A DNA stretch of 61,125 nt from an uncultured Gemmatimonadaceae bacterium (GTDB lineage: Bacteria > Gemmatimonadota > Gemmatimonadetes > Gemmatimonadales > Gemmatimonadaceae). A model generated the notes under the pieces. That model made no database searches. It was not told the origin of the DNA and saw nothing but the letters and a program-made list of their open reading frames with translations. The DNA is taken from contig CAWHHI010000007.1 of assembly GCA_963829055.1 (NCBI GenBank), positions 1-61,125 of the forward strand. Reading direction: 5' to 3'. Below are positions 1 to 61,125 of this stretch, one piece after another; position 1 is the stretch's first letter; every line of letters begins with the position of its first letter. The position numbers and the translations under genes were made by a program.

Positions 1-28
1 GCATGCCGCTACTCCACGCGCATCGCGG

Positions 29-1534
29 TCATCGGATCGACCCCGGGACGCGCGCCGACCCGGGACCAGGCAGGCCACTGCCGCCACAGCCACCAATACC
101 GCGAGCCCGCCCGCAGAATGCCGATCTCTTCGAGCGTTTCGAACTCACGGCGTGTGGGGTCGCGGCGTTCGACCACGAAGACGATGTCGCGTACTCGCTC
201 TGCAGGGGTCGCACAACGCGTGTCGCGAGGTTCATCGCGAAGAGTTGGTCGCGCCCGCTCGGGTTCGCGTAGAACACGAGCTCGTTGCTACCCGCACGCC
301 AGCTCGGGGCCTGACTGCTCCACGGGTTCGACGTGAGCACGCGTTCGTTGCCGCCGAGTGTGTCGACGAGCACGAGGTCCAGTGGAAGGTGCGGGCGACG
401 GAGTTGAACGTGCCGCGCTGAAACGCGATCTGGCGCCCGTCGGCGATGGTACGGGGACGCCATCGAATCCTCGTCGCGCGACCAGGCGGCGGAGTCGAGC
501 GCCTGTCGTATCCATCGCGTAGAGGTCAACCTCGCCCGTGCCGGCGTAGTCTCGCGGTGACTGAAACACGATCTGTTGGCCGGACGCCAGAAAGGCGGGG
601 TGTGCGTCGCGCCCGGCGCTCCACGTTAGGCGTCGCGCGCCATTCCCCGTGGCCGCCATGGTGTAGATCTCCCAGTCCCCGTCGCGAGAGGACGCGAACA
701 CGATATGACTGCCGTCAGGCGACCATTGCGGCCACGCATTCCCGTAGGCCGAATTTGTAAGGGCGCGCTGGCCGGTGCCATCGGCGTTCATGAGGTAGAG
801 CTCGAAGCGGCCCTGGCGGTTCGAGTAGAACGCGATCTGCTTTCCGTCGGGTGACCACGCGAGCTCGTAGCTCGTACTGTCCGTCGTGAGCGGGCGGACG
901 TCGGTGTCGTCGGCGTTGGCCGAGTAGAGTCGGGCGTTCCCCTCGCGGTCGGAGAAGAACGCAATGCGCCGGCCGTCGGGAGAGTACTTCGCGCCGGCAT
1001 CAGTGCCCGCGTGCTTCGCCAGCGCGCGCTGGTCCGTGCCATCGGCGCGCATCGTCCAGATGTCGCTGTTGCCCTCCCGTGCCGAGCCGAACGATGCACG
1101 TGCCGTCGGGGGCCCGCGAGGCATATCTCGTCGCCACGGGGCGAGTACGTTAGGCGTCGGACGTTGCGGCCGTCGGCGTCCATCACGTAGACCTCGTCAT
1201 CGCCATCGCGGTCGGAGTCGAACAGAATCGTCTGTCCGTCGGGCGACCACTGCGGGTTCGTGTCGTCGCCGTAGCGCGTGGTGGTCAGGTGTCGCTCGCC
1301 TGTGCCGTCGACGTGATGATGTAGAGCGTCGTGTTGCGGTGGCGTGCGCTCTCGAAGACCAGCTGCCGCCCGTTGGGCGACCACGGATGGGTTAATGTCG
1401 AGGAAGACCGGCGCAGCCGCCTGCGCGCCGGCGGTCGCCGACGTGCAAATCGCGAAGACTGAAAAGACTTGCCACGTCGCGAAGCGGACGTGTGGGAGGA
1501 ATGGTCCGTCGGACATGCGGGCGAATCTAGGCAC
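29..1534 (-). CDS. TolB-like PD40-repeat beta-propeller protein (frameshifted; 3' end uncertain)
   Basis: Overlapping ORFs 788-1534, 288-1124 and 29-529 carry repeated PxWSPDG..I.F.S.R.G..EIY.M.ADG motifs; N-terminal signal-like segment. Confidence 0.85.
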
Positions 1535-1590
1535 CGCATCCGACGGGAGAATTGCACCTGCGGTTTCCGGACGACTCGCGGACGATCCGC

Positions 1591-2095
1591 TGTCATCCCG
1601 AGCGTCAGCGCATTGTCATCCCGAGCGTCAGCGCATTGTCATCCCGAGCGTCAGCGGAGCGTCAGCGAGGGATCTTCCCGAACGTTATCGTGGCCGGACC
1701 GGCTGCGAGTGATCGCAGGAAACTCCTGAGAAAAAGGCAAACGGCAACGGAGACAGGATTGCCAGGATTGGCAGGATGAACGCGACGTCTGAGGGGCGGG
1801 CGCCATCCGCTTGATGGGCAATCCTGTCAATCCTGCAATCCTGTCGGTTGGTTTTTGCAGTTGTCGTCGCGAGTGCTAGCGAGGGACTCGAAATTCAGGC
1901 TGGCTGGTACTACGCAACGCAGAGGGCTCAGAGCGCGCAGACCACGCAGAAAACAGCGATGGCAATTTTAGTTCATTTCGTTTCTGCGTCGTTCTGAGCA
2001 TTCAGAGCGCTCTGCGTTCCGCCGTTCCGAGTCGCGGAGCTCCAACTGGCTACGATGACCTCACAGCAGGTCCCTCGCTGACGCTCGGGATGACA
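1591..2095. repeat. Mosaic REP-like region: outer GTCATCCCGAGCG inverted pair enclosing CAGGAT-type and CGCAGA-type inverted pairs
   Basis: 23-bp unit TGTCATCCCGAGCGTCAGCGCAT x3 at 1591-1675, inverted partner at 2068-2095; CAGGAT x3 (1754-1777) vs ATCCTG x3 (1821-1843); CGCAGA-like x4 (1918-1950) vs TCTGCG-like x4 (1983-2016). Confidence 0.85.
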
Positions 2096-2105
2096 CAGTC
2101 CGCGA

Positions 2106-2591
2106 CTAGCGCCGCACGTAGCTGCCCACCACCTGACGCAGCGCGATCGCAATGCGGTTCCACCCGTTGATCGTGACCACGACCATCGTGAGGTTCACGA
2201 TTTCCACGTCGGTGAAATGCTGACGCACTTCCTCGAACACCTCGTCAGGCACGTGCGCGCGACCGAGCTCGTTCACAGCGTCGGTCCAGGCGAGCGCCGC
2301 GCGTTCGCGCGGTGTGAAAAACGGAGTCTCCCGCCACACGGGCACCGCGTACAGCCGTTGCTCCGTTTCGCCCTCGGCGCGCGCGTCCTTCGTGTGCATG
2401 TCCACGCAGTACGCGCACCCGTTGATGTACGAGGCGCGAAGCTTCATCAGGTGAATCAGCGAATGCTCGAGCCCCGAGTTGCGGATGTAGGTCTCGAGCC
2501 CGAGCTGCGCGTGTACCGCGCCAGGCGCTACCTTCGCGTAATCGATCCGCGGGCCGGATGCGGCCGCTACGTCATTGATCATTGTGGTCAT
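2106..2591 (-). CDS. Carboxymuconolactone decarboxylase/AhpD-family protein
   Basis: RASYINGCAYCVDMHTKDAR (CxxC-H) and NGWNRI motifs; divergent from an ECF41 sigma. Confidence 0.92.
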   Translation of the reverse strand: MTTMINDVAAASGPRIDYAKVAPGAVHAQLGLETYIRNSGLEHSLIHLMKLRASYINGCAYCVDMHTKDARAEGETEQRLYAVPVWRETPFFTPRERAALAWTDAVNELGRAHVPDEVFEEVRQHFTDVEIVNLTMVVVTINGWNRIAIALRQVVGSYVRR

Positions 2592-2642
2592 TGTCGTCTG
2601 GTTGGTGTCGTATGGAAATATCACGATCGTCTCACAGTCGAA

Positions 2643-2668
2643 GACGCGGACCCGTAGTTGCTGTGACA
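2643..2668 (-). promoter_or_regulatory. ECF41-type promoter driving the CMD gene
   Basis: Minus strand TGTCACA-N15-CGTC, matching the known ECF41 -35/-10 elements. Confidence 0.7.
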
Positions 2669-2701
2669 GCTCAGCTCCGATGCGAGAGAACTCTGGCTGG
2701 C

Positions 2702-2727
2702 TGTCACAACGCGTTGACTGTGCCGTC
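2702..2727 (+). promoter_or_regulatory. ECF41-type promoter driving the sigma gene (probably leaderless)
   Basis: TGTCACA-N15-CGTC ending 9 nt before ATG 2737. Confidence 0.7.
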
Positions 2728-2736
2728 TACTGTGTG

Positions 2737-3621
2737 ATGACCATGTTCAGCGACGACCTTTCCCCGGCAGACGACGCCGAGCACTACCGCACTCGGCTCT
2801 TCGGCATCGCGTATCGGATGCTGGGCGACGTGCAGGAAGCCGAAGACCTCGTGCAGGAAACCTTCCTGCGCTGGCACCAGGCGAAGCACGACGACATCGT
2901 CTCGGCCGAAGGGTGGCTCGTGGCCGTGATCACGCGCTTGTCGATCGACCGGCTGCGTCGCGCCGAGACCGAGCGGCTGCGCTACGTAGGCAACTGGTTG
3001 CCGGAGCCGATCGCGACGGCGGACGTTCTGCCCGACCACAGAGTCGAGCTCGCATCGGACCTCTCGATGGCGTTTCTTGTCCTGCTCGAGCGATTGGGTC
3101 CCGAGGAGAGGGCCGCGTTTCTCTTGCGAGAAGTGTTCGACGCCGGCTACGACGAGATCGCGCGCATCCTCGACAAGAGCGAGCCAGCCGTTAGGCAGAC
3201 CGTGCATCGCGCGAAGATGCGCGTACGGGAAGGGCGTCCCCGGGTCGCGGCACCAGCACCAGTCGAGAAGCAGGAAGCGCTGCTGCACCGCTTCCTGGAC
3301 GCGCTCGCGACCGATGACAAGGACGCCATGCTCGCGATGTTCGCGCCTGACGCGACGTTCATGAGCGACGGCGGCGGAAAGATTCCGGCCACCAGGCGGA
3401 CGCTCGAAGGGCCCGATCGGATCACCCGCTTCTTCTTCGGGCTGGAGCGAAAATACCCCGGCGCACTGACTCATCAGGTCATCGAGCTCAATGGCCAGCC
3501 GGCGATCGGGAGCTACCGCGACGGGGTGCTGCAGATGACGACATCGTTCGAGACCGATGGCGACCGCATTCTCGCGATTTATCGCGTACTCAATCCCGAC
3601 AAGCTCGCGCACTTGCGGTAA
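2737..3621 (+). CDS. sigJ: ECF41/SigJ-family RNA polymerase sigma factor with C-terminal SnoaL-like domain
   Basis: LFGIAYRMLG..EAEDLVQE, YVGNWLPEP, DGGGK and NPDKL motifs. Confidence 0.93.
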   Translation: MTMFSDDLSPADDAEHYRTRLFGIAYRMLGDVQEAEDLVQETFLRWHQAKHDDIVSAEGWLVAVITRLSIDRLRRAETERLRYVGNWLPEPIATADVLPDHRVELASDLSMAFLVLLERLGPEERAAFLLREVFDAGYDEIARILDKSEPAVRQTVHRAKMRVREGRPRVAAPAPVEKQEALLHRFLDALATDDKDAMLAMFAPDATFMSDGGGKIPATRRTLEGPDRITRFFFGLERKYPGALTHQVIELNGQPAIGSYRDGVLQMTTSFETDGDRILAIYRVLNPDKLAHLR

Positions 3622-3681
3622 CGCTCGCAATTTCGGCGGTTCGAGCACCACGACCGCTGCGCGCGACGTGACGGCGGCGCG

Positions 3682-6318
3682 CTAGTCCGCGCGAAGCGTC
3701 GTCACGGGATCGACACGAGCCGCGCGCCACGCCGGTACGGCGCACGCGACGACGGCCGTCGCCGCCAGTAGCGCGACGACGCCCAAGTACGTCACCGGGT
3801 CGAGACGCGACACGCCGAACAGCAGCGTGACGAGCGCCTGCGTTGCGACCATCGCCGCAGCGAGTCCCAAGACAACACCGTAGGCCGTCAACCGGAGTCC
3901 CTGGCGCAGCACCAGCGAGACGATATCGCGGTGGGTCGCGCCTAACGCGGCGCGCACACCCATCTCACGCGTCCGTTCGACCACGCTGCCGGAAAGCACA
4001 CCGTAGATGCCGGCCGCGGCGAGCACCAGCGCGGCGAGCGCGAAGGCCTCGAACAGCGTGACGGCGAAGCGGCGACTCGCGGCCGACGAGGCGAGCAGTG
4101 CGTCCATCGTCGCCACGCGAACGATGGGTTGATCCTTGTCGACCGACCAGATCGCTTCACGAATCGTCGGGGCGAGCGCCGCCGCGTCGCCTCGAGCACG
4201 GACGACGAGTGACATGACGTTGTCCGTGTAGTGCCACTGCGCCATCGTCGTGTAGACGGCATCCGATTCGCTCAGCGCGAGCGATTCCTGTTTTACGTCG
4301 GCGACGACACCAACCACCGTGTAGAGTGGTCCGTCGCCAATATCCAGGCGCTGACCAATGGGATCTATGCCGGGCAGACGACGCTTCACCATGGACTCGC
4401 TGATCACCGCGACCAGCGGCGCACCCGCGCGGTCTCCCTCCTCGAGCGACCGGCCTCGACGCACGGGAATCCGCATGGTCTCGAAGTACCCGGGCGTTAC
4501 TCCGTAGCGGAATGAACCCCGAACTTCGCCGGGATCGTTGGCCACAGCCGGCTTGAAGTGTACCCCGTACAATTCAACGTCGCCGCTGAGCGGCAACTGG
4601 CTCGTGAGGGCCGCACTCTGCACGCCCGGCACTCGACGCACGGCATCGAGCGCCTGCTCGAAGAATCGATACGTGGCGCCATCAGCGTCGAAGCGATGGC
4701 CGACGGCCGCGACCTGCATGGTGAGTAGCCCCGACGCGTCGAACCCGGAACGCACACCGAACAGTCGCTCGATACTCCGAAGTAACAGCCCGGAGCTCAC
4801 CAGTAGCAGCAGCGCGAGCGCCACCTCGGCGACGACGAGCGCGCCACGAGTGCGTCGGAGTCCACCGGTCGTCCTGCGCGAGGCGCGTTGGAGATCTTCG
4901 CTGGGGTCACCGCGTACCGCCTGGATCGCCGGGATCGTTCCGAATGCGACGCCGATGAGGGTAGTGACCGCGAGTCCGAACGCGAACGCCTTGACGTCTA
5001 CACTGATAGCCGCGACGCGGGGTAGCTCGGGCGGGCCCAGCCTAACGATGGCGCCGACCCCACCTGTGGCCACCGCCATCCCGATAGCACCGCCAGCCGT
5101 AGCGATGAGGAGGCTCTCAGTCAACAGTTGTCGCACCAGTCGGGCACGGCTCGCCCCGAGCGCGGTGCGGACGGCGAACTCGCCGCGACGCTCCGCACCG
5201 CGGGCGAGCAGCAGATTGGTCACGTTCACGCACACGATCAGGAGCACGAGCGTAACGGCGCCGAGTATCGCCAGGAGTGCCGGCCTGACGCCGCGCGTGA
5301 GGTCCTCCTGCAGTGCGCTGATGACGAGGCCGTCTTCCAGTGCCGCCCAGGGCTGTCGTGGGAACTCGGCGACAGGGTTTCGCGCGACGGCATTGACCTC
5401 GCGGGCGGCATCCTCCATGCGCATGCCGGGGCGAATGCGTGCCACCATTCGGAGGTGATGGCCCCAGGCGCGATCCTCCGACATGTCGTAGTCGAGCGGC
5501 GTCCAGATCTGGGCCGACGGCGCGATGGCGCTGACGAACGTCTTCGGCATCACGCCGATCACGACGAACGGATCGCCGTTGAGCACTATCGAGCGGCCAA
5601 TGAGCGCCGGGTCACCGCCGAAGCGGCGCTCCCAGAGCGCGTTGCTCACGATGACGACGTTAGGCGCGCCCGCCCGGTCCTCGGAGCGGAGGAAGTCGCG
5701 GCCGAGCATGGGCCTGACGCCAAATGCGCGGAAGTAGCTGGCGCTCACACGTTGGCCGTCGAGTCGCTCCGGCTCGGCCGGGCCGGTCATCGTGGGCTGC
5801 CACGCTTTCATGGCCGCCATCGCCTCGAACGACCGTGTGCGCGCTTCGATCTCGCGGAGCGTGCCGAATGTGACGTCGAGCCGCGAGCCGTCAATGCCGT
5901 AATCCCAGACTGTCGCAATCCGATCAGCATCGGGATACGGAAGCGGCCGGAACAGGATCGAGTCGACGGCGCTCCAAATGGCGGTCGTCGCGCCGATGCC
6001 TAACGCCAATGTGAGGACGGCGATTGTCGTGAATCCTGGTGTCGCCCGCAGGCGCCGGACGGCGTAGCGCATGTCGGCAACCGCAGCGTCGACCGCATTC
6101 TCCCAGCCGTAGCCGCGCACCTGTTCGCGCACGACGGTGATGCCACCGACCTCGAGTCGCGCCGCGCGCCGGGCCTCGGCTTCCGACAGCCCGCGCGCCA
6201 GGTGTGCGGCGGTCGCCTGATCGAGGTAGTGCTGCACTTCATCGGAGATCTCGGCGTCCGTCGTCGAGCGATCGAAGAGGGACCGGACGCCGCGGGACAG
6301 TTGTCGCCAGGGGTTCAT
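3682..6318 (-). CDS. ADOP-family duplicated ABC permease (MacB_PCD/FtsX x2)
   Basis: Intact 878 aa; TLALGIGATTAI, NVTNLLLARG..R..E..VR.ALGASR, C-terminal VPAWRAARVDP. Confidence 0.93.
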   Translation of the reverse strand: MNPWRQLSRGVRSLFDRSTTDAEISDEVQHYLDQATAAHLARGLSEAEARRAARLEVGGITVVREQVRGYGWENAVDAAVADMRYAVRRLRATPGFTTIAVLTLALGIGATTAIWSAVDSILFRPLPYPDADRIATVWDYGIDGSRLDVTFGTLREIEARTRSFEAMAAMKAWQPTMTGPAEPERLDGQRVSASYFRAFGVRPMLGRDFLRSEDRAGAPNVVIVSNALWERRFGGDPALIGRSIVLNGDPFVVIGVMPKTFVSAIAPSAQIWTPLDYDMSEDRAWGHHLRMVARIRPGMRMEDAAREVNAVARNPVAEFPRQPWAALEDGLVISALQEDLTRGVRPALLAILGAVTLVLLIVCVNVTNLLLARGAERRGEFAVRTALGASRARLVRQLLTESLLIATAGGAIGMAVATGGVGAIVRLGPPELPRVAAISVDVKAFAFGLAVTTLIGVAFGTIPAIQAVRGDPSEDLQRASRRTTGGLRRTRGALVVAEVALALLLLVSSGLLLRSIERLFGVRSGFDASGLLTMQVAAVGHRFDADGATYRFFEQALDAVRRVPGVQSAALTSQLPLSGDVELYGVHFKPAVANDPGEVRGSFRYGVTPGYFETMRIPVRRGRSLEEGDRAGAPLVAVISESMVKRRLPGIDPIGQRLDIGDGPLYTVVGVVADVKQESLALSESDAVYTTMAQWHYTDNVMSLVVRARGDAAALAPTIREAIWSVDKDQPIVRVATMDALLASSAASRRFAVTLFEAFALAALVLAAAGIYGVLSGSVVERTREMGVRAALGATHRDIVSLVLRQGLRLTAYGVVLGLAAAMVATQALVTLLFGVSRLDPVTYLGVVALLAATAVVACAVPAWRAARVDPVTTLRAD

Positions 6319-6321
6319 CGG

Positions 6322-6657
6322 TCAGCCCTCGGCTTTGAGGAGGCGCGCCACGGCGGATACGCGGCGATTCCAGTCGGCGGTCTCGGCCTCGAGCTGCTTC
6401 CGGCCGGTGCGGGTGAGGCTGTAGTACTTCGCGCGTCGCGCGTTCTCGGTCTGCCGCCACTCGGAGTCGAGCCAGCCGGCGCGCTCGAGGCGCTGCAGGG
6501 CGGTGAGCAGGGAACCGGGGTTGACCTTGAACACGTCGCGCGAGATCTGCTCGATACGGCGCGCGATGCCGAAGCCGTGCAGCGGCTGGAGGCTGAGCGT
6601 CTTGAGGATCAGCATGTCCAGCGTGCCCTGAATGACGTCGGTGTTGTTCTCGTCCAC
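6322..6657 (-). CDS. PadR-family regulator (acidobacterial type)
   Basis: QGTLDMLILKTL..LHGFGIARRI..GSLLTALQRLE..RRAKYYSLT; GTG start chosen because ATG 6696 lies inside the -10 box. Confidence 0.93.
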   Translation of the reverse strand: MDENNTDVIQGTLDMLILKTLSLQPLHGFGIARRIEQISRDVFKVNPGSLLTALQRLERAGWLDSEWRQTENARRAKYYSLTRTGRKQLEAETADWNRRVSAVARLLKAEG

Positions 6658-6691
6658 ACTTCGCTCCGGAGTCGGTGTGTCGGCTCCGTCG

Positions 6692-6723
6692 AGCATAGCG
6701 GTTCTACATCTTGATTGTCAAGA
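6692..6723 (-). promoter_or_regulatory. Sigma70 promoter of padR-ADOP with overlapping palindromic operator
   Basis: Minus strand TTGACA(6721-6716)-N18-TATGCT(6697-6692); palindrome TCTTGA-N3-TCAAGA at 6709-6723. Confidence 0.75.
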
Positions 6724-6756
6724 GGTGACAGGCGAGCTGCACCGGCAACCGCAAGT

Positions 6757-6996
6757 CACCGCGGAGGACTGCTTCGGCAGCCATCCAGAACGAAGGTGTT
6801 TTGAGAAGAAGCCGGAAACAACTGAAAGGGCCCGATCCGATCGCGACCGGGACGGTCCATCGCGCGAGCGGCTCGTTGCCGTAGCGTCCCTCACGTTCGA
6901 GGAGTCAATCCGCCAGATCAGCCGAATCCGTTCGCGTCAATCGTCTGAGATGGTCGCCGAAGCAGTCCTTGGCGTCCTCCGCGTCCTCCGCGGTGA
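6757..6996. repeat. Nested inverted-repeat (REP-like) element
   Basis: CACCGCGGAGGACTGCTTCGGC..CCATC vs GATGG..GCCGAAGCAGTCC..CTCCGCGGTG; 9-bp periodic ATCCG/ATCAG units at 6908, 6917, 6926. Confidence 0.7.
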
Positions 6997-7036
6997 TTGC
7001 TATGGTAAGTTGCGGTTTCCGTTGTGATGGAGCAGC

Positions 7037-7786
7037 TCAGGCCACGATGTCGTCGAATGACTCGATGATCTTCTCGTCCTCGCGCGCGGGCTCCGGATTT
7101 CCCGGACGCACGCACAGCAATGCCTGAAAGCCAGCCGCCCGCGCTGCCGATAGCTCGGCGTGCACGTCCGAGAGGAAGAGCAGCTCGTTAGGCTGGTGGT
7201 GCAGCTCCGACGCAATGTGGCGGTAGCTGTCTGCCGCACGCTTCGGGCCGATGGTGGCGTCGAAAAACTGACTGATGCGTGGCGTCAGGTCGCCCGCCGG
7301 CGTGTGGCCGAAGATGAGCCGCTGCGCGAGCACGCTGCCTGACGAGTAGATCGCGACGTCGATCGATGATGATCGCCAGCGCTCCAGCGCCGGTGCGACG
7401 TCCGGGAACAGCTCGCCACGCAGGCTGCCGTCGGCGAACCCGCGCTGCCAGATCATGCCCTGAAGCAGTTTGAGCCCGGTCGATTTGCGGTCGCGGTCCA
7501 TGAGCCAGAGCACGTACGGCTCGAGGTCCGCCGCATTCCCGCTGCTCATGTCCGCCGGCAGTGGGGGAGGGGAATTACCGCGCGCCACATCGGCGGCGTG
7601 CTCCTCACGGAGCTGGCTGTCTACCTCGGCCAGCAGCCCCGACGGGGCACGGGTCGACAGGAACTCGCGCAGGTGCGTGCGCGCGTACGGAAACAGCACG
7701 TTGTACACGAACGCGATGGGCGTCGTGGTGCCTTCGATGTCCAGCACCACACCTCGGACGCCGAGCGAACCTAACGTGACCGTCAC
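7037..7786 (-). CDS. mtnC: Enolase-phosphatase E1 / acireductone synthase
   Basis: LDIEGTTTPIAFV..LFPYAR, DRKSTGLKLLQG, YSSGSVLAQ, LFLSD motifs. Confidence 0.95.
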   Translation of the reverse strand: MTVTLGSLGVRGVVLDIEGTTTPIAFVYNVLFPYARTHLREFLSTRAPSGLLAEVDSQLREEHAADVARGNSPPPLPADMSSGNAADLEPYVLWLMDRDRKSTGLKLLQGMIWQRGFADGSLRGELFPDVAPALERWRSSSIDVAIYSSGSVLAQRLIFGHTPAGDLTPRISQFFDATIGPKRAADSYRHIASELHHQPNELLFLSDVHAELSAARAAGFQALLCVRPGNPEPAREDEKIIESFDDIVA

Positions 7787-8361
7787 ACGCGGAGACCCGG
7801 CGTGACGCGGGCCGGCGGAATGTACGACGGGCCGAAGCAGAGCGGCTGGTACTTCGCGTCCTCGCCGCTCTCGGTGTAGTGCGGGGTCCAGCCGGACATA
7901 TCCTGGAACAATCGAATCGCACGGATTCGCCGGTCGCCGCAGAGATCGAACCAGTGGTGCGTCCCGCGCGGCACGCGGATGAGATCTCCCGGCTCGACCT
8001 CGAGCGCGAACACCGGCTTACCCGGGGAATGGATGTGAAAGATTCCGCGTCCTTCGACGATCAGCCGCACCTCGTCCTCGTCGTGCCAGTGCTCGCTGGA
8101 GAATCGCTTGAGCATCGCATCGAGGTTCGGCGTGTCGGGCTTCACGTCGATGACATCGGCAATGACGTAGCCGCCCTGCCGTTTGAGCTCGTCGATTTTC
8201 GGCGTCCACGCCGCGAGGATCTCGTCCGACGTCGACGAGGCCGAGAGCCCGGGCGCTGCGCCCGTCTGCTCGTACTCGATGCCGTGCTCGGCGAGGAAGT
8301 CGCGGACCGCGGATGCGTCCGTCACCGTACGATCTTCGTCAGGAATCTTGAGCAGTGCCAT
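7783..8361 (-). CDS. mtnD: Acireductone dioxygenase
   Basis: EHWHDEDEVR..G.G.F, VPRGTHHWFD, IRAIRLF cupin motifs. Confidence 0.95.
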   Translation of the reverse strand: MALLKIPDEDRTVTDASAVRDFLAEHGIEYEQTGAAPGLSASSTSDEILAAWTPKIDELKRQGGYVIADVIDVKPDTPNLDAMLKRFSSEHWHDEDEVRLIVEGRGIFHIHSPGKPVFALEVEPGDLIRVPRGTHHWFDLCGDRRIRAIRLFQDMSGWTPHYTESGEDAKYQPLCFGPSYIPPARVTPGLRV

Positions 8362-9005
8362 GGTGTCCTCCGCGTGACCTGTACGTCGCCGTTCTCCCGA
8401 TCGTCTCGAACATGAACTCCAGAATCTCGACGTGTCGCACCGCTTCGGCGAGCGACGCGCCCCACGTGTAGAGCCCGTGCCGATGCAGCAGGATCGCGTG
8501 CGCGGTCGGGTGCTGGTCGAGCGTCTCGCCGACGACGCGAGCCAGGCGCGTCATGTCCTGGTCGTTCGCGACGATCGGTACCCACTCACGATGCGCGTGC
8601 GTGCACACGCCGTCGAGTCCCTTGAGCATCTCGTAGCCTTCAATGCCGAGGCCGCCGTCGGGTCCGTGACTGTCGGAGAGGACGGTGCCCCACACCGAGT
8701 GCGTGTGCAGCACCGCGCAGGCCCCGCGTCGGCGCACGATCTCGAGGTGCAGCAGCGTCTCGGCCGACGGGCGTCCGGTGCCCGACACGACGATGCCGTC
8801 CTCGCCGATGTGCAGGATGTGCGACGGCGTCGAGCGCGCCTTTGTCGAGCAAGCTCGCCGTGATCGCCAGCCGGAGCGGGTTTTCCGAGACGACGGCGCT
8901 GAAGTTCCCGCTCGTACCCATCACCCAGCCGCGCGCGTAGAAGCGGCGGCCGACGGCGACGAGGGCGTCGGCGATGGTGGCGGCGGGTTCTGGCACGTTA
9001 GGCAC
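8339..9005 (-). CDS. mtnB: Methylthioribulose-1-phosphate dehydratase (frameshift near 8820)
   Basis: RGWVMGTSGNFS, PSAETLLH, LHTHS, EMLKGL, HGLYTWG..HVEILEF across two frames. Confidence 0.92.
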
Positions 9006-9912
9006 GCGGCGCGTACTGCTGCACGAACGCTTCTATCTCGGCGGGCATCGGACCATCCATCCCATCGGCTCGCGCGGCGATCTGCGTCGCGAACTCGCTG
9101 TATTGGTCGTCGGAAGAGGAACCCAGCTTTGCGTCATCGCGGGCGGCCAGGAACAATCGGACGAGGTCAAGTATGTCGTCCCATGAGCGAGAGTCGGTCT
9201 CGCTCGGCCCTTCCGCGATACGGTCCATGAACGCAATGTGTTCGTACGCTGTCAGCGTCGTGCCCGGCTTTCTCCGAGCAAAGGGCGTCGCGAACGTCAC
9301 CCTGATCTCCCTCCAGCACGACGCGCAGTACCGCGTAGTTCTGCGACCTCTTCGGCCCTTCGTGACCCGCGCGACGGTTCCGAACGCGTGGCATCGTCCG
9401 CACACGCCTTCGGGGTCCAACGCCGGCGGCGTCCCATTCGGATTGGGGGCCCCGAGGACGACCATCGCCGATGGCGGCGCTTCGTACCATGGCTCGGGCA
9501 ACGGAAGACGATCAACGATCTCGCGCAATCGCGTCGCCAGATATTGACGATGATGCTCGGGCGATGGATCCGCCGCAAAGAGCTTCTTCTCCGCATCCGC
9601 TAGCATCTCGACCACATGTCTGAACGGCTCGATGCGGGGGTTCGGGTCGAGGAAGGGGCCGAATAGATAGAACGCCGGCTCGGCGATCTCCGCGCGGGAA
9701 ACCACGCCGTCCCGAATCGCGGCGACGTCCCATTCTTCGGTGAGCACGTCGATGCCTGCCTCGAGCATCTCGACGGTCGGCCACCAGCGTCGCTCGAGGA
9801 CCGCGTCAGGGTCTCGCCCCCTCATCATCACCTTTGAGCCGTGGACGGTTTCAAGATAGCGCGGCACGCCCGAACGGGTGACCCGCTGCACCGACGCGGC
9901 GGTTCGGAGCAT
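8998..9912 (-). CDS. Hypothetical protein with CxxC...CxxC motif
   Basis: 304-aa intact ORF abutting the mtnB start; CGRCH and YCASCW. Confidence 0.6.
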   Translation of the reverse strand: MLRTAASVQRVTRSGVPRYLETVHGSKVMMRGRDPDAVLERRWWPTVEMLEAGIDVLTEEWDVAAIRDGVVSRAEIAEPAFYLFGPFLDPNPRIEPFRHVVEMLADAEKKLFAADPSPEHHRQYLATRLREIVDRLPLPEPWYEAPPSAMVVLGAPNPNGTPPALDPEGVCGRCHAFGTVARVTKGRRGRRTTRYCASCWREIRVTFATPFARRKPGTTLTAYEHIAFMDRIAEGPSETDSRSWDDILDLVRLFLAARDDAKLGSSSDDQYSEFATQIAARADGMDGPMPAEIEAFVQQYAPRA

Positions 9913-9989
9913 ACCGCTGTTGGGCGGCCAGACCGGCGCGTTCCGAACACCACCCTGCTTGCCAACACGTGGGAATGAGACGGCACTGC

Positions 9990-10287
9990 GTGGCAGCAGT
10001 CAGAGGCGTGGATCACGGAATCCACTCGGCCACGCGTGACACCGACGTACCGGTTAGGCGGGCGGACGTCGAGCTACGGGTATCTCTGGTGGTTGTACAC
10101 GCTCGCCGGTGGCCCGCCTGACGCGAATACGGCGGATCTCGTGATTGCCGCGTCGGGTGCACAAGGGCAGTGGCTGTTCGTGGTGCCGAAGTACGATCTC
10201 GTTGTGGCGATCAACGCGGGCATCGCGAGCGGGCCCGATCCGGGTCTCGACATGCTGTTTCAGACCATCCTGCCAGCGATGCGCTGA
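9990..10287 (+). pseudogene. C-terminal remnant of a beta-lactamase-like serine hydrolase
   Basis: SEAWITEST..YGYLWW..ASGAQGQWLFVVPKYDLVV is the family C-terminus; no N-terminal SxxK region upstream. Confidence 0.75.
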
Positions 10288-10290
10288 GGA

Positions 10291-10690
10291 GGAAGGAGGC
10301 CTTAGGAGGGCGGAGGGCGGAGGGCGGAGAAAAGGCGTTGTCATCCCGAGCGGCAGCGAGGGATCTGCTCGACCGTGATTGTGGCCGGCTACCTGTGACG
10401 ACCAAGGGAATGAACTGGGGCACCACCAACAGGATTGACGACGGCACCGGCAAACTGCCTGACAGGATTGGGAGGATAGACAGTATTGAACAGAGGCTCC
10501 GTGTCGACCTCGGGTCCCTCCCGCAACGAGTCGGGAATGAGGGGAACCGCCGCTTGGGACGCCACCCTCCCCGAGATGTGTTCCTTCATTCGTTAGGCGC
10601 CGGCGACGCGCTCCCCGACGCCGAGGCGGTGATCTTCTCAATCCTGCCAATCCTGGCCATCCTGTCCTGCCGTTGCCGTTGCTGTTCTTC
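10291..10690. repeat. REP-like mosaic: GGAAGGAGGCCTTAGG/GGAGGGC units, GTCATCCCGAGCG arm and CAGGAT-type inverted pair
   Basis: GTCATCCCGAGCGGCAGCGAGGGATCT at about 10340-10366; CAGGAT-like units at 10463/10472/10481 vs ATCCTG at 10641/10650/10659. Confidence 0.75.
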
Positions 10691-10692
10691 GG

Positions 10693-11424
10693 TCAGGCTG
10701 ATGACAAGCGCGTCACCAGGCCGAGCGCGTTAGGCGTCGCAGCACCCAGCGCGGTGTTGTCGAAAATGCACCAGATGTCGTCAGCCCGTTCCGCCATGGC
10801 GCGTAGCCGCTCCGCCAACCCATCGAGGTACTCTTCGTCATATCCGGAGTAGTACATCCGCGGCGAGCCATGCAACCGTACATACACCACCCCTGCCCAG
10901 CCTCCGGGCTCGGCCGCCGCGGGGACGCGCGCCGGGTCGGCGGCGACACGCGCAACGCGATGAGCACGCAGTTCGTGTCCGACGTTGTCGCCGAACCAGC
11001 TCGGATGCCGCGGCTCGAGCGCCACCGCGCCACGGTATTGCGCGCGCAGGTCTCGGAAGAACGACTCCACCGTTGGCGCGTCGTACGCGAGGCTCGGCGG
11101 CAATTGCACGAGTAGACAACCCAGCTTCTCGCCAAGACATCTTGCATCGGCCAGAAAGACGTCGAGCAGCGCGTCCGTAGCCACGAGACGTTGCTCATGT
11201 GTGATGGCCTTCGGAAGCTTCACCGCGAATCGGAAATCGGCAGGGACGCTCGCGGCCCACTTCTCGTACGTGGCGGGACGGTGCAGGTGGTAGAACGTCG
11301 AGTTGATCTCGACCGCGGAGAACCGGCCAGCGTAGCGCTGGAGCAGCGTGCCCGCTGTCGGAAACGCGGCCTGATCAGCCTTGGGAACCGACCAGCCGGC
11401 GCAACCGATGCGATACGCGAACAT
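10693..11424 (-). CDS. DUF72 (YecE-like) protein
   Basis: IGCAGWS, VEINSTFY, FAVKLPK.ITH, LVQLPPS, EPRH.SW, YVRLHG, CIFDNT. Confidence 0.93.
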   Translation of the reverse strand: MFAYRIGCAGWSVPKADQAAFPTAGTLLQRYAGRFSAVEINSTFYHLHRPATYEKWAASVPADFRFAVKLPKAITHEQRLVATDALLDVFLADARCLGEKLGCLLVQLPPSLAYDAPTVESFFRDLRAQYRGAVALEPRHPSWFGDNVGHELRAHRVARVAADPARVPAAAEPGGWAGVVYVRLHGSPRMYYSGYDEEYLDGLAERLRAMAERADDIWCIFDNTALGAATPNALGLVTRLSSA

Positions 11425-11461
11425 GCCCGCTGCCTGTGCAAGGCACGCACCGGTTTCGCCG

Positions 11462-11852
11462 TTACGTTGCCGCCATAGGGAGTGTGATCTCCGCGAGCGA
11501 TCCAATCCCGATCGGATCGAACGTGAGCCACGGCAGCAGCAGGTGCGCCGCTTCGATCCAGTGCACGTCGACCACCGGCACGAGATCGTTGCGACCCACA
11601 CTCCGCACGACCATCTGCGCCGGCCACATAGACACGGCGCTTTCGTCGCGCTCTGATGCATCGCGCGTCAGGCACCGGACATCGTGCGCCTCACGCGCGC
11701 GTTCCAGCGACTCGATGAGCTCGCGCGCCTCGGTGCCCGTCTCCGCCTCACCGACGACGTGAAAACCCACCTGCACCGACACGAGATGCCTAACGCCTCT
11801 GCGCGCGAGCGGCTCGTCGTCGATGATCGCGACGGAAAGCGCGGTCGGTCAC
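11462..11852 (-). pseudogene. Degenerate LytTR-family response regulator (internal deletion, truncated)
   Basis: VAIIDDEPLARRGVRHL..VVGEAETGTEARELIE (REC N-terminus) joined to LERAR..VVRSVGRNDLVPVVDVHWIEAA (LytTR start); phospho-Asp region and LytTR C-terminus missing. Confidence 0.7.
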
Positions 11853-11881
11853 CCGTGCCGTGCTGCGCGCCGCATCGCTCG

Positions 11882-12298
11882 TCACCGCCACACGGCCAGG
11901 ATTGCGCCAGCCACCATGAAGGACACGAGATTGAATCCCGAATCGATGAGCCAGAGGGCCTTCGGTTTCCCCGAGAAGGTCGCCGTTCCGAAGCTCGTGG
12001 CACCGGCGAAGCCCAGCCAGCATAGCGCGCCGATCAGCGCGCCGTCCACGGCTGACGATGGGGCGAAGTTGCCGACCACGATCGCGAGTACCCACGCGGT
12101 CACGAGGCCGCACAACAGGACGAACAGGTAGCTCATCGGCATGGATCCCGCGTTCGCCTTGAGCTCTGCTTCCGTCTTGCCGATCAGCGCGACCCAGCGC
12201 TTGGCGAACAGGAGCGGCGAGTACCACAGTCCGCCAAGCATGAAGATCACCGCGCCGCTGACGAGGACGGCGATGTTGTTGACGATCGGGAGGGTCAT
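11882..12298 (-). CDS. DUF1761-family membrane protein
   Basis: GGLWYSPLLFAKRW and WLIDSGFNLV motifs, four hydrophobic segments; AGGAG RBS. Confidence 0.88.
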   Translation of the reverse strand: MTLPIVNNIAVLVSGAVIFMLGGLWYSPLLFAKRWVALIGKTEAELKANAGSMPMSYLFVLLCGLVTAWVLAIVVGNFAPSSAVDGALIGALCWLGFAGATSFGTATFSGKPKALWLIDSGFNLVSFMVAGAILAVWR

Positions 12299-12467
12299 TG
12301 CATTCTCCTGGACGTGACGCGGGACACGGTGCAACTGGCGTCGGTCGCGATTCGACGTTTTCGACGATGGGGTCTCATCGCTGACTAGCTTTTAGACTGT
12401 CGGTCACGAGCGCGGTCCGACCTGCGTTCACCACTCAGAGCCCACCACAGTTCACAACGGCTCACTC

Positions 12468-13433
12468 GTGTCTCGCATTCGCTACGCTGGTGGTCGGCTC
12501 GACCGCGCCGCCAAACTGCGCCACGATGACGATTGGGTGTCGGCCGCGTTTGTCAGTGACGCCGCGGTCGCCGTGCTCATGCACAACGACAAGAATCTGG
12601 TCGCTGGCGTCGATGGCCGCGAGGACACACCTCACGCTGCGCTGGTGCCGTTCTCCGTGGTTCGAGACCGGCTCGCGGCTGACCGCCTGACGTGGGCGTT
12701 GCTCGGTCTGGATGGGGAGACACCGGTGTTCGCCGTCGAGCTGCCCGCCGAGGCTGTCGGGGAAATTCCCGAGCTGCATGCCGCCGGTGAGTTCGTAGAC
12801 CTGCGCCGAGTCGGCGCGGTGGTGTCGGCCGATGAAGCGGCGACGCTGTCGTACGCGCGGGCGCTGCTCGCGTGGCATCGTCGCCATCGGTACTGCAGCG
12901 TGTGTGGTACGGCGACGGACAGCCAGCGCGCGGGTCACGTGCGTCGCTGCAGGAACCCGATGTGTCAGCACGAGTCCTTTCCGCGTACCGACCCGGTGGT
13001 GATCATGCTCGTGCTCCGCCCCGCGACGCACGAGCGACCATCACGCTGTCTACTCGGCCGTCACTCGCGCCTTCCGCGCGGCGCGTACTCGCTGCTGGCG
13101 GGGTTCGTCGAGCAGGGGGAGAGCCTCGAGGACGCAGTCGCGCGGGAGGTGTGGGAGGAGACGGGCGTGAAGGTCCGTGACGTGACCTACGTGGCGTCGC
13201 AGCCGTGGCCGTTCCCGTACTCGATGATGATGGGCTTCCGCGCGCTGGCGGAAGCCGAGGACATTGTCGTCGACACCGACGAGCTCGAGGACGCGCAGTG
13301 GTTCACCGCCGCGGAGATCGCGACCTTCGGCGAATGGGAAGACGACTCGGCCACCTTCCGCCGCCCGCGCCGCGACAGCATCGCGCGGGTGCTGCTCGAC
13401 AAGTGGGTGGCGGAGGAAGCGGCGGCGCGTTAG
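12468..13433 (+). CDS. nudC: NAD(H) diphosphatase
   Basis: WH..HRYCSVCG zinc ribbon, FPRTDP, AGFVEQGESLEDAVAREVWEETG Nudix box, SQPWPFP. Confidence 0.95.
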   Translation: MSRIRYAGGRLDRAAKLRHDDDWVSAAFVSDAAVAVLMHNDKNLVAGVDGREDTPHAALVPFSVVRDRLAADRLTWALLGLDGETPVFAVELPAEAVGEIPELHAAGEFVDLRRVGAVVSADEAATLSYARALLAWHRRHRYCSVCGTATDSQRAGHVRRCRNPMCQHESFPRTDPVVIMLVLRPATHERPSRCLLGRHSRLPRGAYSLLAGFVEQGESLEDAVAREVWEETGVKVRDVTYVASQPWPFPYSMMMGFRALAEAEDIVVDTDELEDAQWFTAAEIATFGEWEDDSATFRRPRRDSIARVLLDKWVAEEAAAR

Positions 13434-13461
13434 GTGGCTGGCATCGCGTTAGGCATGGCTA

Positions 13462-13643
13462 GTCGGCATCTCAGACGAAAGGGGCGAACGGATGCTTCGG
13501 ATCTGACGGATTGCCTCCGAGCCATTCGAGGGCTTCGTTCACCGATCGAATCACAAGCCGTTCGGTCGATGATCTCGAAGTCGGTGCTGAATCAATCCGT
13601 TCAATTCGGCAAATCCGTTCGCCCTTCGTCATAGAAGCCAGAC
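13462..13643. repeat. Empty inverted-repeat element with 9-bp periodic CGGAT units
   Basis: GACGAAAGGGGCGAACGGAT..CGGAT..CGGAT (13489/13498/13507) vs ATCCG/ATTCG/ATCCG (13595/13604/13613) then TTCGCCCTTCGTC; between convergent genes. Confidence 0.8.
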
Positions 13644-13666
13644 GTCGCCACCGGCCTAACGAGAAG

Positions 13667-14849
13667 CTATCGGCGCGGCCAGAGCACGCCCTGATTCGCC
13701 CGCGAGACCGCGCCCACGCCCTTGTACGCGAACTTCTGGATGCGTTTGCCCTCGTACGTTTCGGTCGTGTAGATGTTGCCCTTCGAGTCCGTCGCGATGC
13801 TGTGCACGGCGAAGAACTGGCCCGGCTGACGGCCGCCGTCGCCGAAGCTCGTGAGAATCTCGAGCGACTGGCGATCCATCACGTAGACGCGCTCGTTCTT
13901 GCCGTCGGCGAGGAAGATGTACTTCTGCTGCGGGTCGCGGGAGAACGCGATGTCCCACACCGAGCCGTCGCCGCGCGTTAGCGGCGCGATGCGCTGCTCT
14001 TTCACGAACTTGCCATCCTTCTGGAAGACCTGGATGCGATCGTTCACGCGGTCGCACACGTACACGAGGCCATCCGTCGACGGCTCGGCGCAGTGGACCG
14101 GGTTGCGGAACTGCTTGTCCGGCGGCGCGTCCGGGTTGTAGGGCGGGAGCCGACCGTCATCAGGCTTGTTGCCGTACGCGCCCCAGTAGCGCTTGAGCTT
14201 TCCCGTCCCCATGTCGAGGACCGCGACGCGCTTGTTGCCGTAGCCGTCGGAGACGTACGCCTCGCCCGCCTTGGCGTCGAACGAGATCTTCGCCACTCGG
14301 CCGAAGTGCGTGGAGTCGTTGCTGTTAGGCGCCTGGCCCGGCATGCCGTACTGCGCCAGGAACTTGCCGTCGTGCGTGAACTTGAGGATGTGCGAATCGG
14401 CGTTGCCGTTCCCGCCGATCCAGACGTTGTCCTTGTCGTCGATCGTGATGCCGTGGTTCGAGCTCGGCCACGTGTAGCCCTCGCCCGGACCGCCCCATCG
14501 CCTTGACGAGATTGCCTTCGGGGTCGAACTCGAGGATCGGCGGCGCCGAGCGGCAGCACTCGCCGAGCGGCGGCTTTGCGTCCGCGCCGACCTCGGTGCG
14601 CTGATTCAGCGTCGAGTCGCCGCGGTGGATGATGAACACGTGGTCGCGCGCGTCAACGCCGACGCCGATGGTGGAGCCGAGGATCCAGTGGTTCGGCAGC
14701 GGCTTGGGCCACATGGGGTCGACCTCGAACCGCGGTGCCTGCACCGTCTGCACCCGGACCTTCGCCGCCAGCACACGCTGACCGATGCCGAGGGCGGTGA
14801 TTACGCCGACGAGAGTGAACGTGAGACTGACGGTACGCCGCCGCGTCAT
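13667..14849 (-). CDS. Secreted NHL-repeat (PAL-like) beta-propeller protein (frameshift near 14495)
   Basis: FEVDPMWPKPLPNHWILG, YVSDGYGNKRV, YVCDRVNDRIQVF, VHSIATDSKGNIY; signal peptide. Confidence 0.85.
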
Positions 14850-15108
14850 CGACTGCTCCGGGTCTGGGGTGCTGGTTCGGGACGTGGCGTGATTCTACGG
14901 TCGCCCGGTCCGGGACGTCCAGTGCGTCAGCATGCCGGGTCGGCTCAGCCTGCGGTCAGACCCCAATGTGCCGTGGTCGCGTCCAGCAGCGCGCGTGGTG
15001 ACGCGGTATTGCGCAGCAGCTCGCCGCGAATGCAGCCGCGGCAAGGCGCGCCAGCTCGCGGCGAACGTTCGCCGTTGTCATCCGGCTGCCCGACGTATAC
15101 TCGTCCGC

Positions 15109-16489
15109 ATGAAGCGAGACGTACGAGTGCGCGCGAGCGGCCGTCGGTGGGCCGCCACGTGGCGGGCCGGCATCATTGCGATCGGCCTGATGGTCGCGCT
15201 TCCAGCGCGTCCGTTCGCGCACGAGATCCCGCCGTCGGTCACGCGTCGTCGCGTTCGTGAAGCCCGAGACGGGGCGGCTCCGCCTCCTCGTCCGGGTTCC
15301 GCTCGAGGCGATTCGCGACGTCGACTTTCCGCAGCGCGGGGCGGGGTACCTCGACATCGCGCGCACGACGCCGCTCCTGCGCGATGCCGCGAACGTGTGG
15401 ATCGCCGACTACGTCGAGATGTACGAGAACGATCGCCGGCTCGAACGCGGCGGGATCGTCGCCACGCGCGTGTCGCTGCCGTCGGACCGCTCGTTCGCCA
15501 CGTACGACGGTGCGCTCGCGAACGTGACGGGCCCACCACTCGCGGACACCGTGGACGCTGCCCTGGCAGCAGGCCATGCTCGACGTGCTGCTGGAGTATC
15601 CGATCACGTCACCGACGGCGCGCTTCTCGATCCGACCGGCGCTCGCGCACCTCGGGATCCGGACGACGACGGTCCTGCGATTCGTGCCGCCTAACGGCAG
15701 CGAGCGCGCGTTCGAGTACCTCGGTGACCCGGGCCTGGTGCGGCTCGACCCACGCTGGCATCAGGCCGCGTTGCGCTTCGTGCAGCTCGGCTTCGCGCCA
15801 CATCCTCGACGGGATCGATCACCTGCTGTTCGTGCTGTGCCTGGTCATCCCGTTCCGTCGGCTGCGTCCGCTCGTCGCGATCGTCACGGCGTTCACGATC
15901 GCGCACTCGATCACGCTCATCGCGTCGGCGAGCGGCTTCGCGCCCGACGCGCTCTGGTTCCCGCCGCTCATCGAAGTGCTGATCGCGTTGTCGATCGTGT
16001 ACATGGCGTTCGAGAACATCGTCGGTCCGAAGCTCGAACGACGATGGATCATCGCGTTCGCGTTCGGGCTCGTGCACGGCTTCGGGTTCTCGTTCGTCCT
16101 GCGCCAGTCGCTCCAGTTCGCCGGTTCGCATCTCGCGACGTCACTCGTCGCGTTCAACGTCGGGGTCGAGCTCGGGCAGCTGTTCGTGCTCGCGATCGCG
16201 GTTCCCGCCCTGGTGTTGCTGTTTCGGTACGTCGTGGCGGAGCGCGTGGGGACGATTCTCATGTCCGCGCTCGATCGCGCACACGGCGTGGCACTGGATG
16301 CTCGACCGATGGTCGGCGTTGCGTCAGTACTCGTTCACGGTGCCGGCGATGGACGCTGATTTCGTGCTCACTGCTCTTCGTGTAGCGACCATCGCGCTGA
16401 TACTCGTTGGACTCGTGTGGGGGATGTACGTGGTGTTCGGGAAATCCATCCTTCGGCGGTCGGAGTCGAGTACGGCGCCCGAAGGTTGA
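15109..16489 (+). CDS. HupE/UreJ-family membrane protein with N-terminal extension (frameshifted)
   Basis: AHEIP, HILDGIDHLLFV, AFTIAHSITL, FGLVHGFGF, FNVGVELGQ. Confidence 0.85.
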
Positions 16490-16503
16490 GCTCTCTTCGC
16501 TAT

Positions 16504-16660
16504 TGTCATTCCGAGCGGAGCGCCGAAGGCGCGGAGTCGAGGAATCGCGATCATATGGGCAGAGGAGCCCCTCTACCGGGACGAGCACGATTCCTCATCT
16601 GCCCACTACGTGGGCTCCGGCTTCGCTCGCTCGGAATGACACCCTCCGCTCGGAATGACA
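16504..16660. repeat. GTCATTCCGAGCG-type hairpin (REPIN/MITE-like), copy 1
   Basis: TGTCATTCCGAGCG..GTCGAGGAATCGCGAT..CGATTCCTC..CGCTCGGAATGACA (right arm doubled). Confidence 0.85.
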
Positions 16661-16661
16661 A

Positions 16662-17838
16662 TTACTTCTTTCCCGCGGCGACCTTCGACTTCACCAGGTA
16701 TTCGAGCGCGTCGATCGCCAGCTTGTTCGGGTTCACCTTACCGCCGCCCGCGTTTCGCAGCACGATGACGCCAATCTGCTGCTCGCGGTCGAAGTACATC
16801 ATCGCGACGTACCCGGCCACCCCGCCGTTGTGGCCGTACCACGTGAAGTCCCCGCGCCGCGCGACCGAGAAGCCGAGCCCGTAGCCGCCACTCAGCTCGC
16901 CAGTGGCAGCGACGACGCCGCTGTATGCGCTGTCGAGCCGCGCCGACGGAAGTACGTCAGGCGGCCCGTGGCCCAGCTGGAGCACGAGGAACTTGCTCAG
17001 GTCATCGACGGTGGTGAACAGCGCGCCGTTCGGCACCTTGAATCCACGTCCCGCGATGCCCTCGCGGACCGCCTGGCCCGGGTCGGGTCCATTGTTCGGC
17101 GAGATGTCGTACCCCTTCGCGAGTTCCGCCGCGATGGACGGCTCGATCTCGAACGCGGTGTGCTGCATGCCGAGCGGGGTGAGGATGCGCTCCTTCTCCC
17201 ACTGGACATAGGGGACGCCGGCCACTCTGCCTAACGTCGCACCGAGTATCGCGTAGCCGATGTTGGAGTAGAGGAATCGCGTCCCGGGTTCGAACTCGAT
17301 GTCGGTGTGCGGAAGTGCCGCCCGCAACGTGGACTCCCACTGGCTCACCGGACCGGTCCAGAACGGCCCTTCCTCCCTCGGCTCACGCGCGATGCCGGAT
17401 GTCATCGTGGCCAGCTGGAGGACAGTGATTGGCGCCGTTAGGCGTGAGTAGCCCCGGATTTCCTTGATCTCGGGATAGTACCGCTCGACAGGATCGGAGA
17501 CGCGAATCTTCCCCGCGGCGACCAGCTGATGCAGCATGAGCGCGGTGAACATCTTCGTGATCGACCCGATCCGATAGACCGAGCTCCTGCTCGCGAGGCG
17601 ACGCGTGGACATGTCGGCGAAGCCGTAGCTCCTCGTCCACACGAGTCCCTGCGGGGTGACGACGCCGATCGTCAGGCTCGCAATGCTGTCGCGGGCAAAT
17701 TCCGCCGCGGCCATCGAGTCCACGCGTTGCAGCCCGGGCACTGCGGGTGACTGCGCGACCGACGCTCGCGTGCCGAGTACCGTCGCCAGACAAGGACGAT
17801 TCCTGCGATGACCTGCGGCTTCCGGCTGGGAGATGCAT
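16662..17838 (-). CDS. Beta-lactamase-like serine hydrolase (5' end frameshifted)
   Basis: YRIGSITK (SxxK), FLYSNIGY (YxN), GHNGGVAGY. Confidence 0.9.
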
Positions 17839-17985
17839 GAGAGATCCGTGGCACGTTGTCCTGTCCATCATGTCACGCCATTCACGGCGTTGGCGCGCGT
17901 TTCGAGGGCGACGGCGACGACGCGGCCGAATCGAGCGGCGTCACCTCGATGCTGCCGTTGAACGAACGTCGGGCTATTCGGGCCA

Positions 17986-18912
17986 TCATGACTCAGTCAG
18001 TGTGTTCGAATCAGCGTGCGAGGTTACTGCTTGGCGCTGTGCTCGCGGGCTATTCTCGCGCGGCCGCATCAATCCTTCCTGCGCCACGGACGCCACGAGC
18101 GTACCATCGCGAGTATAGAACGCGCCACGGGTGAAGCCACGCGCGCCAGCCGCCGCCGGACTATCCATCGCGTACAGCAGCCACTCGTCCGCTCGGAAGG
18201 GCCGATGCGCCCAGAACGCGTGGTCGAGCGTCGCGAGTTGCAGCGCGGGCGAGCGCGGTGCGACGCCATGCGGCAACAGTGCGGTGCCAAGCAGGCCGTA
18301 GTCGGACGCGTACGCGAGGACCGCCTGGTGGATGAGAGGCTCGTCGGGAAGCTTCTCTATCGCGCGCAGCCAGAGGTGGCGCACGGGTGCTCGCTTCTCC
18401 GGCTGAAACGGATCGAGCGGCGCCACAGGCCTGAAGTCGATCGGTCGATCCTGCGTGAGAATCTTGCGCAGCGACTCCGGAATGCGATCGGCCATGCCGC
18501 GAATGAGATCGAGCTCGTTCGCCAGCTCCTCGGGCGGCGGCACGTCGGGCATTGGCGTCTGATGCTCGTAGCCCGCTTCGGCGATGTGAAACGAGGCCGA
18601 GAGGCTGAAGATCGCGCGGCCGTGCTGGATGGCGGTCACCTGGCGCGTCGAGAAGCTCGCGCCATCACGCAGGCGATCGACGAAGTAGACGATGGGCGCC
18701 GCGAGATCGCCGGGAAGAATGAAGTAGCCGTGCAGTGAGTGCGCCTCACGCGGCGCGTCGACGGTGCGTCGCGCGGCGACGAGCGCCTGCGCGAGCACCT
18801 GGCCGCCGAAGACGCGCCCGGTGCCAATGTCGCGATTGCGTCCGCGATAGATGTTGACCTCGAGCGGCTCGAGGTCGAGCAGATCCAGCAGTTCGCGGAC
18901 AGGGAAGGACAT
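17986..18912 (-). CDS. tesB: Acyl-CoA thioesterase II
   Basis: RVFGGQVLAQAL, HSLHGYF, LRDGASF, LAYASD, ATLDHAFW, ASVAQEGL. Confidence 0.93.
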   Translation of the reverse strand: MSFPVRELLDLLDLEPLEVNIYRGRNRDIGTGRVFGGQVLAQALVAARRTVDAPREAHSLHGYFILPGDLAAPIVYFVDRLRDGASFSTRQVTAIQHGRAIFSLSASFHIAEAGYEHQTPMPDVPPPEELANELDLIRGMADRIPESLRKILTQDRPIDFRPVAPLDPFQPEKRAPVRHLWLRAIEKLPDEPLIHQAVLAYASDYGLLGTALLPHGVAPRSPALQLATLDHAFWAHRPFRADEWLLYAMDSPAAAGARGFTRGAFYTRDGTLVASVAQEGLMRPRENSPRAQRQAVTSHADSNTLTES

Positions 18913-18998
18913 GGAACGGGAACGGGGAACGGGGAACGGGGAACTGACGACGCGGGTAACCCTTGGCACTTCCGTCGCGCCGAGCGTAGCATGAGTGT

Positions 18999-19607
18999 AT
19001 GGCAAATCCCTTCCCGCGCGACCGGCTGCTCACCATCGAGGAGTACTTCCACCTCGAAGAGCAGAGCACCGTTCGACATGAATACCTGGATGGTGAGATT
19101 CGTGCGATGTCCGGCGTTACTCGCCAGCATAGTCGGATCACGATGAACGTCGGCGCCAGAGTGTGGGCAGCCGCACGCGGCGGGTCATGCCGGGTCCATC
19201 AAGCCGAGGTCATGCTGCAGATCGGAAGGGTGGTGTACTACCCCGACGTCATGGCCGCGTGCGGTAGTGAGCCCAGCGATCCGCGGGTCGAACTGGATCC
19301 CTCACTCATCGTCGAGGTGCTATCGCCCACCACCGAACGTACAGACCGCGGTGAGAAGGCGATGACCTATCGCGGCCTTCCGAGTCTCACGACGTACCTC
19401 ATTGTCGAGCAGGACCGGCGCTGGGTCGAGCGTCAGTGGCGTACGCCGAACGGACCGTGGCAGCGCGAGATCTTCACCGACGCCGGTGCCGTCACAATTG
19501 CCACTCCCTCGCTGACACTCACCCTCGATGAGATCTATGAGGGTGTGACGATGCCCTCGCCGACGGAACGCCTGCGCCTGCGCGAGGAGGCACTCGCGTA
19601 CGGGTGA
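18999..19607 (+). CDS. Uma2-family PD-(D/E)XK endonuclease-like protein, copy 1
   Basis: RHEYLDGEIRAMSG, YYPDVM, IVEVLSPTTERTDRGEK. Confidence 0.92.
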   Translation: MANPFPRDRLLTIEEYFHLEEQSTVRHEYLDGEIRAMSGVTRQHSRITMNVGARVWAAARGGSCRVHQAEVMLQIGRVVYYPDVMAACGSEPSDPRVELDPSLIVEVLSPTTERTDRGEKAMTYRGLPSLTTYLIVEQDRRWVERQWRTPNGPWQREIFTDAGAVTIATPSLTLTLDEIYEGVTMPSPTERLRLREEALAYG

Positions 19608-19627
19608 GCGAGGCGTGAGGTGATGCG

Positions 19628-21586
19628 CTACGGCACCACGCGGATCGGGAGCGTGCCTAACGTTGCTCCCCTGGTTCGCACGGATCTCGAGACGGAGCGG
19701 CGCTGCCGCGCGCGGAGTGATCTCCACGTCGACCGTCTCGCCGATGCTCAGCGCATACCGCGCCTGACGAGCGCACGTCGCGAACGGCCTCCGGCAGGTC
19801 CGCGCCGTCGCGCGCGAGCAGGCGCCACTGGACGCATCGAGCTGTCCTGCCACACGTCGGCGCGCATCCCGGGACGCGCGAGCGTGATGTTCACGATCCG
19901 GAGCCGATGCGCCACGCCGACGCGCATCTCGATCGGCGGCGGCTCCGCGCGGCCATTGATCAGCACCGAGTTCGCCTCGGCCGCGGAGTCGGCGGGCGAC
20001 GTCACGACTGCGACGAAATCTCGTGCGGGATCGTAGCGCTGGCCGGGCTCGAGGACGATGATCGCGCCCGTCAATCCGCCCGGTTGCTGGTGCGACTCGT
20101 CGATGTGGCTGTGGTAGATGAACGTGCCGGCGCGCGGCGGCGTGAACCGCGCTTCGAACGAGTCCTTCGGCGCGATGACCGGCGACAGGCGAGCGTTCGT
20201 TCCGCTGAATCCCGCGATGCCGTCGTAATAGCTCTCGAGCTCGATGCCGTGCCAGTGTACCGCTGTCGGCCGAGTCATGCCGTTCACGACCGTAATGGAC
20301 ACGGGCTCGCCGCGCGTGACGATGATCGGCGGGCCGATCGCTCTGCTCCAGTCGGGCGTCGGTTCGGACGTGCCTTCGCCTAACGCGAAGTTGAAGCCCG
20401 GTTGACCTGGCGTCGTCGCTCGCTCGGAGGCCACCAGTCGAAACCGATGACGTGCCTCCGCCGACGGTACCACCGCCGGCGACCCGGGCTTTGGCTTCAC
20501 CGTCACGCCGAGCATCAGCCCGCTCATGCCCTGCAGCGCGTGATTCGTGATGTGGACGTGCGACTCCGGCGCGAGCGTCCCGAGCGGGCCACGGGCCATG
20601 ATGTGCTCGGGAATGTGGCAGTGGAACGCCCAGTTCCCGGGCCGCTCCGGGCTCCAGGCCATGGTCATCGTCTGTCCGGGCGACAACAGCTCCGTGACCA
20701 CGCGAGGCCGGCGCGCCTCGGCGAACGTCGTGTCGGTCGAGCCGTCGCCCTTGCTATCGACGCGAAAGTAGAAGCCGTGGAGATGCATCGGATGCGAGTC
20801 GCCCGACGCGTTGAGCACGCGCCAGCGCACGGAGTCGCCCACCGTGTAGGAGAGCCGCTCCGTGCTCGGCCACGATCGACCGTTCACGACCATCAGCAGC
20901 CGCTTTCGGCCGTGAGGCACTGCCCCACCAATGGAGTCGCTCCACATGCCGATGACGAACACACGATCGACGGGCTTCGTACCGGGTTCGTCGACGACGA
21001 TGGCGCCGCCGAGCTGCGCGTCCTCGCGCGTGCGGAACTTGAATGGGCGACCCATGGTCGTCGCCCAGTAGTAGTACGTTCCGGCCGAGGCGAGGCGGAA
21101 CCGAACCTCGCGCTGCTCGCCCGGGGCGAGTCGCAGAGCCGTGTCTGCATCGTGCCCCGGCGTGCTCGCGGTGTCGCGGTCGTACAGGCCGTGGACGAGC
21201 AGCGTGTCGTTAGGCAGCACGTTGCGAACAGTGGCCGAGACGGTGGTGCCGGCGACGACGCGGATGAGCGGCCCGGGGATCTGCAGCGGCTTGCCTGGTT
21301 CGGCGAAGGCCGGGATCGCGGCGCCGGGAGCGGCATCGCCGTCCGGGTGCCAGTCGCCAACGCGCGCCTCGAGCTGTACCGTCAACACGCCGCTCCGCAT
21401 CACACCAGCGGCCACGCGGTTGTCGTTTGCCGTCACGCTCGGCGGACCATTCGTCGCGGCGGCCGCACGCGGAGAGGGTGTCGAATCGCCGGTTGCGAAA
21501 CCCGTGGCGACGACGGCGAGCGACAGCGGAGCCAACGCGCGGAACGCCAAGGGCGCCTCCAGTTCCAGTGCAGCGGCGAGTCCCAA
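19628..21586 (-). CDS. Multicopper oxidase domain protein (3' frameshifts, start uncertain)
   Basis: HPMHLHG, WAFHCHIPEH, VHWHG, FIYHSH copper-binding motifs. Confidence 0.88.
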
Positions 21587-21764
21587 ACCCTGTTGAGTGT
21601 GGGGATTCCGCGGTAGCTGTCAAGATCGTCCGCGAACGAGACCCAGGCGCGGGGAAGGGCGTTTGGGAGGTCTCCGGCGGCTTTCGTCCGCCGCCCTCTG
21701 GTGGGCCGCCACGATTCTCTGCTAAATAGAGCGACATTCACACCCAGCACACGAGGACGGAATC

Positions 21765-24020
21765 ATGCGGCAGCGGACGGTGCGTCGGCGCGCGATCGGC
21801 ATCGCGGCGCTACTCGGCCTAACGACACTCGGGCTTCTGCTCGTCCGGCCCACTCGGTCGAGCGCCGTGCAGGGTGCGCAGGGCACCCAACTCGTGCGCG
21901 GCAACAAGCCCGGCGAATGGCGCTACTGGGGCGGCGACGCGTGGAGCACGCGCTACTCCGCGCTCGATCAGATCAACGCGTCGAACTTCAACTCGCTGCA
22001 GGTCGCCTGGCAGTGGAACGCCGGCACGATCGGCCCGGACGAGTACTATCGCACGACGCCGCTCTACGCGAACGGCCGGCTCTTCACCGTCGCGACCACG
22101 CGGCGCGTCGCGTCGGCGATCGATCCCGCGACCGGCGAGACGCTCTGGAAGTGGGGGCTCGACGAAGGCATCCGCTGGCAGAAGGCGCCGCGCCAGTTCG
22201 CCGGGCGCGGCCTCTCGTACTGGACCGACGGCGCCGAACGAGCGCGTCATCGTCGTCACGCCCGGCTACCACCTGGCGTCGCATCGACGCGAAGACCGGC
22301 AAGCCCGATCCGAAGTTCGGCAAGGACGGCGTCGTCGATCTGATGGACGGACTCGGCCTCCCGCTCGTGCCGCTCGCGGTCGATGACACGGGCTCGCTCA
22401 TCATCAGCGACGCCGCGCCGCCGCGGAAGGCGAAGCCGGGCGAGAAGTGGGATCCGGTCAAGAAGATCGGCGCCGACGGCACGGTCGGCATCGATCCGGC
22501 GCTACGGCCAGATCGCGAACAGCTCGCCGGCCGATCGTCGTCGGCGACGTGATCGTCGTCGGCAACTCGTCGATCCACGGCTACTACCCGATCCGCGCGC
22601 ACAACATTCCGGGCTACGTGCGCGGCTTCGACGTCCACACGGGCAAGCAGCTCTGGAAGTTCAACCTCATTCCGCAGCCCGGCGAGTTCGGCGCGGAGAC
22701 GTGGAAGAACGGATCGAAGATCGGCACGCGACGGCGTCGGCAAGAACGATCCGTGGGCGACGTAGTCGGCGGATCCGGAGCTCGGCCTCGTCTACATCCC
22801 GTCGGCATGCCGCTGCTCGACGAGTACGGCGGCCATCGTCCCGGCGACAACCTGTTCGGCAACAGCCTCGTCGCGCTCGACGTGAAGACCGGCAAGCGGA
22901 AGTGGCACTTCCAGATGGTGCATCACGACATCTGGGACTACGACACGCCGATGGCGCCGAACCTCCTCGACATCACGGTCAACGGGCAGCGGCGCAAGGT
23001 CGATCGCGCAGACGACGAAGCAGGGCTGGGTGTACACGTTCGATCGCGTGACGGGCGAGCCGATCTGGCCGATCGTCGAGACGCCGGTGCTGCAGAGCGA
23101 CGTGCCGGGCGAGCAGACGTCGACGACGCAGCCGATTCCGATCGAAGCCGGCGCCGTACTCGCAGCAGGGGCTCGTCGAGGCGGATCTCATCGACTACAC
23201 GCCGGCGATCAAGGACTCGGCGCTCAAGCTCGCGAAGAAGTGCCGCATGGGTCCGTACTACATCCCGGCGTCGCCGGCCGACGGCAGCACGCCGAGTGGG
23301 CTCAAGTGCTCGTGGTACGCGCCGGGCGCGAGCGGCGGCGTGAACATCGACGGCGGCGCCGCGGTGGATCCGGAGACGGGCATGCTGTACGTCGGCGTCG
23401 CAGATCGGGCATGAGCACGATTCAGCTGCAGAAGGATCCGTGCTCGGAGTTCCGCTACAGCTCGCCGCACGACAGCTGCGGCCTGTTCGGCGCGCTGCCG
23501 GCGCCGGCGGGCTACAAGCCTCCCGCGCGCGAGCGAGCGCGGCGATGGCTTCGAGGGGCGCGCCGCCGGCTCGCAGATCGGCGGCGTCTCGATCGTGAAG
23601 CCGAAGGAGTACGGCGGCATCACGGCGTACGACATGAACTCGGGCGACAAGAAGTGGTGGGTGCCGAACGTCGGCATGATGCCGGCTGACGAGCAACGAC
23701 CCGCTGTTCGCGGGCGTGACGCTGCCGCCGCAGGGCGGGCGCGGCCAGGCGCAGATCATCACGACGAAGACGCTGCGTGATCTACGGCACCGGCCGCAAC
23801 GGCGGCGTGCCGGGACGGCGCGCCGGAGCTCTACGCGGTGGACAAGGCGACGGGCAAGCAGGTCGGCGCGGTGAAGATTCCGGCGCAGACGACGGCGGTG
23901 CCGATGACGTTCATGCACCAGGGGAAGCAGTACATCGTGTTCGCGATCGGCGGCGGGAACGCGCCGTCGCTCGTCGCGTTGACGTTGCCCGGCGCGGCTG
24001 GGACAGGGGGCGCGCGGTAG
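21765..24020 (+). CDS. PQQ-dependent (glucose/quinate-type) dehydrogenase-like protein (multiple frameshifts)
   Basis: RYSALDQINASNF, HRPGDNLFGNSLVALD, WHFQMVHHDIWDYD, PMTFMHQGKQYIV; signal peptide. Confidence 0.88.
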
Positions 24021-24141
24021 TCATTCCGAGCGGAGCCGCGAAGCGGCGGAGTCGAGGAATCGCGATTGTCCCGATAGAGGGCCATCTACCGGGAACCGCA
24101 CGATTCCTCGACTGCGGCCTTCGGCCTCCGCTCGGAATGAC
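24020..24141. repeat. GTCATTCCGAGCG-type hairpin, copy 2
   Basis: GTCATTCCGAGCGGAG..GTCGAGGAATCG..CGATTCCTCGAC..CTCCGCTCGGAATGAC between convergent genes. Confidence 0.85.
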
Positions 24142-24147
24142 TGCATC

Positions 24148-24555
24148 TCACTCCGGTTTGTGGCACACCGCTTCGATGTTGTACCCGTCCGGATCGATCA
24201 CGAACGCGCCATAGTAGTTCGCGTGGTAATTGGGGCGCAGCCCGGGCGCCCCGTTGTCACGCCCGCCGGCCGCCACGGCCGCCTTATGGAAGGCGTCCAC
24301 CGTGGCGCGATCATCACTCGCGAACGCGACGTGGACGAACGGACCGCCACAGCCCGGTTCCGACGGATCCTCGCTCGATCCGACACGAACCGGCTCGCCC
24401 TGCTTGATCCAGAAGTCGGGAATGAACGCCTTGCGGAACCCCGCGCCCGACGAGAGCTCCATCGCGAGCGTGTAGCCTAACGGGGCGAGCGCGGCCTGGT
24501 AGAACCTCTTGCTGCGATCGTAGTCGGCGACGCGGATACTGACGTGGTCGAGCAC
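24148..24555 (-). CDS. VOC/glyoxalase-family protein
   Basis: LDHVSIRV, HVAFASDDR, DNGAPGLRP.YH..YYGAFV.DPDG.NIEAV; AAGGAG RBS. Confidence 0.92.
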   Translation of the reverse strand: MLDHVSIRVADYDRSKRFYQAALAPLGYTLAMELSSGAGFRKAFIPDFWIKQGEPVRVGSSEDPSEPGCGGPFVHVAFASDDRATVDAFHKAAVAAGGRDNGAPGLRPNYHANYYGAFVIDPDGYNIEAVCHKPE

Positions 24556-24700
24556 GTGGTGAGCTCCTTTGGCTGGTTCGAGCGGGGCGGGCATTGGCGG
24601 TACTAACCTACAACCACCGCCGGTATCGCGACGCCATGCTTCCACTCGTCCGAGTCGCGCGCTACACTCTCCGCGACCCGAGGAGGAACCCAGGAATCCG

Positions 24701-27700
24701 ATGCTCCAGCCGTATCTCCGATTTGCGCTCCTGACATCAGCGACATCCGCGCTCGCGTTGACCGTGACAACGGCGCCGAGTCCAACGGATACGACCATTG
24801 CTGGTCGACCGGCGGCCACCGCCCCGCTCGACTCGGCGCTCCTCAAGTCGTACAAGTGGCGGAGCATCGGCCCCGACCGTGGCGGACGCTCCATCGCCGC
24901 CACCGGCGTCAAGGGACGACCGAAAGAGGCGTACTTCGGCGCGGTCGGCGGCGGGCTGTGGAAGACCACCGACGGCGGCCAGAGCTGGACTCCGATCACC
25001 GACGGGCAGGTCAAGAGCGCATCCGTCGGCGCCGTCGCCGTGTCGGAGTCGAATCCCGACGTCGTCTACATCGGCATGGGCGAGACGTGCATTCGCGGCA
25101 ACATCATGGCCGGCGACGGCGTCTACAAATCCACGGATGCCGGCAAGACCTGGACGCATATCGGGTTCGACGGCGGCGCGAAACAGAACATCTCGAAGAT
25201 CCGCGTGCATCCGACGAACCCGGACATCGTCTGGGTCGCGGTGTTCGGTCAGCACGGCGCGCCTAACGAAGAGCGTGGCGTCTTCAAGACCACCGACGGC
25301 GGCAAGACCTGGAAGAAGGTCCTCTACCGCGACGACAAGACAGGCGCGATCGACATCTCGGTGGACCGCACGAACCCGAACGTGCTCTACGCGTCGATGT
25401 GGGAGGCGTACCGCGTCGAATATCAGATGTCGAGCGGCGGCCCTGGTTCGGGGCTGTTCAAATCAACAGATGGTGGCGAGACGTGGCAGGAGATCACGCG
25501 CAACCCCGGGCTGCCTAGCCGGCGTCGTCGGGCGCATTGGCGTGTCGGTGTCGGGTGCGGATCCGAACCGCGTCTACGCGCTCGTCGAGAACGAGAACGG
25601 CGGCCTGTTCAGTCCGATGACGCCGGCGCCACGTGGACGCTCGCGAACGGCGAGCGCAAGCATCCGCCAGCGCGCGTTCTACTACACGCACATCACGGCC
25701 GATCCGAAAAACAAGGACGTCGTCTACGCGCTGAACACGTCGATGTTCCGGTCCACCGACGGTGGCAAGACCCTAACGAGTGTCGCGAGGACGACGCACG
25801 GCGATCATCACGACGTGTGGGTGGACCCCGACGACCCGCAGCACCTCGTGAACGGCAACGACGGCGGCGGCGCGATCTCGACGGACGGCGGCAAGCACTG
25901 GAGCGAGCGAGGCATTTCCGACGGCGCAGTTCTACCACGTCGTCGCTCACGAAGCACGTGCCGTATCACGTCTGCGGATCGCAGCAGGACAACAGCACGG
26001 CATGCGTGTCGAGCGCCGCTCCGAGCGGCTTCGGTGGAGGCGGCGGCGGGGGCAACCCGCTCTACACCGTCGGCGGCGGAGAGCCGGGCTACATCGCGCC
26101 GGATCCGAAGGATCTCGACGTCTTCTTCGGCGGCACGAACAACGGCGGATTCCTCACGCGCTACAACCGCCGCACGGGACAGCTGCGCGAGGTGAACCCG
26201 TACCCGCGCATGTTCCAGGGCGAGCCGTCGAGCGATGTGAAGGAGCGCTGGCAGTGGACGTACCCGATCATCTTCTCGCCGGTCGACTCGAACGTGCTCT
26301 ACGCGTCGTCGCAGCACGTGTGGAAGACGACGAACGGCGGTCAGACCTGGACGAAGATCAGCCCCGACCTCACTCGGCACGACCCGAAGACGATGGGGCC
26401 GTCCGGCGGCCCGATCACGCACGACATGAACAGCCCGGAGATCTACGCCGTCGTCTTCGCGTTAGGCCCGGGCAAGAAGAGCGCGAACGTCATCTGGGCG
26501 GGCTCGGACGATGGCATGATTCACGTCACGCGCAATGGCGGCACGACGTGGACCAACGTCACGCCGAAGGACATGCCCGAGTTCGGGCGAGTGAGCCAGA
26601 TCGACGCGTCGTCGTTCGACGACGGCTCGGCCTACGTCGCCGTGAAGCGACCGCTCCTCAACGACGTTGCTCCGTACATCTTCCGCACGCACGACTTCGG
26701 GAAGACGTGGACGAAGGTCGTGAACGGCATTCGGCCTAACGACTACGTGCACGCCGTCCGCGAGGACCCGACGCGCAAGGGGCTGCTGTACGCCGGTGCG
26801 CAGCACGGCATGTACATCTCCTACGACGACGGCGACAGCTGGCAGACCGTTCTCGCTCAATCTGCCCGACATCCCGATCGCGGACGTGATGGTGGAGCGG
26901 AACTCCATCGCGATCGCGACGCACGGGCGAAGCTTCTACGTGCTCGACAACATCGAGGCGCTCAGGCAGTACACGCCGGCCATCGCGTCGGCGAGCGAGC
27001 CGTACCTGTTCGCGCCTGCGCCCGCGATTCGGTCGGGAACCACCGTCGCGATCCGCTACTGGCTCAAGCAGCCACCGCAAGACACTGACGCTCGACATCC
27101 TCGACGCGAGCGGCAAGGTCGTTCGCACGTACAAGGGCGGCCCGCCGCCGGATACGTCGAAGAAGGCGGACGACGATGATGACGATCGTGAACCGCCGCC
27201 AGCGCCGATGGTCGCGGGGCTCAACACGCAGACGTGGGATCTCCGCTACGCGCCGGCCACGCGATTCCCCAGGATGATCCTCTGGGGCGCGACGACGAAC
27301 GGACCCGTCGCACTGCCGGGCACGTACCAGGTGCGCCTAACGGTGGACGGGAAGACGTTCACGCGCCCGGTGACCGTGCGGAAAAACCCGCTGATCACCG
27401 ACGTCACGCTGGCGGACCTGCGCGAGCAGTTCGACCTCGCGATCCAGATCCGCGACAAGGTGAGCGAGGCGAACGAGGCGGTCATCAAGATCCGGGACCT
27501 GAAGAAGCAGACCGCGGATCGCCTGACGAAATCGCAGGACGCGGCGCTCAAGGCCGCGGCTGACTCGTTCTCGAAGCACGCGAGTGACGTCGAGGAGGCG
27601 ATCTACCAGGTGCGCAATCAGAGCGGCCAGGACCCGCTCAACTTCCCGATCAAGATCAACAACCGGCTGGCGACGCTGCTCCAGACGGTGACGACGGGCG

Positions 27701-27874
27701 AGGGGAAGCCGATCGGCGCAGCGCGTCCCGATCTTCAACGACCTCAAGGGCGAGTTGAAGGTGGAGACGGATCGCCTCGCGAAGGTGCTGGCCGACGACC
27801 TCGTTAGGCTCAACGCGGAGCTCAAGCGACTCGGGTTGCCTGAGGTGACGTTGGCCAAGCCGACGATCTCGTAG
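24701..27874 (+). CDS. Large BNR/VPS10-like repeat secreted protein (glycosyl hydrolase-like; frameshifted)
   Basis: WRSIGPDRGGR and many K[ST]TDGG.[ST]W Asp-boxes; ALPGTYQVRL C-terminal module. Confidence 0.88.
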
Positions 27875-27986
27875 GGAATCGGGACGGGAATCGGGAATCG
27901 GGAATCGAGAACCCTCGGGACGCCTCTCTCAGCGAGAATGGCATCCCGAGGGTTTCGTTCCCGATTCCCTATTCCCGATTCCCGAT
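27874..27986. terminator. Hairpin flanked by GGGAATC heptamer arrays (probable bidirectional terminator/REP)
   Basis: (GGGAATC)n..CCCTCGGGA..TCCCGAGGG..(GATTCCC)n between convergent genes. Confidence 0.6.
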
Positions 27987-28399
27987 CGTCTTGTCCCGCC
28001 CGAACGGATCGCCCGCCAGCGACTCCGTATGCAGCGCGCAGAGCCACTCGCCGTTGCGGCGCACCCACACCGACGAATCGTTGCGCGTCGACGGGCAGCG
28101 TCTTGCCATCGACCACCACCCGCTCGTTCACCTTGTACGCGACGATCGCGACGTCGTCGCCGATGAACTTCACCTGCGCATTCGTTCTCGTCGAAACTGT
28201 ACTGCTTCAGCTCCCACTTGCCGTCGGCCATCATCTTCTCCATCGACGCGCCGTCAATGGCCGAGACGCCCTGTGCGCCGACGATGATGCAACCGTCGTC
28301 GGTCATCTGACCGGCGGTACGGCCGTCCTTCGTCTTCATCGTGTCCCAGAACCGCTTCTCGAGGTCGAGCAACTCCCGTTCCCTTCCGTCGATCGCCAT
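27969..28399 (-). CDS. DUF4440/NTF2-like protein (frameshifted)
   Basis: ELLDLEKRFW..DDVAIVAYKV..SVWVRRNGEWLCALHTES. Confidence 0.8.
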
Positions 28400-28453
28400 A
28401 GCCGTGCCTCGTACGCTTGAGTCGGGCGGCTTCGAAGGAAGAATCAGGCCACG

Positions 28454-30899
28454 TTACTCCGTCCGCAGCGCCTCCATGGGATCGATGCGCGCCGCGCGGC
28501 GTGCAGGGACATACGCCGCGCACACCCCGATCGCCACCAACAGAACCGACGCGGCGACGAGGGACGCCGGATCGAGCGGACTCACGCCGAACAGCTGCGA
28601 CCGCAGCAGCTGTCCCATCACGACCGCTCCGGCAATTCCCAGGAGTGCGCCCCCGCCGACGACGCCGATCACTTCGCCGATCACCAGCCGACGGACGTCG
28701 CGCGGCGTTGCACCGAGCGCCACGCGGACGCCGATGTCGCGCGTCTGCCGACTCACCGCTGACGCCATCACGCCGTAGAGACCAAGCCCGGACAGCAACA
28801 GCGCCACCACGCCAAAGGCAGACATGAGCAGTGCGCTCAACCTCGGCTGCGCGAGCGGCTGATCGAGGAGCTGATCCATCGTCGTCGCATCCCAGAGCGT
28901 GAGATTCGGATTCGCGTCGTGCGCCGCCGCACGAAGCGCCGGCAGCATCACCGCGAGAGGTGCGGTCGTTCGCACGGCAACGAGGCCATTCCAGAACGGA
29001 GGGATCTGGTCCCAATCGAAGTAGATGACCGGACCCGCGTTTCGCAGCTCGCGGAAGTGCGTATCGTTCGCGATGCCGACGACGGTCAACACGTCGCTGT
29101 CTCGCACCTGCTTCAATTGCTTTCCGATCGCGTTCTGCCCTGGCCACAGTTGGCGAGCCAGCGATTCGCTGATCACCACCACCTTCGCGGTGCCCTTCGT
29201 GTCGGCCGCAGTGAACGCTCGCCCCTGGCGCACCGGAATCCGGAACGTGCGGAAATAGTCGGGGCCGACGAACTCGAACGGCACGAACGGATAGCGCTCG
29301 CGCTCCGACTCCGAGACTTCGGCCGGCGCGATCTTCATGATGTAGAACGATTGCCCCTTGAACGGTGCGCTCTCGATCGGCGTCGCGGCGACGACGCCGG
29401 GCGTGGCCTCGAGGCGCGCCACGACCTGCTTGCCCGCCTCGTGTATCTGCTCCTGCGTCGACAGCACGCTTTGCGGACCCGTGAACGAGAGCAGCGACAC
29501 ATGCTCGGCCGAGTAGCCGAGGTCCATCGTCTGGAGTCGCTCGAGCGTGCGAACGAGGAGCGCTGCTCCGGTCAGAAGGATCACGGACAACGCCACCTGC
29601 AACGACACGAGCCAGCGGCGTGTGTTGCGCGCTGACTTGCCCTCGAGCCCCGTGCGCGAGTCGGAGCGCAACACCGAGTACGAGCTCACGCGCGACGCGA
29701 CGAGGCTTGGCAGGAGCCCGAACAGCAGTGTGGCAACGAGCGTGATCGCCGGCGGCCGCGGCAGCTGGTGGACCCGCAACGCCGAGCGCATCGACTCGCG
29801 GTAGCTGCGCCGGTGCCGCCACACGCACGACGCCTAACAACACCTCGGCGATCACGAAGCCGAGCAATCCGCCGACAACCCCCAGGAGGCCGTTCTCGAC
29901 GAAGAACAGTCGCGCGATGTCCGCGTGGCTCGCGCCGAGCGCACGACGCACCGCGATCTCGCGCGTGCGGCCGAGCAGGCGGATGAGCACCAGGTTGCCC
30001 ACGTTCACACACGCGATCAGCAGTAACAGCGCGACGGCGAGCGTCAGCGCGACGATCGCCGGTCGGGAGCTGCCCAGCACCGTGTCGACGAACGAACGGG
30101 CGTCGACGCCCGACACCACGATGTCGGTGCGCGGGGCCTGGCCAGGCCCCGCCGGAGTGCTCGCGAACGGATTGTTGCGTCGAGCGAGAGCGAATACGGC
30201 ATCGCGCGCCGCCGCGATGGTCACTCCGGGCGCGAGCCGGGCGACGATGTCCACCTGCGCCGTGAAATCCGGCGCCAGCGGGACCCATGCATCGGTGCCG
30301 GCGGGATACTCGAAACCCGCCGGCGCCACGCCGACGATGCGTGCTGTCCGACCAGTGTACGGCGTGGTGATGGTGTGGCCGATGATGGCGGTGTCCCCGC
30401 CGAACCGTTTGCGCCACGCGGCGTAGCTCAGCACGATCACCGGCTGGGCGCCGGTGCGGCCGTCCTCGGCGACGAACGTGCGCCCGACGACCGGCCGCAC
30501 GCCTAACACATCGAAGAAGTCCGGCGCTGCGCTCACGGCGTCGAGCACGATCGACGTGGTGCCGTCGATGAACGGATTTGGACTGGGGCCGAGGTGGTAG
30601 AAGCCGGTGACGCCGCGAAACATCGCCGTGTCGCGCGCGATCTCCCGGAGATACGGGTACGGCGCGTCGATATTGGCGCCGCCACGATCCAGTGGATGCA
30701 TGACGACGAGACGGTCCTGCGCCGCCACGGGCAGGCGGTCGGCAAGCACCGTCTTGTAGATCGCGAACATCGCGGTGGACGTGCCGACGCCGAGCCCGAG
30801 AATCGCGACGGTCGCCAGGGCAAAGGTCGGGGCGCGGCCAATGGCGCGGACGGCTACCGCGACGTCGCGGCGAACCCTGCTCAGATGTTCGACGGACAT
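28454..30899 (-). CDS. ADOP-family duplicated ABC permease (frameshift near 29760)
   Basis: LLIACVNVGNL..REIAVRRALGA, QVALSVILL.GA.L, YVPARRAARIDP. Confidence 0.9.
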
Positions 30900-31266
30900 G
30901 GACTGGTGGCGGCGAGCGCGCCTAACGTCGATCGGAGCATGGAGTCCTCGGGTGGGTAGAGCAGACTAGCCGTGCCAACACCGCAAGAACGTACCATCGT
31001 CACACGCTCGGCGCGCCGGTCCCCTCAACGCCTGCTCGAGCTTGCCGGTCACGGAGCAGAAATTCGAGCGGATCGGCGGATGTGACGGTTTCCGTCGCGC
31101 TCTCACGAAGGTCGTGACCTCGGGCGTGTTCGACGTGACGTTCGACGCGAAGGGGCGTACCTCGGCGCCGTCGGGGGATGCTGGGAAGACCAGCGACGGA
31201 GGTCCAGCTGGCCCCCCATCACCGACGGCCACGTGATGCTCATTGCGAGCATCCCGAGGGGTTTCG

Positions 31267-32484
31267 CTACGGAATCGCCAATCCGTATTTCGCGTTGATC
31301 GCCTGAACCGCCGCAGTGGCGAGAATCGCCTGACCTGCGGCGCTCGGGTGCACGCCGTCAAGACTGATGTTCGAGCCGAACGGCGTGCTCGAGAACAGGA
31401 TGTTTGTGAGGCTCAGGCTCGGCTTCGGTAGACCGTACAGCGCGTCGAGGCTGAAGTACGCCCATCCATTCTCGTTCGCCCGCGCCTGCATGTGTGCATT
31501 CATCTGCGCCATCCGGGTGTTGATCGCGCTGATGTCGCCTGACGTGAGCACGTAGTCCACGGCGCCGGGCACGTTCGCGCACGTGGCCGTCGTCGGCGCG
31601 CGCGACACGAGCGTGAGCAAGTATCCTGGCACGAACACGTAGTTCGAGCTCAGATAGCAACTCAGGCTGACCGTGATCCCAAGTGGTAACAGCGCCGGCC
31701 ACTCGTTGAAGAACTCGCGTGCCCGCCGGATGCTCGGGAAGTTGGCCGCATTGTTAGGCAGCCCGACGAGCACGCCGCGCGCGCCAGTCGACTTGACCGC
31801 CGCGAGCACCGCATCGTAGTCGCGCTGCCAGTCCGCGAACGGCGTCATCGCCTCCACGCGACCAGTGCTCGCTGGCAGTACCTCGTTCGCGGCGAGCTCC
31901 ACCGACACGAACGTCGGATTCTTCGCGAGCATGGCCGTCACCTGCGTCTGCCCCGGTGGGAGTACACGCGTGTACAACGCTCCCTTGCGTGCGACGCGGG
32001 CCGTTTCTGTCTCGGGCGTGCTGCGAAGCGCGTCGCGAACCTTCGCGCCAGAGATCGCGACGCTGTTCGTCGGCAGGGTGACGCCGTCGCGCAGCGGTGC
32101 ACAGACGTTCATCACGGCCGTCACGAGGTCGTCACCGAACGCACCGACCAGCACGATCTCGGACACGAGCGGCGGCAGGAGCGGTGGTCCGCACCCCGGG
32201 TCCTGGATGAGCGGTAGTGCGAACGGGACGCCCGCGCGTCGCGCGAGCTCCGCGGGCCACGCGGCGCGTTGGCCGGCGGCGAAGATGCCGGCCGATTGCA
32301 CGCCCTGGCTGTTACTCGTGCCTAACGCGACATAGCGGGCGAGCATCGCCTGCGCCGTCACCGCGCTGACACTCCGGTTTGTTGCGGGGACCGTGGGCGT
32401 GTTGGGCGGACCCGGTGGAGCGATGGGGTCCGTGCACGCGGCAAAGGCCAGCGTCGCGCCAACGAGGGCGAGCGTACGTCTCAT
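31267..32484 (-). CDS. SGNH/GDSL-like lipoprotein hydrolase
   Basis: Lipobox LAFAAC, YVALGTS block I, ANEV block III, SLDGVHP block V. Confidence 0.8.
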   Translation of the reverse strand: MRRTLALVGATLAFAACTDPIAPPGPPNTPTVPATNRSVSAVTAQAMLARYVALGTSNSQGVQSAGIFAAGQRAAWPAELARRAGVPFALPLIQDPGCGPPLLPPLVSEIVLVGAFGDDLVTAVMNVCAPLRDGVTLPTNSVAISGAKVRDALRSTPETETARVARKGALYTRVLPPGQTQVTAMLAKNPTFVSVELAANEVLPASTGRVEAMTPFADWQRDYDAVLAAVKSTGARGVLVGLPNNAANFPSIRRAREFFNEWPALLPLGITVSLSCYLSSNYVFVPGYLLTLVSRAPTTATCANVPGAVDYVLTSGDISAINTRMAQMNAHMQARANENGWAYFSLDALYGLPKPSLSLTNILFSSTPFGSNISLDGVHPSAAGQAILATAAVQAINAKYGLAIP

Positions 32485-32748
32485 CCGACTGCTCCTGCCA
32501 GGCTGCGCGCGAAGCCCGACTACGCGCGGTGCCCTAACGACACCCGCGCGTCCCCGCGCCGCAGGTTCCCGAAACTGCGCCGACGGTCCGGACGGCGCAA
32601 GCGTGCCGTCGGTCAACCGGCGTAGCGCTCTTGCGTGATGGCTTCCGGAGCTTGTCGATGCGCTGGCGATCTCGCGAACCTGCGCTTGAAGCGCCGGCGC
32701 GTCCGACGAGCCCAGCACTGGCCGAGAGCGCTATGACCCCAGGATCGA

Positions 32749-33675
32749 GTGAATCCTTGCGCCGTGTCGGGAGACTGGTACGTTGGCAGGGTGGCCGAGC
32801 CAATTGCAACCACGAGCCGAGCGGCTGAAGGAGCCAACTTGTCGTCACGCAGACCGCGCGACGACGAGATCGATTTCTTTGGCATCACGCACCCGGGCAA
32901 GGTCCGGAAAGACAACCAGGATCACTACCTCGTCTCCACGCTGCACAAGACCGCGCGTGTAAAGGCGACGAGTCTTCCGAACCCGGAGCTGTTCGAGCTC
33001 CCGAGTCAGCGCATCGCGTCGTTCGGGATGGTGGCGGACGGCGTCGGCGGACACACAGGCGGCGAGACGGCGAGTCGCGCTGCGGTGGAAGCGATCGCGG
33101 AGTACGTGAAGGAGACGATGAACGCGTTCTACGCCGCCGACGAAAGCGACGAGAGCGCGTTCTTCTCAGCGCTCGAGGACGCGGCCGCGGCGTGCCATCA
33201 GGCGGTCATCCAGCGCGCGCACGACAGCGGACAGCCGACGGGCGCGACGACGCTCACGCTGTTCGTGGCTGTCTGGCCGAGCCTCTACCTGCTGCACGTG
33301 GGGGATAGCCGCTTCTACCTGTACCGGGGTGGCGCGCTGCAGCGCCTGACGCGCGACCAGACGATGGCGCAGGACCTCGTCGACTCGGGCGTCCTCGCGA
33401 AGGAGCAGGCGGTGCGGAGCCCGCTCGCGCACGTGCTCACCAGCTCCATCGGCGGAAGCGAAACACGGCCGGACGTCTCGCGCGTCGAGCTGACCCGTGG
33501 CGACGTGCTGTTGCTCTGCACGGACGGTCTCACGAAACACGTCTCGGACGACCGCATTGCCGATCGCCTGCGGGAGATGACGTCGGCGGAGCAGGTGGCG
33601 CGCGCACTGGTCGACGACGCACTCGCTGGCGGTGGCATCGGACAACGTGACGGTCCTGGTGGTCGGAGGCGTTAG
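32749..33675 (+). CDS. PP2C-family Ser/Thr protein phosphatase
   Basis: THPGKVRKDNQD, VADGVGG, HVGDSR, LCTDGL; terminal DN motif displaced by a frameshift. Confidence 0.92.
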   Translation: MNPCAVSGDWYVGRVAEPIATTSRAAEGANLSSRRPRDDEIDFFGITHPGKVRKDNQDHYLVSTLHKTARVKATSLPNPELFELPSQRIASFGMVADGVGGHTGGETASRAAVEAIAEYVKETMNAFYAADESDESAFFSALEDAAAACHQAVIQRAHDSGQPTGATTLTLFVAVWPSLYLLHVGDSRFYLYRGGALQRLTRDQTMAQDLVDSGVLAKEQAVRSPLAHVLTSSIGGSETRPDVSRVELTRGDVLLLCTDGLTKHVSDDRIADRLREMTSAEQVARALVDDALAGGGIGQRDGPGGRRR

Positions 33676-33696
33676 GCGGTCAGTGACGCGGGCGAC

Positions 33697-36353
33697 CTAC
33701 CGAGATCCGACGAGCTTCTGAAAGTCTGCGCGGCCGCGGAGCGGATCCCATAGCGGGTCGAGCCTGAGTAAGGCGGCATTCAGCACAGATGGGTCGGTCA
33801 TCGCGGCGCCTATCCGAGTCACAGCGCAGTCGTACTCCCGCGCCAGGACGCAGGCCTCGGCCATCAGTTCGTGGTCTATCGGGTTCAATGGACGTTGCGC
33901 ATCGCTCACCAGGCGATTGATCTCCCGCATCGCTCCTTGGTGGTTCCCTGATCCCGCCAAACCCAATACCCATATGGCGTGATACGTGGCGCCCGGCATC
34001 CCGCCGCGACGTACCCGAGCGTCCGCCCAGCTCGCAACGGAGTCATAGTACGCGCGGGCCTTCGTCGTATCGGTTTGGTAGGCGATCGCCTTCGTGAGAT
34101 AGAAGTCGACGGAATCCAGCCCGAACGTGTCCCACCCAATGCTTCGGAGGGCTGGAGCATACTCACCGGCAAAAATGCGGTGCATCCGAATATAGTTCGA
34201 GTTTTGCGACACTTCGAACAAGACTGCGTTGAGCCCGGCTTGCCGAATTGCCTCCTGAATGACGGCTCGAGCTGGCTCAACTTGCCCGCGCGTGAGCTTG
34301 GTCCACGACGCTTCATCGCGTAGTAGCTCGTTGTCCGCGGCGATAGGGCGATCGCGCGCGTGTAGTATGCCTCTGCCTGTGAGAAGTCTCCGGCTTGATC
34401 AAATGCGTCGCCCACGCCAGCTAACATCGCTGGATTTCGCGGGTCGAGCTCCGCGGCTCGCTCCAGGTCATGAAGACCTGCCGCCCTGTCGCCGGCGTCG
34501 AAGCGCGCCCACCCGCGGTCGGCAAAGGACTGCGCATCGGTCGGATTGCCACGTGGAGTGCCCAGCTGACGCTCTTCGCGCGCGCGAGATGTGTCACGAG
34601 TGACATTCGCATAGTACCACGCGAGCACCCTGTGAGCCCCCGACAATTTCGGATCGAGAGCCAGGGCCGTCTCCGCGGCCTTCCTCGCCATCTCGCCGCG
34701 TTGCGTGAGCGTGAATCCGCTGGGAAGGCTCAGATCATAGCTGGTGGTACATCGCCAGGTGCATCCACGCGATCCCGAGGTGCGCCAGTGCGAAGGACGG
34801 ATCGAGGCGTACGGCGTCCTCATAGTATTGGAGCGCCTCTCGCTGGTGCTCCCAGTCGCCCGCGTCCTTCGCTGCCTGCGCGCGGAGAAAGTAGTCGTAC
34901 GCCTGCATATTCTCGGTGGGTTTGGCTCTCACGGCCGTTCGTTCGGGGGCCAACAGTGTGACACTCAGCGCGTCGGCGACCCGCTCGGCGATCTCGCTCT
35001 GCATGTCGAGGATTGCCGAGCCATATGGCTTGTCATAGCGCTCGGTCCACATGGTCCGGCCGTCGCTCGCCCGGACAAGCTTCGGCGTTATGCGGACGCG
35101 ACGACTTGACGGTTGCGTCTCGTAGCGGACCGTCCCCGTCATCAGGTAGTCCGCGCCCAATTCCTTCGCGATCTGCGAGATACCCTTGGTCGTCTTCTTG
35201 TACTGGTTGCTGCTCGTCGGCGCGACCAGCGCGAGACCCGACACCTGTGCGAGCCGGCTTGTCAGCTCATCGGTCATGCCTTCGGCAAAATACTCCTCCG
35301 CCGCCGCTCCGATATTCTCGAGGGGCAGGACTGCGAGCATCGGCATACGTGCAACGGTGGGCGTTCCGCCTTCTCGACCCCATTTGAACGCATAGGCGAG
35401 CGCGGCGATGAGGGCGATTGCGGCGACTGCGATCACAATGCGCGTATTCGACCGCGAGAATGCCTAACGCACGTCCGCCGCTGGCATCACGGGCCGGGGT
35501 GCCCATGCCTGGGGTTGCCATCGCCTCGAGCTCGTGCTGGATCTCGTCTACCCGCTGCCAGCGGTCCGCCGGTTTCTTCTCCAGACAGCGCATCACGAGC
35601 GCCGCGAGTTGAGCCGGGATCGCCGTGCGATGGTGTGTTATTGGTTCCGGCGCCTGCGTCATGTGCGCCGACGCGAGCATCTGTACGGTCGAGCCGACGA
35701 ACGGAGGTCGACCCGCCAACATTTCGTACGCCATCACGCCGAACGAGTAGATGTCGGCGCGCAAGTCCGTCGCGGGATCGGCCGCTATCTGCTCGGGCGC
35801 CATGTAGACGGGCGTGCCGTGCGCCACGCCGGCGGTCGTGATCTGCTCGCTGCCGGTAGCTTCACGCACCGCCTTGGCGATTCCGAAGTCTGTCACGACC
35901 GCGTGCTGACCACGCAGGAGCACGTTGTCGGGTTTGATGTCCCGATGGACGACTCCCTGGGCGTGTGCCTCGGCAAGGGCGTCCGCCACGTCACGGAGGA
36001 TTCGTACGGCATCAGCCAGCGGCAACTCGTGTTCGCGGGCGAGCTTGCTGCGCAGCGACTCACCGTCCACGAACGGCATCACGTAGTACAGAAAGCCGGC
36101 GGCCTCGCCGGAATCGATGAGCGTCAGGATGTGAGGATGCTGCAGGTGCGCGGCGATCTCGATCTCCCTCAGGAATCGCGCTCCACCGACGACCGCCGCG
36201 AGCTCGGGAATGCAGCACTTTGATCGCGACCGAGCGATTGTGCTTCAAGTCGCGCGCGAGGTACACCGTCGCCATACCGCCGCGCCCAAGCTCGCGCTCG
36301 ACCGCGTAGCGGTCGGCGAGGGCGGCACGAAGTGGTTCGACGGCAGGAGTCAC
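33697..36353 (-). CDS. Ser/Thr protein kinase with TM, TolB-N-like and TPR domains (frameshifted)
   Basis: [54 protein letters not shown]; TPRs; [11 protein letters not shown]. Confidence 0.9.
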
Positions 36354-36562
36354 TGGTACGTTGACGATGAACGTTTCAACGCCCGGCCGATAGACCTACC
36401 TTCGCGCAAAGGCCAGCCGGTTGCCGCCTGAAGACGCCGGTGACGAGCGGTCGTGATCGGTCTTGAGCGCGCCAGTGCGAGCCGTCGTGCGGGAACATCG
36501 CGGTCGCGTGGGACAACGTGTACAACCTGACGCATCGTACACTAGCCGAACGCGTAGAGGAG

Positions 36563-36593
36563 AAAGGGGTCAGAACAAATGGTTCTGACCCCT
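36563..36593. repeat. GGGGTCAGA-type palindrome (REP/terminator)
   Basis: AAGGGGTCAGAAC-AAATG-GTTCTGACCCCTT directly after the aminotransferase; related to 52686-52751. Confidence 0.75.
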
Positions 36594-36596
36594 TCT

Positions 36597-37802
36597 TCAT
36601 TTTGCGCTAGCCGTCTTGAACGCGGTCTTCTGCGCCATGATGTCCCGGAACGCCACCATGAACCGGTTCATCTCCTCCGGCGTCCCAATCGACACGCGGA
36701 GATGCTCGTTGAGCGGCGGGAACGGACGACCCACCAGCACGCCCTTCTTCTTGAACTCGTCGATCACCGGCACGATCGGGCGCTTGAGGTTCACCATGAA
36801 GAAGTTCGTGTCCGACGGAATCGACTGGTAGCCTAACGCGGCGAGATCCTTGATCGTCTTCTCGCGGAGCGTGATCGTCGTCTTCTTCACCCACGCCTGC
36901 GATTCCGTGTCGCGAAGCGCCGCGACGCCGCCGTACTTCACGATCGCGTTGATGCTCCCCGTGCTGTAGGGACGCATCCGCTGGATCAGCCCCTTCGGCG
37001 CCAGCGCGTAGCCGAGCCGCATGCCGGCGAGCGCGGCGATCTTCGAGAACGTGCGCGCGACGATCACCTGCCGTCCCTCGAGCACGTACGGCACCGACGT
37101 CGCGTAGCTCGGGTCATCGACGAAGTGATGGTACGCCTCGTCGATGAGCACCGGCACATCCTCCGGGACGCCGTCGAGGAACTGCTTCACCTCGTCCTTC
37201 GTGATGAGCCGGCCCGTCGGGTTGTTCGGGTTGCACAGATAGACGAGGCCGACGTCGCGAGCGTTCGCGCGCGTCGCGTGCATCATCGCCGGGATGTCCT
37301 GCCGGAAGTCGGGGAGCAGCGGGACCTTGATGATGTCCGCCTTGAGCGCCGTCGCGTGCGAGTAGAAGATGTTGTACGACGGGTCCGCGCCGACGAGCAT
37401 GCGGTCGTCCTGCAGAAACGTCGTGCCGCGACGTCGAGAATCTCACCGGAGCCGGCGGCGAGCAGGACGTTCTCGGGCTTCACGCCGTGGTGCTTCGCGA
37501 TCTCGTCGACGATGCCGCCGTCGGGATAGCCGTAGCGATTCGAGTACTTCATCGCGTGCGTCATCGCCTTCATGACGGACTCGGGCGGACCGTACGGGTT
37601 CTCGTTGTTCGCGAGCTTGGCGTAGCCGTCGTAGTCCTCCTCGGGGCCGAACGCGAACGGCCGAACCGTGGCTCGCCGCTGGAGCCCGCAGTCGTGCGCC
37701 GCGTGCCCACAGGTCCGCGCGCGGCGCGAGCCCCATGGCGCCTAACGCGGTTGCGACGCCACCAACGAACCCTCGCCGAGACACGCCGGATCTCTTCGCC
37801 AT
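36597..37802 (-). CDS. HisC-like PLP aminotransferase with Tat signal (frameshifted)
   Basis: SRRGFVGG Tat motif; LANNENPYGP, YLCNPNNPTG, IDEAYHHF, RTFSKIAALAGMRLGY. Confidence 0.88.
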
Positions 37803-37959
37803 CGCTCCCTCCGTCCAGGGCTGGAACCGCCGTCGGACCACCTGCCGACCCCTCTAACCTCGTCATCGTGACGACTCACCGCAACTCGGTCCGGTTCCGA
37901 ACCCGATCTGTCCTCCGAACGCCTTGTCCAGTTCCCGACGCCGAGCGTATACTCGGCCA

Positions 37960-38570
37960 ATGACCCATCCACTGCCCAGCCGCCCAATGACGCTCGAGGA
38001 GTATTTCGACTTCGAGGAGCGGAGCCGAACTCGGCACGAATACGTCGACGGCGAAGTGTTCGAGATGAGCGGCGCGACCCGCCGTCACAATGCCATCGTC
38101 GGCAACGTGTACATCCGATTGCGAACCGCAGCGCGCGGTGGCCCGTGTCGCGTGCACTTCGCCGAGGTCAAGCTGCGCGCGGGCCGCGGTCATGTACTAC
38201 CCGGACGTGATGGCGGCGTGCGGCGCTCCGCCGGCGGACGAGCGTCTCGAGGATACGCCGAGTCTCGTCGTCGAAGTGCTGTCGCCGTCCACACAGTCCA
38301 CGGACCGCCGCGAAAAGCTGATGGTCTACAAGGGAATCGCCAGCCTCAACGCGTACCTGATCATCGATCAGATGCAGCGCCAAGTCGACCGACACTGGCG
38401 GGACGCCACGGGCGAGTGGCGGCACGACGTGATCGTCGAATGGCGCCGTCCCGGTGTCGTTCGGATCAGTGAGCCTGACCATGACGCTCGACGAGATCTA
38501 CGAGGGCGTGGTGTTCCCCACGCCTGAAGAGCGGCTGCGACTTCGCGAGGAAGAGGCCGTATACGGGTAG
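37960..38570 (+). CDS. Uma2-family endonuclease-like protein, copy 2 (frameshifted)
   Basis: RHEYVDGEVFEMSG, YYPDVM, VEVLSPSTQSTDRREK; C-terminus similar to copy 1. Confidence 0.9.
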
Positions 38571-38659
38571 AACGGGGGCACCCTATTCCTTCTGCCGGGC
38601 CAACGTGGTAGAGCCGGGTGCTCGACAAAGCCGAGGCGCTTCGGACGGTCGAGCGTTAG

Positions 38660-38878
38660 GCATCGCGGCAGGGCTTGGCGAGTACCAAGTGCGTCAGCGA
38701 CTGCTCAGCAGCAGGTGTCAGGCATCAGGCCCCGTATCCGCCGGCTTGGGTCGCGCGCTTGGCGTCGCGCTGGGTCGCGGCGGACTGGTTACTGGGCTCG
38801 GAGACTGACGCCTGACACCTCCTACTCAATGCTGGCGTGCTGAGCCACTGGCCAAGCCGCCGCGAAGGTGCCAGTACA
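38660..38878. repeat. ~220-bp dispersed long-hairpin element, copy 1
   Basis: Core AGGTGTCAGGCATCAG..CTGACGCCTGACACCT; reverse-complement homolog at 54362-54560. Confidence 0.8.
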
Positions 38879-38895
38879 AACGTTAGTCCAGCCGC

Positions 38896-39808
38896 TCAGT
38901 GCTTCGACAGTCTCCTGGTAGAGGATGCGGAGGAACCGCTCACGGTTGGCTGGCCATGCCGCGTCGTATTCCGCCGTGATCTTCGACGCGAGTACCTGCT
39001 CGATCGTGTGCTTCGCGGCGATCTCCTTGCGCATGCGGTCGCGCAGCACGTACAGCATGTCGTGATACTCCTTCACTCGCGCGCGGTCTGTGAGCGGCCC
39101 GTGGCCGGGGATGATTTTCGTCTGCGCGTTCGTTGTGACCATGATGCGTTCGGCCGCGCGGATGATGCCGTCGATCGAGCCTCCGCTCGAAAGGTCGACG
39201 AAGGGGAAGCCGGCGCTGACGAAAACGTCTCCCGTATGAACCACGTTCGCCTTCGTGAAGTAGACGATGGCGTCGCCGTCCGTGTGGGCCGGCGCGACGT
39301 GGAAGACGACGATCGAGTCGCCGTTCAGGTGGAACGTCACCGTGTCCGTGAACGTCACGACCGGCAGCGCACCGTGCGGCGACGCGGGCTCCGTGCGGTT
39401 GAGCGCTTCGATGAGCTGACCGGTGGACATCCGTCGCCGGACGTTCTCGTGGGCGAAGATGAGCGCACCCGCCTTGCCCATGTTCTCGTTGCCGCCCGTG
39501 TGGTCGAAATGCCAGTGCGTGTTCAACACGAACTTCACGGGATCGGGTGTGATCGCCTTGATGGCGGCGAGCACCTTGGGCGTGAGCGGCGCGAACTGAT
39601 CGTCGACGACGAACACCGCGTCGTTGCCGACGACGAGGCCGATGTTCCCACCCGCTCCCTGCAGCATGTGAACGCTGCCCGCAACGAGAACGGAGCGGAC
39701 CTGTATGGTGTCGAAGTTCTGCGCACGTAATGACGGCGCCACACCGAGGAGAAGGACACCCGCGACGAGACGACCGATGCGTCGGGGACGGAGCAGCGAG
39801 TTGGTCAT
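38896..39808 (-). CDS. Metallo-beta-lactamase fold hydrolase (cyclase-like), secreted
   Basis: NTHWHFDHTGGN, AHTDGD, HTGD, IPGHG; true stop probably near 38896 after an indel. Confidence 0.9.
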
Positions 39809-40156
39809 AGGCTTGTGCGCGTGGCCGAGGGTGTGGGCTCAAAATGTCGCCATGAGGCCGCCTCGGCGATAGGCGACTCGATAGTGGAGCGGGTGTGAGT
39901 TGTTGAGAGCAGGCGTTCTGGCCTCATTGCCGGAATTGGCAATGCACGGCGCCTCTCGCCCACCGCAGGGGGATTCGCCTTGCCAATTCCGGCAATACGG
40001 CCTGCCTCGCCTGCTCTCAACAACTGGCTCTCAATCCACCAACGGACTGCGTCTCCGCCACCGATCACTGGCTCTCGCGGCCTCGCCCGCGCAGACTGTA
40101 GCGAACGCGATTCGCGGTTTCCACACACGTCACTGTCACAGTCACTGAGCGCCGCG

Positions 40157-41583
40157 ATGACCGCTTCGGGGGACCGGGCAACCGCATCAGAAGGTGGGGC
40201 GCCCGCCGGGCCGTCGGTGGTGCGCGGTAAGCGAGTGCTGACTGCCGACGGCATCCGGCCAGCAACGGTTCACATCGCAGACGGGCGCATCATCCGCGTT
40301 GGAGATCTCAACGAGGCGGTTCCGCGGTCCACGGACGTCGTCGACGCCGGCGACCTCGTGGTCATGCCCGGGCTCGTCGACACGCACGTCCACGTGAACG
40401 AGCCGGGTCGCACGGATTGGGAAGGATTCGAGACCGCGACGCGCGCGGCGGCGGCCGGCGGCGTGACGACGCTGCTCGACATGCCGCTCAACTCGATCCC
40501 CGCCACCACGAGCGTGACGGCGCTGCACGCGAAGGCGACCGCGGCGCAGGGGAAGACGTGGGTCGACGTCGGGTTCATTGGCGGTGTCGTTCCCGGCAAC
40601 GCGTCGGCGTTAGGCGACCTCGCACGCGCCGGCGTGCTCGCGTTCAAGTGCTTTCTCGTCCCATCCGGCGTGCCGGAGTTCGCGCACGTGACGCGAGCCG
40701 GATCTGCGCGAAGCGATGCCGGTTCTCGCCGAGCTCGGGCTACCGCTCATGGTGCACGCCGAGCTGCCCGAGGTCATCGAGGCGGCGACGCTCGAGGCGA
40801 CCGCGGGCGATCCGACGAAGTACGCGACCTATCTGGCGTCGCGTCCCGCCGCGGCCGAGCACGAGGCGGTCGCGCTCGTGATCGAGCTGGCGGAGGTCAC
40901 CGGTGCTCGCGTGCACATCGTGCACGTGTCGAGCGCGCAGACGGCGCGTCATGGTGGCGTCACGCGCGCGAGCGTGGCGTGCGCATCATCGGCGGAGACG
41001 TGCCCGCACTACCTCTGGTTCGACGCCGACCGAGATTCCCGACGGCGCCACCGAGTACAAGTGCGCGCCGCCGATTCGACGCCGCGACGACCGCGACGGG
41101 CTGTGGTCCGCGCTCTCGTCACGGCGAGCTCGACATGATCGTCTCCGACCACTCGCCGTGTCCGCCGATCCTCAAGCGGCGCGACGTCGGCGACTTCTTC
41201 GTGGCGTGGGGCGGGATCGCGTCGCTCCAGCTCGGAGTCGCCGTGGTGTGGACGGCCATGCGCGAGCGCGGATCTGCCGATCGAGCGGCTCGTCGAGTGG
41301 ATGAGCGCCGCGCCGGCGACGCTCGCCGGGCTCGAGCGAACGGAAGGGAGCGCATCGCGCCGGGCTACGATGCCGACCTCGTCCTCTTCGACCCCGATGG
41401 GAGCTTCACGGTCCGCGCGGACATGCTCCTGCACAGACACCCGCTGACGCCGTACCTTGGTGCAGCGCTTCGCGGGACGGTCGAAGCGACGTACGTTCGT
41501 GGAGTGCTCGCGTACGATCGACGCACCGGACCCGCGCGATACTCCACCGGGAGAGCTCCTTCTTCCAGCTCGCATCGTCATGA
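40157..41583 (+). CDS. allB: Allantoinase (frameshifted)
   Basis: DTHVHVNEPGRTDWEGFETAT.AAAAGG.TT..DMPLNS, HAE, ETCPHYL, KCAPPIR, SDHSP, AWGGIASLQ. Confidence 0.92.
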
Positions 41584-42606
41584 CCGACCGATCCGCACAG
41601 TTCACGGACCTGATCGATCTCGCCGCCGAGCGGGCCGGCGCGTTCGGTGCTGCTGGCGAACGATGAGTTCTTCGCGCCGAAGGAGGCGCTCCTCAAGGCG
41701 ACGCCGGCCGAGTGGCGCGAGGGCGTGTACACGGAGCGCGGGAAGTGGATGGATGGATGGGAGACGCGTCGTCGCCGCACGCCAGGCTACGACTGGTGCA
41801 TCGTTACGGCTCGGGATCCCCGGCATCATCCGCGGCGTCGTCGTCGACACGAGCTTCTTTCGCGGCAACTATCCCGAGTCGTGCTCGATCGAGGCGGCCA
41901 CGGTGGACGGGCATGCCCGACCGCCGAGACGATCGCGAGCGAACGCGCACGTGGACGGAGATCCTGCCGCGATCACCGCTGCAGGGCGACGCGCGGAACC
42001 TGTTTGCCGTGGCATGCCGCGACGCCGTTCACGCATCTCCGGCTCAACATCTTCCCCGACGGCGGCGTCGCGCGCCTCCGCGTTCACGGGGAGGGCGTAC
42101 TTCGACCCGGCGCGTCACCATCCGGGCTCCGAGGTCGATCTCGCCGCGGCCGAGAATGGCGGTCAGGTGCTGCTCGTGCAGCGACATGTTCTTCGGCAAC
42201 CGGCACAATCTCATCATGCCGGGCCGGTCGACGCACATGGGCGACGGCTGGGAGACGCGTCGTCGGCGCGGACCAGGACACGACTGGACGATCGTGAAGC
42301 TCGCGACGCGCGGCACGCTGCACCGCATCGAGATCGACACGGATCACTACAAGGGGAACGCGCCGGGCCGGTGCATGGTCGAAGCGTGTGACGCGCGCGT
42401 CCGTGCCTAACGCGGACATCCGGCACTCGCGAGCCGCGTCGGGGCGTGGCACGCAGCTCGTGCACGAGACGCCGCTCCAGCCGCACGCTCGGCATCGGTT
42501 CACCGATCTCGCGCACCACGGGCCGGCGACGCACGTCCGGCTCAACATCTATCCGGACGGCGGCATCGCGCGGATGCGGCTGTACGGGATGCCGGAGCGC
42601 GCGTGA
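41580..42606 (+). CDS. alc: Allantoicase (frameshifted)
   Basis: Two DGWETRRRR repeats, DTSFFRGNYP, HLRLNIFPDGGVARLR, HYKGNAP. Confidence 0.93.
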
Positions 42607-43165
42607 GCGAGGCGCCATCGGTGTCGGCCGGTGTCGCGGCATTCGATGCGCTGTCGCCGATACGAGGCGGCGCTGCTGCTCGGAGACCTGCTGCGGATCG
42701 CGACGCGTGGGTCGCAGGGAATGCTCGAGCGTCGCCCGTTCGGCACGCTGCACGTGATGCTGCGACGAGGCCGAAGAGCTCTGGTGGTCGCTCGCGCCGG
42801 ATGACTGGCGCGAGGCGTTCGACCATCATCCGCGCATCGGCGAGCAGTCGGCGGCGGCGCCGCAGTCCGCGCAGGCGCGGCGCTGGTCCGCGGACGAGCA
42901 GCGCGGCGCGGCGTCGGCAGCGACGAGGACGTCGTCAGGCGCTGGCGGAGGGGAATCGCGAATACGAGCGGCGGTTCGGGCACATCTATCTCGTGTGCGC
43001 GACGGGCAAATCGGCGGAGGAGATGCTGGCGCTGTTGCGCACGCGCCTGACGAACGATCCTGCGACCGAGCTTCGCGTTGCGGCCGGCGAGCAGGCGAAG
43101 ATCACGCGGCTCCGGCTCGAGAAGCTGTTCGCGCTCGATCTCCGAACGCCGGCGCGAGCAATGAT
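42603..43165 (+). CDS. uraD: OHCU decarboxylase (frameshifted)
   Basis: WREAFDHHPRIG, NREYERRFGHIYLVCATG, EQAKITRLRL. Confidence 0.9.
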
Positions 43166-43510
43166 CTCGACACACGTGCTGGACACGTCGCGCGGTCAGC
43201 CGGCGGCGGACGTCCGTGTCATCCTCGAGCGGCTCGCGGTGGAAGCGGCGTCGACGCGCGAGATGACTCGCGCGCGAGACGGACGCGGATGGCCGCGTGC
43301 GGGAGCTCGTTCCCGGATGGCGCTCGCTCGGGGTGGGGCGATATCGTCTCACGTTCGATACGGGCGTCGTATTTCGCGTCGGCTAGGCGTCGAGCCGTTC
43401 TATCCGGCCGTGGTGGTGTGTTCGATCGGTTCGGGACACGAGCGCAGCACTATCACGTGCCGTTGCTGCTCGAGCCCGTACGGCTACTCGACGTATCGAC
43501 GGGATCGTAG
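43161..43510 (+). CDS. uraH: 5-hydroxyisourate hydrolase (frameshifted)
   Basis: ISTHVLDTSRGQPAA, FYP, HYHVPLLL.PYGYSTYRGS. Confidence 0.92.
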
Positions 43511-43679
43511 GACGGCCTCGAGTGCATTGCTCCGAGGCGTTGCCGATCGGCCGCTGGCGACGTCGTCCGGCGCGATCGGATCGGCCATTCAGCGTCCGGT
43601 CGACACCGTCTGCGGATGAAGCCCTGGTCTCCGCAGATCGCATTGCCGTTGCGCACTGCACGCTCGCTGTACGCTGCGC

Positions 43680-44914
43680 GCCTGCCCGTCGAGCGCGCTC
43701 CGCAGCGTCGATCCACCGGGCGAGCAGCGCCCGCTCGCGATCCGTCATGTGCGTGCGGTTGCCTAACGGCATCGTCCGCGTCTCGACCGCTCGCACGCGG
43801 ATGCGCGCCGCCAGCGCCTGAATGCGCGCCGGGTCGTCGAACGACACGCCACCCGGCGCGGCCCCGAACTCGGTGATCGACGGAGTCGCCGAGTGGCATG
43901 CAGCGCAACGGCGGTCGACGATCGATCGCGCATCGGCGAACGTCACCTGCGCCGGGAAGCGCGCCGCCGCACCGATCGCCGCCGTCGAACCGGACGGCTC
44001 AGCCGGTTGGCGGCCAACGATCGAGCAGCAGCGCAAACCCGGCCGCCAGCGTCAGGCCCAGCGCTGGCACCCACTGCGCGAACGTGAAGCGAATGTTGAG
44101 TATGTGCCGAACCGCCGCGCCGATGGCGATCAGCACGAGCAGCAGCAGCCAGCTTCGCGGGTGACCGTAGACGCCCGGAAAGTGATTGCTCACCATCAGC
44201 ACGATCACCGGGAACGTCAGATAGTTGTTGTGGATCGACCGCGTCTTCGCCGTCTGGCGCCACCGCCGGATCCGGCGGGCGCCCGGCCGTCACCGCGTCC
44301 ACCAGCACGCGCTGCGACGGCATGATCGTCAGCGCGACGTTGCCCGCCATGATCGTCGCGAGCAGCGCTCCGACGTGCAGGAACGCCGCGCGCCCACTGA
44401 GCAGGCTCGTTAGGCCGATACACGATCGGCAACGAGCGCGGCGAGCGACAGCTGCCGCCGGCGGCCGTCGCGGAACGCCGGCGCCACGAACCGTCCACAG
44501 CCATGTCGTACATCGAGCCAGCCGACCACGATGCTGCCCAATCCCGACGGCCATCGCGACGCCAGGCGCGAGCGCGACCTTCGACGGATCCGTCAGCAGC
44601 GCACGGCCGCCGACGTAGTAGACGACGAGCAGCAGCGCGACGCCGCTCAGCCACGTCGTGTACGCCTGCCACTTGAACCAGTGCAGCGGCCGCGGCATCG
44701 GCTGGCCGGCGAGCGACGTCTTCTCGACGAAGTAGAAGGCGCCGCTGTGGAGGAGCCAGATGTCGCCGTAGAGCTCGGGCGCGCCGCGCGCCGACGGCCG
44801 CAGGTTGCGGTCGAGCCAGTTGAACAGCAGCGAGTTGCCGATCCACATGATCCCGGCGATGACGTGCACCCACCGGAACGACGAGGTCGAGCAGCTCGAG
44901 CAGATGTGCGACAT
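43680..44914 (-). CDS. puuD: Urate hydroxylase PuuD with C-terminal cytochrome c (frameshifted; 3' end approximate)
   Basis: RWVHVIAGIMWIG, LHWFKWQAYTTWLSG, SGRAAFLHVGA, SIHNNYL, SNHFP, RCAACH..MPLGN. Confidence 0.9.
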
Positions 44915-44934
44915 GCGTGCGGTCGATACGCTGG

Positions 44935-46331
44935 TTACGCCGACGCGGCCGCCACAGTGCCGCGCCGATGCTGCAGAATGCGCACGAACGACCGGCCGCG
45001 AAGCTCGTCGAGCGTCACGCCGGTCATGGCGACCGCCTCTTCTTCCGTGAGCGCGCCGCAGTTGATCGCGCGGAAGAAGAAGTTGAGCAGTCCCTGACCC
45101 GTCGCGGCGTCGTCGAACACATCGCCGACGAGCGTCGCCTGCGCCGCCCGTTCCACGAAGTTGCGGAGCCGCGCGCCCTGCTGCTCGAGCCCGGTGAGGA
45201 AGAAGGTGTAGACCGCTGCATAACGCGTCACGAGCTGCGCCGGATGCAGGTCCCAGCCCTGATAGAACCCCGCCTCGAGCGAGTGGCGCACGTCGTCGTA
45301 GTGCATCCGCCACGCGTTATGCACGCTCGCGCGGTTCTCGGCCGTCTGTGCCTGGCGACAGGGCAGGCGCCGTCGGCTCGCCCGTCGGTGAATCGGCACG
45401 GGCATGACGGTCGTGGAGCCGTCGGACAGCCAGACGCCCGTGCCGGCGAGCGCGACCTGCATGACGCTCTTCGCGAAGTCGCACGCGATGTGACGCATGC
45501 GCTGGTACGCCGCGGTGATGTTGAGCGACGCCGTGTAGTCGTACGTGCCGAAGTGCGCGCCCGTGAGGCGACCGCGCCCGGCGTCGATGAGCAACGGCAG
45601 CAGCGAGCGTCCGTTCGCATCGATGATGAGCTGCGGCGTCTCGACCATCGCCTCGAACCGGAGCGACCCGGCGGCGAGCCCGAGTCGCGGCTCGAGCTGC
45701 TCGAGCACGTCGACGAACGCCGTGACCTGCTCGACGGACGGAGATCTTCGGCAGCGTGACGACGAAGCGCTCGGGGAGCCGGCCGGCATCCCGAACGAGC
45801 GTCGTCAGGAAGATGTCGAGCGTCCGCAGGCTCCGCGCGTGCAGCTCGGCTGTCAGTGGCTTGACGCGCAATGCCGATGAACGGCGAGAGCGTGTTCTCT
45901 CGCATCGCCGCGCGCGACCTCACGCGCACCGGCCGCGGCGTGACCATCTTCCTCGGCGTCGGGTCTAACGCCGTACCCGTCTTCGTAGTCGATGCGAAAA
46001 TCCTCGACGGCCTCGCGCTGGAGCTTGTCGCGCACGCGGGGTGGACGGACTGCGCGAGGCGAATGTCGCGGTCGTCGCTATCCGAGGAGAGACCGATCGC
46101 TTCGGCGAGCGAGCGCGCGTCGGGCGCGTACTCGTCCATCGCGCGTCGAGCGAGCTGGCCGAGCTTGGGGACGGTGTCGGCGGTGAAGAGCTGCGCGCCG
46201 CCGTACACGGTGTGAACGGGCTGCCGAGCTCCGGATTCGCCGGGGTAGCGCCGAGCGAGCTCGGCGTTGACTGGCTGAAGGCGCGCGATGATGGGCGCGA
46301 GGTTGTCCCGCGTGAGCGACGTATCGGTCAT
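44935..46331 (-). CDS. CitE/HpcH-fold aldolase/lyase-like protein (DUF6986-like; frameshifted)
   Basis: RQPVHTVYGGA, EDFRIDYEDGYG, HFGTYDYTA, LSDGST, YQGWDLHPAQL, FDDAATGQ. Confidence 0.8.
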
Positions 46332-46374
46332 GCGAGGGATTCTCGTCGCGGCGATGACTCTACGCAACCGGCTT

Positions 46375-46509
46375 GTCATTCCGAGCGGAGCGCCGGAGGC
46401 GCGCAGTCGAGGAATCGCGATCGTACCGGTAGAGGGGCCCCTCGTCGGGACGATCGCGATTCCTCGACTCGCGCGCTCGCTCGGAATGACGCCTCCGCTC
46501 GGAATGACA
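46375..46509. repeat. GTCATTCCGAGCG-type hairpin, copy 3
   Basis: Same arms and AGAGGGGCCCCTC core as 16504 and 24020; doubled right arm. Confidence 0.85.
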
Positions 46510-46560
46510 CCCGGACCACTACTTTGTCGTTCTGCCATCTGTGCCACGAACCCGCCGAAC

Positions 46561-47559
46561 ATGAGCCCAGCCAACATCGTCGTCGAAGGCCTAACGAAAT
46601 CGTTCCGCGTTGCCGAACGGAGAACGGGCGCGCTCGGCAGGCTTACCGGCCTGTTCGCGCGACGCTACCGAACGGTCGACGCCCTCAAGGGCATCGACTT
46701 CGCCCTCGACGAAGGCGAGCTGCTCGGGCTCATCGGGCCTGAACGGTGCCGGGAAGTCGACGACCATCAAGATCCTGTGCGGCATTCTCGAGCCGACGGC
46801 CGGGCGTTGCGAGGTCGGCGGCCTGGTGCCGTGGCGCGAGCGCATCACGCACGTCGCGCGCATCGGCGCCGTGTTCGGCCAGCGCACGCAGCTGTGGTGG
46901 GATCTCCCCGTCGTCGAGAGCTTCGAGCTGCTGCGCGACATCTACCGCGTGGCGCCAGACCGGTATCGCAAGACGCGTGACGAGCTGATCGCTCTGCTCG
47001 ATCTCGAGCGACTGCTCGTCCACGCCGGTGCGTCAGCTTTCACTCGGCCAGCGCATGCGATGCGAGATCGCCGCCAGCATGCTGCACGAGCCGCGCGTGC
47101 TGTTCCTGGACGAGCCGACGATCGGCCTCGACGCCGTCGCGAAGCTGGCCGTCCGCGAGTTCGTGAAGACGCTGAATCGCGAGCGCGGCGTCACGGTCAT
47201 CCTCACGACACACGACATGCAGGACGTCGAAGCGCTGGCCGAGCGGGTGATCGTGATCGGGAAGGGCGTGATCCTCGCGGACGGCAGTCTGTCCTCGCTC
47301 CGTCGCGGCGCGCTCGCCGAGCGGAGATTGTGGGTGCACTTCGCGGGCGACGTGGCGACGGTGGACGTGCCCGGCGCGACCGTCCGCCAGCGACGGGCGC
47401 GCTCGGTGGAGTTGGCGTTCGACCCGCGCGTCACGTCGGCGCATCGAGCTGATCGCGCACGTGGCCTCCGCGTACGACGTCGAGGACGTGCACCTCGAGG
47501 AGCCGCCGATCGAGGAAGTCATCGCGCGGTTCTACGCGCTGCACTCGGTCGAGTCGTGA
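46561..47559 (+). CDS. ABC transporter ATP-binding subunit (frameshifted)
   Basis: NGAGKSTTIK, FGQRTQLWWDLP, LSLGQRMR, LFLDEPT, TTHD. Confidence 0.9.
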
Positions 47560-48398
47560 TGGGTATCGCGATGGGCGCGGGCTGCGCCCGTACCAGGCCG
47601 TGTTCCGCGCGCGCTTCCACCTGCTGCTGCAGTATCGGGCGGCGGCGCTGGCGGGATTCGTCACGCAGTGCTGGTGGGGCGCGCTCAAGATCATGGTGCT
47701 CGCCGCATTCTTCCGTGGGGCAGCCTCGATCGCCGATGACGATACAGCAGGCGATCGACTACATCTGGCTCGGGCAGGCGCTCCTCACGCTGCTGCCGTG
47801 GTCGGCGGACCCGGAGATCGCGCGCATGGTCCGTTCGGGCGACGTCGCGTACGAACGACTCCGCCCACTCGATACGTACGCCTTCTGGTATGCACGGGCG
47901 GTCGCGCGGCGCACCGCGACGCCACTCCTGCGCGCGATCCCCATGGTGATCACGGCCGGGCTGGTGCTGCGCTTGTTAGGCATGTCGCGATGGGGGCTGT
48001 CCGGCCCGGCCGGATGGGACGCCGCGCTGTTGTTCTGCGCGTCGATGGTGCTCGTGGTCGCGCTGTCGACCGCGGTCGCGACGCTGATGGACATCCTCGA
48101 CCGTCGCGACGCTGTCGGATCGCGGCGTGAACACACTCATCGGGCCGCTGATCATCGTGTTCTCCGGGAGTCTGGTGCCGCTGCCGCTGTTCCCGGATTG
48201 GCTGCAGCGCGGACTGCGCTCTGCAGCCGTTCGCCGGGCTGATCGACATACCGTTTCGCATCTACAGCGGACACCTGAGCGGCCGCGGCCGCGGCGAGTG
48301 GTCTCGTCAGGCAGGCGGTGTGGGTCGTCGCTGATCGTCCTCATCGGGCGCTGCTCATGGCGCGCGTGATGGCGCGGCTGCAGACGCAGGGCGGGTGA
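47559..48398 (+). CDS. ABC-2 type permease subunit 1 (frameshifted)
   Basis: YIWLGQA, VRSGDVAYERLRPLD, FSGSLVPLPLFPDW. Confidence 0.85.
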
Positions 48399-48400
48399 CC

Positions 48401-49204
48401 GTGAACGCGTTTCGTCTCTACGGTCGCTACGTCGGCGTGTCGCTCCGCAGCCAGATGCAGTACCGCGGGTCGTTCATCGCTGACGTCCATCGGCGCCTTC
48501 GCCGCGACCATCACGGACTTCATTGCGATCTGGGCGCTGTTCGCGCGGTTCCGGCAGATCGAGGGGTGGCGGTTCGAGGAGGTCGCGCTGCTCTACGGCG
48601 TGATCAGCGTGTCGTTCGCGATTGCGGATGCGCTGACGCGCGGCTTCGACATCTTCGGCGAGCAGTTCGTCAAGACGGGCGACTTCGATCGCCTGCTCGT
48701 ACGTCCGCGATCGACGGTGCTCCAGCTCCTCGGGCTACGAGCTCCGCGCGACGCGCATTGGCCGACTCGCGCAGGGGATGCTCGCGTGGGGCGTCGGGAT
48801 GCACCTCACCGGCATCGACTGGACGCTGGCGACGTGGGGGACGCTGCTGTTCGCGGTGGCGGGCGGCGTCGCGCTGTTCGCGGGCATTCTGGTGCTGCAG
48901 GCGACGCTCGCGTTCTGGACGGTGGAGAGTCTCGAGGTCGCGAACACGCTGACGTACGGTGGCGTGGAAGCGGCGCAGTATCCGCTGGACATTTACGCGC
49001 GTTGGTTCCGAGCATTCCTGACGTTCGTGGTGCCGCTCGGGTGCGTGTCGTACTACCCGGTGGCCGCGGTGCTCGGGCATGTGGAGGCGACGGGGTCGTC
49101 GGCGTGGCTGCGGTTCACTCCCGCGTTAGGGTTCGTGTTCCTCGGCGCTGGCGATGTTCGTGTGGCGGTACGGCGTGCGGCGATACACGTCGACGGGGAG
49201 TTGA
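48401..49204 (+). CDS. ABC-2 type permease subunit 2 (frameshifted)
   Basis: SQMQYRGSF, GDFDRLLVRP, QYPLDIY..FLTFVVP, RRYTSTGS. Confidence 0.85.
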
Positions 49205-49300
49205 TTGCTGGCGTGCTGCTGGCTGCTCTTGCATCGGCGCGCGCGGGGCTGGTCGGGATCGTCGCGGCGCTAGGCGCGGGCACTCGGCTCCGGTGGCCAC

Positions 49301-49736
49301 GCGCTTACACGCCTCGAGCCGGCGGGTACCGAACTCCGTGTCGGTAGAGTGGCTCGGCCCCGCCGTCTCGGGGCTACGCGCGAGGCCCCCTACGCCGAGC
49401 GCCCGCGCCCCACGGTCATGGCACGCTCGCGGGGCCGGCCGCTCGTCACCCACGACGCATCGCGACCCCGCTTCGCGCGCCGCTCCGCGGCGCGCCCAGC
49501 AACCAGCGAGCAGCAAGTCCGTGCACCACAGACTCGCGGAGCTGGCGCGCGTCGCGCGTTGGGGCGCGGACTTGCTGGGTGCTGCGCGCTGTTCGCCCTG
49601 ACGGTCGGGATGCGTACCAGGAGGCGGGGGTGTCGCGTCGTAGGCGTCGTTGGCGCGTAGCCCCGAGACGAGGGGGCCGAGCCAGCGTAGCCGTAACGCG
49701 GAGTCCGGTACCCGTCGGCTCGAGGCGTGTAAGCGC
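49301..49736. repeat. Long inverted-repeat element (~82-bp arms, ~270-bp spacer)
   Basis: 49301-49381 is a near reverse complement of 49654-49736 (GCGCTTACACGCCTCGAGCCG.CGGGTACCG..TGGCTCGGCCCC..CGTCTCGGGGCTACGCGC). Confidence 0.85.
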
Positions 49737-49855
49737 CTACGGCGCCGGAGACGCGATACCCCCGCCGACAAGACAGCGATCCCGAACAAACAAAAGCCCG
49801 CCGCGACCGAGAACAGCGCGGCGGGCCAGAAGCGAAGCAAGTAGCCATCAAGCCA

Positions 49856-52151
49856 TCACGCCCACTTCAGATCCTGCTTCGACAGCGGCAGCGAGCGCAC
49901 CCGCTTGCCCGTCACCGCGAAGATCGCCGAGCACAGCGCGGGAACCACCGGCGGCAGCGCGGGCTCGCCGAGGCCCGTCGGCGGATTCTCCGTGATCTTG
50001 AAGTGCACTTCCACCGGCGGCGCCTGACGCAGACGCAGCAGCGGGAACGTGTTGAAGTTCGACTGCACCGTCGCGCCCGTTCTCGATCGTGATCTCCTGG
50101 CCTAGCGCCTCGGCGATCCCGTCGAGCACCGCGCCCTGCACCTGGTTCTCGGCGTTGAGCGGGTTGATGATCTGGCTGCCGACGTCGCCCGCCACCCAGA
50201 CCTTGTCGACCTTCACCGTGCCGTCCTTGCGCGACCGTCGCCTGCACGACCTCGGCGAAGTAGCCGCGGTGGCTGAAGTGGAACGCGACGCCCATGCCCG
50301 TGCCCTTCGGCAGCGTCGTCTTGCCCCAGCCCGACTTGTCGCGCACGAGCTCGAGCACGCCGCGCATGCGCGCCGCCTCGAAGCCCGGCGGCTGCGCCGG
50401 CCGGGCCGGGGTCCTGCGAGACCGGCGTGTTCGCCAGCATGTCGAGGCGGAACTGCAGCGGATCCTTGCCCGCCGCGTGCCGCGAGCTCGTCGATGAACG
50501 ACTGCGTCGCGAACGCGATGCCGTTGCTGCCCGGCGCGCGCAGCGCGCCCGTCGGGACGCCGAACGGCATCACCGACGTGTCGAGCGCGAAGTTCGGGAT
50601 GAAGCGGGCCGGGAACTCCGTGCCGCCGATGCCCGCGCTCGCCGCGAACGGCGCGCCGCCCTGCGCCGGCGGCGCCGCCATCTTCTCCGGATCGCCGAAC
50701 GACACGAAGTGGTTGCGCCACGCGACGAGCTTGCCGCTCGCGTCGACGCGCGCCCTTGAGGTAGTGAAAGCCCGCCGGACGGTAGAAGTCGTGCTGCATG
50801 TCGTCTTCGCGCGTCCACAGCAGCTTCACCGGCACGCCGGCCTGCTTCGCGATCCACGCCGCCTCGACCATGTAGTCGTTGTTGAGCCGACGGCCGAAGC
50901 CGCCGCCGCCGCGCGAGCATGTGGATCGTGATGTCGGTGTCCTTGATGCCTAACGTCTGCGCGCACGAGCGCGCGACCGGCTCCGGCGTCTGCGACGGCG
51001 CCCAGATCTCGAGCTTGCCGTCCTTGAAGCTGCGCCGTGCAGTTCTGCGGCTCGAGCGGCGCGTGCGCGATGAACGGATAGAAGTACGCCGCTTCGACGA
51101 TCTTGCGCGCCGCTCTTGAACGCGGCATCGACGTCGCCGTCCTTCCGGAGCGACCGCTGCGGCGCCTTCTTCGACAGCTCGGCCGCCTGCGCGGCGAAGC
51201 TCGCGCTGCTCTGCGCCGCCGTCGGGTGCTCCTCCCACGTGACCTTGAGCTTCGCGCGCGCGGTCTTGCGCCGCCCACCAGTTGTCGGCGACGATCGCCA
51301 CGCCGCCTAACAAGCCCGGCGAGCTGCGTGCCGCCGTCGACGACGAACGCGTGCTTGACGCCCGGCTCCTTCTTGATCTCGTCGAGGTTCGCGGTCTTCA
51401 CCTTCGCCGCGAACACCGGCGACTTCTCGAACACCGCGTACAGCATGCCCGGCACCGTGACGTCGATGCCGAAGAGCGGCTTGCCCGTCACGATCGCGTG
51501 GTTGTCCACGCCCGGCACGCCCTTGCCGATGATCGTGAAGTCCTTCGGATCCTTGAGCTTCACCGTCGTCGAGATCGGGCGCGGTGAGCGTCGCGGCCTT
51601 CGTCGCGAGCTCGCCGTAGCCGATCGTCGCGATTGCTCGCCGTGTGCACGACCGTGCCCGCGCTCGTCGTGAGCTCCGACTCCGGCACGTTCCACGTCTG
51701 CGCCGCGGCGCGTCACGAGCATCGCGCGCGCCGCCGCGCCGACGCGGCGCATCGGCATCCAGTTCGTCGGCGTCGCCGTGCTGCCGCCCGCGACCTGGCG
51801 CTGGTAGTTCACGGTGTCGAGCTTGCCCTGCTCGATCGCGCACCTTCGACCAGTCGACGTCGAGCTCGTCGGCGATCAGCATCGGCAGCATCGTCTTCAC
51901 GCCCTGACCGATCTCCGGGTTCTTCGCGATGATCGTGATCGATGCCGTCCGGCGTGATGCGGATGAACGCGTTAGGCCGGAAGTCGTCGGCCGTCTTGCC
52001 GGCGCGCCGGCCAGACGCGCGCTGGCGTTCGCGAACGGCTCGATGTACGTCGCCAGCAGCACGCCGCCGCCGGCGATGCGCGCTCACGCGCAGGAACTGG
52101 CGGCGATCCACGGGGTCGGGCGACTGGCGCCTTGGGGGTCTTGGTGTCCAT
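49856..52151 (-). CDS. Xanthine dehydrogenase-family Moco subunit (IorB-like), Tat-exported (frameshifted)
   Basis: [61 protein letters not shown]. Confidence 0.9.
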
Positions 52152-52162
52152 GGCGCGTCTCC

Positions 52163-52674
52163 TCAGTTGGCGTCGCCGGACTTGCCCGACCGACTCGCCG
52201 CGTTCGGCATCGGTCGCCGGCATCGCCGCCGCCTTGTGGATCGCCTCGCGAATGCGCAGGTACGTCGCCGCAGCGGCAGAGATTCCCGTTCATCGCCGTG
52301 TCGATGTCGGCGTCGCTCGGATTCGAGTTCTTCGCGAGCAGCGCCGCGGCCGACATGATCTGGCCCGCCTGGCAGTAGCCGCACTGCGGCACGTCCACCG
52401 CCTCCCAGGCGCGCTGCACGGGATGCGTGCCGTCGGTCGACAGGCCCTCGATGGTCGTGATCTCCGACGCCCGCCACGCGTCGACACCGGCGGTGCGGCA
52501 GGAGCGCGTCGGCGTGCCCTTCACGTGCACCGTGCACGCGCCGCACTGGCCGATGCCGCAGCCGAACTTCGTTCCCTTGAGATCGAGAACGTCGCGCAGC
52601 ACCCAGAGCAGCGGCATGTCGGGCGCGACATCCACCGTCGTGGATTTTCCGTTGACCTTGAACGTGAACGTCAT
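52163..52674 (-). CDS. 2Fe-2S small subunit (IorA-like; frameshifted)
   Basis: [36 protein letters not shown]. Confidence 0.93.
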
Positions 52675-52685
52675 GTGGGGAATTG

Positions 52686-52751
52686 GGGTCAGATTCGAAT
52701 TTCACTTCGAGCTGGACGCGATTGGAGTCGGACGAAATTCGAGTCTGACCC
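52686..52751. repeat. GGGGTCAGA-type inverted repeat
   Basis: GGGGTCAGATTCGAATTTC..GAAATTCGAGTCTGACCCC. Confidence 0.75.
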
Positions 52752-52763
52752 CATATCGTTCGC

Positions 52764-53829
52764 TTACTTCTTCACGTATCTCTTCAACGCGCGAGGGCCG
52801 ACTTCCGCTCCATAAATGTTGCCGGCTGCATCCACCGCAACGCCCTCGGCCGCGCTCGTGCTCGGTGGGTTCTCTGCCGGATCGGGGATGAAGGCCGTCA
52901 CCGTACCGTCCTTCGCGCTGCCGATGCGAATTCCCCGCTTCCAGTCCGTGCGTGGCTTGAAGACCGAGCCGGACTCCGAGTCCGCGACGTAGATGCGGTC
53001 CTGGCGGTCGATGAAGATGCCACTCGGCCGGCTGAACTGGTACCACGTATCGAGCAGCTTGCCGTTCTGATCGAAGATCTTGATGCGGTTGTTGCCGCGA
53101 TCGCCGACGAAGAGCCGCCCGCGCGAGTCCATTGCCAGCGCATGAGGCTGATCGAGCTCGTCGGGACCGCTGCCGAACTTGCCCCAGCGTCGCGATGAGC
53201 TTCCCGTCCTTCGAGAACTTCAGCACACGCGCGACAGACCCTGCGGACGACGAATGGCCCTCGGCCACGTAGATCTCGCCGTTAGGCGCGACGAGCACGT
53301 CGTTCGGCTGGTAGAAAAATCCCGAATCGGTCGCGCCGGCGCCGCCAGCCTTGCCGAGCGTCATGAGTAACTTGCCGTCGGGGCTGAACTTGAAGATCTG
53401 ATGGCCCGCCGGAGGATTCGCCGGCTGGGCAGAGCGGCCGAGGGTGCAGGCACAGTCGGTGACCCAGACGTTGCCCTCTCGATCGACGTCGATGCCATGT
53501 GGCGAGAGGATCAGCCCGGCACCGAACGACTTCACGACCGCGCCGGTCGCGTCGAACAGGTAGACCGACGGAAGCGGCGATCCGGCACACGCGTTCGCGC
53601 CGCAGCGTTCGGCCACCCAGACGCCCTTGCCGTCGGGGGCAATCGCGACGGCGCTGGTCGAGCCCCACGCTCGATCGCCCGGAAGCTTGGCCCAGCCCTC
53701 GACCGTGCGATACGGGTTGGGCAGATCGTTGACGGGCTTGGGCGCGGCCTGGGCACCGCTGGCCGACCCGGCGACGAGCGTGGCGACCGCCACAATGAGA
53801 TAGCGTGTCGGGCGACGTACGAGGGGCAT
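52764..53829 (-). CDS. Secreted NHL-repeat, peptidyl-alpha-hydroxyglycine lyase-like protein (frameshift near 53170)
   Basis: NPYRTVEGWAKLP, PHGIDVD, FYQPNDV..IYVAEGH, LFVGDRGNNRI; signal peptide. Confidence 0.85.
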
Positions 53830-53985
53830 CCGGATCTCTCCCGCAAACAGGGGCAGAGCGCGTCGAGCGCGCAGGGGTCCCTGAATCAACGGCATCGACA
53901 ATAGGAGAGGCAAGACCGCAACGTCAGGGAAGGGCCAGCCGTAGCGCGTACAGGCCGTTGTATCGAACGGTCGGAGCCGGCCCGG

Positions 53986-54354
53986 ATGCAGCTCGTGGCC
54001 ACGATCCGGACGCAAGGCGATGCGAGCGCGCTCATTCCCGTGCTCCGCGATCGCCTGCGGACGCTCGCGCCCGATTCACCAGCCAGAATCTCGACGCTCG
54101 ACGAACGGATTCAGCGAAGCGCGGCGGACCGACGGTTCGCAATGTTCGCGCTCACGGCGTTCGGCGTGATCGCGCTGGTGTTGGCCGGTATCGGCATCTA
54201 CGGAGTCATGTCGTACACGGTCGTCACACGCACGCGCGAGATCGGGATCCGGATGGCGCTTGGTGCCGCACCGGGCGTGGTACGGAGGGAGGTCATGCGC
54301 GGGGCGACATCGATGGCGCTCGGCGGCATTGCTGCCGGCACGAGCGACGGGTGA
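53986..54354 (+). pseudogene. Internal remnant of an ADOP permease
   Basis: ALVLAGIGIYGVMSYTVVTRTREIGIRMALGA (second FtsX domain), truncated at both ends. Confidence 0.8.
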
Positions 54355-54361
54355 CCCGGGA

Positions 54362-54560
54362 GTTGCCGGGATCTTCTCGGCGGCCTGGCCAGTCACTCAG
54401 CAACTCAGTTTTTAGTAGGAGGTGTCACGCATCAGTCTCCGAGCCCAGTCGGCAGTGCGCCGCCCACGCGCGACCCAAGCCGGCGGATACGGGACCTGAT
54501 GCCTGACACCTCGTGCTGACGTGACTGACGCACTTGGTACTGGCCTTGCCGCCGCCGGAT
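54362..54560. repeat. ~200-bp dispersed long-hairpin element, copy 2 (inverted relative to 38660)
   Basis: AGGTGTCACGCATCAGTCTCCGAGCCCAGT..CGACCCAAGCCGGCGGATACGGGACCTGATGCCTGACACCT..CTGACGCACTTGGTACT. Confidence 0.8.
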
Positions 54561-54682
54561 GTCTGTCCCGGGTTCGCGGTTTACCACGGCGTACCGCGAC
54601 TTGGCCCAGCTGACGCGAGCTTCGCAACCATCGGCTGGTTTCCGGTGTCGTAGATCGTATATAACGTCACCTTATACCGCCG

Positions 54683-55015
54683 ATGCCTCCTCGCCAGCTT
54701 CCCCCGCTCTCGCATCTCCAGTTCCTCGCCCTCGGCGTTCTGCTGTCCAGCGAGGAGCCCGGCCGTGTCATTCGCGACGTCGTCACCGACTTCGGCGTAG
54801 GACGCACCGGCGCCGCGTTCTACCAGCTCATGGCGCGCCTCGAGCGCGATGGACTGATCGACGGCTGGTATGAGCCCGTGGTCGTCGGCGACCAGACCGT
54901 GCGCGAGCGACGCTATCGCATCACCGCTGCGGGCAGTCGCGCATGGCGGCAGACGCGCGCGTTCTACGAGACGGTCGCCGCCGCGGCCGCCCAGGGACGG
55001 CTGAGCAATGCCTGA
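54683..55015 (+). CDS. PadR-like winged-helix regulator
   Basis: AFYQLMARLERDGLIDG..ERRYRITAAG; overlaps the ADOP start; TATAA-N7-TTATA palindrome just upstream. Confidence 0.8.
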   Translation: MPPRQLPPLSHLQFLALGVLLSSEEPGRVIRDVVTDFGVGRTGAAFYQLMARLERDGLIDGWYEPVVVGDQTVRERRYRITAAGSRAWRQTRAFYETVAAAAAQGRLSNA

Positions 55016-57717
55016 CCCTCGGCTCGGCCGCGCGCTCAGTGCGCTTCTCCCCGAACGAATAGTCGCCGACGCGTTCGAGCCCGCATTCGAGGATCTGCGG
55101 CTCGCGTATCTCGTCCGTCGCCAGGACAGCGGGTCGTCGTTAGGCCGCGGGGCGCTCTACGGCGCGTTCGTGGCCCTGGCGATCCTGTTGTTCCTCGACT
55201 GTTGGCGGCTCGTTGTTGCCGGCGTGTTTCATCGACGCGAGCGCGCCGTCGACCGTCCACTGCCGCACGACGTCATCACCGAACCAAAGCAGACGGAGCG
55301 ATTCCCCATGTTCGTGTACCTCGTACGCCACGCATTCCGTCAGCTCGTTCGTGAGCCGGCGTTCACCGTCGCCGCGCTGTTGACGCTGGCGTTAGGTGTC
55401 GGCGCGAACGTCGCCGTGTTCGCCGTCGTGGAAGCCGTGTTGCTTCGGCCGCTCCCGTACGCGAGCGCCGACCAGCTCGTGATCCTCAATCATCGCGATC
55501 AACGCACCGGGATCACGAAGGAGTTCATCGCGATCGGCGACTACGCCGACCTCGTGGGCCGTCAGACGACGTTCGAGGCCCTGAGCGCCTACGGGCGGGG
55601 ACAAACGTCCATCGTCGACGGCGACAACCCATTTCGCGTCGACCTGTTAGGCTCCGGCCCCGGCCTCCTCGAATTGTTGCGGGTGCGTCCGGTGCTCGGC
55701 AGAACCTTCCAGCCCGAGGATGCTCGCGACGGGGCTCCGCCGGTGATGATGCTCGGCTACGATACGTGGAAGAAGCGTTTCGGTGGCGACCCATCGGTGA
55801 TCGGGCGCGTCGTGAAGCTCGAACAGTCGGCACGCCAGGTCGTCGGCGTCGCGCCCGCCGGGTTCACGTTCCCGCCTAACGCCACAACGGACATCATCCT
55901 GCCGCTGCAGGTCCCGACAGTGGCGCCAGCGCAGCGCCGCGCGGGTTGGACGTTCGTCATCGGCCGCCTCAAGCCGGGTCGCACGCTGGCCGACGCCGCC
56001 ACGAACCTGACGGTGATCTCCCGTCAGTTGGAAAAGGAGTACCCGCAGAGCAATCTCGCCGCCGAGTATTTCCCGCTCGATCTCCGTACGTCGCTCGCGG
56101 GCAACACGAAGCCCGCGTTGATGCTGCTGTTCGCGGCCGTCGGGGTGGTGCTGCTCATCGCCTGCGCCAACGTCGCGAACCTGCTGCTCGCGCGGTCGCT
56201 CGGCCGTCGGCGTGAGATGTCGGTTCGCCTCGCGTTAGGTGCCGGGGGTGGACGGCTCGCGGCTCAGCTTCTCACCGAGAGCCTGGTGCTCGCGCTGGTC
56301 GCGGGCGCCGCCGGTATCCTGATGGCGTACTGGGGCGCGCATGCGCTCGTGGCGCTGCTGCCGCACTCCGGAAGCGTGCCAGGCATGCAGCGAGGTGCAC
56401 ATCAACGGAAACGTTCTCGCATTCACGCTCGGCATCATCGCGCTCACGACCGTCGTGTTCGGCCTCGTCGCCGCACTCACGGTTCGATCGGAGAAGGCGG
56501 TCAGCGTGCTGAACACGTCGCGGGGGTCGAGCATGAGCGCCACGGCGCGTCGCGCGACGTCCACGCTCGTTGTCGCGGAGGTCGCGCTGGCGATCGTGTT
56601 GCTCGTGGGGGCCGGTCTCATTCTACGGAGCTTCGCGGGACTGCTGGCCGTCGACCCCGGCTTTCGCACCGAGAACGTCATGACGATGTCCCTCGAGTTA
56701 CCCGGCAACCGATACCGCGACTTCGGCGCGCGCGACGGATTCTACGCCAGAGAGTTCGCCGAGCTGTCTTCGATTGCCGGCGTGAAGGCGGTCGGCGTAG
56801 CCGCGGTGACACCGCTTACCGGAAACAACTGGACGGCGCCGTTCGAACGTCCCGAGCGGCCCGTTCCTGCTGGTGAGCGGCCGCCGGAAGTCGGATGGCA
56901 GCTCGCGTCGAACGGGTACTTCAAGGCGCTACAGATCCCGGTCGTGGCTGGCCGCTTGTTCGACGAGCGGGACGCCGGCGCGAAGGCGCCGTTCACCGTG
57001 ATCGTGAGCGAGGCGATCCAGAAGCGCTTCTTCCCTAACGAGAGCGCGGTCGGAAAGCACGTCAAGATCGGCGACGGGCCGGCGGAAATCATCGGCGTTG
57101 TCGGGAACATCCGACGGGCCGGTCTCCGCGACGAGCCGCGCGCCGACATGTATTTCCCGTTCGAGCGCGAGAAGCCGGGGCAGATCACGATGTTCGTCAG
57201 GACGGCGTCGGATCCGGAGCGATCGCTGGCGACGATCAAGGCTGCCATCGCTCGCGTCGAGCCTAACGCGTTCGTGTCGGAAGTCCAAACGCTCTCGCAC
57301 GTCGCCAGCGAATCCGAGCGCGTGACTCGCGTGGTGCTGTGGCTGCTCGGCGTATTCGCCGTGACGTCACTCGCCCTCGCGGCGGTTGGGATCTACGGCG
57401 TCATGTCGTATGCGGTTCGGCAGCGCACGCGGGAGATCGGCACGCGCATCGCGCTCGGCGCGACGCGCCGGAACATCCTCTGGCTCGTGCTGCAGCAAGG
57501 CGCCGTGATCGCCGCAGTGGGAACCGTGGTCGGTCTGGCGACCGGGCTCGTGACCACGCGCTTCCTGTCGTCCATCCTGTACGGCGTGTCAGGCACCGAC
57601 CCGCTGACGTTAGGCGGGGCGGTGCTGGTGCTCGTCGTGACGATCATGCTCGCGTGTTGGATCCCCGCGCGGCGGGCCGCATCGGTCGACCCGGCGAAGA
57701 CGCTGGCCGAGCAGTAA
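55008..57717 (+). CDS. ADOP-family duplicated ABC permease (frameshift near 56390)
   Basis: TLALGVGAN, LLIACANVANLLLAR, EVALAIVLLVGAGL, WIPARRAASVDP. Confidence 0.92.
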
Positions 57718-57748
57718 CGCACGGTCGAGCAGAGCGCGTGCTGGCGCG

Positions 57749-58384
57749 TCAAGCGCCCGTCGCGCGCGCGATGGCTCCCGCGACCTCACTCTGCGCAGCG
57801 ACGCTGAAGTCGAGGTCGCGAAGTAGCCCGTCGTCGAGACGGTAGATCCATGCGTGGAGCGTGAGTGGCTGCCCGCGATCCCAGGCGTCCTGCACGATCG
57901 TCGTCTCCGAGACGTTGAGCGCCTGCTCGAGGACGTTCAGCTCGCAGAGCCGGTCCTCGCGGGCGTCTTCAGGCAGCGCCTCGATCTGCTTCGCGTGCTT
58001 CTGCTTGATGTCCTGCACGTGTCGCAGCCAGTTGTCGATGAGGCCGAGCTTGGCGCCCGCGAGTGCGGCGCGTACACCGCCGCAGCCGTAGTGGCCGCAC
58101 ACGATGACGTGCTTGACGCGGAGGGCATCGACGGCGAACTGCAACACGGACAGGCAGTTGAGATCGGTGTGGACCACGACGTTCGCGACGTTGCGATGCA
58201 CGAACAGCTCGCCGGGCGGCAGATCGACGATCTCGTTCGCCGGGACACGGCTATCCGAGCACCCGATCCAGAGGTACTCGGGCGCTTGTTGGGCGGCGAG
58301 CCGGGAGAAAAAGCCAGGATCGACCCGTAAGCGCTCGGTCGCCCAGCGTCTGTTCTTCTCGAACAGCTCGGGGAGTTGTCGCAT
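57749..58384 (-). CDS. can: Beta-class carbonic anhydrase
   Basis: WIGCSDSRVP, FVHRNVAN, CGHYGCGG. Confidence 0.96.
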   Translation of the reverse strand: MRQLPELFEKNRRWATERLRVDPGFFSRLAAQQAPEYLWIGCSDSRVPANEIVDLPPGELFVHRNVANVVVHTDLNCLSVLQFAVDALRVKHVIVCGHYGCGGVRAALAGAKLGLIDNWLRHVQDIKQKHAKQIEALPEDAREDRLCELNVLEQALNVSETTIVQDAWDRGQPLTLHAWIYRLDDGLLRDLDFSVAAQSEVAGAIARATGA

Positions 58385-58479
58385 TGCGGCAGTGCAGGGC
58401 GGTTCGGCGGGATTCGTGAAGTGGCGGGAAAGCTAACCCGCTCGAACCCGGTGGCGAATTCGCCGCGTCAGACGTGCGG

Positions 58480-59013
58480 TCAGCCCCTACAGGCGCGCAC
58501 CGTCTGGTTCGTCTTCTCCTCACTCGCTTCGCTGCCAGACGCGAGATCGAACGCGATATGCGCCGCTTCGTGCTCCATGGTCCAGACCACGTCGTTCACG
58601 GTGCGCACGCCGACGTTGAGCGAGTCGATCTCGCGCGCGAGCATCATCTCCCCGTTAGGCTTGGCCTCGCCGGACGCGAGGTTGCTTCCCACGCGCCACA
58701 TGAACGGGCGGATCGTGATCTGTCCGCCGCGGTACGAGCTCTCGAGCACGGAACCGTACCGCGAACAGTCGCCGCCCCGCGCCTTGAGATCGACAATGCG
58801 TGATTCGACTGCCCGCGTGATCTCGGCCGGCATCGGGATGGCCTCGCAGTCGGTGCACGGACCGTCGGCGCGTGGCCCTGACGTCTCGTTCCTGGTGTCG
58901 TTACGCAGGTTGGGCGCACCAACGGACGCCGACGATGCCCCACGCGCGGACGCGCATGCGGCCGAGCCGGTGAGTGCGGCGATCGATATCAGGTAGAGGG
59001 CGTGACGGACCAT
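58480..59013 (-). CDS. Hypothetical lipoprotein with HExxH motif
   Basis: Lipobox-like GSAAC; MEHEAAHIAF; several Cys. Confidence 0.6.
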   Translation of the reverse strand: MVRHALYLISIAALTGSAACASARGASSASVGAPNLRNDTRNETSGPRADGPCTDCEAIPMPAEITRAVESRIVDLKARGGDCSRYGSVLESSYRGGQITIRPFMWRVGSNLASGEAKPNGEMMLAREIDSLNVGVRTVNDVVWTMEHEAAHIAFDLASGSEASEEKTNQTVRACRG

Positions 59014-59113
59014 CGGACCTTAAGGATGCGTTCGGTTGACATGTACTCTTGATCGATACGATGGAGGATGGCCTAACGCAACCGGATGTGCGCTAGCGGC
59101 GCTGCTGGCGGCG

Positions 59114-59332
59114 TTACGACGGCTGGGCGTAGGACTCGAGGTACCCGCAGCTCTCGCAGCGATACGTCGTGACCGGATGCCCGGCGTCCCGGGCGAGCTT
59201 GAGCCCGGTCCAAATGGATCGCTGCGGCTTGCCTTCGGCCCACTGCGACTGGACGCGCCCCCCGTGGGTAGCGTCGACGATGAAGCCTTCTTCCATGCTG
59301 GAGTTGCACTTGGGGCAGGTAGGGCTGGTCAT
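59114..59332 (-). CDS. Small zinc-ribbon protein (PF20097/DUF6487-like)
   Basis: CPKCNSSMEEGFI..W.EG..YRCESCGYLESYA. Confidence 0.8.
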   Translation of the reverse strand: MTSPTCPKCNSSMEEGFIVDATHGGRVQSQWAEGKPQRSIWTGLKLARDAGHPVTTYRCESCGYLESYAQPS

Positions 59333-59373
59333 GTGTGTGGTTGGCGCTGGCTACGTGAGAACCGCGGCGACTG

Positions 59374-59928
59374 ACATCAAGAACCCAGGTGTGAACGGAT
59401 CCGGCGGAAACAACGGATCGGCCTGATTTGATACATAGGGCACTCGATTGATTGCGCGGTGGAGCGTCCGTGCACGACTCTAAATCTGCAACGGCGACCA
59501 CTGATTCACGAACGGCTCACACGCTCGGTCATCGGAGCATTCTACGAGGTTTACAACCAGCTCGGTTTCGGGTTCCTCGAGCATATCTACATGATGGCGC
59601 TCGAGCGGGAGCTCCGGGCACGCGGCCATCAGGTGGGCCGCGAAGTATGGGTGACGGTCTACTACAAGGGTGAAGAGCTGGGTCGGCAGCGGATCGACAT
59701 GCTGGTCGACGGGAAGCTGGTAGTCGAGGGAAAGGCGACCTTCGAGCTACGGCGGGGAGCGCGGCGACAGTTGTACAACTATCTCCATGCCACAGACTTA
59801 CAGGTTGGGCTTCTGCTGCATTTCGGCCCTGAGCCACGATTCTATCGCGTCGTTTCGATCAATGCCTCGCGTGTATCCGCCCAATCAGCTGTTTCCGAGT
59901 GATCCGAAGGAACCGGGGTTCTGGATGT
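59374..59928. mobile_element. Putative cassette: GxxExxY gene bounded by 54-bp imperfect inverted repeats
   Basis: 59374-59427 vs reverse complement of 59875-59928: 39/54 identical, ungapped (manual alignment). Confidence 0.6.
59459..59902 (+). CDS. GxxExxY-family PD-(D/E)XK nuclease-like protein
   Basis: VIGAFYEVYNQLGFGFLEHIY, RIDMLV..VVEGK, QLYNYL, GLLLHFG. Confidence 0.92.
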   Translation: MERPCTTLNLQRRPLIHERLTRSVIGAFYEVYNQLGFGFLEHIYMMALERELRARGHQVGREVWVTVYYKGEELGRQRIDMLVDGKLVVEGKATFELRRGARRQLYNYLHATDLQVGLLLHFGPEPRFYRVVSINASRVSAQSAVSE

Positions 59929-60945
59929 TCGAGCCGACCGAGACCCAACCACCTCGTTCCGCGGACCGGAACAAGGCGTCGATGACCTCCATGTTCCCGA
60001 CCGACGTCTCGAGCGACACCGGTACCGTGCCGACGCCGCGCACGGCCTCGGAGAAGCGATCCGCCTGCAGCGTGAACTGGTCTGTCGCGGGAGTCTCGAT
60101 CACTTCGGCACTCGCGCCGTGCGAACTGTGAACCGTCGTCGACGAAGATTCTGCACGGACGGTCCGGCGGCGCGTTGAACGGGATCTCCACCTCGATCCG
60201 GCCGCGCTCGCCAAAGAGATGCACCCGCTGATATGGCCCGAGCTGTCCGGCACAGGTGAACGTCGCCTGACCTGTCGGGAAGCGCATCATCGCCGACGTT
60301 AGGCGGTCGATCTCCAGGTCGGGGTCGCGCTCGATCATCGCCACCACCTGCATCCGGCTCGGCGCCGAACATCCAGCGCGCGATGAAGATCGGGTAGCAG
60401 CCAACGTCCATGAGCGCGCCGCCGCCCCAGGCCAACTGACTCCGGATGTCAGCAGGGTCGCGCCGGTAGTAGCTGAAGTGGGCCGTCATGAGGCGCAGCC
60501 CGCCCACGCGTCCGCTGGCGATCACGCGCTCGACTTCCTGCCACTGCGGATGCGTGCGCACCATGAATGCCTCCGCGATCTGGACGTGGTTCGCATCGCG
60601 CGCGGCGAGCAGCGTGCGGGCCTCGCTGGCGGAGAGCGCGATCGGCTTCTCGCAGAGCACGTGCTTCCCAGCCTGCGCGGCACGGATGGACCACGGCACA
60701 TGCAGATGGTTCGGGAGCGGATTGTACACGGCTTCGACGTCGGCGTCGGCGAGAAGCTCCTCGTAGGAACCGTACGCGCGCGGAATACCTAACGCCGCCG
60801 CGGCCGCGCGCGCCTTCGCGATGTCACGCGATGCAATCGCCACCGGCACCGCGAGCCGACTGGCGCGCATTGCCGGAATGACTTTCTTGACCGCGATGTT
60901 CGCAGCGCCGAGGATGCCCCAGCGGACTGGTTCGAGAGCTGTCAC
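59885..60945 (-). CDS. Gfo/Idh/MocA-family oxidoreductase (frameshifted)
   Basis: RWGILGAANIA, YNPLPNHLH, HVLCEKP, GGGALMDVGCY, EIPFNAP. Confidence 0.92.
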
Positions 60946-60958
60946 GGGTCTGAGGTAA

Positions 60959-61113
60959 GGAAGGAGGCCTTAGGAAGGAGGCCTTAGGACGGTGTCATCC
61001 CGAGCGCAGCGAGGGATCTTCTCGAAGGTCATCGTAGCCAATTATGCCACGATGCCATCACAGAAGATCCCTCGCTGCCGCTCGGGATGACAATGGCTGC
61101 CGCTCGGGATGAC
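60959..61113. repeat. GGAAGGAGGCCTTA duplication plus GTCATCCCGAGCG-type hairpin
   Basis: TGTCATCCCGAGCGCAGCGAGGGATCTTCT..AGAAGATCCCTCGCTGCCGCTCGGGATGACA with doubled right arm. Confidence 0.85.
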
Positions 61114-61125
61114 AGGGCGCTGCGT

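What the first reader, a model, noticed from the sequence alone, without database searches (positions are those of the whole stretch)
624..60795. Highly iterated non-palindromic octamer CGTTAGGC/GCCTAACG, about one per kb, written into coding sequence
Seen: by manual count about 48 exact copies (~22 CGTTAGGC, ~26 GCCTAACG) plus ~17 one-mismatch copies retaining the GTTAGG/CCTAAC core. Examples: 624, 1148, 3940, 5040, 5658, 5998, 7186, 8996, 10591, 25261, 36831, 43761, 57261, 59071. At ~68% GC a zero-order model gives only ~2-3, and TA-containing words are otherwise scarce here. Copies are single and spread fairly evenly. They sit in genes in different frames, often forcing rare codons: GCG-TTA-GGC (5998), GTT-AGG (5040), CCT-AAC (5658), CGC-CTA-ACG (27335). 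The stop-containing frames are used as gene ends (TAA at 8998, TAG at 33673). Established: this is how DNA uptake sequences and cyanobacterial HIP1 behave, whereas Chi/KOPS are strand-skewed and this motif is not. Inference: a lineage-specific DNA-level signal (uptake sequence, chromosome-organising protein site, or target of a modification/repair-driven process). I know of no description of it but cannot check the literature here.
Basis: partly seen in the sequence, partly recalled or inferred. Interest (0 to 1): 0.9.

Follow-up and report, generated by a model that had tools for sequence, protein, structure and literature searches.

The report
Genome-wide CGTTAGGC tag, hosts and phages
One eight-letter DNA word is written thousands of times through this soil bacterium's genes, through an unrelated group of soil bacteria and through several phages; it matches the crossover core of integron cassettes, and nobody yet knows what reads it.

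Summary
The window has 49 exact copies (23+/26-), against about 1 in shuffles, plus 17 further GTTAGG cores. The genome has 5004 copies, about 50-80 times a low-order Markov expectation and 20-40 times a protein-preserving codon null.

The word is a sharp octamer with no conserved flanks. It lies on both strands, in all frames, in stop codons and in spacers. It shows no replichore skew and a marked deficit of gaps under 200 bp. It is kept 2.5 times better than other 8-mers among congeneric species.

This scan has noted the same word before on other DNA (33 notes).
- The same word is hyper-abundant in Chthoniobacterales (Verrucomicrobiota), with an extra T upstream.
- Bona fide phage genomes, one probably virulent, carry 21-33 copies each. 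There the word is strand-polar, and in two records concentrated before the packaging genes.
- RecC, an AddB-like gene, IntI and ComEC do not track the word. TopIB is in every rich genome but also in a third of poor ones.

An uptake sequence is the main rival. String and keyword searches found no paper describing it.

The parts
624..631 (+). CGTTAGGC copy
   Evidence: kept in 1 of 2 aligned congeners
1148..1155 (+). CGTTAGGC copy
   Evidence: kept in 2 of 2 aligned congeners
3189..3196 (+). CGTTAGGC copy
   Evidence: 0 of 1 congener
3940..3947 (-). CGTTAGGC copy (GCCTAACG on +)
   Evidence: kept in 4 of 5 congeners, the fifth one letter off
5040..5047 (-). CGTTAGGC copy
   Evidence: species-specific, 0 of 5
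5658..5665 (+). CGTTAGGC copy
   Evidence: 2 of 5 congeners
5998..6005 (-). CGTTAGGC copy
   Evidence: 0 of 5
7186..7193 (+). CGTTAGGC copy
   Evidence: 1 of 5, one more is CGTCAGGC
8996..9003 (+). CGTTAGGC copy; its TTA is the TAA stop of ORF 8998..9912(-)
10591..10598 (+). CGTTAGGC copy
10728..10735 (+). CGTTAGGC copy
11788..11795 (-). CGTTAGGC copy
13447..13454 (+). CGTTAGGC copy
13654..13661 (-). CGTTAGGC copy
15689..15696 (-). CGTTAGGC copy
   Evidence: kept in 5 of 5 congeners although flanks differ
17229..17236 (-). CGTTAGGC copy
17436..17443 (+). CGTTAGGC copy
19655..19662 (-). CGTTAGGC copy
   Evidence: 0 of 1 (one letter off)
20378..20385 (-). CGTTAGGC copy
21208..21215 (+). CGTTAGGC copy
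21817..21824 (-). CGTTAGGC copy
24475..24482 (-). CGTTAGGC copy
25261..25268 (-). CGTTAGGC copy
26460..26467 (+). CGTTAGGC copy
26734..26741 (-). CGTTAGGC copy
27335..27342 (-). CGTTAGGC copy
27802..27809 (+). CGTTAGGC copy
30920..30927 (-). CGTTAGGC copy
32320..32327 (-). CGTTAGGC copy
33670..33677 (+). CGTTAGGC copy; its TAG is the stop of ORF 32749..33675(+)
35462..35469 (-). CGTTAGGC copy
36831..36838 (-). CGTTAGGC copy
37740..37747 (-). CGTTAGGC copy
38654..38661 (+). CGTTAGGC copy
40608..40615 (+). CGTTAGGC copy
42405..42412 (-). CGTTAGGC copy
43761..43768 (-). CGTTAGGC copy
44408..44415 (+). CGTTAGGC copy
46589..46596 (-). CGTTAGGC copy
50948..50955 (-). CGTTAGGC copy
51970..51977 (+). 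CGTTAGGC copy
53280..53287 (+). CGTTAGGC copy
55138..55145 (+). CGTTAGGC copy
55874..55881 (-). CGTTAGGC copy
57261..57268 (-). CGTTAGGC copy
57608..57615 (+). CGTTAGGC copy
58653..58660 (+). CGTTAGGC copy
59071..59078 (-). CGTTAGGC copy
60297..60304 (+). CGTTAGGC copy

Best explanation
CGTTAGGC is a DNA-level 'self tag' read inside the cell by a sequence-specific protein that I could not identify.

How I think it works: copies arise by ordinary substitutions at places where the protein sequence tolerates them. They are then kept by selection, because DNA that carries a copy every few hundred to few thousand bases fares better in these cells. The same pressure acts on the phages that replicate there. 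The working analogue I think closest is Chi, a short asymmetric word that tames a DNA-end-processing or DNA-degrading machine, so that tagged DNA is spared or repaired and untagged DNA is not.

Shown here: the abundance of the word, its sharpness, its maintenance, its turnover, its spacing, its presence in two phyla, and its presence and polarity in phages.

Inferred: that a protein reads it, that the benefit is intracellular, and that the machine is Chi-like. The identity with the integron attC R' core is shown but not explained by this reading.
For: 1. The word is imposed on DNA against coding habits. Confident genes hold 2998 copies, against 66-143 under protein-preserving nulls. 49% of all TTA codons (1229 of 2525) lie inside the word. 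It occurs in the four stop-free frames (1302, 423, 600 and 893 copies), at gene edges (390) and in uncalled DNA (1370).

2. It is a sharp octamer. Flanks carry at most 0.13 bit. Variants at inner positions sit at or below background (observed/expected 0.4-1.2). Only the outer positions and one inner change are tolerated: T at position 0 is 17 times expected, T or G at position 7 is 21 and 14 times, and T at position 5 is 9 times.

3. It is maintained but turns over. 15 of 38 site-by-genome pairs are kept among congeners that share 69-88% of their letters, against 7440 of 47385 (15.7%) for other 8-mer windows. Some sites are kept in 5 of 5 genomes and others are species-specific. The alignments showed gaps at 5 of the 38 site-by-genome pairs, mostly beside rather than inside the word; this was read from the printed strings, not counted by a script.

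4. Sites avoid each other. There are 215 gaps under 200 bp where an exponential gives 611, and an excess at 500-1500 bp. This is what a one-per-segment function with a cost per site predicts.

5. Phages carry it. Five records with phage packaging, head or tail genes hold 26 copies in 28.6 kb, 21 in 31.6 kb, 29 in 44.1 kb (98% complete), 33 in 55.6 kb (93% complete) and 31 in 16.3 kb. The reversed control word occurs 0-3 times. Copies lie inside annotated phage genes at 0.5-1.5 per kb. The 55.6 kb phage has its own DNA polymerase, three helicases and thymidylate synthase, and no integrase hit among the 30 ORFs scanned, each of about 180 aa or more.

6. In phages the word is polar. In the four records where I saw a terminase gene, 85 of 119 copies lie on the strand of that gene. 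In the 55.6 kb phage, the first 27 kb (replication genes up to the terminase and portal) has 23 copies, 20 of them on +. The remaining 28.5 kb has 10 copies, 5 on +. Chi shows this kind of pattern in lambdoid phages (abstract of PMC3784561).

7. Two blocks of about 47-50 kb lack the word.
Against: - There is no replichore skew in the host. The Spearman correlation with GC skew is 0.16 (p = 0.06), and the variance of z is 1.05 over 145 windows. As I recall it, known Chi sites are co-oriented with replication.
- No matching reader was found. RecC was found in 0 of 31 genomes. An AddB-like gene was found in only 7 of 31, and not in the rich genomes G001, G002, G005, G010 and G014.
- The 44 kb phage encodes a RecT-like recombinase yet carries 29 copies. 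In lambdoid phages, those with their own recombinases avoid Chi (abstract of PMC3784561).
- An enrichment of 50-80 fold is, from what I recall, far beyond that of any known Chi.
- The identity with the attC R' core is left unexplained.
- Phage lifestyle rests on the absence of hits, not on proof.
- The phage records were picked by a scan for two copies of the word. The two ascertaining copies are a small part of each count.
Confidence: 0.38

Rival explanations
1. DNA uptake sequence. A surface or periplasmic receptor of the transformation machinery prefers DNA with the word. Biased uptake plus recombination then spreads it through the chromosome, as with the DUS of Neisseriaceae and the USS of Pasteurellaceae.
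For: - The host pattern is what I recall of USS and DUS: about one copy per 0.8-1.6 kb, on both strands, in all frames, with outer-position degeneracy, conservation with turnover, and word-free blocks.
- The uptake machinery is present. ComEC was found in 31 of 31 genomes. G000 has a type IV pilus cluster with two pilA genes, three minor-pilin-like genes and candidate pilM, pilN, pilO and pilQ genes, named from position and N-terminal sequence only.
Against: - ComEC is equally present in the word-poor genomes.
- The same core word occurs in two phyla.
- The four word-poor relatives sampled show no other dispersed word, so there are no dialects beyond one flanking base.
- Phages, including a probably virulent one with its own replisome, carry the word at host-like density and with strand polarity. 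Uptake bias does not predict either.
- The deficit of gaps sits below 200-300 bp rather than at fragment length.
Confidence: 0.17
2. Site of an enzyme of the tyrosine-recombinase / type IB topoisomerase fold. The word would be the binding and cleavage half-site of the integron integrase or of a sequence-specific bacterial TopIB, generalised from attC and attI sites to the whole chromosome.
For: - The word equals the R' end, with its inner C, of bona fide attC hairpins in the cassette arrays of word-poor relatives and of G000's own integron.
- The base at -2 in G000's array is G in 5 of 6 sites, which leans the way of the genome-wide preference of 40% G.
- A single half-site is non-palindromic, as observed.
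- IntI is present in 5 of 5 rich Chthoniobacterales.
- TopIB is intact in 17 of 18 rich or intermediate genomes; the 18th, G014, holds an internally deleted fragment. It was found in only 1 of 14 control genomes.
Against: - IntI was not found above the cut-off in G002, G004, G010, G018 and G077, and in G014 it lies in three frames. It is common in word-poor genomes: 18 of 31 and 27 of 61 genomes overall.
- G000's IntI is about 40% identical to all others, with no clade of rich genomes.
- TopIB also occurs in 25 of 78 word-poor genomes.
- The rich Chthoniobacterales probably form one or two clades, because their IntI scores are the top three. The association therefore rests on few independent events.
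- Most f1 genomes have TopIB anyway (14 of 18).
- No mechanism is known by which cleavage would favour gaining sites.
Confidence: 0.12
3. Repair- or modification-driven conversion, as proposed for HIP1. A horizontally acquired enzyme, such as a methyltransferase with a short-patch repair nuclease, would convert near-cognate sequences into the word in any DNA that replicates in the cell.
For: - The distribution is scattered and crosses phyla.
- The word accumulates in phages as well as in hosts.
- There are word-free blocks.
- Several inner one-letter variants lie below expectation: CGTTAGAC 24 against 59 expected, and CGTTAGTC 27 against 71.
Against: - Known short-patch systems, as I recall them, correct one position of a site, not eight.
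- Conversion predicts neither the short-gap deficit nor the polarity and regional concentration in phages.
- Orthologous non-word sequences often differ at 3-5 of the 8 letters.
- No enzyme candidate was tested.
Confidence: 0.12
4. Artefact, chance or a by-product of protein and codon composition.
For: The assembly has apparent frameshifts, so some sequencing error is present.
Against: - No shuffle of 100 reaches the observed count.
- The codon-preserving nulls give 20-40 times fewer copies.
- The word is equally rich in 7 species of the genus, in another genus, in Chthoniobacterales and in phage records assembled by others.
- Near-identical contigs occur in runs of 16 studies.
Confidence: 0.01

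Closest known systems
Chi sites (E. coli GCTGGTGG and the 5-8 nt Chi of other bacteria), read by RecBCD or AddAB
   Same: Both are short non-palindromic words over-represented in the bacterium's own DNA and poor in some foreign blocks. Both are over-represented, polar and regionally concentrated in some phages (abstract of PMC3784561). In both, one site per stretch suffices, which fits the short-gap deficit.
   Different: The host shows no co-orientation with replication. RecC was not found in 31 of 31 genomes, and the AddB-like gene does not track the word. The enrichment is about ten times stronger than I recall for Chi. One phage with a RecT-like gene still carries the word.
DNA uptake sequences: DUS of Neisseriaceae (receptor ComP) and USS of Pasteurellaceae
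   Same: Density, strand symmetry, occurrence in all reading frames and in stop codons, degenerate outer positions, conservation with turnover, and absence from some blocks.
   Different: The same core occurs in two phyla, and the sampled word-poor relatives have no word of their own. The word is abundant and polar in phages. No receptor is known, and the competence genes do not discriminate. Uptake itself is untested.
Integron attC / attI core site (R' box; the consensus GTTRRRY is recalled, not taken from a call)
   Same: The letters are identical, including the inner C, to the R' end of attC hairpins in this order and in G000's own array.
   Different: The dispersed copies have no R'', L' or L'' partners and no conserved flanks. 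They lie inside ordinary genes, and the alignments at orthologous sites showed few gaps, read by eye. Their abundance does not follow the presence of IntI.
HIP1 (GCGATCGC) of cyanobacteria
   Same: Both are hyper-abundant octamers written into coding sequence, scattered among lineages, with an unknown cause.
   Different: HIP1 is a palindrome and this word is not. The link of HIP1 to methyltransferases is recalled, and nothing comparable was tested here.

Membership tests
DNA uptake sequence (DUS/USS) | Hyper-abundant short asymmetric word, about one per kb, on both strands, inside genes | tested here: met
   5004 copies in 7.78 Mb, 2547/2457, in all frames
DNA uptake sequence (DUS/USS) | Word specific to one family, with dialects in related lineages | tested here: not met
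   The same core occurs in Gemmatimonadaceae and Chthoniobacterales. The 4 word-poor relatives sampled (40-100 kb each) have no other dispersed word. The only difference seen is the base at -2.
DNA uptake sequence (DUS/USS) | Preferential uptake of tagged DNA through a dedicated receptor | not testable with these tools
   ComEC in 31 of 31 genomes and a type IV pilus cluster are present but do not discriminate. The Pfam ComP family was not searched.
Chi | Recognised by RecBCD or AddAB | tested here: not met
   RecC (PF04257) in 0 of 31 genomes. The AddB-like gene was found in 7 of 31 and was missing with this query from rich G001, G002, G005, G010 and G014.
Chi | Co-oriented with replication in the chromosome | tested here: not met
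   145 windows of 50 kb: rho 0.16 with GC skew, variance of z 1.05
Chi | Over-represented and polar in phages of the host | tested here: met
   21-33 copies per phage record; 85 of 119 copies on the terminase-gene strand. The hosts of these phages are inferred, not shown.
Integron attC site | R' core paired with R'' and L boxes in an imperfect hairpin, in arrays beside intI | tested here: not met
   This holds for the arrays but not for the dispersed copies, which have no flank information. Only 14 inverted pairs lie closer than 100 bp.
HIP1-type highly iterated palindrome | Palindromic word | tested here: not met
   CGTTAGGC is not its own reverse complement (read from the sequence)
KOPS / architecture-imparting sequences | Strong strand skew that switches at origin and terminus | tested here: not met
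Sequence-specific type IB topoisomerase site | The enzyme is present wherever the word is abundant and absent elsewhere | tested here: inconclusive
   Intact in 17 of 18 rich or intermediate genomes, with a deleted fragment in G014. It is also present in 25 of 78 word-poor genomes.

The most novel reading that the evidence does not exclude
The word is the address of an enzyme of the tyrosine-recombinase / TopIB fold. That enzyme would act genome-wide, on the chromosome and on infecting phages, in two unrelated soil phyla, and it would share its address with integron cassettes. Integron attC sites and a chromosome-wide tagging system would then be two uses of one recognition code.
Probability: 0.12. 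Interest if true: 0.95.

Novelty: new variant of a known kind. Interest (0 to 1): 0.82.

Why it matters
As far as I recall, hyper-abundant functional words are known from only a few systems (Chi, DUS/USS, HIP1, KOPS), and each opened a field. This word is as abundant as any of them. It occurs in two abundant and little-studied soil phyla and in their phages, and it coincides with the integron crossover core.

The word also gives a simple marker for host assignment of soil phages and for spotting foreign or mis-binned DNA in these genomes.

The string searches and keyword searches found no description of it in the held library.

Tried and rejected
- **High-order Markov nulls (orders 4-6).** They reproduce the count only because the sub-words are mostly the word itself. 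I rejected them as a null.
- **My own gene caller.** It covers only 74% of the genome, probably because the assembly has frameshifts. The 'intergenic' count is therefore inflated. Frame counts are used, but density by coding status is not.
- **Within-species variation at the sites.** Only 40 of 596 variant places were printed. None lies in the 18 sites, but only 0.3 was expected, so the test has no power.
- **The attG paper (passages of bioRxiv 10.1101/2022.09.11.507474).** Genomic insertion sites of cassettes need only GWT, so they do not explain an octamer.
No association was found.
- **The stand-alone IntI N-terminal ORF at G000:C4:2850-3281.** It looks like a truncated relic beside an ABC transporter gene, and it shows up in only 3 genomes. 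I dropped it.
- **RecC and the AddB-like gene.** Neither tracks the word.
- **Unbiased cross-phylum gene screen.** One tenth of the G033 chromosome was compared with all G000 ORFs. It gave 183 hits with no way to subtract housekeeping genes and took 266 s, so I abandoned it.
- **Pilin candidates.** They were listed but not profiled.
- **Earlier scan notes searched for a reader candidate.** Nothing relevant turned up.
- **tRNA and Rfam scans of the window.** Both found nothing.
- **Origin of the two word-free blocks.** It is unresolved: recent transfer or assembly chimera.

Full report
**The observation**

The window, which is the whole of contig C7 of a 7.78 Mb, 20-contig, 66.7% GC assembly, has 49 exact copies of CGTTAGGC, 23 on + and 26 on -. 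In 100 dinucleotide-preserving shuffles the mean was 1.08 and the maximum 4. The six-letter core GTTAGG occurs 66 times, against a shuffle mean of 6.2, so 17 more copies keep the core.

Genome-wide there are 5004 copies (2547/2457), one per 1.56 kb. That makes this TA-containing word the 14th most frequent 8-mer of a GC-rich genome. Markov models of order 0 to 3 expect 102-297 copies, and 60 if the word is masked before the model is built. By a z score against the order-2 Markov expectation it is the most over-represented 8-mer, and the next words in that list are its own overlaps. Models of order 4 to 6 reproduce the count only because the sub-words are mostly the word itself: 56% of all TTAG and 87% of all TTAGGC lie in it.

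**It is a DNA-level signal**

- In 5573 confidently called genes there are 2998 copies. Within-gene synonymous shuffling gives 131-143 (5 runs), and redrawing codons from the usage outside the word gives 66-89 (3 runs). 1229 of 2525 TTA codons lie in the word.
- Copies occur as NCG-TTA-GGC (1302), C-GTT-AGG-C (423), NGC-CTA-ACG (600) and G-CCT-AAC-G (893), at gene edges (390) and in DNA without a called gene (1370). My gene caller covers only 74% of the genome, so the last figure is inflated.
- Two window copies supply stop codons.
- Flanking positions carry at most 0.13 bit, so the word is not part of a longer repeat.
- Against a masked order-3 background, the only tolerated one-letter variants are T at position 0 (17 times expected), T or G at position 7 (21 and 14 times) and T at position 5 (9 times). 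Variants at positions 1, 2, 4 and 6 are at 0.4-1.2 times expectation. If 5004 sites decayed neutrally, I estimate that each inner variant would number in the hundreds. Their absence argues for active maintenance.

**Arrangement in the host**

- Orientation is binomial. Over 145 windows of 50 kb the variance of z is 1.05, and the correlation with GC skew is 0.16 (p = 0.06). GC skew and gene strand do correlate (0.41), so replichores are visible in this assembly.
- Neighbouring sites avoid each other. There are 215 gaps under 200 bp against 611 expected, in all four orientation pairs, and an excess at 500-1500 bp.
- Two stretches lack the word: C6:5.4-55 kb (GC 69-72%, with a transposase and a primase-like gene at the contig start, then trp and other housekeeping genes) and C11:0-46.8 kb. 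Their origin, recent transfer or assembly chimera, is unresolved.

**Evolution**

Among five other species of the genus (69-88% nucleotide identity over the syntenic region), 15 of 38 site-by-genome pairs keep the word. Other 8-mer windows are kept in 7440 of 47385 cases, or 15.7% (binomial p = 4e-4; the pairs are not independent). Sites 15689 and 3940 are kept in 5 of 5 and 4 of 5 genomes although their flanks differ. Sites 5040 and 5998 are unique to this genome. In the printed alignments, 5 of the 38 pairs showed a gap, mostly beside rather than inside the word, and the non-word orthologues differ at 1-5 letters (read by eye, not counted by a script). The word is thus written by substitution, kept, and turned over.

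**Distribution**

- In 31 genomes of the order, all 7 of genus g1 have 2501-5112 copies. G014 (another genus) has 6360 in 5.1 Mb. G010 has 605, G030 345 and G018 194. The other 20 lie below the reversed-word control.
- Samples of 40-100 kb confirm dispersed enrichment in G014 (1.08 per kb) and G010 (0.16 per kb, its top word). Four word-poor relatives have no copy and no other dispersed hyper-abundant word. Their top words are 7-bp tandem heptads.
The 80 printed rows are mostly Gemmatimonadaceae and Chthoniobacterales.
- Five Chthoniobacterales genomes hold 5186, 2990, 2136, 2254 and 661 copies in 3.8-4.3 Mb. In an even sample of 61 genomes of that order, 4 are enriched (2136, 2140, 948, 352) and 57 are not.
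- In G033, 79% of GTTAGG cores have T at -2 (TCGTTAGGC). The figure is 46% T in G014, and 40% G with 30% T in G000.
- One word-poor relative (G013) is unpublished. It enters only the counts.

**Integrons**

In word-poor relatives the few copies cluster on single contigs, on one strand, 500-630 bp apart. They are the R' ends of typical attC hairpins (R''-L''-loop-L'-R') in cassette arrays, one of them beside intI. IntI (TIGR02249) is over its cut-off in 18 of 31 genomes.

G000 has intI at C20:208008-208985(-) with 265.7 bits, just over the cut-off. It is followed on the same strand by small cassette-type ORFs (DUF4440, a BrnT-like fragment, DUF1801, DUF1990), each preceded by the word.

The identity of the octamer, including the inner C, with the local attC end is unlikely to be chance; I did not calculate a probability. 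Even so, IntI does not track the word:
- It was not found above the cut-off in rich G002, G004, G010 and G018.
- In G014 it lies in three frames.
- It is present in 27 of 61 Chthoniobacterales, including 3 of the 4 rich ones.
- G000's IntI is about 40% identical to all the others.

**Phages**

Three scans of IMG/VR for pairs of the word gave 134 loci. Thirteen of them have at least 5 copies at 0.4 per kb or more.

PHROG scans show true phage genes in L246 (scaffold, portal, both terminase subunits), G096, L276, G097, L296, G098 and G099. Whole records hold the following, with 0-3 copies of the reversed control word:

| Record | Copies | Length | Completeness |
|---|---|---|---|
| G096 | 26 | 28.6 kb | 61% |
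| G097 | 21 | 31.6 kb | 17% |
| G098 | 29 | 44.1 kb | 98% |
| G099 | 33 | 55.6 kb | 93% |
| L246 | 31 | 16.3 kb | not given |

Copies lie inside annotated phage genes at 0.5-1.5 per kb. A sixth record, G100, has 8 of its 9 copies in its first 6 kb and was set aside as a probable host flank.

G099 encodes a DNA polymerase, three helicases, thymidylate synthase and a glucosyltransferase. It has no integrase hit among the 30 ORFs scanned, each of about 180 aa or more, so it is probably virulent.

Unlike in the host, the word is polar in phages:
- Copies on the terminase-gene strand number 21 of 29, 25 of 33, 17 of 26 and 22 of 31, or 85 of 119 in all.
- Among copies in called genes of G096, G098 and G099, 54 of 70 have the word on the sense strand, against 53.6% in the host.
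- In G099, the first 27 kb (replication genes up to the terminase and portal) holds 23 copies, 20 on +. The other 28.5 kb holds 10, 5 on +.
- In L246, the 10 kb upstream of terS holds 23 copies, 18 on the terminase strand.
- In G098, orientation switches near 8.5 kb: 5 of 6 on - before it, then 20 of 23 on +.
- G096 does not fit this pattern upstream of terS.

The abstract of Bobay et al. 2013 (PMC3784561) reports that Chi is strongly over-represented in lambdoid phages lacking recombinases and is concentrated between the origin and the packaging site.

**Candidate readers**

| Candidate | Result |
|---|---|
| ComEC | 31 of 31 genomes |
| RecC | 0 of 31 genomes |
| AddB/AddA-like locus at G000:C15:9.2-14.3 kb, split over four frames | found in only 7 of 31; missing with this query from G001, G002, G005, G010 and G014 |
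| TopIB (PF01028) in the relatives | all 7 g1 genomes (two paralogs each), G010 and G018; an internally deleted fragment in G014; also 6 of 21 word-poor relatives |
| TopIB in Chthoniobacterales | 5 of 5 rich genomes; 4 of 4 rich against 19 of 57 poor in the order sample |

The TopIB link is suggestive but weak. Fourteen of 18 genomes of family f1 have the gene anyway, and the rich Chthoniobacterales are probably one or two clades.

**Reading**

A pure uptake drive does not predict a dense, polar word in a probably virulent phage. A repair drive does not predict the polarity or the short-gap deficit. I therefore favour an intracellular tag under selection that works like Chi (0.38). The weak points are plain: there is no host skew, no reader, and no explanation for the attC identity. 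An uptake sequence (0.17), a site of a recombinase-fold enzyme (0.12) and conversion (0.12) remain open.

**Novelty**

Searches of the held library for either strand of the word returned only papers that hold it incidentally (20 titles shown per search, none on this). 'Uptake sequence' with 'Gemmatimonad' returned 0 papers, and 'over-represented', 'octamer' and 'Verrucomicrobia' returned 3 irrelevant ones. Earlier agents of this scan noted the same word in at least 7 other genomes and called its reader unknown.

Noticed in passing
window 39000-57000; G000:C15:9162-14328: The codon phase of GC3 shifts every few hundred bases. An AddB/AddA-like locus is split over four frames here, while its orthologues in G003, G004 and G006 are open for 1081-1507 aa. 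The assembly probably carries many indel errors, or many pseudogenes.
   Followed up: partly
window 16504-16660 and 10003-10672: A stretch of about 100-150 bp at 16504-16660 matches dozens of places in every genome of the genus at 75-85% identity. It has 10-40 times the contig depth of its surroundings in four metagenomes, and so does 10006-10672. Neither is a tRNA or an Rfam family. This may be an unclassified small repeat.
   Followed up: partly
G000:C6:5441-55038 and G000:C11:1-46790: Two blocks of about 47-50 kb have none or one copy of the word. The C6 block has 69-72% GC, a DDE transposase, an AbiEii-like ATPase and a D5_N primase-like gene at the contig start, followed by trp, aro and sugar-nucleotide genes. 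It is either a recent transfer or an assembly chimera.
   Followed up: partly
G000:C4:2850-3281 (-): A 143-aa ORF consists only of the N-terminal SAM-like domain of an integron integrase and is truncated beside an ABC-transporter ATPase gene. Similar N-terminal-only hits occur in G002 and G003.
   Followed up: partly
L057-L061 (G018) and L064-L066 (G007): The most over-represented words of two word-poor relatives come from short intergenic runs of 7-bp tandem heptads (CAGATGT-like and CGTCTAT-like units), often as inverted pairs.
   Followed up: no
L243:5562-6497 (IMG/VR contig, 29.8% GC): Nine copies of the word sit in a repeated unit of about 30 bp, six of them exactly 108 bp apart. This low-GC viral contig is otherwise unrelated to the word-rich hosts.
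   Followed up: no
G033:C1:1922096-1924412: In the complete Chthoniobacterales chromosome, the TopIB gene lies 1.3 kb from a partial integron-integrase-like hit covering residues 19-129.
   Followed up: no
L414:11173-12012 (phage G099): The word-rich phage encodes a homologue of a beta-glucosyl-HMC alpha-glucosyltransferase and a thymidylate synthase, which suggests hypermodified DNA.
   Followed up: no
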